Shown: positions 1 through 64,000, counted from the first letter of the stretch. The stretch: DNA of 64,000 bases from an uncultured virus (IMG/VR IMGVR_UViG_3300045125_000080) (IMGVR_UViG_3300045125_000080); one strand, 5' to 3'. Numbers and translations: made by a program. The notes: generated from the sequence alone by a model not told the origin.

Positions 1-309
1 GACTAAGGGGGTGGGTTTTTTGGGGTTGCGGTTTATTCTTACCCCGTACCCCTGTTTTTTTGCCTGTTAGTGATGTTGGCGGGAAGTTGTCGCGCAGGTT
101 GGCGGGTTGGGGGTTCGGTCTTGTCCCTTGGTTGATCCTTTGCCTTGTTTGGTTAGGTGTGGCGGGAAGTCCTCAGCACTCAGTCATGCGCGTGAGGGGT
201 TTATATGTGTATATGGTGCTGATGTGTTCGGGGAAGATGTGGTCCTCTCTCTTTCCCTTTGTTCTTGTGTAGGGGGGAAGTCCTCGCAGTCATAGGGGCA
301 AACCCTTAT

Positions 310-323
310 AGTTGTCAATTAAC
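310..323. promoter_or_regulatory. AGTTGTCAATTAAC element, copy 1 of 4 (others at 1394, 4861, 8674)
   Basis: Identical 14-mer read at four positions. Imperfect palindrome, TTGACA on the - strand. Three copies lie just upstream of early gene starts. Confidence 0.6.
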
Positions 324-367
324 AATTTTTGTGACGATCATTAACACCTTTTTAACTTTTGGGGTTG

Positions 368-375
368 TAGGTTTG
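368..375 (+). promoter_or_regulatory. Bacteroidetes-type -7 promoter box TAGGTTTG
   Basis: Matches TAnnTTTG, about 20 nt before the A-rich leader AAACTTAAAACAATG of the first early gene. Confidence 0.5.
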
Positions 376-1047
376 TGGAACAAAACTTAAAACAATGAAT
401 AAACAAGAAGCACTGCAAAAGTATTGCCTCATTCCTGAAACATTCGGAAATCATTTGAGCAATTAAAAAAAGATATTTTAAAAAGCTGCAGGCCCACATT
501 GGTTACGGCTAGTTCGGATTATTTTGAAAGACAAAAAAAACGGATATTCACTATTTTACACTGAAAACGCCAGAAATTTTGAAAATCACAAAGGAATCCG
601 AGTGGGTTTTATGTTACCGTATCATTGCGGCTTTATCACATTAACAGATAAGGAAGAAAATGAGTTAATAAATTATTTAGAAAACTTTAACACTCATTTC
701 ACGGCGCGGACAGTCCTCCGCGCTATTTTTACCACACAAACACAAACAAAAAAACCCCAATACAATGACAAAGCAACACTATCAGCCGACAAAAGCAGAA
801 GTTAGCGCAGTTTTAGACCTATGAACTTTTACGACTGGTTACAAATTCAACACCAGTGCAAAGAAGATGAAGAAGAACTAACACCCGCGCAACGCAGAAA
901 GCAACACAGGGCAATAAAAACGCGTACAAAGGCGCACTAATGATCAAAAAAGCCTTACAAGATTTCCAATTTTGCTAATTTTTAACACCTATTTTATGGC
1001 GCGGGGGAAGCCTCGCGCCATTTTTACCGCCACAAAAACTCCTATTT

Positions 1048-1373
1048 ATGACACACACACAAGTTAAAACGATTGACGTCAACGGTAAAGAATGGTTTGA
1101 CAAGGTAAATGTGAATATTTACTTTTCCATTGTTACCTTTAATTTGACAGATGCAATCATGAACAATTTACTTTGCCTTTCCAGTACGGATATGGCGTTT
1201 TATATTCAAGAGGCACTAAAACAACTGAGAGAAAAGGGTACACTACAACACACACCGCTGAACTGCAGATCAATATGAATAATTTAGAAATGGACAGCAA
1301 AAGAATTGTAAAAAAAGAGAGCTTAAAAGTATGGGGGGAAGTCATAAGACACCCCCGCACCTTCACGTTTTAA
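1048..1373 (+). CDS. early hypothetical protein (frameshifted)
   Basis: ORFs 1048..1278 and 1173..1373 overlap and read as one protein (IDVNGKEWFDKVN...MPFQYGYG). Preceded by a hairpin and an A/C-rich leader. Confidence 0.45.
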
Positions 1374-4033
1374 CACTCTCTTTGGATTGTTTCAGTTGTC
1401 AATTAACTACATTTACAAAACAAATAAACCCCCAAAAAATGAAAACTATCAAGCAACACAACGCCCCCGCCTTTGCAGACATTTAGAAACCCTAAATTAG
1501 CAAACCTTGACTACCCCTACCCGTTTGAACTTGCTGGACAACCCTTTGCCGATTAGAACGCAAAGCAAACCGATTTCACCACCGCGCTTTTGCAATCCAA
1601 TAGAAGATGAAAGCCAATATGAAAAAAATCGATGCAAAAACTTGACAAGATTAGAAAATAAAGTGAGGGAACTACTACCCCAACGCAAAAAAACATTTTT
1701 TTGTAAATAGAGATCCGCGCGGCATGCTTTAAAAATTAAAGAAGATGAACGCTTTCGTCTTTGCCCATGTGGTCGGACTTTGGCGGATATGGAATACTTT
1801 GCGCCTCAATTTTAAAACCTTTTTAAAACCCCAAACAATGAAAACAAAAATGAAATCCGCACCGCTTTTTGGCAGATTTTACAGGAAAACCGTTTTCACA
1901 CCTCAGTAAAGATGAAACGCAAAGAAAACCCAAAACGACTACCCTGCAGACATTCGTTGCGCTTTCGTTGATTATATCGACCAACTCGCAAAGATCTGGA
2001 GAAACAGCTAAACGTATGGCAGACAATATAACCCTATAAAACCCCTACCAATGGAAAATCAATTTTTTGCTCGTCACTGTTCCGAATGTAATTGCGGAAT
2101 GAATGAAGGTTTTGTATCTAATGGCGGAGAACAATACTACGTCTCGAAACTTGTTTAAAGCAGAACTATACAGGGGAACAAATAGAACACCTTTATAGTG
2201 ATGAAAAACACATGATTAGACACATATTATACCGTGGGAAGATGTTGACTATCATTATATTATCAAAAATGGAATTTTAACCAATTAGAAACCCTTTTTA
2301 AAACCTGTGCAAACAAAGCATATTTGAAAGCAACACACACGCGGAACTGATAGCAATTTTTGAAAGTGAAGATATTTATTGTTCCTGTGTTCCCAGTGCT
2401 GAAAAGTTAGCAGAAGAAACGCGGAGTATTTTTAACCGAAAGTATTGAGGAAGTAATTTAAAACCTTTAAAACATAAAAAAATGAGCTACTCTTTTTTAT
2501 TTATTCAGCAAATTATTTGACGCGTTTTATGGCAATAACCGATTTATTAAGGATTGCCTGTATGATTACTTATATGAAGAAGTTTTGGGAATGTATGAGG
2601 ATTATGTAAGTCCGAATATAACGATGAATTTAAGGGCGAATAAGAGTGTATTGTAAACTATTTAAATGATCATCAGCCAACAATAAAAGCAGGACTATGA
2701 AAAAGACACTACTCTTTGCCCTCTTTATTTGCTTATTGCTAACCTCTTGCGCTACTTATAGACAGGCGGGGAAGGGGTTGTTACTTTGCAAAAGGAATTT
2801 TAATACCCCTAAAAATGTAATAAGAATTAGATAATTATGCGGGGGGAAGTCCTGACACTCCCCCGTATTTTCCCCAAACACCCATAAAAAAAACAACAAT
2901 GACACAAGAACTAAAAACGATTTAATAGCCTCATGGAATGAAAGCGAATGAACCATTGACAACATTTGCAGAATTTAAATGACACCAGATTTAATATCAA
3001 TGCAAAGAGTGCACTGAATTGAACGCATCAAAATATCAATCATTGGGCGGCGGGTATGTAAACTTGAAAACGATTTACATAGAAGTGATTTGAAACACAA
3101 ACACAATGATAAACCCAACACCCTAACCACAAAAGCCTTTCCGGACATTACGAATTGAGATAAAGCTATATAGGTACACTAACGAACTATTTAGGACTAG
3201 CCTATTTTTGGAACTATGAATACCGCCATTATTTAAGGGATGCAAGCAATAGCAGAAGAAAGAAAGTACACGATTTATTTTTGCGGGAATGTCTTGAGAC
3301 GTTGCGGAAAGTTCTGACAGACACCTCGAAATTATCCGACAAGTAACTAAACTATATTAACAAAGCATTAGCAACTCGTTGTGAAAATTTTAACAATTCA
3401 CTTTATATTTTTACATTCAAAACATAAACTCATGAAAAACAAAATTGTAAGAATTGACAAAGAAAAACGGGAAAGAGGAAATTGTAGACCTTCCCGCGCA
3501 GACTAGATAAATTAAGCTAAGTATTGGAGTAACGCAGAAGAATCTGCTACTTAATAGTAAAGAATTAGACACCCCATTTGACTACTACAAAGTAATTGAT
3601 TAAAGACACGAAAGTGCGGGGAAGTTATGGATTCTAGTACCCCTGCCGCTTCATTTAGCATTATGGCCTAACATTAAAAATAAAAAGCCTATGCAAACAA
3701 TTATCACAAACACCAACGCACTAACGCAACGCATTAACAACGAAGTAAAAAGAGCATTTGAACTATGCCAACAATCAGCAAACGAAGGAAAGCAATATGT
3801 TTTCTTCACTACTGATAGGATATACAAAGAGATGTCCGCGACCAATTAGAAAAAGAGCATAAAATTTATGTGCCAACAATAAGTAGCTGATACGAACATT
3901 CACACCTTGCAGTAGCATTACGGAGATAAAACTGAAATGAAGCTAAAATGGTAACATTTTCCCTAACATTAAAACAGCAACAAAATGAAACTAACACCAC
4001 AAGAAACAAGAGGAAGTAAAATCATTAAAAGAA

Positions 4034-4249
4034 ATGATTGAGAGCTGTTATACGTATGGCGCAGCTGATAAGACGTCATACAACTATCAAAGATATCTTT
4101 TGCCCTTTGCTGAAAAGATTGGTAAAAGATTATTTAATAGGGTATACAAAGAACATTTACAGGATCTAATGAAGAATTACACCATTCAATTTGATGTTTA
4201 TACCGATTGTGAGGGACTGTCTTACAATTCATTGGTTAAAAATCATTAA
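4034..4249 (+). CDS. early hypothetical protein
   Basis: Intact ORF with phage-like composition. The true start may be upstream (~3986). Confidence 0.45.
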   Translation: MIESCYTYGAADKTSYNYQRYLLPFAEKIGKRLFNRVYKEHLQDLMKNYTIQFDVYTDCEGLSYNSLVKNH

Positions 4250-5638
4250 CAAAAGATTGGCTAAATTATTTTGGTGCGGGGAAGTCCTGCCACTATTTTT
4301 ACACCACACAAAACAAAACACAATGACACAAGAAACAATACTAAAAATTCAAGAGGCAACTAAATTCAAGTATGGCGCTGATGATAAGATTGATTATGTT
4401 CGAATGGTACGGAATTATGCTGATCTAGCAGGGCATACACCACCTTTGAAGATATGGATATAGTAAGACCACGCTGAATGTGCGTCTTTCCGATAATTAA
4501 TGAAGATTGAAGATAACGAAGGCGCGGGGAAATTATGGGGTTTATAGTGCCTCATTTACCAACAAAACCCCAAATTAAAACCTTATTTATGGCAACTTTC
4601 AGTTTTTACATTGATCAAAAATGTAGGTCTGGCAAACGGGAAGATTTGATATTCAAGCAGAAACCTACGAACAGGCAAAAGAATTGGCTAAAAAATCAAA
4701 ATTTGATATTGATGATATGGAGTGGGAAACCTTATGGGAAACCCTTACATGACATTGAATTTGATGATAACAATGGGCAACCAACAATAGAGATTTATAG
4801 TGATGATAACGCGGGGAACTTGTGTATCCAATAAACCTTTATGATATTTTTAACACCATTAGTTGTCAATTAACTACAATTTACCTACCTTGCTGATGAA
4901 AAACATTAACCCCGCGTTTCTCCTTTATGGTTTTATACGGGTAATTTTTAAAAAATATAAACTATGATAACAGAAAGACAAATGATTCATCTTGCCCTAT
5001 TATTTGATATTGTGTGCGGGGAAGATACCACTAACACTTTACTTGCTGATTGGCTCGTTGATAACAAAATTCAAATTATCTAACCCACAACTTCCCCTAA
5101 CACTATGAAAACAACCTACCCCCTAACACCCCACAAAACAAAATGGATTGGGAACAAGCACGCAAAAAGAACAACGGATCAATGGTTTAACCACATTAGT
5201 ACCCAGAACATTGATTATGACGCATTAGAAAGGCAGTTATTTGCCCTTCGTAAAAGATTGGCTAATTGTAAGGAAGAACACTATTACCCGCTTAAAACAG
5301 AAGGTAATTAACATACAACGGCTACTCGCCACAAGACCGAAACAAAATGAAGGCTGGAATAACTATTTAGCAAAATAAAATCTAAACCTATGCAAAATCA
5401 TACCTTATCTTATGTATTTACCGTAAAGCTAAGTATTTGATGTTAGAAACTCGAAGTATAGAAGTATCTGACTGAGGCTTATTGGAATGAATTGATACAA
5501 AAGACTTTGTTACTGTATGACAATGATTGAAAGATTAAAGACAAATGCATTATAAATGAATTGCAATAGCCTGCAAGAATTTATGAGATAGATAATCATA
5601 ATTTGATAAATTTAAAAAAACAAATAAAACACAAACCT

Positions 5639-6220
5639 ATGCAAACCACTAATTTATTCGCCAAGACAACCACAAAGACAAGCACACCTAAAAAAGCCGA
5701 CAAAAAGGTATTACCCGCCCTAAATTTAGGGGATAAGGTAAAAGGTATGCTGACCTCAAAAACCAGATTGATGCCCTTACAGGGGAATTAAAGATGATTG
5801 AGGGGGATATTAAACTAACAGGCAAGGAACTCTTTTTAGATCAATACAAGAAAGAAAAGAGGACACCCGATAACTTTAAAATACAAGATGAAACGGGGAG
5901 TAGTTGCCTGTTTATTGTAATGGATAAATATACTTCTGTTGATGATGATAAGGCAGAACTACTGCGCAATTATGACGGATTGTTGGGGAAAATGTGGTAT
6001 ACAAATTCAATACCGAACTCGTTGAAAAGTATGGCGCAATTCTTATCCGACCTTATCACTTCTTCCCCGACATTGAAGAACAAGACAAAGGTAACTTAAT
6101 CAGCGGGGAAAAGACCTACTCAGTAGCAAAGGAAGTATTGACCGCTTATTGCAATTCTCAAACCCAGAACAGGTATTGGAACTTATTAACCCTATTTGCT
6201 CACTTAAAAAATAATTATTA
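5639..6220 (+). CDS. early hypothetical protein (frameshifted)
   Basis: ORFs 5603..5791, 5794..6099 and 5994..6287 join into one plausible protein (MQTTNLFAK...). Confidence 0.45.
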
Positions 6221-6256
6221 TGTCTTGGGAAGTCCTCGCAGACCTGCCTCTGTGAT

Positions 6257-6457
6257 ATGGCAGTATCGTACAACAAAGAACGCATAACACAAATTGAGGA
6301 AGGACACGGAAGGCACGACCTATCCGGCACGTACTACACCCTCAACTATGTTAAGGTATATTTTGGCGATGAACCGATTGACATTACCAAAATGCTAACC
6401 AAACAAATGGAAGATTATATCTTTCAACAAATAAAAGATATGGAAAATGACCTATAA
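6257..6457 (+). CDS. hypothetical protein
   Basis: Intact 66-aa ORF whose stop overlaps the ligase start (TAATG). Confidence 0.55.
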   Translation: MAVSYNKERITQIEEGHGRHDLSGTYYTLNYVKVYFGDEPIDITKMLTKQMEDYIFQQIKDMENDL

Positions 6458-7101
6458 TGAATTTAAGTATCTGTACCCGCCTCGCCCTCAGTACAAGATA
6501 CCGCCCGTATGATCTTGACCAGTACGAAGGGGAATTTGTAGCACAACCAAAGTACAATGGAACTGCCTGTATGGTATTTACTAACGGGGACGAACTGAAA
6601 GTATTTAACAGGCACAAGCTACCCCTTGCAAAGTATTCGCCCTTTATTCAGTTTAGAGGACTTGCAAAGAGTAATAAATGGGTAGTGTACTGCGGGGAAT
6701 ATCTTAACAAAGGACAAAAGGGAGAGGCGGGAGAAGTAGAACGGGATAAGTTTATTATCTGGGATTTGCTTGTGTATGACGGGGAATATCTGATAGGGCA
6801 AACTCTTATTGATAGGGTTAAGATTGTAGACCAGAACTTCCCCTGCATACCCTCAAAAGTATCGGAGAAAGGACTTGAAATATACGACTACCTCTGTTGT
6901 ACAGACCTTGAAGGTATCTATAAAGCACCCCTGTATGGCGCGGGTTTTGAGTACCTCTATAAAGACCTTGTTAAAACACCCCTGTACGAAGGGATAGTCC
7001 TTAAAAAGCAGAACGCAAAACTATCGTATGGCTTTCAAGAGAAGAACAACTCTGAATGGCAACTAAAATGTAGAAAAAGTAATGCCTTATACACCTTCTA
7101 A
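6457..7101 (+). CDS. ATP-dependent DNA/RNA ligase-like nucleotidyltransferase (adenylation domain only)
   Basis: Motif I QPKYNG (KxD/NG), motif III CGE, motif IIIa FIIWDLL, motif IV EGIVLK, motif V QLKCR. Confidence 0.75.
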   Translation: MNLSICTRLALSTRYRPYDLDQYEGEFVAQPKYNGTACMVFTNGDELKVFNRHKLPLAKYSPFIQFRGLAKSNKWVVYCGEYLNKGQKGEAGEVERDKFIIWDLLVYDGEYLIGQTLIDRVKIVDQNFPCIPSKVSEKGLEIYDYLCCTDLEGIYKAPLYGAGFEYLYKDLVKTPLYEGIVLKKQNAKLSYGFQEKNNSEWQLKCRKSNALYTF

Positions 7102-7111
7102 ATTAAAAACT

Positions 7112-7297
7112 ATGCTAATTGAACTAACAAAAGACAGAGCAGAATACTTCTGCCAAGAACTAAATGTATGGAGTGTTGAAGCTAAAATCGTGGAGTCCAC
7201 CGAACATTGGGCAACGATTGAGATTGATGATGACCACGATCCGGAAGATATAATTGTCTATGCCTTTAATATGGGGGTATCATTTGGTAAACTATGA
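7112..7297 (+). CDS. hypothetical protein
   Basis: Acidic small ORF (MLIELTKDRAEY...) downstream of the ligase. Confidence 0.5.
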   Translation: MLIELTKDRAEYFCQELNVWSVEAKIVESTEHWATIEIDDDHDPEDIIVYAFNMGVSFGKL

Positions 7298-7391
7298 GGT
7301 ATGTAGTATTCGCCCTTACCAATATGATAATCCTTTTATATTGGGTATATCTTATATCGGAAATCTATTTAATTATTAAAAACTAAACATT

Positions 7392-7943
7392 ATGAATTAC
7401 ACAATCTATTTAGACGATACGGCAGTCAAGTATCTAACCAATGAGCTGGATAAGGATAATGTCTCTTATGCCATAACAAAAGAAAAGTTAATGGAAGGGG
7501 AGATAAATTGTATATCCTTTGAGGATAAACCCTATGTACTTAACTCTGTATTTATTGCAGGGGTAGCTTATACGAAAGGGGTAGCGCAAAGACAAGAGGC
7601 TGACCTTGTTATTAAAAAGGCACTATCAGAACTTCCCAGACGCAAAGTAACTATCAAAGAAAATAATAGTATATCTGGAGACGGCTTTTATTCAGTAGAA
7701 ACTGCCGAAGGATTATTTACAAAGATTTTTAGTTTTAAGTTGGGGGAAGATGATCCACAGAGTATTTGGAACAAAGAAAAGAATTTGGCTGAAGCTACTG
7801 AGTACGCCAAAAAAATAGAAACCTACCAAAACGAACAAAAAACCATTTACGAAACCCCTGAAATGACCTTGTTTAAATTTATATTAGTATTACTACTTAA
7901 TTGTACGATTTTATCTATTGTTAATTCAATGATTAAAAGATGA
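7392..7943 (+). CDS. hypothetical protein
   Basis: 183-aa ORF after an A-rich leader. Confidence 0.55.
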   Translation: MNYTIYLDDTAVKYLTNELDKDNVSYAITKEKLMEGEINCISFEDKPYVLNSVFIAGVAYTKGVAQRQEADLVIKKALSELPRRKVTIKENNSISGDGFYSVETAEGLFTKIFSFKLGEDDPQSIWNKEKNLAEATEYAKKIETYQNEQKTIYETPEMTLFKFILVLLLNCTILSIVNSMIKR

Positions 7944-8959
7944 CACTCAAGCAAAAACTATATCATTATTTATTCTGCGTACCCCTTGCGTATTCTATAT
8001 TGGACGGCGATTGAGGTCGGATTTTTTTCTATAACATTTATAAATTTTTAAAAATGAAAAAGAAATGTAAGACGTGCGGGGAGACAAAACCTCTCAATGA
8101 ATTTAAAAGGAACGTAACAATGGGACATTACCATAACCATTGTCTGCCCTGTTTCCAAAAGAGGCAGAGTGAGAAGTATCAAGAAAGAGAAGGGAAAAGA
8201 AGAAGATGAATGATATGTTTGGATTTTTTATTTGGAGAGAAATGACATTTATTTTAACGTGGCTTGCGGTAGCTATGCTTACCTCTATTATTAACTGGGT
8301 ATTTAAACTATTAACCAATGACAACAATTAAAAAGGTCTTGATTAACTATATCAAGATGAAACCAGACAAGTTTGCTATATGGATCAAGGATAACGCAGA
8401 AGCACTCCTACAAATGGAAAGAGAGGAGATTGTTAATGCCTTTAATAGAGGACAAAAAGAAGAATGTCGGGGAAATCGTGGCGAAGGGTGAGCTATATTA
8501 CAAGTAATAACCAAGACAAATGATGAGATGAACTGATTGATGAAATTATACAGAAATGGGCAAGCGTACCCTTTGCAGAAATGGAAAGATTGGTTAAATT
8601 CTTTGAGAAATAAATATTCTAAAAGTGGAACCTCGCTCAATAAAGTCCGGCTTCCATTTCTCGTCCATACCCAAGTTGTCAATTAACTCGTGGCACGCAA
8701 GGATATTGTATTGGAAGTAGTCTAATTTGTCATAACCAAAGTGTTCGCAGGTATCCTCTATTCGGCAGATGAGTGGTCTTGTTTCGTATATTTTGCACTT
8801 GTTATCTTCTCCTAAGTTTTCACAGACGCCTTCTTTATGGGTGTAGGGAAGTAATAGGTGTGTCGGATCGTCCCTGACAATAATACTATCTGCATTGTGA
8901 TATTACTCTACAACAAGCACCGCAACCAGTACAAGGGAATGTCATCTCTTTAATTCATT

Positions 8960-9398
8960 TATTGGTCTTAACTCGCTATGCGGAACAAAGTAGCAGACGG
9001 GTAAGGTCTTTGTATGTTTCCACTTCTCTTGCTTTGCGTCTTCTGCCCTTATCCAACCTTTTATTTCGTAGGTGGGACAACTTGCCCGTAACAGAAATAA
9101 TAATACCCTTATCGTCTGGTCTGACCTTCAGATCTTCCCGAGGCGACCACCTAATCTCAAAGTTAGTATTTACTATATCCTCAACGTGGAAGGTATTTAC
9201 CCCAAACCCCCAGTATATCCCAAGATATTTACATACGGCAAGCTCTGCGTGTGCGCTTTCAATATGTCCACCCCATAATACCATTACGCTTAAATCCGGA
9301 AACCTTGCTTGCCTACCCTTAAATGAAGCCTCTGCATTTCGTCTTGATCCAATGTAAGTGGCTACGAGAACCTCGTTAGCATTTAATTCTACTATCAT
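8960..9398 (-). CDS. hypothetical phage protein
   Basis: Part of ORF 8976..9479. Likely start MIVELNANE at ~9398, with a TAATTTTG box upstream. Confidence 0.55.
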
Positions 9399-9462
9399 TT
9401 TGTTTGTGTTTAAACCAAAATTACAAAAGGCATATACACGCGACAAGAACTTTTTTGTACAT

Positions 9463-9723
9463 CTATGACAAGTCCACATAACGGAAGTTCATCTTCCAAA
9501 GAAATCTTGCCGTCTTACTGCTTTCCTTTCTCACTTTTGTTTCAGACCAGTCTGGGTGTTTAAGATGGAAGTGTTCGTGCAGAAGGTAAAGGAGATATCG
9601 ATACCCTGTTAAGCGAATGTCTATTTCTAATTTATTCTGGTCAGTATACGCAATCCCATAAGCTTGTTCTTTGCCCAGCTTTTTATGAATGACTCTATGC
9701 GGATTGGTTATCTTCGGTGGCAT
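9463..9723 (-). CDS. small protein with HExxH (LHEHFH) zincin-like motif
   Basis: Intact 86-aa ORF containing YLLHEHFH. Confidence 0.5.
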   Translation of the reverse strand: MPPKITNPHRVIHKKLGKEQAYGIAYTDQNKLEIDIRLTGYRYLLYLLHEHFHLKHPDWSETKVRKESSKTARFLWKMNFRYVDLS

Positions 9724-9930
9724 CGTAACAATTAGTTTCGTATATCTCTTTTATTCCGGTGTGTATTATTTTTAATGACATCTGACGTATCTCCCTAATT
9801 AATTGCTTCTCATCTTCCCCCAACATAACAAAATCAAAGTCTTCTAATGCAGACAAGGCACTAAAACAGGCTGTTATGTCTTCGTGGGGGAAAGGTTGAT
9901 AGGGATATTATCGTCAAAGCAGGTCTTCCA

Positions 9931-10933
9931 TTAGTGCAATTTACCATCAATTATAATATAATTTTTGACACTGAAAGCTGCCATCTTTTTCAACTATGAC
10001 GTGGGCAAATCCGTGTTGTGAATTTGACACTAGTGGAGAATAGTCGGGCTTAATGTTGGCATAAGTGCAGCCTACAGACCAAGCTGCTACGTACGTTTGC
10101 CCTCCATATCTACTTTCAGCGTGAAACGAGGTGCTGATGTAGGTGCCCTACAATCACGTTTTGTTTTGCCTTCATATAAGCATCCGCGTGCCGGAGAAAC
10201 GGGGGTAAATAATACCCTTAAAAATGTGGTGGCCGTGGGTAATAGCAAGCTTCCCTGCCTTAACCAGTATTCTATCGTCTATTAAGTGTACCCTTTCCTC
10301 GTTAAGCTTGTAATCTTTCCTCTAAGTTGAAGTACGGATCATCCCATATTTCCTGAGCCTTCTGTAAAAAGATATCTTCTCATATCTCTGATCGTGATTA
10401 CCTTTTATCCAGTATATCTCTTGGGTAGGGAAAATACTGCCTGCAGTACACGAAGAAATTGCTTAGCCGCGTCAAATTCCTGTCTTACACTTCTCTTGTG
10501 AGAAATCCGTCTCAAATCTACTGATGACGGCAAAGTCCAGCAAGTCGTCCGTTTATTACAATGGTATTAATTTTTTCCTCTACTCCGTACTCTAAGGCTA
10601 CGGTTAATAGCATCTATATCGTGGTAGGGTATGTGTAGGTCTGATATTAGGAGTATGTTGTTGCACGTCTTGGGAAGTTGTAGTGGTTCCCGTTTCTCCT
10701 GATAGCTCTCAGGGAGATTGTAGGGGTTTTTAGGACGTTCTGGCATAGTGGTGGGTAACTTTATATCGATTATTCTTTTCTTGCCTTCTATGCCCCTTAA
10801 AACGTCTCTGCAATCCTCTACATCCTTAAAGGTCAGCTTCTCCTTTGCGTACATAATCCGGGCCAGCTTGCAGAGTAGGCATTTCCATTCCGTACTCGTT
10901 GCTGTATTTTCGGGCTATGTCTGTTTTGCTCAC
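9931..10933 (-). CDS. calcineurin-like metallophosphoesterase (frameshifted)
   Basis: ILLISDLHIPYHD (DxH motif). KGNHD is read on the - strand near 10390-10405. Confidence 0.75.
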
Positions 10934-10976
10934 AAGTTTGACGTACTTTATTCCGTTGTCTATGAAGGTGTCTCCC

Positions 10977-11456
10977 TTATTCCACTTTTCTAATAGTTGC
11001 TTTGTTGTGTAGCCTAGTGTTTTTTGGATGTGGGGGAAGTCCTTGAACTTCCAGTCCGCTCCCCGACTCCCAGCCGTTGTCCTTAAAGATGTGCGATGAC
11101 CTCAAACCAGTCCGGCTTCCCGTCCTTGTCCATAGTCCTTTACTAACGTCCCACGTAGCCGTTCTGCGACTCCATAATACAAAAGTCAATGGCCAGCGCA
11201 AAATTGTGGTAACTCTGACCGCCTCTTGCCTTGGTAACGATCCCGATGCCGTTTGCCGTCCCCGTCAAAGAGCTTTGTCTCTGCCTAACTTGTAAAGCTC
11301 GTCTTGCTCCTCAAAGGTGCGTAGGGTATGCGTGAAACGGCAATAAACTCCGTTAGTGAGTGCAGGCGCAATCTTCTCTACATAAATCTTCATCACTTCT
11401 TCCCTGACCTTCGGATGCAATAATTTTATCCTTGATATCGTGAGCTTATCAATCAT
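10977..11456 (-). CDS. endolysin, peptidase M15 (L-Ala-D-Glu peptidase-like; frameshifted)
   Basis: LHPKVRE...TLRTFEEQDELYKLGR, then GGQSYHNFALAIDF and DFPHIQ in shifted frames. Confidence 0.8.
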
Positions 11457-11975
11457 ATCGGGAACTTGCTAATAATTCTTGCTACGGGTTTGCGAACAAT
11501 ATATCCGGCTAATGCACAAGCGACAAGCAGTAGCCAAAAGAATCTTTCTTTCCAGTACTTACGCTCTGCGTTAGCAACCTCTAATTTCTGGTTTTGCTTC
11601 GGCATATCTTCCCTGACACTCTACATAAAGTCTTCTTTGTTCTTCTATCTTTTGAGTAGGTTCTTTAACTACTTCTTTAATCTTATATACGGTTTTGTAT
11701 ATTGTCTTTGCGGGGGAAGTTATGGTAATGATAGTATGTATCATTCTTGTAAATCGTATCAATCTCTGTTGGGTTTATTTGCCACATCGTATCAAAATGC
11801 ACGGAATCTTTATAGATAATAGTATCCTTACTTGGAAACTGCGAACCACAGAACTGCGAAGCCTCTACCGGATGCTTTGCAAGTGCAACCATTGCACGTT
11901 GTACGCTATTACAAGCGAACAAAAAAAGACGCAAACCCATAGGAGTCTGCGCCTAACTAATAACCCATACGCCAT
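11453..11975 (-). CDS. putative spanin / lysis lipoprotein (frameshifted)
   Basis: Lipobox-like LFLFAC, a DT-rich linker and a hydrophobic C-terminus. Lies between the holin and the endolysin. Confidence 0.45.
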
Positions 11976-11987
11976 AAACAAAATTTA

Positions 11988-12245
11988 TTACTCTACTACA
12001 GGTGGTTCTTTTGTAGCCATTTCACCTTGAGAGTTACTAACTAGAGTTTTTTAATAAGTATGCGAGGGAAGCAACGAGACCAGCATAGTGCCGCAACTGC
12101 CATTTAGTTCCGCAAGTGTAGGCAAGTCGTCCGGCATCAAGTAGTCTGGATTAAGACCAGTCAAGCGCCGCGGTCAAAAACGCCACTACGATACCCATTA
12201 ACAAGGTCGCGTAGGTTAAGTTTTACAAAGTGGTGAATTATTCAT
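11988..12245 (-). CDS. putative holin (frameshifted)
   Basis: Short protein with two hydrophobic stretches (IVVAFLTAAL; AGLVASLAYL) next to the lysis genes. Confidence 0.45.
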
Positions 12246-12459
12246 AACATTTATTTTTTAGACAACTCAAGATAGAGTTCGTGAATTTGCTCGGCGATAT
12301 TATCTAACTTTTAAATAAGACATCATCCTTTTTTTCATTCTGCTCTATGCGGAGTTCAAGTTCCCTCATCTTTACGGTTACCTGAACATAGATTTTAAAA
12401 AGAGCTATAATAAAAGCTACTGTTTGGGTGATGAGGAATAAGATAACTCACGTCTGTCA

Positions 12460-12734
12460 TTTTCTGTTATTTTTTGGGTGTTTGGGAAGATATGCTATCA
12501 AGACTCGCCAGAAGCCTGAATATCTTTCTGCAAACTATCAATGCTTTGCACGATGTAAACTACTTGTCGGTGCGGAAGGTCGCTTTGAGAGACAATTTGT
12601 TTTACCCCATTTAAGCTTTTGCCAATGATAGATTCATTTTTTTCTTCAGGCATACGTACCACAATAAACTTCTCCGCTACAAAGGATAGTAAGGCTACTG
12701 CTACAACTGCTAAGATTAATAGATTTTTTTTCAT
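12460..12734 (-). CDS. small secreted/membrane protein
   Basis: Signal-like N-terminus MKKNLLILAVVAVALLSF. TATATTTG box upstream (~12767). Confidence 0.5.
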
Positions 12735-12796
12735 AAATAAGTTTTTCGTTTTTTTTGTTTGTGTTACAAATATAATTAATTTTTTTAAAATGTAAG

Positions 12797-12823
12797 GGGA
12801 AGTCTTGACTGCCAAGACTTCCC
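12797..12823. repeat. perfect inverted repeat GGGAAGTCTTG-actgc-CAAGACTTCCC (paired genome-wide motif; possible terminator)
   Basis: 11-bp arms read directly. Intergenic, just after a - strand stop codon. Confidence 0.7.
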
Positions 12824-12830
12824 AAGACAC

Positions 12831-13176
12831 TTATAAATTAGAACTCGGAGCTGACCACGGCAAGGGAGGCGTAATTACGGGAGGCGTAACTTGATTTTGT
12901 AGCTGAGTGGCTATATTGGCATCTATTGAAGCCACATCAAGTCCTTCGTTCAGCCAACCCTCTACTTGAGCTTGTGTCAAATCTGGGTAAGCTGTGAAGT
13001 CTGTAGGGGAAGGAGAAGGGCAGTTGTAGGTGCTATACACCTCTGCCGTGTAAGTCTTTCCGTCTACTACTTCGGTACCTCTGGCGCCAATGTACTACTG
13101 AAACCACGTTAACTAACGTCCCCTCCTGCGGGATAACATCTAAGGATTCTATAATCCAATTGTAGATAATTGCCAT
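12831..13176 (-). CDS. small tail-fibre-associated protein
   Basis: MAIIYNWII...FTAYPDLTQAQVEGWL, the type of small protein often found downstream of fibre genes. Confidence 0.55.
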
Positions 13177-13249
13177 TTTGTTTTGATTTTTATTGTTAAT
13201 TATTGATTTTCATTGTGTTAGGGGAAGTCCTGCCACAACTTCCCCGACA

Positions 13250-16200
13250 TACTACTTTTTCTTTTGATCTATTAGGGTTTTCATCATTGCTTTTAGCTCT
13301 GCTATTTCAGCTTCCAATTCTTTGATTTTTTGTGTGTTAGGGAAGTCTTAACACTTGGTTCCCTCAAATTTAGCTTGGTATGCACTACTTGGCCCTGATG
13401 CTGATTCAGGAGCTGGCTCTGGAAGGTAGCCTGTCATCAAGTAGTACACCGTTCCGTCAATTTCAACAGGTATGGCATAGCCCAATAGATCCACCGATTG
13501 CGGTTCCGTAAGTCCCCAACTTCCAAGCCCCGGCACTTCCCCAGAAGGTGCTGCGGTTTTATTGAGCCTGTTCTTACTTCAAAATTTCCATCATATGCTT
13601 GAGTTAATTTATCATCACGAACAACAAAAATAGATGCTCCATACTTGCATCAGCTGTTGAAAACTATATGTAGCACTTGTAGTACCAGTTGCCCTAACTG
13701 TCAAATTACCAGATGCACCACTTGCAGTACCTATTTTAATCCACCAGTAAACCATCCATTCCCATTCACTTGTAACCCATAATCTCCAGCATCGGAAGTT
13801 GTGTTTATTAGTAACTCTCCACCTGATGTGATACGCATACGTTCGGTAGGTGATGATGCAACAGAAGCAGTCCAAAATCTTAATGAACCACTATTTGAAG
13901 CACCATCAGCATAAACGTCAATACGTGCTGTATTATAGTTTCTACACCTAAATAGTTAACCCAATTAATATGACCAACAACATTGTTAGCATTTACATTT
14001 GCCCCTAAATCTATTCCTGTTAATCCATCATTTGATACAGTTGCAATAGAACCTAAAGAAAGGATTTGTTGTTCCGGCTCCGGTCTTGTTCCAACATGAA
14101 GTAATGAAAAAGGACTCGTAGTACCTATACCTACGTTGCCAGAGCCATTAATATACATTGCATCGTTAAGCACACCTGATGATGCGGATTGCGTTTGGAA
14201 TACTAATGCTGATTGATTCCCAGTAGTATTAATACTTCCTATTCTTGAACCACCATCTGCATATTGAGTTCCTATTTGTATATATGTTCTACTTGATGAA
14301 CTTCCATAATTTGCAGCAGCAAAATTAGCAATTGTTTGAGTTGCAGTTGTACCAGAATTAACGTGTAATAATGATGTCGGGGACTGCTACGTACCTATAC
14401 CTACGTTACCACCTGATGTGATACGCATTCTTTCGGTAATCGTGCCTGTTGCAATTAGTCAAAATGACATAGAATCCGTCAATTGCATTTGAAGAAACAT
14501 CTTGGCTTCTTATTCTATCCCATATAATTATCAGCATACCCCAACAACTCTAAATCTAAATATTTTAGAAGCATCACTACCTGCTGATTGATTAGTAGTT
14601 ATACTAAATGATGAACCATTTGTAGTACCTACCCTTCCATGTTCCAGCTACTTGTAGCTTATAATCTGTCCAGCATCGGAAGTTGTACCTATTAGTAACG
14701 TCTCCACCTGATGTGATACGCATACGTTCGGACATTCCCGAAACACTAAAACTAGTTGATTTAGCAGAATTCCGTCAAAGAAGCTGCCGCTACACTACTT
14801 GCAGTAATGTAGCAGCACCTGTAGAGGATATACTGAATCTTGTTACTGCATTTGTAGCCATCATACTATTGAGCCAACCTGCCATTAGAAACTCCATTTA
14901 ATCCACTTACTAAATCAAATAGTCATCCCACCTGTAGCACACTATGGTTCATTCTGATACGACATTGCCTTGGTCATTACTTGTTGTATATGAATACGGC
15001 CAAGAACCTGCACCTGTATTACCAAAATGATCCGTAATTGGCATTTAATTGCCCACTAAATCTACCTGTACCATTTACATCAAGTTTGTAGCCTGCAGTC
15101 ACTTGGGCCGGGGCCAATGAAAACATTACCGCTATTATATAGATACATTGTTGTAGCAGCATTACCACCACCTATACCCAAACAGTTGATGTTCCTAAAG
15201 ATGTTCAAATGCATTACATTGTGTATCTGTAACACACTTGACCTGATACATTGACCCACTATTTTCAAAATATAACACTACTATAACCTGAGTTTGAGTT
15301 TAATAATAGTTGATTATCTGAGCCTAATATTTCTAATTTATATGCTGGGGAAGAAGTGCCTATACCTAATCCAGTAGAGGTAAGACGCATTTGCTCACTT
15401 CAGGAGACTAAAATCCTATTGGAGTATAACTATCCGCACCTCCTAAATAGTAGATTCTAAAACACTTAAACTACCAGTATTGTAAAGAGATATTGAATTT
15501 CTTGCAGTTGGTAGAAGATGCAAACATAAACTCCATCATAAGTAGAGATTGTTTAACCTCTAATTTTCCACCTCCATAAGGTGACTATAGTTCCAATTCC
15601 TACGGATGTTCCATCATCATAAATAACACTATTTCCTATTGCACTTGAACTTGTAAACTTAGGTAGGTAGTTGGTAGTACCTGATACCTGTTACATATCC
15701 ACCACCACTAATCAAAGCTGCTACAGAATCAATACCTTTCTGTCTCCACGCACGGGTACTGAGATTAGTAAAGTATCTATAGCGAGTGTTCCGCTTGTGG
15801 TAATTGTACCCCTGTAATCCCTGTACTTGTATTAGTAGCTACTGAGGTAACTGATCCGCTACCCTTGTTATTGAAGGTATTCCAATCGGTGCTACTTAGA
15901 TATCCATTAGAAGATGATCCTGATTGAGATATTGATATTGTCGGGGAAGTTCCGCCACTTGAACTGATAGGAGATGTTCCCCCAACACTACTAACCTTTG
16001 TATTAGCAAGGGCGGCCACAGAGTCAATCCCCTTTTGACGCCAAGCCCTTGTGGATATAAGGGCTGTATCTATTGCTAAAGTTCCTGCCCCCGTAATAGT
16101 ACCCCCGTGATACCCGTAGCGGTATTGGTTGCAACACTCGTTACCGTTCCACCTGATGATGGAGAAGTATTGGTAATGGTAAAGTTAGGATAGGTTCCTG

Positions 16201-19200
16201 AAACAGATATTCCCGTTCCTGCACTTAAAGCTACTGTTTGATCGGGAGCCGTATTGGTAATGGTTCCTGTTGATGAACTATAACTTATCCCTGTTCCTGC
16301 ATTAAGGAAGTTTTTACGAGCGTAAGGGAAAGCATAGTAGCGGTATCAGAAATGTTCACTTTGAGGGCTAATCCAGCGTTTACCACGTTTGTACGAGCGT
16401 AAGGACTTAACATTGAAGCTGTATCGGAAATGTTAACCTTGGTAGCTAATCCTGATGTTAAGTTGCTCTGAACAGAATCGATACCCTTTTGTCTCCATAA
16501 TCTTGTCGAAATAAGGAGGGTGTCAATAGCAAGAGTACCCGTTGTTGTGATGGTGCCTCCCAGTGATACCCGTTCCGGTATTAGTAGCTACACTTGTTAC
16601 TGTTCCGGTATAAGCGTCTGTATATTGAGGGATATTTAATACACCCGTTGAGTTATTATAGGTTGCTGCACCACTACTTCCCGTAGTTGTCAAGCTAATA
16701 GCCGTTCTTGGATAATAGGTTTTGTAAGGCGAAAGCATAGCAGTCGTATCTACCTTCCTTAAATAAGGAGTTAACATACTCGCTGTGTCGCTAATATTGA
16801 CTTTTAAAGCCAATCCCGCATTGACAACATTGGTACGAGCATAAGGACTTAGCATTGAAGCTGTATCGCTAATATTAAGCTTGGTAGCCAACCCTGCGGT
16901 TAGGTTAGCCTGAACACTATCAATTCCCTTCTGACGCCAAGCCCTTGTGCTAATAAGTAAAGTGTCTATTGCAAGGGTTCCTGTGGTTGTAATTGTTCCT
17001 CCCGTGATACCTGTGCCGTTATTAGTAGCCACACTCTTAACAGTTCCCCCGCATCCGCACCTCTAATTGCAGCAGCCGTATCTGCTAAAACTGTTCTTGT
17101 AACATATCCTAAAAGGTTAGTACTTGTTAAAGAGTCTTTACGTCTTAGGTAATAATTAGAAAGGGTGGCCGAGTCTGCTCTTGCGACCTGTCCTGATCTT
17201 GCAAGACCATAACCTACATTATTGATGTAATTTCCGAGCATTGTGGCCGTATCGGAAATGTTTAATTTTTGGTTAATTCGGTTGCTGAGGGAAGCTGTGT
17301 CAACCTTTCTCAAATAAGGGTTTAACATACTTGCCGTGTCGCTGATATTCAACTTAGTAGCAAGCCCTGCGGTTAGGTTAGCCTGAACGCTGTCAATTCC
17401 CTTTTGCCTCCAAGCTCTTGTTGAAATAAGGGCTGTATCAATGGCAAGAGTACCCGTTGATGTAATAGTACCGCCTGTAATACCTGTTCCTGTACTTGTA
17501 GCCACACTTGTTACTGTACCTACATTATAGGTTCTATTAGATGATAAGTCCTGAGATGTGCCATTAATAGTTATTGTGCGTGTTTGGGGAACATATGTTG
17601 CTGAAGCTACATTTGATCTAAGATAAGGGCTTAACATTGAAGCCGTGTCTGAGATATTAACCTTTCCATTAATATTAGCCTGTAAAGAATCTACACCCTT
17701 TTGCCTCCAAGCACGGGTTGAGATTAGTAAAGTATCAATAGCGAGAGTACCACTTGTGGTGATAGTACCGCCAGTAATTCCCGTAGCAGTATTAGTAGCT
17801 ACTGAGGTGACCGTACCCGTATAAGCATCTGTATAAACAGGTACATTTAACACCCCTGTTGAGTTATATAAGTTGCTGCACCACTACTTCCCGTAGTTGT
17901 CAAGCTAATAGCTGTTCTTGGATAATAGGTTTTGTAAGGCGAAAGCATAGCAGTCGTATCTATTTTTCGTAAATACGGGTAAGCATCGAAGCGGTGTCGC
18001 TGATATTGACTTTCAAGGCTAATCCTGCGTTCACCACATTGGTTCTTGCATAAGGAGATAACATTGAAGCCGTATCCGAGATATTTAACTTGGTATTTAT
18101 GTTTGCTTGAAGGAATCCAACACCCTTTTGACGCCAAGCTCTTGTGGAAATAAGTAAGGTGTCTATCGCTAAAGTCCCTGTGGTCGTAATCGTTCCTCCT
18201 GTGATACCTGTTGCTGTATTAGTTGCCACAGAAGTAACAGTTCCCCCAGCATCAATAAGAGTATCTGCAACAGATAATGTTCCATTAGAATTTATTCTTA
18301 AAGCCTTTGTTCCGGGTGCAGTGGGAAGTCCTGACATCCGAACCCCACGTTGAAAATAAGCCCCATTTGCTACTTGTAAAGCAGAATCAGGAGAGGAAGT
18401 TCCAATACCAACACTACCCCTTAAATAAGCATTAGCATTAGAATTAGAATATATCGAATACTTGTTTATACCTACATCAATAGAAGAATCAAGGTAAATT
18501 CCATAAGAATTATTTATAGTTCCTGAGTTTCTCCAGTAATGCGTTCCGCCTGTAGTGGATATAAGGCCTTTACCCACAGAAATCCCGTACACAGCACCGA
18601 TAGTAGAAGCTGCATTATTATTGTAAACACTTACTACTTGCCCAAAGGCTGTATCTATAGCACCCCCGTTATTATTCCAAACTTCGATTGTTTGCCCGTG
18701 TAGCTTATTAACTGTTCCTTGCTTGTTTTCAACGCCAGAAACAGAGCCGTAGGCATTAGTAATTGTTCCGGTTGTATTATTAGATACGATGTTATAACTT
18801 CCCAAGCAATAGGGCATTGTTCCAGATCCATTGTGATAAGTCCAAGCTTGAATAGATCGTAAACTTCCTGATGAATTTTTTGCATTTGCGCTGTCCGTAC
18901 TTGCAGAAAAACATTCCACCCATAGCTCTATTTGCAATAGAATCCCTGACTAAAGTAAGCCCTATGACACCTATAGTACGTGGATCAGCGGCGGCAGTTG
19001 TTGTAATAGCCTTTCTTCCCATTACATAAGGGTAATAGCTTACAGATTGAAAATCATAAGTTCCGGGGATAGTATCTCCTGCTACAAAAAACCCATTATT
19101 AACATACGTATTCCCATTTATTTGTAGCTTGGATGTTGGGGAAGTAGTACCAATGCCAATTCGCCCCGAGTTTTGATAAATCTGTGACGTATCAATCGTT

Positions 19201-21460
19201 CCTGATGCTGTCCATTTAGGAATATAGTTAGCAATACCACTTCCCCCACCTTATTATTAAAGGTAGACCAGTCTGTACTTGATAGTTTTCCTGTATTTGT
19301 AGCAGAAGCTACAGGTAGGTTAAAGGTATGTGTGTCTGTGAGGGAAGATATATTAAAGTCAGTACCACTTGTTCCCGTAGTTAAATACTGAACCTGTGCT
19401 GTTAAGCTATTTAAGGCCGTGATGCCTGTAGTAAAGGTGGTAATAACTTGGCAAAGATGACTATTCTCGGTATGTAAGGTAATAGTTCTGCCCGAGTGGG
19501 TGACATAGATTCTTATTGCAAGTCGGTCTGTGAGTGTCAGGGAAGTCGCGGGTACGGCAAGAGCGGTAGTATAAATATCAATAGCCGTACCGCCTGTAAT
19601 TACTTCAGGAGATGCACTACTTGAAGCAATTAAGGTAAAAGCTGTCCCATTATATTTATAAAGTTCCACATAAAAGCTGGGACTTCCCCGCCCGATGAAG
19701 CACTAAAATACATTTCAAAGTTCCAATTACCCGCAGGGATATTTAGAAGAGCCGGATTGCCGGCATTGGTAATAAACTGAGTGATGTACCCATCTGCGGC
19801 AATACTAAAATCTGTTCCCGCTCCAATGACAGGCGTATTTGCCATTTGATAATAGGTATTACCAACAAAAGTTCCTTGATTAACAGAGCCGTTCAAGTAG
19901 TAAGAAACGGAAGAGCCACCGCCTCCACCCCCGCCGGGGAAGTTAGCAAGGGTTCCATCTCCTCTGATGTACTGAGAGGCAAGACCTGCTCCCGTTACCG
20001 CAAGGGTTCCTGAGCTTGTGACAGGACTTCCCGCAGACAGCAAAAGCAGCAGGCATAGTAAGTCCTACAGAGGTTACTGTTCCTACGTTCCATGCTTCTA
20101 TTAGCAGAAAGGTCATAAGACGTGCCATTTATTGATAGTGTTCGGGAATTTCTAACATAGCCTGAAAGCATACTTGCCGTATCGGAGATGTTAAGCTTTT
20201 GGTTGATATTAGCCTGACAGGAATCCACGCCCTTCTGTCTCCACGCCCTCGTAGAAATCAAAGTAGTATCTATAGCAAGAGTTCCCGTAGACGTAATTGT
20301 ACCGCCCGTGATACCTGGTCCCGTTGTTGGTGGCTACACTTTTTACGGTTCCCCCTGCATCAGCGGAGCGGATTGCGGCTGCGGTATCTGCAAGGACTGT
20401 TTTTGTTACATAGCCGAGGGAATTCGTGGCGGTGAGTGAGTCTTTGCGTCTGAGGTAGTAGTTTGAGAGGAAGAGGAGTCAACGTAGAGTGACTGCGAGG
20501 ACTTCCCCAGACCATACCCAGCACTATTCACATAAGGAGATAGCATCGAAGCCTGTATCAGAGATATTTAATTTCCCTGCAAGTCCTCCTGCTACACTTG
20601 CCTTTGTAGCAATAACATTAGTGGTATCTATAGCAAGCGTTCCTGTAGTTGTAATGGTTCCGCCCGTGATTCCAGAGCCGTTATTAGTAGCGACAGATGT
20701 CACCGTTCCTCCCGCATCTGCTCCACGGATGGCTGCGGCCGTATCAGCAAGGATTGTTTTTGTTACGTACCCAAGTGGGTTAGTTGAGGTAAGAGAGTCT
20801 TTACGTCTTAAATAGTAATTAGATAAAGATGCAGAGTCAACACGAATGACTTGTGAGGTCTTTAATAATCCATACCCTACGTTATTTACGTAAGGAGCAA
20901 GCATATTTGCTGTGTCAAGTATATTAAGTTTTAAAGCGAGACTACTATCGGTATAGTTTTTGTCTACTAAGAGAGTATAGTTTAAATGTACTGCCAAGAT
21001 TTCCCGCATACGATAATCTCCTTGTAAGAGAAGCAGTATCTCCCTTTAAAGAAAATGTTTGATTGCCAACAGTTAAATTAAATGAAGAAAGCCCTGTGAA
21101 TGTCAGGGAATTGCCGCCACCCGATAAAGTACGATTTCCCAAGAGCGTACCATCAATAGTATAGATATTATTACCCGAACCTGTAGCCACAGGAAGCCAC
21201 GCTGTTGCAGTAGCATTTCTAAGCCAAAGGTTAAGACCTCCTGTTGTAGTTGCTATCTGCGCGCCGGGATAGGCTTTAATACGCTGAAGATTAGCCGAAG
21301 CTGTATCTGTAAAAGTTACGTTGATTAAACGACTTTGTAACGCACCTTTGCTAATGACAATGGTGCTGTCCGATCCGATATTTTGAGTAAATGGGTAACC
21401 CTGTGAAAATGAAGCATTTACACAGATTAAGGCTAAGACTAAGGCAAATATTTTCTTCAT
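13250..21460 (-). CDS. giant repeat-rich tail fibre / adhesin-like protein with N-terminal signal peptide (many frameshifts; may be more than one gene)
   Basis: Starts MKKIFALVLALICVNASFSQ. Repeats: GTVTSVATxTxTGITGGTITxxGTLAIDT, STRAWRQKGxDS, KLNISDTASML. C-terminal part has NVGIGTTSP/RMRITSGG repeats and a terminal coiled coil. Confidence 0.7.
15725..20270 (-). repeat. about 8 copies of the ISTRAWRQKG[IV]DS module with flanking Thr/Gly repeats
   Basis: Copies near 15740, 16030, 16490, 16930, 17400, 17700, 18130 and 20235. Near-identical ~90-bp DNA duplicates at ~16662 and ~17872. Confidence 0.85.
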
Positions 21461-22208
21461 TGTTCTTTATATTTAAAAATGTACTTTCTTCTTCTATCTA
21501 ATCTTTTAAAAGACCTCTTGCTGAATGATTTATCACATTTCTTGCTATTCCTGTAATTTTTGAAGCTTGTCTAACCCCTTCAAATTCGGCTACTAAATTC
21601 CCTCTAAATCAAATTGTAAAATAGCCTTCTTTTCTTTTTTTGCAAATAATCTATCTTTTTGTTCCTGAGTCCATCTGGTTCCTAAATTATACTGCTTGCC
21701 GATTTTTGATAAACCTATTCTGTCTTTTTCTTTCTTCAGATAATTTCTTTCCTTTATTGGGATGCGGAAGCCCATTTTTATATAATTCCTTTCTTGCTTC
21801 AGAAAGCTTTTTTTAGTCTCCTCAGATAAAGGTCTTCCTCTTAAAGCATATTTTGGCCCATTTTTACCAATAGGCCCAGTCTCTCCACCATCCGTACAAT
21901 TTAACCCCTTATCGTATCTGTAAATACTTGTAGACCATTTTTTATTATGGGCCATATAGGATCTAATCCAAAACATTTCTTTGCTATCACAATAATTAAA
22001 ATTTCCGTCAAATTCATCAATAACTTCAAACTTGTGATTTTCTATTCCATATTTTTTATGGAAGAATATATAAGAGTTTGGTCTTCTTTAACTCTTGAAT
22101 AAGATTGTTTTCTTTTTTGAAATTAGTGGTTTTGCCGATGTAGATTCTATCTGCCGGACTTGTTATCTTATAGATATACCAATGTCTTACATTTTGATTT
22201 TCAATCAT
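21457..22208 (-). mobile_element. GIY-YIG homing endonuclease with NUMOD-like tail (frameshifted)
   Basis: YKITSPADRIYIGKT...YGIENHKFEVI...EMFWI...GLNCTDGG, then LSEETKK and ILQFDLEG. Confidence 0.75.
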
Positions 22209-22729
22209 ATAGGATATATCTGGAATATTTCTCCGGCAATCGCCGCAGGATGTATAGTTAACAGTCCTAAGTTCTTATTCCAAGAAAAGTAACTATCTCC
22301 GTTTAGATTGAGTGTACTTTGTGGTATACCATTTCTTACAAATAATACATTGAATCCTATGAAGGCTGGAATAGTTGCATTTGTTGCGCCTGTGGGAACA
22401 AGTGACGTAGCACTTACTTCAAAGATGTAAGGGTTTGGTATTTGAGAAGGATTAACGGGACTAATTGTTCCGCCTGTTCCTGCAATCTGTTGAGCTTGTA
22501 AGTTATACCCTCTGCAAAGAGCATATAAATAATTTGATGTCTCTACTAATGACGAGTCATTTGGATCAAGGTTATACCAGTACTCAATACCAAATATTTC
22601 ATTTGCTAATATCTGTGGCGTATCTGGCACTACTCTTTTGCCCATAAATCTGCCTTTCTCAATATCAAGCGTTGCTATGTACATTGAGATTTTAGCAATA
22701 TCTAAAATATTAGCGGTTGTTAGTGGCAT
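22205..22729 (-). CDS. putative virion structural protein
   Basis: MPLTTANIL..., the C-terminal part of ORF 22205..23083, in the tail block. Confidence 0.55.
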   Translation of the reverse strand: MPLTTANILDIAKISMYIATLDIEKGRFMGKRVVPDTPQILANEIFGIEYWYNLDPNDSSLVETSNYLYALCRGYNLQAQQIAGTGGTISPVNPSQIPNPYIFEVSATSLVPTGATNATIPAFIGFNVLFVRNGIPQSTLNLNGDSYFSWNKNLGLLTIHPAAIAGEIFQIYPI

Positions 22730-22730
22730 T

Positions 22731-23259
22731 TTAAAAAGTAGATTTTGGTTCGTAACCATATATGTTGCAAGGTCGTAACACTCCTGAGCAGAAGTGATAT
22801 CATACCCAAGTGTTATTGCGTTATTTCCTGAATCGATGAGAGTTTTTAACTTGCTCTTGTTCTGAAAGTACGTTGTATCCTGTAGGATAAATGAAGGATT
22901 ACTAATAGCAGCTTGTCCTTGAGTTAAAGAATAATAGAAGGTCAAATTGTATAGTGTGAATCCTGCGAGGAAGTCTTGGTATACAAAGTCACTCCTCCAA
23001 TATCTACCCAATTTACTGTTATTGATAAGGCTGTATCCTGTGTCAAGCAGTCTATCGAGATAGAGCTTTGTGCAAGTGGCCATACGGTATAATCGGTAGT
23101 AGTATTGGTTGACTCTACCAGATATTCCCCCGCATAATTAACCAAATACACTCTTCTTTCTACTATGGCTACATCTGATCCTGTAGAGGTATCTGTAATT
23201 ATTACGTCTGAGGGAAGTCCTGCCTGTTGTGACGTACTAAAATTAGGAACAAGTGGCAT
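22731..23259 (-). CDS. putative virion structural protein (frameshifted)
   Basis: MPLVPNFSTSQ... continues into the 22205..23083 frame. TAACTTTG box at 23284-23291. Confidence 0.55.
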
Positions 23260-23299
23260 CTCTTAATATATTAAATTGTTAATCAAAGTTACTTTATAC

Positions 23300-26200
23300 T
23301 CAAGCGTTTTTTAAAATCCTCGTTTAATCCTTTTCTTTAAGCTTTTTCTCTCCCATGCTTTCGCGGATGACGGGGATCTTGAGGAACTCATTTTGATATT
23401 TTTTGACGAGAATATCTTGCGCTTTTTTCATCATCAATTTCTTGTAGCTGCACTTCCCCTTCCACCTGCGTTTCCCTATCTACTGCTTTCTTTATATTGT
23501 GGGCTTTTACGGAGCGTCTCTAGACCCTTTTCGGATAGCTTATTGTAGGTATCCTGAAAATAATCAATCTGCTCTTTCGTTAATTTAACATCCCTGTCCT
23601 TATACTTCTTTATTTCAGTTTTAACCTCTTTTTGGCCTATCTCCATATACCCGAAGACCAATACCAAAAATAGCCGGGAGTCCTGCGGAAACAATCTTTG
23701 ACGGCCCTTCTTCTTTTAATCGCCTCTGCTATACTTTGCGCGGAAAGGGGCAAAAGATGGCTAAATAATTCTTTCTGTAGTGTCACTTTTCCCCGGCAGC
23801 CATTACGACCTTGGGCCAAGTCAACGGCTATGGCCGGTACGGGAGATAAGTCCTTACCTCTTATAATTGTTGCTATTTAGCATCTACCTCTGTTGTGCCA
23901 AAAAGCCCCTTCCCCGTCTAAGAGATTGTTTAAGCCCTGTCTCGAGCTGATTTTCTCTCTTCTCCGTATCCAATTTGAGCAGCCAAACGAATATAAGGCT
24001 GCATACTCACCCCAAATATCCCATCTTGCATCCCCTCTGTTTTATACGAGCAAAATCTGAACTTGTGGGATCAGTTTCTACGGTTATCTTATCCTCGTCA
24101 TCATCGTCCTTGGGTTTTGGCGTGCAAGAGCGAACAAGGTTAAAAATGGTAGAAACCCAGCCGCAAGGGTGCTGCCCATATCTTTAGCGTACTGCAATCT
24201 TCAACTCCTTTGGGCAGTGTTCCAAAATAAATTGGGTTAAGCATCTGTATTCTTGACGCCATTGGTCTTGGCGAGAATAGCGCAGCATTGAATACTGGCG
24301 CAAACTGCTCAAAGTCAAGGCTTCCTTTATTTTAGGTAAACTACCACTTCCTGTGATGTTGTTTATATACTTTCGCGGTTGCTTTGTATAATTTTGGGCT
24401 ATTCTGTACGTTTTCCTTTGCTGCTCAAACCCGTCCACAAACCTATTAAATAAGTCTACCCTTAATTTATTGAGATACTGAACATAAGCTCTTTCTGAAG
24501 CCTTTCGAATATCGACTCTGCCATAGTCCGGAATCTGCTCAGCATACTCCACCCATAAATAGCCTCTTCTTTGGCCGTTAGAACGGGACTGTGTGGATCT
24601 CACACACGTAGTGCCCAATTCCTTCATCAGGTCATATCTCGGAGCCGTGCTTTTTAAGCTCATAAAACCATTGGTCGAAGGCGTCTTGGGAAGCTGTGGC
24701 TTTAATCATTTGCTGAACAGCTTTTGCCGATAAATCTGGATAAGCTACAGTAGCTATAAGCGCTTGGTTTAGTGGTGCAGAAAAGTCCGTTGAGGCCATT
24801 AAAGAACGAGGCACGTTTGCAATCTCAAGGACTTTGTCAAGCACTTTTGTTCTTTAGTTCTTTTATCGTATTCGTTTTTAATTCTTCGAATTTCCCTTTG
24901 CTTCTTTAATTCGATTAACTTCTTTTGTAGCTTTTTACCTTCTTCGTCAAGTGGTATTTCTCGTCTTTCTGGCTTTTGGTCGTAATTGCCTTCTGCAAGG
25001 TCTTTTTCCAATTTAGATATTTGCTCAACCATTTTCTTTTTTAGCATCCGTAAGTTTCATTGTAGGATGCTCTTTTAATCTTATCTCTTAGTTGCTTTAG
25101 TTCCCTATTGCGCTGTATTTTCTTTTCAGGCGACTTTGGAATTTCCCCAGCTTCTAAGGCTTCTAATTTATTGATAAGTTTAATCTCTGTTCTTAGGTCT
25201 TGAATCTTGGCGGCAATATCTCCTCTTGTTGGTTTTTTCCTATTGTACTCTCCTGCAATTAAATCGGTTACATCTTTCTTGGTAAGGTCATTAATTTCAG
25301 GTTTTAATGTATTGTATACCTCTGTTACTACATCTTCTAATTTTACTACTCCTTGCTCTACTAAACTTTTGACAAGTTTTGCTACGTCTGGGGAAATCGC
25401 GATAAGCTCATTAGCATAAGGAACTACCGTCACCTTGCTTTCCTGACGGGCCTTCCTTAACTTTTCTCGTATGTCCTCAACGATTTGCTTTCTTTCCTCT
25501 GTAAAATCTTCTGCGGTTTTTCTTGTCTTCTTTACTTTTTTTCTTTCGGTTGTCACATTTTCCCCGCACGCTTCTTAGCTAATGCCTCTTGCAACTCTTC
25601 TACCTTTTTTGAAGCGCCTCTGTAGTAGCCTTAATTTCTTCGTATTCTTTTGTGATAACTGCTTTCTGCTCGTCTGTAAGATTATCTACCCCTCGTTTCT
25701 TCTTTTTCAAGCACAAAAAAGTCGTGCAAGCGTTTCTTCTTTTGGTACAAGTAGCTTTCTTACGTTTAAGGCACGGGCTGTTAGCGTACCTATCTTATTA
25801 GTGATATTAGTGAGTCTCTCATATTCCCTCAACACATCTTCACTTCTTGTCTTTTCAAAGCTATCAGCAAGAGTAGCTGCATACTTTGCTAATATAACTT
25901 CTTCTACGGATGTTGGGGAACTCCTCGCTCAAGCTTTTCAAGTAGCTTTTCTATATTGTAACCATTACGAATAGCCTCATTAGCTTCGTCATTTAGCTGA
26001 TTCCAAGATTCTGGCTGCGGCTTATCAAATATCGGCAGTCCCATATCCGAGACGCATCTTTAACGCCTCTTCATTAGATATTCCTGTTAGCGCTTCTTCC
26101 GAACTCGCACCTTCAACTTCTTCGGGAGCTTTTGGAGGTCTTGTTGGGGGAACTCCTCCCTCCACTTCTTCGCTAACTCCGGCTTCTGGCTGTACAGGTA

Positions 26201-29200
26201 CTTCACCTGTTGTTTGGCTCTTGAATGGCATATTCTGGTTGTTTACTTTCGTCTAATAAATACTTAGCATCGGCGTCTGAAATATCAAATCCAAGATTAT
26301 CTTTAATAAATTCTTTAAGGTCTTTTACCAACTGCAATTAGATTCATCTTTAATCACATCCTATAATCGCCTCTGCTAAGGTCGTTACTTGCTTTTCGAG
26401 GGCTTGCGACCTAGACATCATAGATTATCCCTAGATGTCATTGAATCATTAAAGGCATCCGCTTAGCTGTTTCTTTGCTTCTTCTCTTTGCCTTCTGCGG
26501 GCATCTCCTGTCTTTTGTCTCTGTTTGGTAAAGCTTTAGCGAGAAATGCCGCTAACTCGGCCTGTTTCCTTGATTTGGTTGATTGCATCTTCTATTATTT
26601 TTTGTGATTCAGGTGAAAGTTCAAGTAGTACGGGTTCAAAGCCGCCTTCATATTCTCTTACTATGGCGCGCCAATCTATAAATCCTTGATTGTCTCTAAA
26701 CTTATCAAGGACTCTTAGTATTTCTTCTTGTTGTGCTTCGGGAATTTGTGACACTATAAGTCGAGTCTCTTCCTCTACGTCTTTATTAATGTCTTCAAGC
26801 TCGGCTAATCATTTTCTGCTCTTTGATAATCATTGTCATAATCTCTCACAAGCTCTTCGGCCATCGTTTCTCTCTTCGTATGGCTGAGGATAGCTTCTTC
26901 TATAGCGTTTCTAAAATCCTGCATTTCGTCAAACCTATCTACTCCCGCTATTTTTTCAGCAAGCTCTTCTATGCTTGGGCCATTTTTGTCTACTAAATAT
27001 CTTCTTGACTTTATTTCTTGCTCAGACTTTTGTGGCTTCCCACCTATAGCCCTGTTTTTTTCTACCGAATAATTCTTCAACGGCGGATGGGTTTATCTTT
27101 TCCTCCTGCAAGAAAGTATTGTAACACTTCCCCTCTTGGATCATTTACAATCTCTATATTTAAAGCCCTTCTCTTGACATCGGTTATTTCTCTTTTCTCT
27201 CTCTTTCCTTTCTTGTTGTTTCGCCAAATGGTAATTCTTCTTCTGTTATGGGTGCTGCGGGAACTTGTGGTGCAACTTCTCCAAAGGAAGGCTCTGTAGT
27301 TTCCTCAAAATAAGCTTTAACACCTTTTGACTTTTGCGCAGGTGTAAGTGTTCCCCCAAAATCTATCTCCCTCTAATCTTGTATCAAAATAAGAGTGAGT
27401 CATTTCTGCCTTTTTCAGGATCAAAGTATTCTATCCTATATTTTCTTTTGGTTCTTCCGGGAACTTGTGGTGCTTTACCTAAAACATAATCCGCTAAAGA
27501 TTGAGCTACTTTAATCCTGACAGAAGGCTTACCATTTATAATCCCTTCTCCAACTATTCTATCTTTAAACAATTCGGGTACTTCTTCTCTTGAACTATAT
27601 TCAAAAGAGGCTATTTTACCTTCTCCAATATCTTTTGCCTGTTGTTCTATGCTTGGTTTTTCTGTTGCGGGAACTTGTGGCGCAGCTTCTTCTCCCTCAA
27701 ATGCTTTTCTTAAATCAGATACAAATCCTTTAGCATTTTCTTTTATTCTTTCTGACGCATCTTTAAAAGTAGTCGTATCAGTAGATTGACCAAAATAACT
27801 TTTTTGAAATTCTCTAGAGTTAATTTACCTTTTTCTGCTAAAGATTCTAACCTATCAAGTTCTAATTCAACATCTTCTTTATTAAAATCAACTTCTTTAC
27901 AACAGGCTTTCCGTCTTCAAATTCTACAATTTGTTTTTTTCTCCCATTTGACAAAGCAGTTTTTACATCTGATGAAACTTTTAAATGAGTATCGTCTTTT
28001 GAAACTTCGGGAACTGGTGCCACTTTTTTCCCCAGAAGAAGGCTCTGTAGTTTTTTCAAAATAAGCCTTAACACCTTTTGATTTTTGCGCATCCGTAAGT
28101 TGTGACCAAAACGTATCTCCTTCTAATCTTGAATCAAAGTAAGAGTGAGTCATTTCACCTTTTTCAGGATCAAAATATTCTACTCTATATTTTTCTTTTG
28201 GCGCTTCGAGAGCTTGTAGCTTAGGTTCATTATTTGGGTATGCTCCTTCTGGTGCATCTTTGGTATACCTAATTGTTTTTTCTTGTCGTTGAGGGAAGTG
28301 TTAAGAGCGTCATCATTAACCGCTTGTACTCCATCAGAATTTTTAATTAGTTCATTAGCTTCGTTTTCGGATAAAGCCTGAAATTCTTTTACTGTCATTA
28401 CCCTGACATCACCCATTCCTCCGGGCATTGTAAAGGTTATGTAAGGAAGCTTATTTTCAGCTAATTGTGCAATATCAGAATTCGCGTCATTTAACTGCTT
28501 TTGGTAAATAGCCTTTATCGAATCATCCCTTTCTGACTCAATCTTGCTTTTTAGGTCTGATACCTTAGATGAAGAGCATTTATTAATATAGAGTCTGGCT
28601 TTGAAACAATGCCTAAATCCTCTATTTTCCCTAATCTCTGAGCTGTTTGCTCAAGAATTGCTTTTTGAGATTCATATTGAGCTTTGTCAATAGTACCGAT
28701 TGTATAATACTTTTCTAATACCTTTTGAGCAAATTCTAAGCCTTCTTTTGGACTATATTGGCAAAAAACTGTGAAGAGGATTCGGGAACTTTTTTGGAAA
28801 AGCTAGCCATTGAATTGCCAATAGAAGACATAGCAGCTCCTTGACCAATTGTTGAAACAACCGTATCTACTGCAATTTCCGGATTTTCTTTTATGTATTC
28901 AGTAATTGGCTTTTTATAACCACACCTTCAACAGCCTCGTTATAAGATTGTATGTATTCCGTAGGAGACTTCTTCAGCTTGCTCCAAGCCAAATCCGGCA
29001 ATTTTTTTCTTAATACCGCTAGATTTTAAAAAGCATCATATCCCCTAATCCGCCTAAAAAATAAAACGGTAAAGCAATTGTGTTTTTGTTGAACAAATCA
29101 GTTGCCGATTTTCTCAGCTATATTTACGTCACCAGTTTCTTCTAATTTTTGCTGATACTGCTGACCTGCGTTTTGGGCATTCTCTATCGCAAAGGAAGTT

Positions 29201-30683
29201 GTTCCGGGAGGCTAAAACAGGAAAGAGCGCCAACTCCGCCGCTGATAAGACCTACGCCAAGGAGTAGAGTAAAAGAGCTTGGTGCTGATGCGCCGAGGGA
29301 AGTCGCGGTAGAAGTAATGGCTCTATTCAACCATTCATTCTTATTCCATTCATATTTCGGAGACGCAAATTTATCCGCCGTGGAAGATCTATCTCTTAAA
29401 AAATCAACCAACTTATTGTTGGCTCCTTCCATATGCAAATAATCACCCAAGTTTGCTAAGCCTCATATTAAAGCCAGAAATAAAGCTATCAGATAAATTG
29501 GATGCCCACTCTGTTGCTCCGGGAACGCTTTTAGTGAACGCCGAAAGAGCGGCTTTTTTAATATCATTTTTTTCCTTAGATAAACGAACCGCAGCCTTTT
29601 CGGTGGCGTTTTTAATCTTATTGCGATCTGATTCGGGCAACTCTTTTAATATATCGGCATCGGATATAGTTTGCCCTATTCGCTTCAGCTCTGTTTCAAT
29701 TCTACCAAATTTTTTATTTGCTCTAACATTTATATTCCGAACCAAGTCAAGGTAATTATCGTTTACCGCTTTTATACCCAAATTCAACATTTTTCAAGCC
29801 TTCATCATACATTGAAGCAGCTTGATTTGCCGTGATTTCCCCCGCAGCCAATCTTTTATTTAATCCCTCAACATACCCATTAAATTCTTGTACAGTTACA
29901 TTGGCGTCATTTTTGGCTTGAGGCTAAAACAGAATCGGCTTCCTCGGTGGTCTGTCTTTTAATTAAATCAACATTATCGTATTGGTTTTTAGCTAACCTA
30001 TCAAATAATTTTTGTCCCGCCTCCTCCTTCATCTTTGCAATAGAATCAGTACTAAAACCAACCTTGGATAGCTCCTCATCAAATAATTTAGAAAACCTTG
30101 GCTTATCTTTTTCAAATTGACCCCGCTTTTTTAATTCTGCCGTCCAAGTGTCTACCAGATATTCCCCTCCACCATACTTCTTAGTAATCTCTCTAAAAAA
30201 ATTTCTTGCTTTTCCTTGGTTGTAGACTTCACCATCAAAAAAGTTTTTATAATCTCCCTCGTCTGAATTAGTCTTAGAAACTGGCGCAGCAAGTTCGTCT
30301 TTGTAACTGCCCAATACCTCCATTTTTCTTTTTATTGGCTGAACTTAACTCCTTGGTTGCAGCGTCTATATCCGCTTGAGGTATTATAGCAGGAGCCGCA
30401 CCAATCCCGGCGGAAGTAATCTGACTTTTTTGAAGATTAGATAGTCTCTTATCTGCTTTATTTACATCAGCAAAAACTTGCTCAATATCAGAATAGGTTA
30501 GCTTTTCCTTTTTAGGAGATTTTTCTCCTTCCAATGGGGGAACGGATATGCCAGCTTCGCCACCACGTCCTTTTGAAACGGCTCCAACACGATTTTTTTT
30601 TTTCAGGGATGGGAAATCCATCTGAATCAAATGATACTGAGGGGCACCGGGAATCCGTCTTTATCAAATTTTACTGGAACCAT
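23300..30683 (-). CDS. very large internal virion/ejection protein (many frameshifts)
   Basis: Continuous - strand chain of charged, helical ORF fragments starting MVPVKFDKDGFP, in the position typical of podovirus ejection proteins. Confidence 0.55.
27287..28200. repeat. ~165-bp diverged direct repeat (27287-27450 and 28038-28200) inside the internal virion protein
   Basis: Both copies encode KYRxEYFDPEKGEMTHSYFDxRLEGD...AQKSKGVKAYFE. Confidence 0.8.
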
Positions 30684-30684
30684 A

Positions 30685-32123
30685 TTATTCTTTAATCCAA
30701 AGTTTGCTAAATAATCTGCAACAGTCATATTATTTTTTTTTGCGCCCGCTGCAATTTGGCTTTTTGTAAAACTTTTGCCGCCTATTAAATACGTTTTTTC
30801 TTTTTTAGGAACGGTAATAGATTTAGGCGTTGGAAATTCCTGCTTCACCTGCCGCAGCCGTTTTTGCCTTTGTCCCAGCTTGAGGTTCTATATTGATATC
30901 TTGTTTTGTTATGGGAACAAGTTGTGTAACCGCAGTTGGAATATTATTTTCATCCTTTCAACATAGCTTAAGTAAATCAAATTATCCTTGGATTTCTTTG
31001 CATCAGCAAATCTCCTTGAGCATAATCTCTCCCGTTAATTTTTTAGCTATATCAATAAGTCTATCCTGAGTGATTGCACTTAATTTGTTAACAGGGAACC
31101 CTTTAATTCTTTCTGATTCTGGCAAACCGGGTTTGCCGATTGTAACAGGAGTTCTTAATTTACCCTCTATCTCTCCGTAATAATCCACAAATTGTCTTGC
31201 GCCGTCTCCTCCTACATTAATTGTAGTTCCTTGCGGTCTTGCATAAGACTTCTCACCTCTTCCCGCAACACCCATCTTATTTAAGATAATATCTGCCATC
31301 GCTACTTTTACTGGTGTATCCATTACATCATTAGGATTAACACTATTATAAGCTTTAGCAAGACTAATAAATTCTTCCGTAGGAACTTGTTGCTCTCCTT
31401 CTTTCAAAATGTTTCTGTACGTCTTTAATCCACTTTTGTCGGAGGTAATAGCAATAGCTCTCTCTGCCATTCCTTTAAGCTGGTTAGGGCTATAAACTTC
31501 TTCATAAGTCTCCGTTTCTCTCTGTGTAACTGGGTTAAATGTTTTTTAATATTTATTTTTTCAGAAGGTTTTACTCCCGCTGACGCAAAGTCAATAAATA
31601 ATTTTCTTTTGCCTACATCCCGCAGTAGGGAGCATTTTCAGAAAAATCAGCCATCGAATAGGGCGTCTTTGTTACTACGTTTTTATAATGTTCTGGAGTG
31701 TATGCATGCTTAGTCTAATTTTATCAAGAACTGGGAAATCCTCTTCGTCAAGCTTTCCTTCTTGTCTTTTAGAATCTAATTCACTCTGAAGTTTTCCTAT
31801 CTGTTTAGACTGCTCAACATCGCTTAATAATTTCTTGATATTTAAGCAAATGTTCTTGCTTAGTAAGACCTCCTTTGCCAATTTCACCTCTATTAGCTAC
31901 GCCATTAGAAATCCAATCTTGTAATTTTTTATTAAAACCCGGCTCATCCTGCGTTCTCATCCCAGCAGGATTAACCTTCATTCTAAGATCATTAAAATAT
32001 CTATCTAACGCCTCTTGCTTTGCGGCTTTTGTGCTGCTAACTTTGTTTGCAACTGCGGCTATGGGCCTTGATGTCAAAGACAACCGCCTCTGCACTATAT
32101 ACTTGAGGTGATATTGGGATCAT
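30685..32123 (-). CDS. internal virion protein (frameshifted)
   Basis: Merged ORFs 31814..32095, 31675..31887, 31003..31470 and 30627..30848. Confidence 0.5.
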
Positions 32124-32696
32124 TATCCTTCTTTTTCTTCTTTATTAGATAAAGCCGTGCCTATATCTGTTAAACCGCCAAAGATATTTGTAAGACCCGC
32201 TCTTTTGTAGCGGCTCTTCCGGCTGCTTTTGCAGCGGCGGCACTAATTTTTTGTTGTTGTTTTTGAAGTTCTGCCTGTGTCTTCATTTGCGCGGCACTTC
32301 CGAGAGCACCGAAACCTTCTCTCTTGTTGACCTTCTGCTGCTGCTTCTGCTGCAAGCGTTGCATCAGATAAAGAACGAGCAATAGAAGAAGCTGCACCCA
32401 TACGCGCTCTTGCTCCCTGCGCTCCTGCAAGTCCAGTTGCACCTGCGCGCTGTATGTTTTGCATTTGTCTTTTATACATTGCAGTTTGTGTAGGAGCTAC
32501 ACCATATCGCTGTTTTGCTTGCTCGTAATAATCAAGAATACTTGGGAACTGAATGTTTTCAATTTCTTTTTCTAATCCTTTTTCTGCTTTTTTTGACCAC
32601 TAAAAATAGCTTGCCCCAACCCAGCTACTGCTTTAGTACCGCCTGATGATAAGGCCTATCTTAGTTAGCTAATGGTAATGCTGCCCAAGGTCCCAT
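32124..32696 (-). CDS. Ala/Gly/Gln-rich small internal (pilot-like) protein (frameshifted)
   Basis: QRAGATGLAGAQGARARMGAASS..., with a hydrophobic N-terminus. Confidence 0.5.
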
Positions 32697-32703
32697 ATTT
32701 TAA

Positions 32704-35700
32704 TTATTTAACTGTTAACGGACTATCGGTAAATCGTGTACTTACCTCTGCCAAATTTACTAAATTATTTGCACTTGTTTTTTGAAATTTTGCCACTAAA
32801 TAATTGCCCTTTCATAAAGTTACCGTTAATTTTACCGCCGTGACGAATTAGCGTCCCTTTTTATAGCCGCAGAGGGGTTTCCTTCTAGCAACTGAAACTC
32901 GGCCTCATTGAGGCTGCTTTGCTGCTTGGTCGTCCCGTAGGAGAAGGTATTGGTAGACATTGAAGGCACAATCCAGATGGTATTTGCTATCTCCATTAGG
33001 CTATTCCAAGACTTCTTGGTATGGATATTTGGGTTAAAGACTACCTGAATATAGGCCTCGTACTTGGGTTCCATAAAACTTGCAATAATCGGTTGTATTG
33101 TCGTGCTTGTATAACTCCCCGTCTTTCCAGCTATAGACTAATTCTTGGGCGTTAGCCGAGCCATTCTGGGTGATAGCTGAAGAAAGCGGTGTAGCCATTT
33201 CTCATTTCATTGAAGGAGAAGGTGTAGGGGGAAATCGTGCCTAAAGGATTCTAAATTCAAGCGCAGAGCCTCCGTAAATATAATGTGTAGTTAGTTTTCT
33301 TACTGTAAAACCGCGGATTTCCGTTATAAGTAACTGCGGTAGCGGTGAAATCGCCTCCTGCGCTTATACTTGCAACAAGAGAGGTAATCATATCATTAAT
33401 AGTATTACCCACACCCAAACGTATAAGTAAATTGCGTATAGGGAAGTGGTGGCGATGGGGGATCAGCAGATACGCTAACCACAACTATCATCACCCGCTT
33501 GTGGTGTCCCTAGTAAAAGTAGAAACAACTGCAGGGCCACTCCATTGAGCTTTCGCCTGTGACAATATTCCCGGAGTATCACTTCCAAACTGAATAGCCG
33601 GATTTGCCGCCATAAGTAGTAGAAGTTGCGCTAAAAGTTCCAGAATGGGTTAATTGCCGCCACAGCAGCATTTATGATATCAGTAATAGTCCACCCAGCA
33701 AGAACAACTATAGGATAATCTATGGGCTGTGCCATAATTTTCTCTTAAAATAAAATGAACTACATCACCGTGTAAGCGGTGTCCCTGCAAAAGAAACAAT
33801 AGAAGTAAAAGGCCCGGTATTACCATGAAAAAGGTGTACTAAAGGTTGAAGGGGTATTAATATCTCCATTCACAATTGGGCCATTATCAACTAGCTGTAA
33901 AAAATTTTCCCCATACAAATTACCACCTTGCAAAGAGCATACATACTCTTCGTCAAAAAAGTTGTAAGTGCCTAATATCTTAGATTTAACTAAGTCACTC
34001 GACTTCTGTAGTTATTGTTGTATGGTATAATTAAATCACGTATATAAAACTGCCCTTTATATAAGTTCAGATATCGGGGTTAGCCCATCAGCAGATCTTC
34101 TTACTTGATAGCCTCTAACAGGATCTACAAAGTAATGAGAATTTTTACCTCTCACAAGGCTTGTCGGTTGATCTCCAAGGCCATAATTACCCTTCAAGAT
34201 ATCTTATATTATTGGTTGTAATAATATCATTAGTAGTAGTAAGCATTGCCGCCTGAACTATCTTGTATGATATTTGTTGTAAATACCATACATACCAACG
34301 CCTCTTTGCTGATAGACATACATTAGCTCTATCTTCAACCATAAACCTTTGTATAGCTCCCTTTGACCTATCTATTTCGTCAAAGTCTGCTGGCCTAAAT
34401 ATATTTAAGTTCATTAACATTTGTTCCTTGCTCATAAGCTCCACCCCATCTGAACCATCGCTTGATTGATAGATTCTGTTTGCGCATCTTTCATTAATCT
34501 ACAGTCCAAGCTCTACCATTTGAATTTACTGCGCTTGGGAAGTAGTCATTGTAATTGGCATCCATGAAAATATTCTGGTAGTTACAGATGTGAGCTACAT
34601 TACTTATAAACCATACCTCTACTTCTATAATATACATCTCCGTCAAACCATTGAAAAGTAGCTGGGTTTGTCGAAGTTTGGTCTCCTGTTTGACCTCTGT
34701 GATATCTTACCCCACCATGAAGTATATATATCATACTTTTTACCCCATTCATAAAAAATTCATTGTTTTCCGAAACGATTGGTTTGGGAGTATATATTTC
34801 TATTAACATTTGTTATATCAGTAAATGAAGTTGGAAGTGTAGATGGTTTTGTTACTTTTAAGAAAGTTCCATTTCCTGTATTAGGCGCTGTCATAGCTAT
34901 GCTTCAACTGTTCCTAATATTTCCATATCAAGTTGTAAGAGGTTTGCTACTTCCATCTACATAAGGAACAAAATTTCCCCTGTGTAAGCCGCTAATAACT
35001 CTAACTCTATCTCCTTCTGTAAATTCATAAGAAGGAACAAATCCGCTATTTTGAGTTTGTCTGAGTAAGTTAAGTTTTGAATACAGAAATATAAAAATCC
35101 ATCACTCGGGATCTAAGGATAAATCGTTGGTTACCCAGTACAAGAAAATTAGTTGGCTTTAGGTCAGCTCTTACCCATTGATAGATACGGCCCAATCGGG
35201 AGGCGTGTGATTAATAGAAGCCGAAATAAATGGAACTTGGGCCGTACATGTAGACGCAACCGAAAATATGGGTGTTGTAACCGCAAAATCTGTTGTATCA
35301 ACATCTGAATCAGAGACAAAAGATACTACTCCATTTGTCTTTGCCGTATTCATCAAAATAAACAAGGCCCAAGTCTTTCGAGGGCAACTCCATTTCCAAG
35401 ACAGCTTAGCGACCGTTCGACTCCCAGATCAGCTTGAGACAACTAACAGCTGCATTAGTAATCGTTCCCGCATTGGTAGAAGTATAAACCCTGAATACTC
35501 CCGCAGTTCCGTAAGTTATCAATAGCATATATTATTTCCCGTAAGTAAGTGCTGCTAATCCGGCTAACGATATCGTCTACCGTATCATCCGTAGCATATC
35601 GTTGTATAAGTTACATTTTTGGAGAAGCGTCTCCGGGCAGCTCCAGAATTATAATTAAAAGATATTGTGTAAGCAGCCCCAACTATAGTTCTAGGCCTAT

Positions 35701-36845
35701 GATAACTATAAAACTGAGCTTGGTCCAGTATAACTAAAATGATATATCTGGAGCACTCTGGGTTTCTAACACCAGAAGTAATATGTAACATCTACATCTT
35801 GATCTTTATATAGCGCGTCATACCCTTCTGTTAATACCTCCGTAAATAATTAGTATTCCCATTTAATAATTCAAGGGTATTTGCCTTATCTGGTAAGTAA
35901 CTATAGTATAAATCTGTTTCTACTAACTGGAAGGGTAACGTAAGCTCCATTGTTGTAGAAAGTATGTGTAAAAAGAATTTGGTAGGTATATTGGTAGTCT
36001 TCTAAAGTTAGTTTATCAATTAAAAAGAAATCACTCCACGTATTCCCTACGTTTACTTGTCCGGCAACTTCAATAGCTTAATGAGTCTTCCCCTCCAGTA
36101 TAAACCTGAACAGCATATGTAGTTGTTTTGAGTTGAGCTATTTGATACGTCTGGATTGATAGCCATCTACAGGTAAGGCATACCTTGATATAGGAGAAAA
36201 AGTAGATTTTTCGCCGTTTTCATATACCCATCGATAAGAAAATCTAAAAAGCTTTTTCTTAAATTATTAGTAGTAACAGTTGTATCGCTTCCGTAAACAG
36301 GACTTAGTTGGTGTTAGGCGGAGCATTTTAGCTGCACGTAATCATATCTATTGTGAAGGGTGCGAGGGAAGACACGGTATCCACATTTAAATATTTAGGC
36401 GCATTGTATCCGTCAGTCCAATAAAGTAAAGTCTCCTTGTCCCGGATCTCTGTAAACCAAGAGCGACAGAGTGAACAGGGATAGTCTAGGATTAAAATTA
36501 AGTACATCAGCAGATGCTATCAGCTATTACATAAAAATACTTTAGTAATTGTTTCCGTGTTTACGTCTAATTTATAAATACCGTTACTTCCCTGACTATT
36601 ATAATTAAAAAAGTAAATAAGTTGATTTAACTTGGTCAAAGTAAGAACCTATGCAAATGTTTGTTCCGTTAGCGGGAAGACTTGCATTTGAGATAAGATA
36701 GTTGCCTTTTACGTTTTCAGCAGTAAGACCATTAGGGCCTCCATAAAAACGGAGATTTAATGCGTCCGTATGCTGTGTGGCCAAGCACGCTCTCTGGCTT
36801 GTCATCGGTGTTCATTACACCCGAAAAACGCTTTACATCTATCAT
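32704..36845 (-). CDS. large tail tubular/nozzle ('stabilization') protein (many frameshifts)
   Basis: Starts MIDVKRFSGVMNTDD. Beta-rich fragments (DALNLRF, IGSYFDQ, WTDGYNAP). Follows the connector genes. Confidence 0.6.
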
Positions 36846-37372
36846 TTTATATATGTTTCCAGCTTTTCCTATGTAACAATATTATTTATAGACCTTCTTC
36901 CAACACCAAACATTTCCGCTAATTGCATTTTTGTATACAATGAAGAAAGTTTTCTAATTTCCAAAATATCTTCTTCTTTTAATATACTCATTCCATGACG
37001 AGAACCCTTTGCAACATCTATTAAATTATTTTTATATGCGTGATTTATATTTTCTTTATTAGTTACCCATTCTAAATTTTCTGCCCTATTATCTGTTTTA
37101 TTACAATTTTTATGATTTAATTATAGGGCTATTTGTTAGGTTTTTCAACAAATTCAATAGCAACAAGTCTATGTATCCAAACAATTTTTTGATTTCCATC
37201 TTTAGATAGCCAAGCTTGCTTGTACCCAGATGTATCTGTTGCTTGTTTCATAATTGTTTCAGGTTTCATTTACCGCCATTAGCAATCATTTTTCTAAAGC
37301 TTTTAAATTTCCAAGATTGCTAATTTTGTACAAACCTTCATACCCTGTAACATCCTTCCAAATTTCTTCCAT
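36846..37372 (-). mobile_element. NUMOD4-HNH homing endonuclease (frameshifted)
   Basis: Read on the - strand: MEEIWKDVTGYEGLYKISNLG; HRLVAIEF; NHKNCNKTDNRAENLEWVT. Confidence 0.85.
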
Positions 37373-37378
37373 AGTATA

Positions 37379-38149
37379 TTAACTTTTAACGGCAAGCCGC
37401 ATATTTCTTAAATTCCATTCATACAGGTCATTCAATCTAATAGGATCATATCTTGCGATAGCCACTCTACGTTCGTTGTAGTATTCTACTCGTCTGTCTC
37501 TTTTATCGCCAAGACTTCCCCTACGCGAAGAAGGTATACTAATAATATCCTTCCATCTTAAGTATGCGATGATAGCTTCTTTAAATTGTACGGGAAGAAG
37601 TAGTCCTGTCCCTGCTGTGGAACAGAAACATATTCTAACATCACATATTCATATTCAAAATTCTCATCAAGTACAATAACGCCATTCGCATTATCAATCT
37701 TAAATGAACCTACAAACGGAGTTCCAGAAGGAAGACCGTATAAGTTAGAAAGTCCGTATCCGTTCCAGTAGTTCCACCACACAATACCTTGTGGGCTATA
37801 GCCTGTGAATACTGTAGGATCTTGTGTTTGAGAAAGTCGGGTAGGCTGCATATCAAAGGCTGTGGTCAAGTTGTTGTTGACCATTAAGGGGTATGATTTC
37901 CCCTTGCGCATTTAAGATGCCTACTTTTGAATAGTTTAGGTAGTCTGCGGGAAGTGTTACCGTTAGGTTTGGATTAACAGGCAGCTTTACAGACTTAATA
38001 GCAAAAAAGAAGTCAAGTCCAAGTTCCGTTAAAGCTCGGTAGGCAAGGTTCCACATCTTAAAATACTTGTGGTTGCCCTGCTCGGACTCATCCAGATAAG
38101 CGTAAATCGCTTCATCGAGGCTTACCCATTGTCTATTTTGCGTTGCCAT
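37379..38149 (-). CDS. tail ring / adaptor structural protein (frameshifted)
   Basis: ORFs 37853..38149 and 37558..37911 (VTLPADYLNYSKVG). Confidence 0.6.
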
Positions 38150-38150
38150 A

Positions 38151-38414
38151 TTACTCTTTTGCTATAATTGCGTTTTGATCCATTATGTAATGTCTGTCTC
38201 CGTGAACGTCTACTGGAGTTCCCCATTCCTTCACGCGGTACACTACATCTCCAGCTACGAAAGGCATTTTTCTATCTCTAGTTCCTCTTCCCACAGCAAC
38301 CACAAGAAGCTTGTTGCTTTCTTTTCTTGCTGATTCGGGTACGAATATTCCGCCTTCAGAAATTTCGTCTGCGGGAAAAGGTTTAACGAGAATATTGTTA
38401 CGTATGGGCTGCAT
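38151..38414 (-). CDS. groES: co-chaperonin GroES
   Basis: MQPIRNNILVKP...SEGGIFVPESA...VVAVGRG...GDVV; 87 aa. Confidence 0.9.
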   Translation of the reverse strand: MQPIRNNILVKPFPADEISEGGIFVPESARKESNKLLVVAVGRGTRDRKMPFVAGDVVYRVKEWGTPVDVHGDRHYIMDQNAIIAKE

Positions 38415-38418
38415 AGTA

Positions 38419-39051
38419 TTAGTTTACAGATAAATCTTGTCCGTCATTTGCCAAGTCTTTAGGCGTTGACTTCATTAACAGTAATTGCTTCTGGATATAT
38501 TCTAACATCACAGGAACATAATCACCCGGTACATTTAATGTGCTATTTAGGTCTGTAGAATCACCGCCTGAAACAAGTGTTACGCTAGCGGTATAGTTGC
38601 TCAATGCAAGAGAGCTTATAATAAAGGCACGACTTCCCTCAACATAATAAAGAGTCTTAAAGGGAAGGTTCTGCATTGATTGGAAATATGTTTTTTGGTT
38701 TTCTGTTAGGGGAATAAGTGGTTGTGAAAGTTTACCTTGATTATCTTTTAAAATAAAAGTAGAGATACCTTCATTAGCTCCTATTCCTACAGGTATTTGC
38801 GGAAGGGTTACTTTCCATAGTCCTGTTTCATCATTAGAGATTGCAAGCCCCTTAAAAGTAGTGTAAAAGCTATTATTAACATAAGCAACACCATCTAATC
38901 TTAAATTGTCTGTATAGTTATTCTTTGCAGCAAAAGCAATAGCTTGGTCAATGTACTGATTAACAAGCATAGGCGTAATCGAAGAATCCTCTTGAACGTA
39001 TCCTCCGTATACTTGCCTAAGAACCTGCTCTATAAATTGCGATCTTAGCAT
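38419..39051 (-). CDS. head-tail connector / ring structural protein
   Basis: Intact 210-aa ORF in the morphogenesis block. Confidence 0.55.
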   Translation of the reverse strand: MLRSQFIEQVLRQVYGGYVQEDSSITPMLVNQYIDQAIAFAAKNNYTDNLRLDGVAYVNNSFYTTFKGLAISNDETGLWKVTLPQIPVGIGANEGISTFILKDNQGKLSQPLIPLTENQKTYFQSMQNLPFKTLYYVEGSRAFIISSLALSNYTASVTLVSGGDSTDLNSTLNVPGDYVPVMLEYIQKQLLLMKSTPKDLANDGQDLSVN

Positions 39052-39060
39052 TTTACAAAA

Positions 39061-39681
39061 TTATTTAATAATTGATTTTTTGCCTAAATAATTTCCTGAT
39101 ATGGCTTATGCACATACCAAAATAATTCTCAATATCTCTTGTTGCGTAATAAATACCTGTATTAACATTTAAAAAATATACAGTATTGGATTTCCCTCAC
39201 CACTATACTTAATAGACCTATCCTTTTTAAACTTATCAGACATTTTTCTCCCCTTTTTTAAAGCAGACATTTTCATTCTTGTTTCTAAAGAAACTTTATG
39301 TCCTTTTAAACTAGAAGAAATTTTTTTACTTAAATCATCTCTGTATTTATCGTCTGTTTTTATTTTTTAATATGGCAAAGCGAAGCCTCTTTTCTTGCTC
39401 TGCTTGAATTTCCGCCTACTATAGTATTATATTCATAACCACCCGTTTCGGTGCACTCTTCTTCTTTTTTAAGCAGATAATCCAAATCGCCAGTTTCTAT
39501 TTCGGTAAAAACAAAAGATTTTTCTCCATAAAGATTAAAATCGTCTTGAATAACTTGAGGAGCGCTATTTCTTCTTAGCTTATACAAGTGAACAAGCTTT
39601 TCTTCGATAGAACTTGTCATCGGTTACTCCAATATACTTCTTATTATTAGCCTTATTTAATATTTGATATAGTATTGCCAT
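39061..39681 (-). mobile_element. GIY-YIG homing endonuclease with NUMOD3 repeats (frameshifted)
   Basis: MAILYQILNKANNKKYIG...QDDFNLYGEKSF...EYN; KGHKVSLETRMKMS. Confidence 0.75.
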
Positions 39682-40386
39682 TATTGACCTTGAAATTCTA
39701 TTTGATTTGCATAGTTATTTACAGCGTTAAAGTCCAAGTTAACTCCAATGATACGAAGCGCACGAACTATAATTTCTAAGATTGAAACAATATCCCAAAC
39801 AGGTTGCACACTTGTCGCTGCATTATATACAGGAACTCCGTTTCCATCAAGCGTGTATCCCCATATCATATCTGGTGGTTCAATGACATAAGAAATTCTT
39901 GCTTGCCCAATATTAAAAGGAGCAAACTGAAACCCGTTGTTTCGAATCATATAAACAGGCCAGCTCGCTATAGGATCAATCTTGCTGTTGTAGATTGAGT
40001 AAAAATAATGCTGCTGCACTTCTCTAATTCTCTCGTAGCCATACGCACTCCACATCGCATCGGTTTGAAGATAGTCTCCGTTGCTTGGTAATTGAGATGC
40101 AGCACTTGGATAAGGAGAGTAGCCGCTTCCGTCTACAGATAAAAATGCTTCGTAAATAATAGGGGGTAAGCCTCTGACGCAGGACAGAATTTTGTCCAAA
40201 CTCTACTCTTGCGACAGGGCGTCCCGGTTGATACTGCTGAAAGTTGCCTAGCAAATAAGATACATAGCTTTTTTGAGCTATGTTCATCGTATTATTAAAG
40301 TCTTGTGGTGAGACATAGCCTTGCTGAAGATTCTTCCCCGTTATGTAGAGGACTAAATTATATACATCATTTATATTGTAGGCCAT
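39681..40386 (-). CDS. head-tail adaptor / ring protein (frameshifted)
   Basis: MAYNINDVYNLVLYI...GYVSPQDFN...AQ plus ORF 39681..40199. Confidence 0.6.
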
Positions 40387-40404
40387 CTCTTTTTATTTAG
40401 TAAG

Positions 40405-40431
40405 GGGAAGATGCGGCTATCACATCTTCCC
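40405..40431. repeat. inverted motif pair GGGAAG-N15-CTTCCC (possible terminator or operator)
   Basis: GGGGAAGATG cggctatca CATCTTCCCC, just upstream of the 39681..40386 gene. Confidence 0.65.
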
Positions 40432-40443
40432 CCGACATTAAAA

Positions 40444-41333
40444 TTACGAAATTTGTTGCAGTCTTTCCTTGAATATTCTCCCTCTTCACTATTAGTCAGC
40501 GCAAGGTCAAGCAAATACTTTTCGGCATTTTCCGATTTAGAGTAAGAACCAATAAGTCCTCCTCCATTTGCCCAGTATACCCTTCCCGGCTCACGACCAA
40601 TTTCAATCTTCGCATCCAGTATAGCTCGCTTAATCAACCAAGCTAACTCCACTTCTTTTGACTCTACAGTCTTCTGGAAGTATTCTGGATATCTTTTCGC
40701 ATAAACAATATATTCCCTTCTAATTCCATCATCTGTTTTTGGCATCCCAAGATCATCTATGAGTCGAAGACCAAGGAAGGCTGCGTGCTTGCGCATCTTT
40801 TCAGCATCCATTCCTTTAGCGATAATCGCCATTTCAATTTCCATCTCCTCACGCTTCAGCGCATCTTCTTGCTCGCGTGCTGGATTATACTCATAGAACT
40901 CAAAGTGGCTTCCTGTCTTATTAGAAGGAGAACCAATATTATGTCTTGTGATACGCGCGAACTCAAGTGCAGTTGTATCCCACTCTGGAATCCGCAATAT
41001 CTTTGTTCCACGAACAAAACTTAAAGAACGGAGGTTGTTTCTTACGTATTCCGGTGTAACATCTTTCTGCTCCTTGAGCCAGATTGTGTCAACGCCAGAA
41101 AGAAGTCTTACCCGTTCCATTCTTTTTGTTTCTGGATTAATTACGTCATCAATTCCCGGAACGTGAACACCACCTTTTCTTGTATTACTTACGAGTTTAA
41201 AGATGTGATACTTTACTCCTTGGTTAACTGGAGTTTCAAGTACTGGTCTCTGAACTTCGTGTTTTTGACGGTGTTGAGGGACTGCCGGATTTTCCCCCTG
41301 CAAACTAAATTGTACGTCTGATAATTTTGCCAT
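40444..41333 (-). CDS. virion-associated protein downstream of the major capsid gene
   Basis: ~300-aa ORF (40371..41333, 3' end probably frameshifted). Confidence 0.6.
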
Positions 41334-41403
41334 TGTTTTGATTTTTAATTGTTATTTACCATTTAAGCTCAAAGGCCCCATTGTGGGCGGTTTTATTTAA
41401 ATA

Positions 41404-41429
41404 GGGAGGCAGGATTTCCCCCGCCTCCC
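41404..41429 (-). terminator. hairpin after the major capsid gene
   Basis: GGGAGGC-aggatttccccc-GCCTCCC stem, about 20 nt past the MCP stop, followed by an AT-rich tract. Confidence 0.6.
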
Positions 41430-41450
41430 AAGACCATTCTAAATTACTGA

Positions 41451-42887
41451 TTATGAAGCTTGTACAACAACAAACTGATTCGCTGCCGCTACACGGCTTC
41501 CGCGATACGTGATCATCTCCACGTTATCGTTCATTGTTCCAGTTGTTGGGGTTCTGAGAACCACCACCCCATTGCCATACACGGATTCCGTTACCAATAG
41601 TTCCACCTTTAGGAGGTTGTTGGTACATAATGGTAATGTTCTTATAAAGCTTGCTCGCATCTTTAGCATCGCGAGTTTCTCCTTGAGGACAAATCAATCC
41701 GAAGTTACGGAAGAAGTCTGTAGTTGGAGTTACGCCAGATATGAACTCGGTATTGAACGGACGGTACTTCTTAACCTTGAAGTGGTAGCCATCGATAGAG
41801 ATTGACTTACAACCGTAGTTGATAGCAGCCTCTTCAGACTTTTCGTTGTTACCCCAAACCCAAGCACCAGCAGGAAAGCGGCGAACAATCCATCAGAGAA
41901 GTTTTGGTTCTGATAGATGTCTTGCAACCACATATTCTCTGAAGTTGATCCGTTAACGTCCATAATACGAGTGATTTCGTGCAACTTAGCAATATCCAAG
42001 TTACCCGGAGTGTAACCTACTGTTTCGCCATCAGCAAGTACTTTAGGGATGATACCTTCAGAACCTACTGAAGTAGTAGTTGTTAATCCAGAGTTGTTTA
42101 CGATATTACCACGCATTAACTTCATTTCTACATCATCCTTGAAGCGGATGTTAGACTTTACAAGTCCTTTTAATGTAAATAAAGAAGTTCCAGCTTGCGC
42201 TCCACCTGCAGGAACGTCACCAGAGAAACCACCAGTATAGTATACTTCAGTCATCTCAGCAAGGTCAGTTGCAGAGAAAGTCTCACGCATCTCGGTAATG
42301 CTGTTAGTGTACTTCTCATCCAACTGAATCATTGGAGCGTTAGTAGAAGAAGCCTCACCAGCATCCATAATACCACCAAAGATTAAAACATCAGAAGCAA
42401 GGAAGCTTGCGCTACCAGCAGATGCTAAACTTTGAGTAGAGATTTTTGGACGAACTGTGAATGTGAAAGCAGAAGGAACTGTGCTGTTTACTGTAAGGAT
42501 TTCACCTTCTACGTTAGTAGAAGCAACACGTACAGTTTCACCTACGCGTAATGGAGACTGAGTTCCGCTGTTGTAGTGGAAACCAGCAGCCAAAGTTAAC
42601 GTGATAGTATTACCAGCAGTAGCAGCTACGTTAGCAGCAGCCTGTACACCAGTAATCAATTTACCACGGTTTTCAAACCAGAAGTAATCACGGTTTTTAA
42701 CTTCTTCCATTCCTGCGTAAGTAGACAACCACCAAGTGAAGTCTTCGCTACCATACTTTTCAACGTAGTTTTTGTAGTACTGAGGTGTCAATAGTTGAAG
42801 ATCGGACACCAATTGTCTCGTAACACCACCGGTTAAACTTATATTACCCGGCTGAAGGATGTTCGAGGTAGGGATTCCAAGAGCCAT
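41451..42887 (-). CDS. major capsid protein (one frameshift near 41880)
   Basis: ORFs 41730..42887 and 41451..41669, about 480 aa. Strongly biased codons, followed by a terminator, and placed after the portal and scaffold. Confidence 0.75.
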
Positions 42888-42924
42888 TTTTGTTAATTTT
42901 TAATTGTTCTGAAAATTGGTTTTT

Positions 42925-44158
42925 TTAGCCATTTTTCCAAATAAACTCGATTTGCTTTTCCCTATCTGACTTTTGCTCTGGACTGAAGGTTTGTTGGGGT
43001 GTCCGGGAAGATACGGTAACGTTACTTGTTTTTTTAATATGCTCGGCCAGCCTTTTTGCTGCCGCATCATTTACAAACTTTTGATTGATTCTTCCTTCAC
43101 TCTGAAGGAGCGCGAGGTCGCGCACAATCTGGCTTGTATTAAGTTCGTAACCACCTCTCCCATCTTCCTTTAACCACCTTTCAGCAAGTACTGCATTAGC
43201 GTCAAAGTTCGAATCAGCAAATCTTCCAATTGTGAAGCCACGACATTTCTCTCTTCGTCAGACACGGCATAAGATAGCGGTATTTCAACTTCCTCGTCTT
43301 TTACCGAAACCGAAAAACCATCAAACGATTTCAACGCTGACTCCACATTTCTCTTGAACCCGTCAATCATAGCCGCTTGAGCTTCCAATTCTTCTTGGGT
43401 TGGCCCTTGTGCCTGATTTGTGTGATTCAAATTGTATATCTGGTAAAACTAGCTCACTTTTAAATCTTTCTAATTCGGGCTTTGCAAGCTTTGCCTCAAT
43501 CATCAGCTCTGTCTCAACATCTCTTGCTTTGCTCTCCCAATTAGAAAGTCTGTCTTGATATTCCTCGTCTGTCTCGATATCTTTTTGTACGGGACGATTT
43601 GGGATACCAAATTGTTTATTAAACTTATAATCTATTTCTTCTCTTGTCAAGTCCTTATACTTCTGCGCCATATTCAGCTTAATGATTTCGGCGGCAGTTG
43701 CATTGTTAAGGTCTGTAGACGTAAGACGGTCTATTTTCTTTTGTTCTCTAAGAATGAGTATAAGTCATCTTCTTTTCCTTCTTGCAAGAGTTTGAAAAAC
43801 TTCGCACTCTGTTCGTTGGCAAATTCTATTTCTGACTGGGAAGATGCGGTTTCGCGTAGCTTACGCAGTTCTTCTATTTCTGCTTTTGCTGCGTCTGCGC
43901 TTTCCCAATTAAATTCTCTTTTAACCATTCATCTGCGTCTACTATTTCTTCTTCGTATTCTTGTGTGTCGGGGGAAGATGTGGTAGTCGCTTGTTCTGGT
44001 TGTTGTTCTGTTGTTTGTTCAGGCTGTGAAAGGTCAGGTCTTTGCTCCGACCAGCTGTTATCGGAGAAAGGATTAAATGTCTGTACATTTTCTTGTACAG
44101 ATTCTTGTACGTTTTCTTGTACTTCTGGTTGTTGTTGTGTGTTTGTTGTTTCTGACAT
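42925..44158 (-). CDS. acidic scaffold-like protein (frameshifted)
   Basis: Q/E-rich N-terminus, coiled fragments, directly upstream of the MCP. Confidence 0.55.
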
Positions 44159-44182
44159 AACGTCTATTTATATTAACAATTA

Positions 44183-44612
44183 GCTTAATGTTAAGCGGTA
44201 GATTGTCTTTGCGCCAAGTCCACTTAGGTCTTGCGCTTTATTTTCAATGCTACAAAAATGCTTTTCTCCGCCATACTCGTATAGCTCGTAAGCAAAGTCC
44301 ATAAGGTCTTTAACAAGCTTTACGGATGATTCGTGACCGCCATACTTAGGTACAGGGATTCTGGTAAGTCCTGCAAGGCGCTTTGCCGTCCATATAACCC
44401 ATTAGCTCTTCGGTAATGTCATCAGCAAATTCGTCAAGTGCTTCGTACAGCTTACCGAGCGCATCGTGTTCCCATCCACCTTTAGTTTGATGATGGAAGT
44501 CGTGTGCAGCATCGCGGAAGTAAAATAATCTGTCACGAATTTCTTCGGGTGTGAGGGAAGTCTTAGCCTTCATATCTTCCCCAGACATTCTAATTTTAGC
44601 TGTAATTGCCAT
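44183..44612 (-). CDS. ferritin/Dps-like four-helix protein (frameshifted)
   Basis: HDFHHQTKGGWEHDALGKLYEALDEFADDITEELMG resembles the Dps H-W...H...D...E pattern. Confidence 0.55.
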
Positions 44613-44613
44613 T

Positions 44614-44871
44614 TTATTTAGATTTTTTAATTCTTAATTTAACAGAAGCAATAGAATCTTTTTTTGCTTCATTTTTAGCTTTTTCTGCTATTTTAAGACG
44701 TTCAGAAGCTGTTGGAGTAGTTGTGCCCTTTAAATCAAGCAGTTTCACTTTATCACCTTTACCGGATTTAATAGCGGCATTAGCGATTTTTTCTTGTTGA
44801 TTAGCAAAAGCCATCTTCTTTCTATACTCATTCATTAATGAATCAGCGACTGGTTTTTTATCGTCTTTCAT
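44614..44871 (-). CDS. small basic protein
   Basis: Intact Lys-rich 85-aa ORF. Confidence 0.5.
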   Translation of the reverse strand: MKDDKKPVADSLMNEYRKKMAFANQQEKIANAAIKSGKGDKVKLLDLKGTTTPTASERLKIAEKAKNEAKKDSIASVKLRIKKSK

Positions 44872-45470
44872 TTATTTCTTTTTAGTTTTTAACTTAATCT
44901 TTTTTCTTGCTTGAGCATCGCTTGAGTGGGAACTTCTGGTTTAGCGCCTGCCCGCTTATTCTCTTCCGCCTTTCTTCTCAAATTATCCCAAAGTCCCCTT
45001 TGGGAATAGCTTCCGTCAGCTCTTTTAATCATCTCTTTCATTTCTTACCTGTTAAAACGTTTTTCTTAAATAAGGCACGCTTCTTTGCAAGAGGGCCAAG
45101 CTCACCTTTTTCAGCGGCTTTCATTTTACCAGCAGGAATCTTTCTCATCCTTTTTAACGCCAAGCTGAGCGCGTAATGCACCTGCCTTAAACTGGATTGG
45201 CTTTTGGCCTTTCTTTTTTACTTTAAGCTTTACCCGTTTCATTTTTATATGGATTTTCTTTATGCCATTTTTAGTAGCCGCTACACCTTCTTTTACCGTC
45301 TTTGCTCCTGACTTTTCAGTAAGATCAATCGTGTCCCATTTCCCTTTGTCGGTAGTTGGATGATTGACCATAATATGACCTTTCACCCCTTTACCAATTC
45401 CGGTAGGACTTGTTTTTTTATAAACAACGTGGTTCTCACCACCTGACTTAAATCTTACTTTAACCTTCAT
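44872..45470 (-). CDS. two or three small Lys-rich proteins (fused or frameshifted in the ORF track)
   Basis: MKVKVRFKSGGENHVVY... and MKRVKLKVKKKGQKPIQFKAGALRAQLGV... Confidence 0.45.
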
Positions 45471-45823
45471 TAACAGATTTTGTAAAGTCTTACTAATACT
45501 TTTGTTGCGCTTACAGAAGTCCCTGAAAGTTTCAGATAGCGTCCGTAATAAGAAAAACGAACAAGACCTGAAGCGCCCAAAGATGTTACGCCTGATCCGC
45601 TAGCCAGATTTGTCCCTTGTAAAGTTACAAAATTTGTAGAAGAAACGGCTGAACCATCAGACACGCTCTGAATATCACCAGAATCGTTTGAGTGTTCGAA
45701 GTTTACTGTTCCACTTGGGCTAACAAGTTGCACTACTGTATAGTCAAAACCGCCTGTATCAAGCTTAACGGCTGAGTTAGCATTGAAATCTGCGGTTACA
45801 TCTAATACTATTTGTACTGACAT
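45470..45823 (-). CDS. putative virion structural/decoration protein
   Basis: Intact 117-aa Ser/Gly/Val-rich beta protein. Confidence 0.55.
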   Translation of the reverse strand: MSVQIVLDVTADFNANSAVKLDTGGFDYTVVQLVSPSGTVNFEHSNDSGDIQSVSDGSAVSSTNFVTLQGTNLASGSGVTSLGASGLVRFSYYGRYLKLSGTSVSATKVLVRLYKIC

Positions 45824-45828
45824 ATTTT

Positions 45829-46107
45829 TATTTTTAGATTGTTACAATTACTGTTTGGCTTGCGGCAAGATAGCCGGGCGTAGAAGCAAAAGTCTTATCA
45901 GGCTGAATTGGAGCTACTTCAAAAGTTGTTCCATAGCTATCTACGCGAGATACGGTTCCGTATACAGCAAGACCAGAAATTTGACAAGTATTGGCCTACT
46001 TGCAAAGAAGCGAGGTTGCTTTGTTGAGCCGAGCTTAAAGTCACAATAACATCTTCCCCTCTTAGGGCTTGAGATGCTACTTGGTTAGTGAGAGATAATG
46101 TTGGCAT
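45829..46107 (-). CDS. small putative structural protein (frameshifted)
   Basis: - strand reading NQVASQALRGEDVIVTLSSAQQ...FEVAPIQPDKTF. Confidence 0.45.
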
Positions 46108-48568
46108 ATTTTATTTTTTTATTGTTGTTCGGGAAGTTGTGGTTGTTGCTCTTCGGGCATTTCTTCGGAGGCATTTGTCCTTCTTGTGGCACTTGTTCCC
46201 CCGCACCCTGCATCATAGCTTGTTGCTGTGCTGCTTGCATTTGGGCTGCAATAGCTTGTCTTTGTTCATCTGTAGATACTACAGCAGCAAGACCTACGTT
46301 TTCCATTACAGCACTAATAAGAGGCTTAATTTCGGCTGGAATAGGTATACCTGTTTCCATAGACTTCAAGTATGCCTGTGTTGCCATTTGTAAAACAGCG
46401 GTTCTATTTTGAGCTTCTGCAGTCATTTGAGCGCGCTTGATATCCATTAATCCTTCTTGCTCCTTGGTAGCTCTTTTTTCTTGTTCCGCAACCTGAGCAG
46501 ATTGGATTTGACCTTGGATAGTAGCCTTCTGATTTTGAGCAGCAGTTGTCTGATTATAAATAATCATCTTCTTTTGCGCTCTTCTAAATAACGCTTCTGC
46601 AAGCTTTACATCTTCTTTCGCTACACGCATTAATTGGAAAGGATCTACAAATAGTACAAGGTCTGGGGAAGTCGCGAGAGACTGTTGAAGCATCGCATCA
46701 AATCTTGATAACTCGTACTGGTCAGGAAGCATCTGGATTCTTGCATTAAAGATACGACCAGCAATATCATCGATGATTTTAAGATATTTCTATAAACACT
46801 TGCTCCGTACGTTACAGATGTCTTTAAGAAGACAAGATACCTTTTTAGCGGTATCTGCCATACAAGCTGTATAAGCGCTATAAAAATAATCGGTAGCGTT
46901 TTGTGCTACCTGCTCTGCGGTATTAATATTAGATACAGCAACGCGGGGCTGGATAGCTGCCGCAATGAGGTTCGGATCTTCCCCTAACTCATCCTTTAAA
47001 ATCTGGTAATGCTTATCGTAAAGTAAAATCAAGCCCTGAAGCTGGGACAAAAAGCCAGAATTTGATAATTCTGTGATCGGTACAGGAACAGGATTCCCTT
47101 CGGCGTCACGTCCACGATAATAAATGTCTCCAGTTTGATCGTATAATTTTTTGACATCTATTCCTTTATTAGCGTCTCCAAGACCGAAGTCTATATTTTG
47201 TAAGGGCATCCCAGTTTACTGCGGAACCCGTTGGACGCATCTTTGCCACTAATTGCTGCATCTTAAGACGAGCAATAATCATTTGGTCTACTGGTTCTTG
47301 AATTTTTCTGGTACTGCGAGGGAAGTCATATCATAGTTCTGTACCATATAAAATGTATACGAGAACTCTGCGTTTCCGATTTCCTTTGGATCTTGAGGGC
47401 GAATCATATTTTTCTTAATCCCCCACTCAAGCATTGTATTTGTAGGACGACAAAAAACGCCACGATAAATATTCCATTTAGTATCAGCAACAATCTCTTC
47501 GTTTTCTCCAAGCTTTTCAGGCTTTCCTCTCTTAACGATTGTTGACTTATTTTTCTTTGTTGTAACAACTGTATACGGATCGCTATCTACTGTCTTTAAT
47601 TCAAATTCTAAAACGTCAATATTCCATTCATCATAAGGACGAAGGAAAGTTACATTCCATTCTGTAAGCCAAGTAATATTATCGTAAAGTTGAAACTCTT
47701 TGGAAAACTGAGCCATCTTCCATAATTCCTCTTCGCTAATCTTTCCTCCAAATTCTACTCCGTATTTTCTACGAAGCTCACTAATCTTATAAGTGCGAAT
47801 AACACCACGCCAAGTAGTATCTCTAAAGTCAGGATAGTTGGAATAAGAATAAAAACAGTTTTCTGGCTTCAGCCACTCTACGTGAATCACTCCGTTATCA
47901 TCCATCCAAGTATACGTTGCCACAAACCCTGTTTCGGCAGAATCGTGTAACATCTTTTCTTTTAGAACATCGAACCATCCGTTAGCAGCAAGAACATCAT
48001 TACAGCCAAGTTCATACTGAATTTCTTCAGGAAGACGCTGAAATTGTGACTGCCAAAGTTTTAATTCTTCTTTATCTTCTGGAAGCTCTTGATTCTGTGG
48101 AAGAATCTGAACGCCTGATTCTGCTTGAAGTGTTTCAAGTAGTTGTCTATTCTCTAAGATAAATTCAAGATTTTCAAACTCTTCTTGTTTTTGTTTTGTG
48201 CTGAGGGAATCTGTGGCTGTCACTTTAATCTTTTCTCCGCGCTGCATCCAGCGACCAACAAGACCAGAGACAATTCTATTAACGATATTAATGGATTGCC
48301 AGTTAATATTTAAATAATTAACTTTTCCATTAAATTCAAGAAGGTCTTGAAACTTACTCATTGGAACACGACCATTTGCATAACCGCGATTTGTTCTCCA
48401 ACGAGCATTTCGAACCCAGAAATAACTTGATATACCTCCGGTAACTAGTTCCGTTGATATATTGAGCTAATTGTTTTCCGTATGACCAATCAGACTTTTC
48501 TTTGATACTTAACTTATCAAGTTGAAACGTCTTTAATGGTTGAGCAGAGTAATCCTGCATTGTTGCAT
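46085..48568 (-). CDS. portal protein (frameshifted)
   Basis: About 800 aa across four ORFs, directly after the terminase, with a Gln/Pro-rich C-terminus. Confidence 0.75.
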
Positions 48569-48616
48569 TTTTATCTACAACAAATATACTTAATTTTTCA
48601 CAAATTTTTTATCTTG

Positions 48617-50688
48617 CTAATACCCCGCTATTTGGGTAAATTTTACGAGCGGTGTTTGGGGAGGAGCTGGCTTATAAATTGGTTCAAGACCGCCAACAAG
48701 AGCAATCATAGCGCTTACACTTCGGTCAAATGCAGTACGCTTATTGGGATCAAAATTCTTGAGGTCTTCAAGCAGGTCGATGAAATATATCTTTTCCGAG
48801 TAATGCTCGATATAGCTAATCATTGTATCGTTCTGTTTGGTCATAGCAAAGTCGGTGACGGGGAATCCGTAATGCCTTTCTACATCCTTTTTCTCTTGGT
48901 TGGATCTATTGCGTTGAGGGGAAAACGTGCCAGATAGCCAAGCTTACCCCTATTCTTAAAATAGGTGTAGTAATCGTCTGATACAAACTCGTAATATACC
49001 TGATAACCAAGGTATTCTGCGGCAAGCATTATCTGGTTATGCAAGTCCTCTTTCTCGCTTGGCCGCCCGTAAAGATGCCCTGTAAATAGGCCCGTATTTT
49101 CCGGATCACGGATATCGTACTTTACAAAAACCCAAGCCGAAGCCTTTGAGCCGTATCTTTTACCGCCTTGCGAGTTAGAGTATCCGTCCACCCCAATTAC
49201 TCCAATATCTGTTCTAGATGGCTTTTTTAATCCCGTGTCGTAGTAGTGCTTATTTGTTTCCCCTTTAAGGTTTAGGTCGCCTACAAACTGCCAGCAAAAT
49301 GACTCTTCATTACTGCTTATATCTCGCCACCTAACGAGCTGCGTCATCTCGTCTCTGTAGAAGAGAACCTTTCTTTTATAGACGTCCTGCTCTTTTAATC
49401 TTTCTATCTGGTCGTTAATCTTAACCACGTTGAAGATGCAGTCAGCGTTTGCCGACATAAAGGCTTCAACCTCCGTACAGGGGTTCATACGGATTTCTTC
49501 CTCTAAGTCATCACCAGTTCTTCCCTCACGCCTTTTTAATATATATGCCTTTGCACCAAGTTCAATGTCTTCTTCGCTAATCTCCGATATGGTGTTTCCT
49601 TCTTCGTCTTTTACTACCCACTTATCTATAAGGTATTGCTTTTGTTCGGGTGTCGGGGAAGATGTGACGCTAAACCCATACTTATCAATAAAACCCTCAT
49701 ACCCGTCATAGGCAGGAGCAAAATACCTTACGAGGCGGTTTATCGTTGGGGTTCTTTTATTGAGATCCGCGTTTTCCCACAACAACTTAAACTCAGCACC
49801 TCCCTTAGTCATCTTATTACAAGTAGAAGGCATTTCCACAAAACCGACTCTCTTAACACCCTTTACAAGCGTCTTGGATATAATCGCAAATAGCTGAGAA
49901 GCTTGAACCTCCTTTTCTAATTTACCAAACTCATCCAATAGTAACCTACTCATACGACCTCGGTCATAGGCGTTTAGAACAGGAGCGCGGTAGTTGATTT
50001 TAGACCTATTACCTTCATCCTCTTTTTGACCAGCCGCACTACCTTCTTTTACGCTTGCCGCCTTTTGAGCAAAGACAAGTTCTGTTACAGTATCCTCTCT
50101 ATTTAACTGCTTGGGCTTTAGGAAAGCTGGAAGCTGTCTATAACCATAGGCGACCATCTCCGTAAAAGTAGAACGCCCATCCTCGTTAGACTTAGATACA
50201 AGACCGCAGTTAGAATTTTTAAAGAATATTGCCTCGTAGACAAGGTTTGATGTTGCTTGGGAAGACGCACCCTCACGGCGCTTTTTACTTCTTATGATTC
50301 CCAAACTCCACGACACATTTTCCCAATGCTCCAAGAAAGTAAAATATCTCCTATCGGTATCTCGATATTCTGGACGTGAGCCATCCTCTAGCGTCCACCA
50401 TTGAAGATAGAAGTAATACTTCTTGGTAATGTAATAAGGGTTGCCATTTATGTAAATCCAGAGACCTTTCTTACATCTTTGAAGTTCTCTAATTGCGAAC
50501 TCCTCTTGTTCTTCTGTAAGTATTAAATCTCCAGCCTTTGTATATTGAACCTTATCAAAAAATTCGGGCAGTTCTTCCCGAACCCACATCTGTTCTTCTT
50601 TTGGTTTATTCCAATTAAGAATTTGTTTATGCGGGGGAAGTTCTGGTAGCCTACAATTTGTCCCGTATATTATTTCGGTATTGGGCAT
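48617..50688 (-). CDS. terL: terminase large subunit (frameshift near 48880)
   Basis: Walker A-like KKRREGAS, Walker B LLLDEFGK, motif III PST, RNase H GVDGY, C-terminal FDRSVS. Confidence 0.85.
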
Positions 50689-50828
50689 ATTATTTCTTAC
50701 CGCCTTGTCCTCTACTTATCACAGACCTTTTATCGCGCTTGTTTCTAGACTTCTGCGCTTTGCCTCCTTTTGTCTTAAAGAAGACAACTTTTCTTGCGTC
50801 TGACGCTCCTTTTGATTTTGCCATTTAC

Positions 50829-51092
50829 TTATATTTTGTCGGGGGAAGATGTGGCATCCGCTCCGTATGTTTCGTTGTAATATTGCTCTGCTTGATCATT
50901 TGTCCATTGAGTATGCTTGTAATCATCAAATACTCTTTGCCCTTCTATATGAGCATCAATTATTTGCGTTTCTTCTATTATTTTGGCTTTTTCTATTTTA
51001 TCCTTATACATTTTTCTTAAATGTTCTGAATCAAATGAAATTAACCCAAGTAAATGTATCTCTAACCACTCAACCGCTGTACGTTGTTTCAT
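50829..51092 (-). CDS. hypothetical protein (TAVEWL type)
   Basis: Intact 87-aa ORF. Confidence 0.55.
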   Translation of the reverse strand: MKQRTAVEWLEIHLLGLISFDSEHLRKMYKDKIEKAKIIEETQIIDAHIEGQRVFDDYKHTQWTNDQAEQYYNETYGADATSSPDKI

Positions 51093-51094
51093 AG

Positions 51095-51420
51095 TTAATC
51101 TCTTATATCTGCAATCCTATCTAAGAATGGTTTTTCTCTTCTTTCTTTGTTCCGGGTATGCTTTCGCTCAATGACCTTATAGAGTCACTAACTGCGCTAC
51201 TCTTTTCAAGAATCTTAAAGATACGCTCAAAGCTTTTATCTTTTGCATCATCAATGTTTACATTCTTTAGGTTAACACTATTAAGAAGGTCGGCCATTTC
51301 ATTAGCTTTACGCTGTAGGCTAAAATATAGCTTACCAACTCCGCTTTCTCTATACCCTTCTAATTCTTTTTCAAGTTCTGCAATTCTGTTCTCAAGAATT
51401 TTCTTTGCGGCATCTGTCAT
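51095..51420 (-). CDS. coiled-coil protein, candidate terminase small subunit
   Basis: Helical 99-aa ORF near terL. Assignment is positional only. Confidence 0.35.
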
Positions 51421-52076
51421 ACAATAGTTTTTGCGTTTAAGGGAGTAAGTCCGACAAGTAGTTTGCCTTCGTTAACTAAATCTGTTAAGTATCCGTCTAT
51501 GGCTATTACTTCTTCCCTTTCATTGTCTTCGTCTGGGAAGTGTCGAAACCTGATTAATCTTTCTTCTCTCCCTTGTAAGCCTTGAAACACTATTTCGTAG
51601 TCACAGGCTTTTAATGTTCTTACTACATTCCCTTTCATACTTCCTGTTGTTACATATAATACATCAGGAACAAGCTTGGGTTCAATACCTTCAAGCATAC
51701 CCTCATAAGGTCTATAAACGCGAAGCCCAAACTCAAAATTCTTTAATGGCTTCCATTCTTCGCCATCAAGCCAAGCGAAACATTGCTCAATAGGGCAAGA
51801 ATAAATTTTGATATCACTTCCCTCAACACTACCAGAAAGAGGCTTATAGTTTAAAACTTTATAACTTTCGTGTATGATATTAGGATGGATAAGAATCTCT
51901 GCTCCATCTTTAATACCTTCTCCGTCAATTACAATAGCATTAACAGGTTGCGTTTCTCTTCTGTTAAGGTTATTCCAATCCCTTTCTAATCTAATGGTAG
52001 TGCCATCCTCAAAGGTGTGGCTATTCTTTTTTTCGTGATCTACACTAATAATAACTCTGCCTTCTACAGCTCTCAT
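51417..52076 (-). CDS. GroES-like extended protein
   Basis: MRAVEGRVIISVD...GTTIRL...AIVI...IKDGAEILIHPN resembles a GroES fold; 219 aa. Confidence 0.5.
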   Translation of the reverse strand: MRAVEGRVIISVDHEKKNSHTFEDGTTIRLERDWNNLNRRETQPVNAIVIDGEGIKDGAEILIHPNIIHESYKVLNYKPLSGSVEGSDIKIYSCPIEQCFAWLDGEEWKPLKNFEFGLRVYRPYEGMLEGIEPKLVPDVLYVTTGSMKGNVVRTLKACDYEIVFQGLQGREERLIRFRHFPDEDNEREEVIAIDGYLTDLVNEGKLLVGLTPLNAKTIV

Positions 52077-52435
52077 AGTGTTTGTTTGTGTGTGTTCCGT
52101 AAAAATTACTTCTTCTTATATCTCATCATTGGCATATTCTTTTGATACGCTCAACGATATCTTCTGACCTCTTATTTTCAACAACTTCTTTAATTCTTTT
52201 GTCTTCAGCAGGTGTTGTTTTTCTTGGCTTTGTTCCGTAAAAATCTTCTTTCTCAAGAGCCTCAATCATTGCGCTTTCTCTTTGTTTATCTGTTAAAGGC
52301 TTTTCTGTTTTCTTTATAACGACAACCTTTTTTACTTGTACAGGAGCTTTCTTTTGCCATAGAAATCTTCTTTCTTTAAGGCTTCTACCATACCTTTCTC
52401 AAGGTCTTTATCTTGCTTTGTAACTCTATCCGGTC

Positions 52436-52751
52436 TCATTTTTTTATTTTTATTGCGTTCAGAAATATTTTTAGCCTTTGCTTTAGCATCTGCCTTTGAT
52501 GATGCACCCCACGCTCTCAAGGAAAGAAGTAAACGTGTTGGTTTTCCGTCTTTATATTCTGGCCCCGGCATACCGCCCATACGAGCAAGGAAACTTGCTC
52601 TACGAGGATTATCTCCAGACTTTACAGGAGCTTTTAAGGTTCCGCCTGTTTGAGCTTTATACGAATCTCTTCCTTTCTGATTCAAGCCTCCAGATTTTGC
52701 CTTCCCTTCGCTACGAGACCAAGCGGCTGTTTTAAATCTAAGTTTTGGCAT
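52436..52751 (-). CDS. small basic phage protein (DUF6321-like)
   Basis: GGLNQKGR...TLKAPVKSGDNPRRASFLARMGG...SLRAWG. TAACTTTG box at 52767-52774. Confidence 0.6.
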
Positions 52752-52799
52752 ACGTTATGCTTTACTCAAAGTTAAAGTTTTTTGCCACCAAATAAAATG

Positions 52800-53298
52800 A
52801 ATACCGATTTTCCCCGACATCTAAGCCGCTTTCTATAACCTCAAAATAGGGCAGAAAAATAGGCGTGGCCTGTAAAGTTTAACGCTCCCCACAGAATGTT
52901 TGCTTGAACCAAAACATAAAGTCCTCGTATTTTGTATCGTGGAAATGCTCTGGGTTTTCCTTGTTTGGATAGTAGTTTCCGTCTGGTAGGTATAAAATAA
53001 AATATCCTCCTTGTTTTAGGAGCTTTGACCATTCAAGGATAGCTCTAAAGTGATCAGGGAGATGTTCTAAGACGTGGGAGCTGAAGCAGCAGTCAAAGGC
53101 TTCTACTAATTCAGGGTATTTTGTATCAAGGTCATATAATGAAGGGGTTAGTATGCTTACGTGGGGGAAGTTACGGCCATCAATCCCCACAACGCCGTCT
53201 TTAACTGGCTCGTCTCCGCAACCGATATCCACGACTTCCCCGACCAAATACTTCTCTATCTTGGGTAATATTTTTTACTTTCTGATGCCATTTGTCAT
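52800..53298 (-). CDS. class I SAM-dependent methyltransferase
   Basis: VVDIGCG, FSSHVLEHL, LLKQGG. Confidence 0.8.
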
Positions 53299-53377
53299 AG
53301 CTTATGATTGTATGTTTCATCGTAATATTCTTCTCCACAATCTTTGAATTGAGGGTTACCATCGCAATAAGCATCTA

Positions 53378-53575
53378 TTATTTGTTCTCGTTCCATTTCG
53401 TAAGCCTTAAAAATATACCAGCTATTTTATTTAAAATCTCATTTGGCATACTTTCAAATAAAGGATTTAAATTATATGCTAAAAATTCCACTGCGGTTTG
53501 ATGTTTATACAATCCATCTTTAGAATCTGCTTCCATAATATCTATAAGTATTTCTTTTTGTTTTTCTTTGTTCAT
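53378..53575 (-). CDS. hypothetical protein
   Basis: Intact ORF starting at a repeat junction. Confidence 0.5.
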   Translation of the reverse strand: MNKEKQKEILIDIMEADSKDGLYKHQTAVEFLAYNLNPLFESMPNEILNKIAGIFLRLTKWNENK

Positions 53576-53692
53576 AACTTTTCTATTTAAATTGGTTACA
53601 AATTATAACCAGTTATTTAATAAATAAATCACAAAATAAAATATAAGCATATAATAAACAAAATAATAATAATACAAAAAGCATTAACATTC

Positions 53693-53905
53693 TCATAGCT
53701 TTTCTATTTCTTGTTTATCAAAATAATATAAGTTTAATTCATTCTGACAATGATATAAGTAATCTGCGTGCATCTCATCTGCAACAACTAAACCATTTAT
53801 TCCCACATCAACGCATACAGGACATTTACAAGACGCCTCTGTTCTAAAAACTCTTTGCTCTATCCTATCAATAAACCATTGTACATTATGCTTTTCGTGT
53901 TTCAC
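53693..53905 (-). CDS. mini-gene with CxCxxC motif, ending KQEIEKL
   Basis: GTG start inside one junction, stop inside the next. Confidence 0.55.
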   Translation of the reverse strand: MKHEKHNVQWFIDRIEQRVFRTEASCKCPVCVDVGINGLVVADEMHADYLYHCQNELNLYYFDKQEIEKL

Positions 53906-54040
53906 AGCTTTTCTATTTCTTGTTAAAAATATTTCTCCAATAGAATCGTTCATAGTTTCTATAAAACTCAATACCACATATAGTGTACAGAAAAAACTCT
54001 TTAATCCTATACATACTTACATTTATGTATTCTAATAATC

Positions 54041-54261
54041 TCATAGCTTTTCTATTTCTTGTTTTACTTCTTTGAAGCACATTTATCACAATAATCAATT
54101 CCTTTATTTGTATCATTGCCATCCCAATAACAGTGCATCGCTTTTTTACACTCTGGACATCTATACATTGGTTTTGATTTTGTAACTGTATTCCATACTG
54201 ATTTCCAAAATGATGGGCAATCAAATAGTTTGTGTTTCCATTTTTTTATAGAGTTTTTCAT
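54041..54261 (-). CDS. mini-gene with Cys pairs (CPEC...CDKC)
   Basis: MKNSIKKWKHKLFDCPSFW..., bounded by junction repeats. Confidence 0.55.
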
Positions 54262-55702
54262 AGCTTTTCTATTTCGTTTATTGCGTTTAGGACTTGACTT
54301 GTTGTGTATTTTGCGCAAGGGGGAAGTTCTGAGTCAATATAACAAGGCTCACTTTCCACACCAATTTGCTCGATGCCAACAAAATGGTTTCATACAGATT
54401 GGGTTGTTAATGGAATGATTTGTAAGGATAACTTTGTCGGATAGGTCAGGATGCACCACTTCTGGGTTCGTATTGCCAAAGAAAAGTATTGACGGCACAC
54501 CAAATGCTGATGCTACGTGGCTCACGCCTGAATCAATGCCTATAAATAGGTCAGCACTTCCCACTACATAACAAAGAAAGTTTTCGTTTTGTGTATTAAT
54601 GTAAATAGCGTTCTTTATTAAGCGGTACGTTTCTTTTCCTACCTGAAATACCGAATACCCTTTTGCTTGCAGGCTCGCTACCACATTTTCCCAGTCCACC
54701 CCAAATACTCCTCTACCAGACTGTCTAATGCCCTCTAAGTGTATAATACAGCGTCTTTTGAAAAAGCCTTGTACTCTCAATAATATCGAAAACCTACAGA
54801 TAGTTTAGGATTTTTCATTTCTCCATCCTTAATACCGCAGAACTGATAATAAGTTAGTAGTCTATTCTGTTTAGGAACAGACTCGTAGGCCATATCTAGG
54901 TTATGATAAATGGCATTATGCAGTATTCTTCTGTTTATTGTTTTATAAAATGTACCGGGAAGTCGTGATTAACGAAAAGCATATAAAACTGCTCAAGCGT
55001 ATCTAAGACAACCCTATAACCCTTTATTATGAAAATATCTTAAAACAGGTTCAACTAAAATAACATCACCCATTGACGCCATTCTTTTAATTACAACAGT
55101 TTGCTGATACGGCTTATGAAATTTTCCGTGAAATCCAAATGTATCGTAAATAGGCGCTCTAAGTTCGTAAGACAAACCTATCTGCTAAATCCTCTGGGGC
55201 GTATGTTATTTTATAAAACTTTATTAAGGTAATCTCTATAAAGCCTGCCAATTGCTTGGTCTTCCGGATCGTGTAGCAACAATAAAATCATCAAGTAGTA
55301 AGTGCTGATTGAAGTTTTTTAGACCTAATGGAAAATCCTCCATTACCGACATTTTTGCCATCTGGATAAGTCCAAGGACGCTCCTATGTAATCGTAATGC
55401 AAAATTCTGGCAGCCACGACTTCCCGTTCAGCACATACCCATCTGCTTGAATAACTAATACAAAGTCTGTATCAAAATACTTGTATAGCTCTTTAATCAT
55501 AAAGTGAGCTGTACTCTTCCTTTGACCTAATAGTAGGAATATTTACTACCTCAATTCCCTCAAATTCAAAAGGCTTGTCTGTAATAAACTTAACGGCAGC
55601 AAAGTCACATTCAGCCATACTCTTTCGTATAGCTGCTACTGCTTCTCCGTGATTTACGCAGTCTACGCAGATAAGAGTTACATTACTTAGACTTGTTTTC
55701 AT
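54258..55702 (-). CDS. two-domain glycosyltransferase: DUF5672-like N-terminus plus GT9 heptosyltransferase-like C-terminus (frameshifted)
   Basis: IQADGYVL and VGNGGFSIRSKKL; RMASMGDVILVEP; LFIGIDSGVSHVASAFGVPSILFFG. Confidence 0.75.
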
Positions 55703-55804
55703 TCCAAGTTTTCTTGAGTCTTTTGTATACTTTTTTCATTGTGTCGGGGGAAGACGCGGTGATGATTTGAGCCAACTTACGTAGCTTCTTTGCTCTTGTT
55801 TTTC

Positions 55805-56023
55805 TCATTGTCTCCAATTTATAGGTACTTGAATATTTTCTCCATTCATTTTGTTTGGATAAACTCTTATCTCATCATCGTAAAAATTGCGGACAGAACC
55901 ATCTTCATAAAATACAACCTTCCAAACTGTATTTACATCTGGGCCGTAATCTATCCACGCTATAGCCTTACCATAACCAAGTGGGGTATGAACGTCTATT
56001 CCTGCTTTTAATTCGTGTATCAT
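55805..56023 (-). CDS. hypothetical protein
   Basis: Intact 72-aa ORF (VHTPLGYGKAIAWIDYG). Confidence 0.55.
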   Translation of the reverse strand: MIHELKAGIDVHTPLGYGKAIAWIDYGPDVNTVWKVVFYEDGSVRNFYDDEIRVYPNKMNGENIQVPINWRQ

Positions 56024-56812
56024 TGTGTATTCAGTTTACCAAAGTAATAGTCAAGACTTCCCTGATGATAAAAATCATACCCATTCGGCCCTACTGGTAT
56101 GCAGTTGGGAAGTTGTGGGCATATCTCCAAGATACGAGGAACTTTCAAAGCTTCGGCTATCTGATAGCAAAAACTTTGATTGCCAAGAAAGAATTTACAC
56201 CCCTTAATCCATTGAGCCAGTTCATAAAAGTCATCAACCTGAAGTAACTCAAGGTCAAGATCCCACGTCTTGCAAAAGAGGTCTCTTTCTGATTGAAGTC
56301 CTGCAAAGACAATATTTTCCTGATGGGCCTTTAAAAGAAGTAATTGGTTAGATAGTTTCTGTACCGCTGGGTAAAGTTGATTATGATTTTATTATTCTCT
56401 CTTGCCTTGACATCTAAATAGGGAACAGATAGGTCTGATGCCATTTGAGGGAAGACGTAGTTAAACCACCTATTGAGGCTTCCTCTTGGTTGATTGGTAT
56501 ATCTTTCTTGACGTATTAAGTCAAAGTCTATATCTACTTCTTCCCCCTTGAATACTAAAAGTCTTCTATGTAGTCTTGGGAAGATATGAGCCTGCGTAAA
56601 TTATCAAACATATACTGCGACATACAGATAGGCTCGTCATATTCATTCTTAAACGGATGGATGCTGTCGGGAGTTCCCGCACCCTGCATACCTATCCTCT
56701 GGTAAACGATTCCCTTGCGTCCCGTATCTTCCCACAACTTCCTAATACCAGCCAAAAAGCTAATCAGGTCTCCAGAAGGGGAAGAAGTCTTATATTTTAA
56801 AGGATTTTGCAT
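56020..56812 (-). CDS. GT9-like glycosyltransferase (frameshifted)
   Basis: N-terminal SGDLISFL and C-terminal FLGNQSFCYQIAEALKVPRILE, matching the GT-B/GT9 GD...G[ND]S...A.A..VP pattern. Confidence 0.55.
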
Positions 56813-56876
56813 ATCTTTGATACGATATTTTCGCAGCGTTTGCGAAGAGTTTTCTTCACAGCTAAATTGTTAAACA

Positions 56877-57138
56877 ATGCCTAATTTGTTTTTGGTGCAG
56901 GTTTACGGAATTGATGCTCCCGGTGGTTCTACTGAAATCTGCTGCCGCTGGTGGACAAGCAAATCTTTTTGCTTCTCAAAGCCCAATCCACGTTTACCCC
57001 ACTACTCAGACACGTGGCGTAGCTCAAGTACAATGTAACGCTGTCATCGAAGTGCTTCCTCAAGGATTGAATCAAATCTCTACGAAGTACTTTACCGACA
57101 GAACTGTTGCTCAAGTACAAGCTTTGGCTAACGCGTAA
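56877..57138 (+). CDS. small isolated + strand protein with its own promoter and terminator
   Basis: TATCTTTG at 56812-56819, MPNLFLVQVYG start, biased codons, hairpin terminator downstream. Confidence 0.6.
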
Positions 57139-57161
57139 TCGAATTTTCTCGATTAAAGAAG

Positions 57162-57188
57162 TCCGATCCATAGTGGTCGGATTTTTTT
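57162..57188 (+). terminator. intrinsic terminator
   Basis: TCCGA-T-CCA tag TGG-TCGGA followed by T7, between convergent genes. Confidence 0.7.
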
Positions 57189-57341
57189 ATGCCAATTTGT
57201 TTCTGAGTTCTTCCAGCTCATTTTTAAGCTGGTCTAAGGATTGTTCCACGTGAAGCTTTAAGGCAGCCAATATCTTAACTTGGTCTACCACGTCAGACTT
57301 GGAAAGTTCCTTGATAATCTTTTCAATGTTTGCTTTTGCCA

Positions 57342-57557
57342 TTAATCAATGTATTTGTTTGTGATAAAATAGGATACGAGCTGTGTGGTGTTCTTGCAAT
57401 TAAACTTTGCCCTTACAAGTTGTAGCTTGTAGGCAAATGTATTTTTGTTAAGACCGACCTTTTCAGCTACCCCTTTTGCTTTCTCGCCGCTCGCCAAGAG
57501 GCGAACCCAAAGGATTTCTTCCTCTGTCGGAATGGGCGGTGTGTAGTTTTCTTCCAT
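57342..57557 (-). CDS. LuxR-family HTH transcriptional regulator
   Basis: PTEEEILWVRLLASGEKAKGVAEKVGLNKNT...KFNCKNTTQLV. Confidence 0.75.
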   Translation of the reverse strand: MEENYTPPIPTEEEILWVRLLASGEKAKGVAEKVGLNKNTFAYKLQLVRAKFNCKNTTQLVSYFITNKYID

Positions 57558-57561
57558 ACTG

Positions 57562-57639
57562 CAAAGATAGGCGCTATAAAAGAAATTTACAAAAAAATTT
57601 ATATTTTATTTGGTAGTCCAATTTTTATCTATATTTTTG
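57562..57639. promoter_or_regulatory. back-to-back Bacteroidetes promoters
   Basis: - strand TTTG-N20-TATCTTTG (57593-57562); + strand TTTG-N19-TATTTTTG (57609-57639). Confidence 0.7.
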
Positions 57640-57680
57640 TTTAGAAATTATTTGAATAGGATAAATGATTAATTTACGGT

Positions 57681-58172
57681 ATGGGTATTGAACAGATAAG
57701 AGAATTAAAGAAACAGGCAGGACTTCCCAAGACGCCTAAAAAATATACTATCCCCAAGAAGTCAAAGAAGAAACTTAAAGAAGAAAAGGAAGAAAGAAAA
57801 GAAAGAGCAGGTGATGATACACAGCTTGTAAAATGGTACAAGCATTGTCAAAGAGAAATGAGTGGTAATTGTTCAGAGTGTGGAAAGCCGACCAATACTA
57901 AAGTATACGAGTTGGCCATTCATTCTATTTGCCACTTATTAGCAAAAAGAAAAACAGTAGCTCCAAGTGTAGCGTGTCACGCTCATTAACTGGATAGAGC
58001 TGTGTCCTGATTGTCACTATAAGTTTGATAATAGTGCGTGGGAAGATATAGCGAAGTGGGGATGCTGGCCGGAGATACAAGATAGATTGATTCAGGTTTA
58101 TCCAGCGATTGCAGAGGATGAGCTTCGTCACTTCCCCGACATCGTACTAAACTATATGAATGAAAACTCTTG
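57681..58172 (+). CDS. HNH-like zinc-binding nuclease (NinG/Ref-like; frameshifted)
   Basis: CSECGK...ICHLLAKR...NWIELCPDCHYKFD. Confidence 0.55.
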
Positions 58173-58244
58173 ACATTATAGCAACGATAGTCGGCATTAT
58201 CTTTTTATATTTGGTATATAAAGCATTTGTTTATTCATTCTTTG

Positions 58245-58658
58245 ATGATAAATAATTATGATACGAAAAAACTGGTCTGGGTAAATGGATGCTTTGATAT
58301 ACTGCATCCGGGCCACTTTGAACTTTTTAGATTTGCCTCTGAACTTGGCAGTCTACACGTTGGAATAGACGCTGACGTGCGAATTAGAAAGATGAAGGGG
58401 CCGGGCCGACCAGTTAATGACGAAGGGTTTAGAGCCGATATGCTATCTTCCCTGACATTCGTAGAAAAAGTTTACATCTTTGAAACAGATCAGGATTTAA
58501 GAGCAATAACCAAAAGACTCAAGCCTGATATAATGGTTATAGGTGAAGAATATAAAGACAAGACTATTATAGGAGCAGAAAATGTAAAAGAGATTATATT
58601 CTTTAAAAAGACATTAGACTCTACAACTGAAATTATTAATAAGATTAAGAATGGATAA
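58245..58658 (+). CDS. cytidylyltransferase-family nucleotidyltransferase (HldC / RfaE domain II-like)
   Basis: NGCFDILHPGH, KGPGRPVN, KPDIMVIGEEY, STTEII. Confidence 0.85.
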   Translation: MINNYDTKKLVWVNGCFDILHPGHFELFRFASELGSLHVGIDADVRIRKMKGPGRPVNDEGFRADMLSSLTFVEKVYIFETDQDLRAITKRLKPDIMVIGEEYKDKTIIGAENVKEIIFFKKTLDSTTEIINKIKNG

Positions 58659-59016
58659 AAAGCCTATTTGCACAGACGGTTGCCATATACAAAAAGGCTG
58701 GGGCAAAGAAATCGTTATCATAAACAACGAGCTTTATTGTGGTAAGATTCTTGTATTTAAGTCTGGCTATCAATTTTCGATGCACTTCCATATTATCAAA
58801 CAAGAAACGTGGTATGTAAATAAAGGCAAGTTTCAATTTAGATGGATTAATACCGAAGATGCAAGCATACATTCTATGGAATTGAATGTCGGGGAAGTCG
58901 TGACTATCCCTCGCGGTATGCCACATCAATTAGAAGCACTTGAAGATGGAGAAATATTTGAAATATCAACACAACACTTTGATTCAGACTCGTACCGCGT
59001 ATGGAAAGGAAATTAA
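58651..59016 (+). CDS. cupin-fold sugar isomerase-like protein
   Basis: KGWGKE, SMHFH..KQETWYV, IPRGMPHQL, EISTQHFDSDSYRV. Confidence 0.75.
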   Translation: MDKKPICTDGCHIQKGWGKEIVIINNELYCGKILVFKSGYQFSMHFHIIKQETWYVNKGKFQFRWINTEDASIHSMELNVGEVVTIPRGMPHQLEALEDGEIFEISTQHFDSDSYRVWKGN

Positions 59017-59192
59017 CCCCTAGCTTAAAGGCTAAAGACCTTACAGTAAGAGAACACATAGCAATTAACCTGTTGCCTATGATGCTTGCTACTGCTTCAG
59101 ACCTTGATGATCCAAAGGATGTCTGTGATGAGGCTATATCTATTGCTAACCTTTTAATTGAGAGGCTAAATGATGAAGAAAATATACGTTGA
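59001..59192 (+). CDS. hypothetical protein
   Basis: LTVREHIAI...AISIANLLIERLN. Confidence 0.5.
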   Translation: MERKLTPSLKAKDLTVREHIAINLLPMMLATASDLDDPKDVCDEAISIANLLIERLNDEENIR

Positions 59193-59463
59193 TATTGACG
59201 GGACTATTTGTAATACTGTTGAGGGAAAATATGAGGATAGCACCCCTATTCAGGAACACATAGATAAAATTAATAATATGTATGACGCTGGTTGTTACAT
59301 AGTTTACTATACAGCCAGAGGTCAGCGTAGCGGTAAAGACTATTGGATGCTTACAAACGACCAGCTTGAAAAATGGGGTTGTAAGTTTCATAAGCTTAAT
59401 ATGGGTAAGCCTGATTATGATTTAATGATTTGTGATAAAACTAAACGCATCGAAGAAATATGA
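59170..59463 (+). CDS. small HAD-family phosphatase
   Basis: YVDIDGTIC, YTARG, GKP.YDL.ICDK. Confidence 0.8.
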   Translation: MMKKIYVDIDGTICNTVEGKYEDSTPIQEHIDKINNMYDAGCYIVYYTARGQRSGKDYWMLTNDQLEKWGCKFHKLNMGKPDYDLMICDKTKRIEEI

Positions 59464-60209
59464 ACTTCTTAATTATTGGGGAAAAATGTAAAGATGTATT
59501 TGTGTACGGGGAAGTCACAAGGCTCAGTCCTGAAGCTCCTGTGCCTGTATTCAATCCTACTCGTAAAGTGGAAAATTTAGGAATGGCTGCCAATGTTTAT
59601 AATAACTTATTTAATCTTATAGAAAAGAAAGCATCTTTAATCGGTCATTTTTCCAATGATAATATCATAAAAACAAGATACGTTGACGATAAGTCAAACC
59701 ATTACTTTTTACGCATAGACGAAAACGACAAAACAGAGAGTATCAGGATTTCCCCCAACCTAACAAAAGTCATCCATAGTTCAGATTGCATTATTATATC
59801 AGACTACGATAAAGGTTTTATATCACTAAACGATATTTGGTCAATTTGCCAAGAAGCAAAAGAAAGTGCAGTAATTTTCTTAGACACAAAGAAGAAGTTA
59901 ACACCTGTCATCTTTGATCAGGTTGATTTCGTAAAATTCAACGAATCAGAATACAATCTCAATATTAAAAATTCAGAAGAATTTTCAAATAAGATAATAG
60001 TAACGAAAGGAGGAAATGGAGCATACTACGATGGCGAGGACTTCCCCAGCGAGAAGAAATTAACCATTGATGTATCAGGAGCAGGAGATACGTTTTTAGC
60101 CGCATTAGCTTTCTATTTTATGACTTCCCGCGACATAAAAATAGCCATCCAAGAAGCCAATAAAGCAGCTTGCAAAGTAGTATCAGAAAGAGGAGTTTCG
60201 GTTATCTAA
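59460..60209 (+). CDS. PfkB-family heptose-7-phosphate kinase (HldA / RfaE domain I-like)
   Basis: RLSPEAPVPV, GMAANV, ISDYDKG, DVSGAGDTF. Confidence 0.85.
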   Translation: MNFLIIGEKCKDVFVYGEVTRLSPEAPVPVFNPTRKVENLGMAANVYNNLFNLIEKKASLIGHFSNDNIIKTRYVDDKSNHYFLRIDENDKTESIRISPNLTKVIHSSDCIIISDYDKGFISLNDIWSICQEAKESAVIFLDTKKKLTPVIFDQVDFVKFNESEYNLNIKNSEEFSNKIIVTKGGNGAYYDGEDFPSEKKLTIDVSGAGDTFLAALAFYFMTSRDIKIAIQEANKAACKVVSERGVSVI

Positions 60210-60217
60210 AAAATTTT

Positions 60218-60249
60218 TTTGGAAATAGAAAATTGGCGATGTATATTCG
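60218..60249 (+). promoter_or_regulatory. Bacteroidetes-type promoter of the replication operon
   Basis: TTTG-N20-TATATTCG. Confidence 0.55.
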
Positions 60250-60253
60250 TGTC

Positions 60254-60366
60254 GCTTAATCTGAATTTAATGAAATCAATTAAAAATATATTTCAAAATA
60301 CTGGCTCGTCCTGTGACGTTTCCTTCTCTTCATTGAGTTCGGATTAAGCAGCGTTATAGGCGAGCC
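60254..60366 (+). ncRNA. structured cis-regulatory RNA leader (two interleaved helices)
   Basis: 60254-60274 pairs with 60329-60349 (21 bp, 3 G-U). 60303-60318 pairs with 60352-60366. Confidence 0.55.
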
Positions 60367-60382
60367 TACTTAATTTTATTTT

Positions 60383-60583
60383 ATGGCAACAATGAACTCT
60401 TTATTAATCTCTCCAAGTAGAGACCAAGCACAAGTTTCCATTTGTGTTAAATTATGTGGTTCTATACTGATAGAATCATCATATAATGAATGTCCTGTTT
60501 TTATTGAAATAGAAGCCGAAGATTGGGATTCAGTTAAAAAATTCATTGATTCAGAACTTAAAAAATTGAACGAAAATGGCTAA
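60383..60583 (+). CDS. hypothetical protein
   Basis: Intact ORF overlapping the next start. Confidence 0.5.
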   Translation: MATMNSLLISPSRDQAQVSICVKLCGSILIESSYNECPVFIEIEAEDWDSVKKFIDSELKKLNENG

Positions 60584-61113
60584 AGATCCCGCATTTCTTT
60601 TTTATCCCAATGATTGGCTTGGAGGCACTCTTGGGATGACTTTAGAGCAAAAAGGAGCTTACATAGAGCTTCTTATGCTTCAATTTAATAGAGGTCATAT
60701 GACCAAAGATATGATAGGTCACGTGTTAGGTCAAGAGGGTGGTCGAATTTTTGGTCAAATTAAGAACAAATTCCAAATTGATGAAAATGGCGATTATTTT
60801 AATGCCCGACTTGAAGAGGAACAAAACAAACGTAAGTCATTCGTACTCAGTAGGAAAAACAACAAAGAAGGCAAAAATCAATACACAAAAAGAAGGTCAT
60901 ATGAGAGGTCAAATGACCTCACATATGGAAAATGAAAATGAAAATAGAAATATAAGTGAATATAGAGTTAGGGTAAGGGGGTATGGGGGAAAGGGGAAGA
61001 GAGCTGCTTCGTTTGTTGACTTGGAAAAAAATCTTGCCTACTTCACGGAGGATGGCACAGTCTTTCAGGAGCTTGGTTCGGAACAACGACAACTCTTGGA
61101 AAAAAGGAATTGA
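60576..61113 (+). CDS. DUF1376/YdaU-like replication protein (frameshifted)
   Basis: MAKDPAFLFYPNDWLGGT..MTLEQKGAYIELL...FNARLEEE; HMENENEN linker. Confidence 0.7.
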
Positions 61114-61157
61114 AATACTACGAAATTTTTGAAGGTGAAATTTTTTAAAAACTGAAA

Positions 61158-63062
61158 ATGTACTACGACCAACTTACAAAACTTGGAATTAGACTTCGGA
61201 AAAGAAGTGGGCAAGAAAAAACAACTTGCCCAAATTGCTCTGCTGGGCGGAAAAAGAAAACTGATCCTTGCCTTTCGTAAACATTTCTCAAGGCGATTAC
61301 AACTGCCACAACTGCGGCTGGATGGGGAATGTGAGAACTTTTGTCAAGAAAGAAAATTTTAAAAAATACGAAAAACCAAGTCAAGAAATGCTCAAAAACA
61401 TTGAGCTGAATGATAGGATAAAGTTGTTTTTGAAGGTCGGGGAATAAGTGAGGCTACGTTGCAAAAATTCTTTATTCACGGCAAGGAAGAGTGGATGCCA
61501 CAATCTCAGAAAAAACAACGCTGCATCGTCTTCCCTACATACGCGACAATGAAATCGTAAACGCAAAATATCGCGATGGGAAGAAAGGGTTCAAACTTGT
61601 GAAGGATGCTGAATTGATTTTTTCGGGATGCAAACACTTCAGGGTAGAAGATGTGCAATCATCGTGGAAGGTGAAATTGACGCGCTTTCAGCATACGAGG
61701 TTGGTTTTGGTCGGGACTACGAACCGATTTGCAACGAGGATGGGGAAGTTGTGGAACACGAACTTGGCAGATTTGCGGTTCTTTCGGTTCCAAACGGGGC
61801 AAGTAAGGGGAACCAACGGATGGAGTATTTGGACAACTGCGCCGAGTACTTGGAAACGGTTGAAGAGTTCATCATCGCAACCGACAACGATGCGCCCGGT
61901 CAAGCCCTTCGGGATGAGTTAATCCGCCGTTTAGGCGTGGAAAAGTGCCGAACTGTCAGGTGGGAAATCCTAAAATCGCACCAGACGCACGGAAAACGGC
62001 CCAAAAATCGCACCAAAAGATTTTAATGAGGTATTGTGCCACTTTGGAAAAGAGGCCCTTAAATCGCTTGTATTGAGTTCGCAGGAAGTTCCGGTGGATG
62101 GGATATTTTATGTCGAAGATATTTTTTCAACGATGTTGGAGAACTTTGAAAGGGGTGTTCAGATAGCCCCTCCGACAAGAATTGATGTGCTTGATGAGTA
62201 CTTTAGGTGGAAGAAAGGAGATATAAATTTATGCACCGGATATGCTAATGCTGGTAAGTCTACTTTTATGCTTCAGTTGATGCTTGTTAAGAGTATTTGG
62301 GATGGATGGAAATGGGCGGTATTTAGTCCAGAAAATTTTCCTGCTTATGATTTTTATGATGATTTAGTAGAGATGTATGTTGGCAAGTGGAAAACGGATA
62401 TGAAAAAGAAGAGTATGTAGAAGCCTGTGAATTTATTGGTCAGCATATATTCTTTGTGTATCCTGAAAACGAACACGATATAGAATCAGTACATAATAAG
62501 TTTCGTTATTTGATTTTAAAGAAAGGATTAGATGGTGTAATGATTGATCCATTTAATCAACTTGATTCAATGCAAAAGGCTTATCAAAGAGAAGACCAAT
62601 ATTTATCAAGTATATTAAAGGATATAAAAAGATTTGCATTACTAAATGGCATCTGTTATAACATAATAGCTCACCCAAAAAGTCCAAGTTATAGAGAAGA
62701 TAAGTCTTTGCCTGTAGCGGATATGTATGATTTAGCTGGTGGTGCTATGTGGGGTAATAAAATTGATAACATACTTTCTTATTATAGACCAAGATTTCAC
62801 GAAGACAAGAATAGTAAAGAAGTAGAGATATGGGTTCAAAAAATTAAAAGAAAAAGAACAGGCGGTCAGCTCGGTCATTGTAATTTAATTCTTGATTGGA
62901 GAACGAAAAGATTTTGTCATCCTGTATCAGGTCAAAGATTATTGTGATATTAAAAGAGCAAGAGTTGTCACATCTTCCCACAACCCAGATAACATAACAC
63001 AAGGAGAGATATCTAATAATTGGCTACCTTATAAGGATGATAGTACTGAAGCACCTTTTTAA
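61158..63062 (+). CDS. T7 gp4/Twinkle-like primase-helicase (frameshifted)
   Basis: Zn finger CPNC...CHNC; TOPRIM IVEGEIDALS and ATDNDAPG; Walker A GYANAGKS; IDPFN; IIAHP. Confidence 0.85.
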
Positions 63063-63097
63063 TGTAGGGGAAGATATAATACACAAACACTAACCAA

Positions 63098-63563
63098 TGA
63101 TAATTCACAAAACACACACGCACCGCTAAGACTTCCCCAACTACTAATTAAACCCAAGCTATTAGCTTACAGAGTAGGCTTTACAGAATCTTGTAGGTAT
63201 GATTTAGGAATGAGAGACCAAGGAGATATTAATAAACTATTTGGAGTGGGATATTTTCCCTCACACCACGAAAACTCTGTACGAGTAGGATGGAACTATG
63301 ATATAGTATCAGGAAGAATAAACATATTTGCTTATTGGTATGTAGGGGGAAAACGTGACTGGCAATACCTAAGAAGCGTAGACATAGGAGTAATGTGTTA
63401 TTTTAAAATGTATATTGACGATGATATGCATAGATTAGATATTGCAGGAAGAAACTACCGAGTAGATGTTCATAGCACGCCTATCTGCTATTTATTAAGA
63501 CCATACTTTGGTGGAAATAGAACCGCACCACACGATATTGTAATTGATATAAAAAAAGTATAA
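63098..63563 (+). CDS. hypothetical protein
   Basis: ORF 63210..63563 with a probable upstream start. Confidence 0.5.
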
Positions 63564-63793
63564 TGATTAAAACATTAAGAAGGAATGTTACTGAAGAAAA
63601 AGTAGAACGGACTAAAAAATTAATTAAACTTGGACGTTCATTAAGAGAGGCTGCAAAAGAAGTGGGTATTAGTTATTATTCTGCTTGGCATATTGCTAAG
63701 GGAAGTTATGACAATGAAATTAAACTTGACAGCATCTTTAAGAAAGAAGAAAGAAATAATTATTTTACGTGGAAAAACTTTGAGGTATTTTAA
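63563..63793 (+). CDS. small HTH DNA-binding protein
   Basis: GRSLREAAKEVGISYYSAWHI. Confidence 0.6.
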   Translation: MIKTLRRNVTEEKVERTKKLIKLGRSLREAAKEVGISYYSAWHIAKGSYDNEIKLDSIFKKEERNNYFTWKNFEVF

Positions 63794-64000
63794 TGGCAAT
63801 AGTAAGAAACATACAAAACAATAATCTATACCGTTATCTTGGATGATAATAAATATCGAAACATTATGACGGGAGTAGAAGGAGAGATACCAGAAGAAAT
63901 GGCTCGTAAGATATTTAAGATTAACCTAGAGATGACGGAGCTGTGCGAGAACTTCCCCAACGTAGAAAAATTAATATTTGCATTAAAGCTTAAAATGGAT
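63793..64000 (+). CDS. hypothetical protein (runs off the window)
   Basis: Open frame MAIVRNIQNNNLYRYLG... to the end of the window. Confidence 0.5.

Follow-up and report, generated by a model that had tools for sequence, protein, structure and literature searches.

Examination of the window, the whole 64,000-nt stretch of DNA analysed here (uncultured virus IMGVR_UViG_3300045125_000080), and of its relatives reveals a cis-acting, asymmetric recognition word of about 30 bp, consisting of a T-rich tract, K K, G, the core GGGAA(G), W, N N and T G R. Point substitutions, often silent ones, introduced this word into genes that already existed, and purifying selection holds it there. The observations support its being a property of the phage lineage as opposed to the hosts sampled, and it must be read by some phage-specific factor, probably a small DNA-binding protein private to these phages.

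76..63960, both strands (73 plus, 58 minus): field of GGGAAG-core sites, with a mean spacing of 491 bp and few sites at 20-36 kb

The total of 131 GGGAAG sites in the window (GC 38.6%; minus-strand copies read as CTTCCC), which agrees well with an earlier hand count of about 70 GGGAAG and 50 CTTCCC, compares with both-strand expectations of 16.8, 24.7, 33.0 and 55.6 under models of order 0, 1, 2 and 3, respectively. GGGAAG ranks first by far among the 6-mers of the window (z 17), and the 7-mer GGGAAGT is seen 69 times against 7.9 expected. Four example sites quoted in the earlier note were recovered where it had placed them, and the conservation of the flanks that it described is real, although its flanking consensus was written too tightly and the actual one is looser: G or T is preferred at -5 and -4, G at -1 (45%), T or A at +6, T at +9 (68%) and G at +10 (57%), with a T-rich tract spanning -17 to -9 in the sense and antisense subsets alike. 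Within the core, changes are tolerated solely at the sixth letter, where C, T or A may replace G; the word-bearing strand is G/T-rich, and the position matrix shows no dyad symmetry. An exact-pattern scan of genome collections for the extended motif was dropped, since patterns with 14 specified bases match about 1% of the real sites.

The spacing is Poisson-like and without periodicity. A site every 0.5 kb, as first noted, is correct as a mean but conceals no regular interval in the window (CV 1.10 against 0.99+-0.08 for random sites), and periodic spacing was rejected across genomes as well (CV 0.88-1.17 against 0.99 for random placement); the largest gap in the window is 2,710 bp. Inside genes the sites fall in every codon phase and in either sense, just as the first inspection had it, and no association with gene starts or gene direction was found. 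In the 60 nt upstream of genes, sites turn up in 6 of 61 regions where the density predicts about 6.7, and a promoter reading was rejected for this lack of an upstream excess and for the presence of both orientations. A hairpin or single-stranded DNA as the general form of the motif was likewise rejected: the columns do not covary, the minimum free energy is -2.63 at sites against -2.38 in random genome windows and -2.42 in shuffled sites, and some intergenic copies alone sit in hairpins, where inverted site pairs occur. The special arrangements of sites in the window are as follows:

76..290, plus strand: non-coding and G/T-rich, holding four inward-pointing sites on one strand, with cores at 81, 164, 231 and 275
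990..1030, plus strand: terminator-like hairpin, GC-rich and trailed by a T-run, whose loop and stem hold a motif core (by eye)
about 1325-1365 and about 2835-2875: similar GC-rich hairpins, each directly upstream of a small early gene (by eye)
12797..12823, both strands: convergent pair GGGAAG-N15-CTTCCC

The N15 convergent spacing recurs at 40405-40431 and 44555-44581, and an N11 pair lies at 13222-13244; arithmetic from the site density gives a chance expectation of about 0.07 pairs for one fixed spacing. Convergent pairs 17-21 bp apart number 1-4 per genome, most sites being single. The cluster at 76..290 lies upstream of the first small early genes, and a relative rated 100% complete (G411) has a comparable inward-facing cluster at the very end of its contig; same-strand clusters of at least four sites are also found at many internal places.

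Relatives were found with the terminase as the query:

48880..50688, minus strand: large terminase subunit, with 5 motif sites

A search of related phages, as proposed in the earlier note, showed GGGAAG to be enriched 3-6-fold in 24 of 24 IMG/VR contigs of the phage group, an uncultured and widespread freshwater group whose sequence is present in runs of 8 studies; the sister phage (terminase 71% identical) and ten more distant relatives are motif-free. The motif-bearing genomes constitute one clade in the terminase tree and hold 131-150 sites, 55-76 per strand (76 and 74 on the two strands of G411). The idea that the sister, G002, uses a 'dialect' of its own was rejected, its top word being CAATAG (45 against 17 expected) without conserved flanks, and the cultured Elemovirus has no comparable word. 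Among 401 evenly sampled Bacteroidota genomes, a sample of the phylum that may not include the actual host, GGGGAAGT reaches at most 0.07 per kb and is mostly about equal to or below its reversed control; the phages carry the GGGAAG core about twice per kb, a density roughly 30 times the highest of these GGGGAAGT values. No relatives of the terminase, and no prophage copy, were found in 185,579 species genomes (one genome each), and integrase is absent from the Pfam/PHROG scan results; IMG/VR labels one genome, G001, 'provirus'.

Synonymous-codon shuffling of seven clean relatives (three of group A, four of group B) bears out the earlier claim that the target of selection is the DNA rather than the protein. 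Coding counts of 88, 84 and 91 in group A stand against shuffle means of 29, 23 and 28, and those of 134, 137, 104 and 93 in group B against 34, 40, 27 and 22; the excess survives in all seven, no shuffle attaining the observed count. When genomes at 75-80% nucleotide identity are compared, 57-74% of the sites are kept in place, against 20-31% of all 6-mers and 25-32% of 6-mers of the same composition, and the footprint of raised conservation is asymmetric, extending from -19 to +12. In the terminase and portal genes, 5 of 8 sites fall at identical residues (RED, REG, SSQ, ASQ and GED) whose codons differ from those of the motif-free sister. All 8 fall outside alignment gaps, the differences from the sister being point changes, and a small inserted repeat of the MITE or REP kind was rejected on these grounds. 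By sense and antisense, the counts are 36/52, 39/45 and 42/49 for the three genomes of group A, and 78/56, 78/59, 62/42 and 54/39 for the four of group B. In group B the surplus above expectation is nearly equal in the two senses (53 sense against 47 antisense in G411), which fits a reader indifferent to gene direction. Because the phages bear a measurable coding cost to keep sites on both strands at about 2 per kb, the reader must matter for their fitness.

57345..57560, minus strand: 72-aa LuxR/GerE-type helix-turn-helix (HTH) protein, the candidate reader, first gene of the long leftward (late) operon

We tentatively propose, at odds somewhat below even, that the dispersed GGGAAG sites are binding sites for this 72-aa protein. 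A profile search matched it in every one of the 10 genomes with the motif (E 1e-42 to 1e-47) and in 0 of 6 motif-free relatives at E<=10, an absence that falls short of proof because the latter genomes are 44-85% complete; in IMG/VR, all 15 loci that encode it are on contigs with the motif. Five of the 96 proteins of G411 are exclusive to motif-bearing genomes, and the HTH protein is the sole one with a predicted DNA-binding fold, the other four including a 479-aa glycosyltransferase. Its recognition helix (NTFAY.L...RAKF) is invariant across both sublineages, with the whole proteins 56-58% identical. The domain scores above the cut-off for Pfam PF00196 (E 3e-6), and its AlphaFold model (pLDDT 87) has four helices and resembles the DNA-binding domains of GerE, VraR, LiaR and NarL in Foldseek searches (TM 0.78-0.82, E about 0.01); on these grounds, we are confident in assigning it to the GerE-type four-helix domains. 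On JGI contig L253, which encodes a 48%-identical relative with a changed recognition helix, neither GGGAAG (7 against 4.9) nor GGGAAT (15 against 10.7) is in excess, and no more distant HTH relatives were found in IMG/VR. The HTH family numbers 49 clusters, with altered recognition helices in members P0163-P0171, and a clean orthologue of the window's gene lies at L042:4933-5151. The earlier note had pointed to HTH and small basic proteins as ones to try for binding: the LuxR/GerE-type HTH does co-occur with the motif, but the basic DUF6321 protein, 94-100% conserved in the clade, is an unlikely reader and was rejected as a widespread module, its domain recurring at 70-82% identity in hundreds of phage proteins that are unrelated and carry different fusions.

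Several observations nevertheless weigh against the HTH protein. Its co-occurrence with the word is confounded by descent, as the motif-bearing genomes are one clade and the gene heads the late module, and four other proteins show the same pattern of presence and absence. GerE/LuxR proteins usually bind palindromes as dimers, whereas here single asymmetric sites predominate, with 3-4 paired sites per genome, and 30 bp is a large footprint for a single domain of 72 aa. Furthermore, antisense sites exceed sense sites in group A though the sense ones are cheaper to encode, a bias not expected of a strand-blind binder, and the need of a phage for about 140 intragenic binding sites lacks an explanation. 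The word recalls the LuxR/GerE/NarL boxes in that its candidate reader has the fold and in that DosR, of the same fold class, reads a GGGAC(T) hexamer (GGGACT/TGTCCC) via its recognition helix (PMC13486717); it differs from these boxes, paired half-sites that number a few to dozens per genome at promoters, in being single, asymmetric and spread through coding DNA.

If the HTH protein is the reader, it would recognize the word as duplex DNA and would occupy about 130-150 sites along the chromosome, together with the dense inward-facing cluster beside the early genes. More speculatively, the terminal cluster could let it control early transcription, while the dispersed sites might mark, coat or roadblock the phage DNA, or might titrate the protein as genomes replicate, such that its free level would track the genome copy number. 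That about 140 sites, written in silent codons, constitute a 'self-marking' code by which one 72-aa protein coats or gauges the DNA, for instance repressing the early promoters at the terminal cluster and being titrated by newly replicated genomes such that gene timing tracks genome copy number, appears possible but doubtful. A partial precedent is offered by the stoperators of Cluster A mycobacteriophages (L5/Bxb1 repressor sites), asymmetric 13-bp sites of temperate phages that occur up to about 30 times per genome, mostly in one orientation relative to transcription, with some copies serving as true operators at the early promoter (PMC6550527). Like them, the word is a short asymmetric site, genome-wide, mostly off promoters and lineage-specific, and just as stoperators co-evolve with a phage HTH protein in that account (PMC6550527), the GGGAAG word co-occurs with the candidate HTH. 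Unlike them, it has 131-150 sites that are mostly intragenic and in both orientations (sense 36-78, antisense 39-59). The above scans and species genomes showed neither an integrase nor a prophage copy. Literature searches turned up no published description of an element with a GGGAAG consensus, as the first reading of the sequence had also concluded.

Among other functions, it is unlikely that the sites are programmed single-strand nicks of the T5, phiKMV and tf kind, cut late by a phage nuclease and sealed by an early ligase, although both enzymes have counterparts in the window:

57681..58149, plus strand: gene resembling an HNH-type nuclease, frameshifted here; does not track the motif
6457..7101, plus strand: early protein with an ATP-dependent DNA ligase domain, relevant to the nick and replication alternatives

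The localized nicks of T5, phiKMV-like and tf/LUZ24-like phages, whose function is enigmatic, share a conserved consensus and keep their places in the genomes of related phages, as does the asymmetric word described here, but those described lie on one strand only and number 4-14 (PMC3517423). The GGGAAG sites are about ten times as numerous (131-150), lie on both strands and include the convergent pairs 17-21 bp apart. The HNH nuclease was rejected as the reader, being 52% identical in the motif-free G416/G420 against 28% in the motif-bearing G411, and phages that bring replication genes of their own commonly have a ligase. The earlier note offered coating, packaging or ejection proteins, modification and T5-like nicks as candidate readers and chose none among them; of these, nicks of the T5 type fit poorly.

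A replisome signal, in which the sites are start or loading sites for a gp4-type primase-helicase on both templates at about one per kb per strand, seems quite unlikely.

61158..63059, plus strand: primase-helicase of the T7 gp4 type, with zinc ribbon, Toprim and DnaB-like parts, interrupted by frameshifts in the window; does not track the motif

The zinc-ribbon/Toprim/DnaB enzyme is encoded in all motif-bearing genomes, the sites occur on either strand irrespective of transcription, and their per-strand spacing is near the length of an Okazaki fragment. However, group A falls with the motif-free G416/G420 in the primase tree (support 0.996), group B has a zinc-binding domain that shares 69-77% identity with that of motif-free phages but 60-64% with that of group A, and the primases of motif-free phages are equally similar overall (64-72%); the tree and the zinc-domain identities led us to reject the primase-helicase as the reader. 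Moreover, preferred T7 primase sites are at most 1.6-fold enriched (GGGTC, 94 against 57), known primase recognition sites are trinucleotides, and the Poisson-like spacing gives no sign that the density is enforced.

Also rather improbable is a packaging or ejection signal, with the terminal cluster as a terminase or DNA-entry site and the dispersed copies helping the same machine. The inward-facing clusters at the early-gene end of both the window and the G411 contig are in its favour, as cos and pac regions typically carry repeated protein-binding sites beside the genome end; but contig ends need not be physical genome ends, and same-strand clusters of this size are also internal. No small terminase subunit was identified among the annotated genes, and about 140 dispersed two-strand sites are unmatched in any known packaging system.

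We consider it very unlikely that the word is read by the host, in the manner of Chi or uptake sequences, shielding the phage DNA from a host helicase-nuclease or exploiting host DNA handling. USS/DUS and Chi are over-represented throughout bacterial chromosomes, where they are read by the uptake or the RecBCD/AddAB machinery of the host, and the GGGAAG word resembles them in its statistics: occurrence on both strands and within genes, an extended AT-rich flank, inverted pairs doubling as intergenic hairpins and lineage specificity. Its strand is also G/T-rich. Unlike Chi and uptake sequences, it is specific to phages, far denser there than GGGGAAGT is in the 401 Bacteroidota genomes, which may lack the host, and missing from the sister phage. 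Its footprint of 30 bp is long for Chi, and the orientation of the terminal cluster would oppose RecBCD-type logic if that end enters first.

A target for DNA modification, for instance a sugar adduct made through the ADP-heptose pathway and a glycosyltransferase, with density mattering for protection or packaging, is similarly improbable. The phages encode a full heptose-nucleotide pathway and two methyltransferases, and the 479-aa glycosyltransferase (DUF5672 and GT9) is among the five proteins exclusive to motif-bearing genomes; but these enzymes resemble sugar or polysaccharide enzymes and not DNA modifiers, and modification leaves the enrichment of the sites and their retention in place unexplained. 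Indels between the window and G001 are slightly commoner near the core, a hint that was set aside because the excess falls in G-runs, which are error-prone regardless.

The window is a noisy assembly with many single-base indel errors, which are the cause of its frameshifted genes and short ORFs, none of which is mended by alternative genetic codes. The absence of any function, the word being an artefact of sequencing, of codon or amino-acid usage or of an inserted repeat, is nonetheless already refuted: besides the 24 independent contigs, the synonymous shuffles and the lack of any of the 8 tested sites in alignment gaps, scoring by the flanks alone finds the core again in motif genomes but fails to do so in the sister, and a run-specific basecalling artefact, which the earlier note had named as a possible undoing of its claim, is excluded because the excess recurs in independent assemblies and in contigs from 4 runs that belong to 4 studies.

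The study of Chi, uptake sequences and KOPS has in each case led to a machine for reading entire chromosomes, and, to our knowledge, the genome-wide words described in phages are solely sparse, single-orientation ones (stoperators and nick sites). The sister phages without the word offer a sharp natural contrast, and the list of candidate readers is short and testable. In practical terms, words of this kind skew codon usage and the prediction of hosts from k-mers, and they can serve as markers for membership of a phage lineage. If the sites are indeed a code by which these phages mark their own DNA, this would represent a phage-encoded chromatin or a titration timer, of a kind not described before.

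The window, 64 kb in length with a GC content of 38.6%, is the genome of a tailed phage. Genes for a large terminase, a portal and virion proteins are accompanied by GroES, a T7 gp4-type primase-helicase, an early ATP-dependent ligase and an ADP-heptose pathway. No genome of the phage group showed a DNA polymerase. The host is probably a member of Bacteroidota. The window terminase has distant relatives among Flavobacterium and Cellulophaga podophages (28.6% identity), and the regions upstream of 61 genes are A-rich at -13 to -11 and lack Shine-Dalgarno sequences (an SD-like core in only 3 of 61), a pattern that marks Bacteroidota. The window is an error-rich assembly: ORFs of at least 150 aa cover 34% of it versus 59-86% in relatives; single-base indels, of which half fall at homopolymers, break the primase-helicase, the portal and many other genes; and contigs of four independent runs share the same single-base differences from the window (12 plus 86 further indels). 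Gene-level tests were therefore made on clean relatives, with genes called by a greedy longest-ORF rule.

Features of the window, with counterparts in the relative G003 (record L042)
6457-7101, plus strand: ATP-dependent DNA ligase domain protein, early region
48880-50688, minus strand: large terminase
52332-52751, minus strand: very basic DUF6321 protein, 104 aa (L042:469-783)
58227-60209, plus strand, and 52879-54780, minus strand: heptose-pathway regions (L042:807-3290 and 6013-7959)
47202, 47302, 48445, 51130, 52096-52139, 62026-62034 and 62387-62420: examples of indel sites

The early region additionally contains a RadC-like JAB protein and an IrrE/M78-peptidase-like fragment (L036:1442-1909 and 8080-8337 in the relative G001). 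Diverged tandem units of ~300-470 nt at 15760-20840 (minus strand), with families of 51-207 nt in up to 10 copies, are contained in a large tail-fibre-like gene region. The virion module of relatives includes giant proteins with almost no family matches, namely one of 3,177 aa in G411 (45035-54568, plus strand) and two of 2,324 and 2,441 aa in G003 (4960-11934 and 13063-20388, minus strand). A weak CrAss_Ring_2 match in a 210-aa protein (L041:7935-8567, minus strand) hints at a distant tie to crAss-like podophages. The phage-encoded nucleotide-heptose pathway looks complete, comprising a PfkB-type kinase, a cytidylyltransferase-like enzyme, GmhA/GmhB-like proteins and a cupin; further products are two small methyltransferases and a heptosyltransferase-like DUF5672+GT9 protein, the latter found only in motif-bearing genomes.

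GGGAAG is the top-ranked word in the window (z 17), with 73 copies plus 58 of CTTCCC. These 131 sites compare with expectations of 16.8, 24.7, 33.0 and 55.6 from Markov models of order 0, 1, 2 and 3, bearing out the excess over base composition that the earlier note had reported. Its claim of conserved flanks likewise stands: they are T-rich from -17 to -9, favour G/T at -5 and -4 and G at -1, and continue downstream with T/A at +6, T at +9, G at +10 and R at +11, in sense and antisense subsets alike, and thus reflect more than strand composition. Scoring by flanks only ranks GGGAAG first, followed by GGGAAC, GGGAAT and GGGAAA, and recovers no core in the motif-free sister phage. Orientation is near random and spacing Poisson-like (CV 0.88-1.17 versus 0.99 for random), so that the proposed interval of about 0.5 kb holds as an average but not as a period. 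A hairpin is not a general feature of the sites. In the early region they lie 10:1 on the gene strand, some within terminator-like hairpins, and the major capsid gene has 0-1. Four copies in non-coding 76-290 all face inward, with a similar cluster at the end of G411; convergent GGGAAG-N15-CTTCCC pairs occur three times in the window versus ~0.07 expected, and are intergenic in G003. Two small ORFs (~85-87 aa; 44612-44875 and 50821-51090), each adjoining motif sites (44555/44581 and 50843), are cleanly missing from related-strain contigs of 2-4 runs, whose joints skip 262-271 nt.

Two sister sublineages, A and B, carry the word. In 19 IMG/VR contigs with a terminase at least 79% identical, motif ratios are 3.0-5.4, and five group B contigs located via the primase (including G411, 70.6 kb and rated 100% complete) have 150, 143, 105, 97 and 54 sites where the reversed word has 34, 31, 22, 22 and 11, although the relatives compared are not independent samples. 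Runs from 8 studies also contain parts of the sequence; their labels are freshwater, lake, aquatic or ballast water. Synonymous-codon shuffles, which preserve protein sequence and codon usage, never attained the observed counts: coding regions hold 88, 84 and 91 sites versus 29, 23 and 28 in group A, and 134, 137, 104 and 93 versus 34, 40, 27 and 22 in group B, so the excess survives the codon-preserving check suggested earlier; in the sister G002 the shuffle gave 14 versus 15 observed. Between genomes of 74-80% nucleotide identity the word is kept in place at 57-74% of sites; the corresponding figure is 20-31% for 6-mers overall and 25-32% for those with the same composition. Conservation is elevated from -19 to +12. 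In terminase and portal, 5 of 8 sites fall where the sister phage has the same residues written with other codons (for example AGG GAA G versus AGA GAA G), and 0 of 8 in alignment gaps. Independent contigs, shuffles and the absence of sites from gaps rule out artefact (of negligible probability), codon usage and insertion; as the earlier note held, selection acts on DNA rather than protein. The word is cis-acting, lineage-specific and under purifying selection.

In the terminase tree the next branch is G002 (70-71% identity), with 16 sites versus 19 control, and more distant relatives show no excess. Ratios are ~1 in G416, G417, G418, G419 and G420, whose primase is equally similar but whose virion modules differ, and cultured Elemovirus lacks a comparable word. 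In 401 evenly sampled Bacteroidota genomes, GGGGAAGT occurs at no more than 0.07 per kb and mostly at or below the reversed control. The word thus characterizes a single phage lineage, which probably also encodes the reader. In G002 (L049-L050) a different word, CAATAG, is mildly over-represented (45 versus 17 expected, both strands), without conserved flanks.

Among other readings, programmed nicking is unlikely. The nick sites described for T5, phiKMV and tf are few and on a single strand (PMC3517423), in contrast to 73/58 sites on both strands here; the HNH-like nuclease is rejected as reader, being closer in motif-free G416/G420 (52% identity) than in motif-bearing G411 (28%). A replisome signal and a packaging or ejection signal are each slightly less probable. 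The primase-helicase is 86-95% conserved within the lineage where the window is in frame; across lineages its history does not match motif presence, since group A falls beside G416/G420, both motif-free (support 0.996), and the zinc domain of group B is 69-77% identical to motif-free phages versus 60-64% to group A. A host-read word, given the counts in the sampled Bacteroidota genomes, and a modification target are more doubtful still. The DUF6321 protein is rejected as reader, its module being shared by hundreds of unrelated phage proteins at 70-82% identity, fused with many different large proteins (with Zeta_toxin, Peptidase_S78_2 or DUF5872); the protein is 94-100% identical across the clade, and the module is frozen to an unusual degree. 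The remaining probability falls to a reader of some other kind. The replication module (primase-helicase and HNH-like gene; G003, G411, G416-G420) has a history unlike that of the virion module, and the kinship of the group A primase with phages whose terminase is only ~25% identical indicates module exchange among freshwater Bacteroidota phages.

Proteins limited to motif-bearing genomes number 5 of 96 in G411: a 74-aa LuxR/GerE helix-turn-helix (HTH) protein, a 479-aa glycosyltransferase and family-less proteins of 89, 92 and 495 aa. An HTH profile matched all 10 motif genomes (E 1e-42 to 1e-47), and the 6 motif-free genomes, which are 44-85% complete, gave no match at E<=10; all 15 HTH-encoding IMG/VR loci lie on motif-bearing contigs. 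The fold is GerE-like and the recognition helix invariant between groups A and B. The DNA word likewise has the same core in group B, with +6 T and +9 T, though its outer flanks are weaker there. One contig without GGGAAG excess encodes a relative that is 48% identical and differs in its recognition helix, and DosR, a protein from this class, recognizes GGGACT (PMC13486717). We tentatively propose, at somewhat less than even chances, that the sites are dispersed binding sites for this HTH. The nearest phage precedent is the stoperator system (PMC6550527), which differs in site number, orientation rule and lifestyle; the literature searched gave no relevant description of the word or of such a phage-wide motif, in keeping with the earlier note's failure to recognize one. 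Speculatively, the HTH could serve in marking, as a roadblock or in titration at the dispersed sites, and might mediate early shut-off at the terminal cluster.
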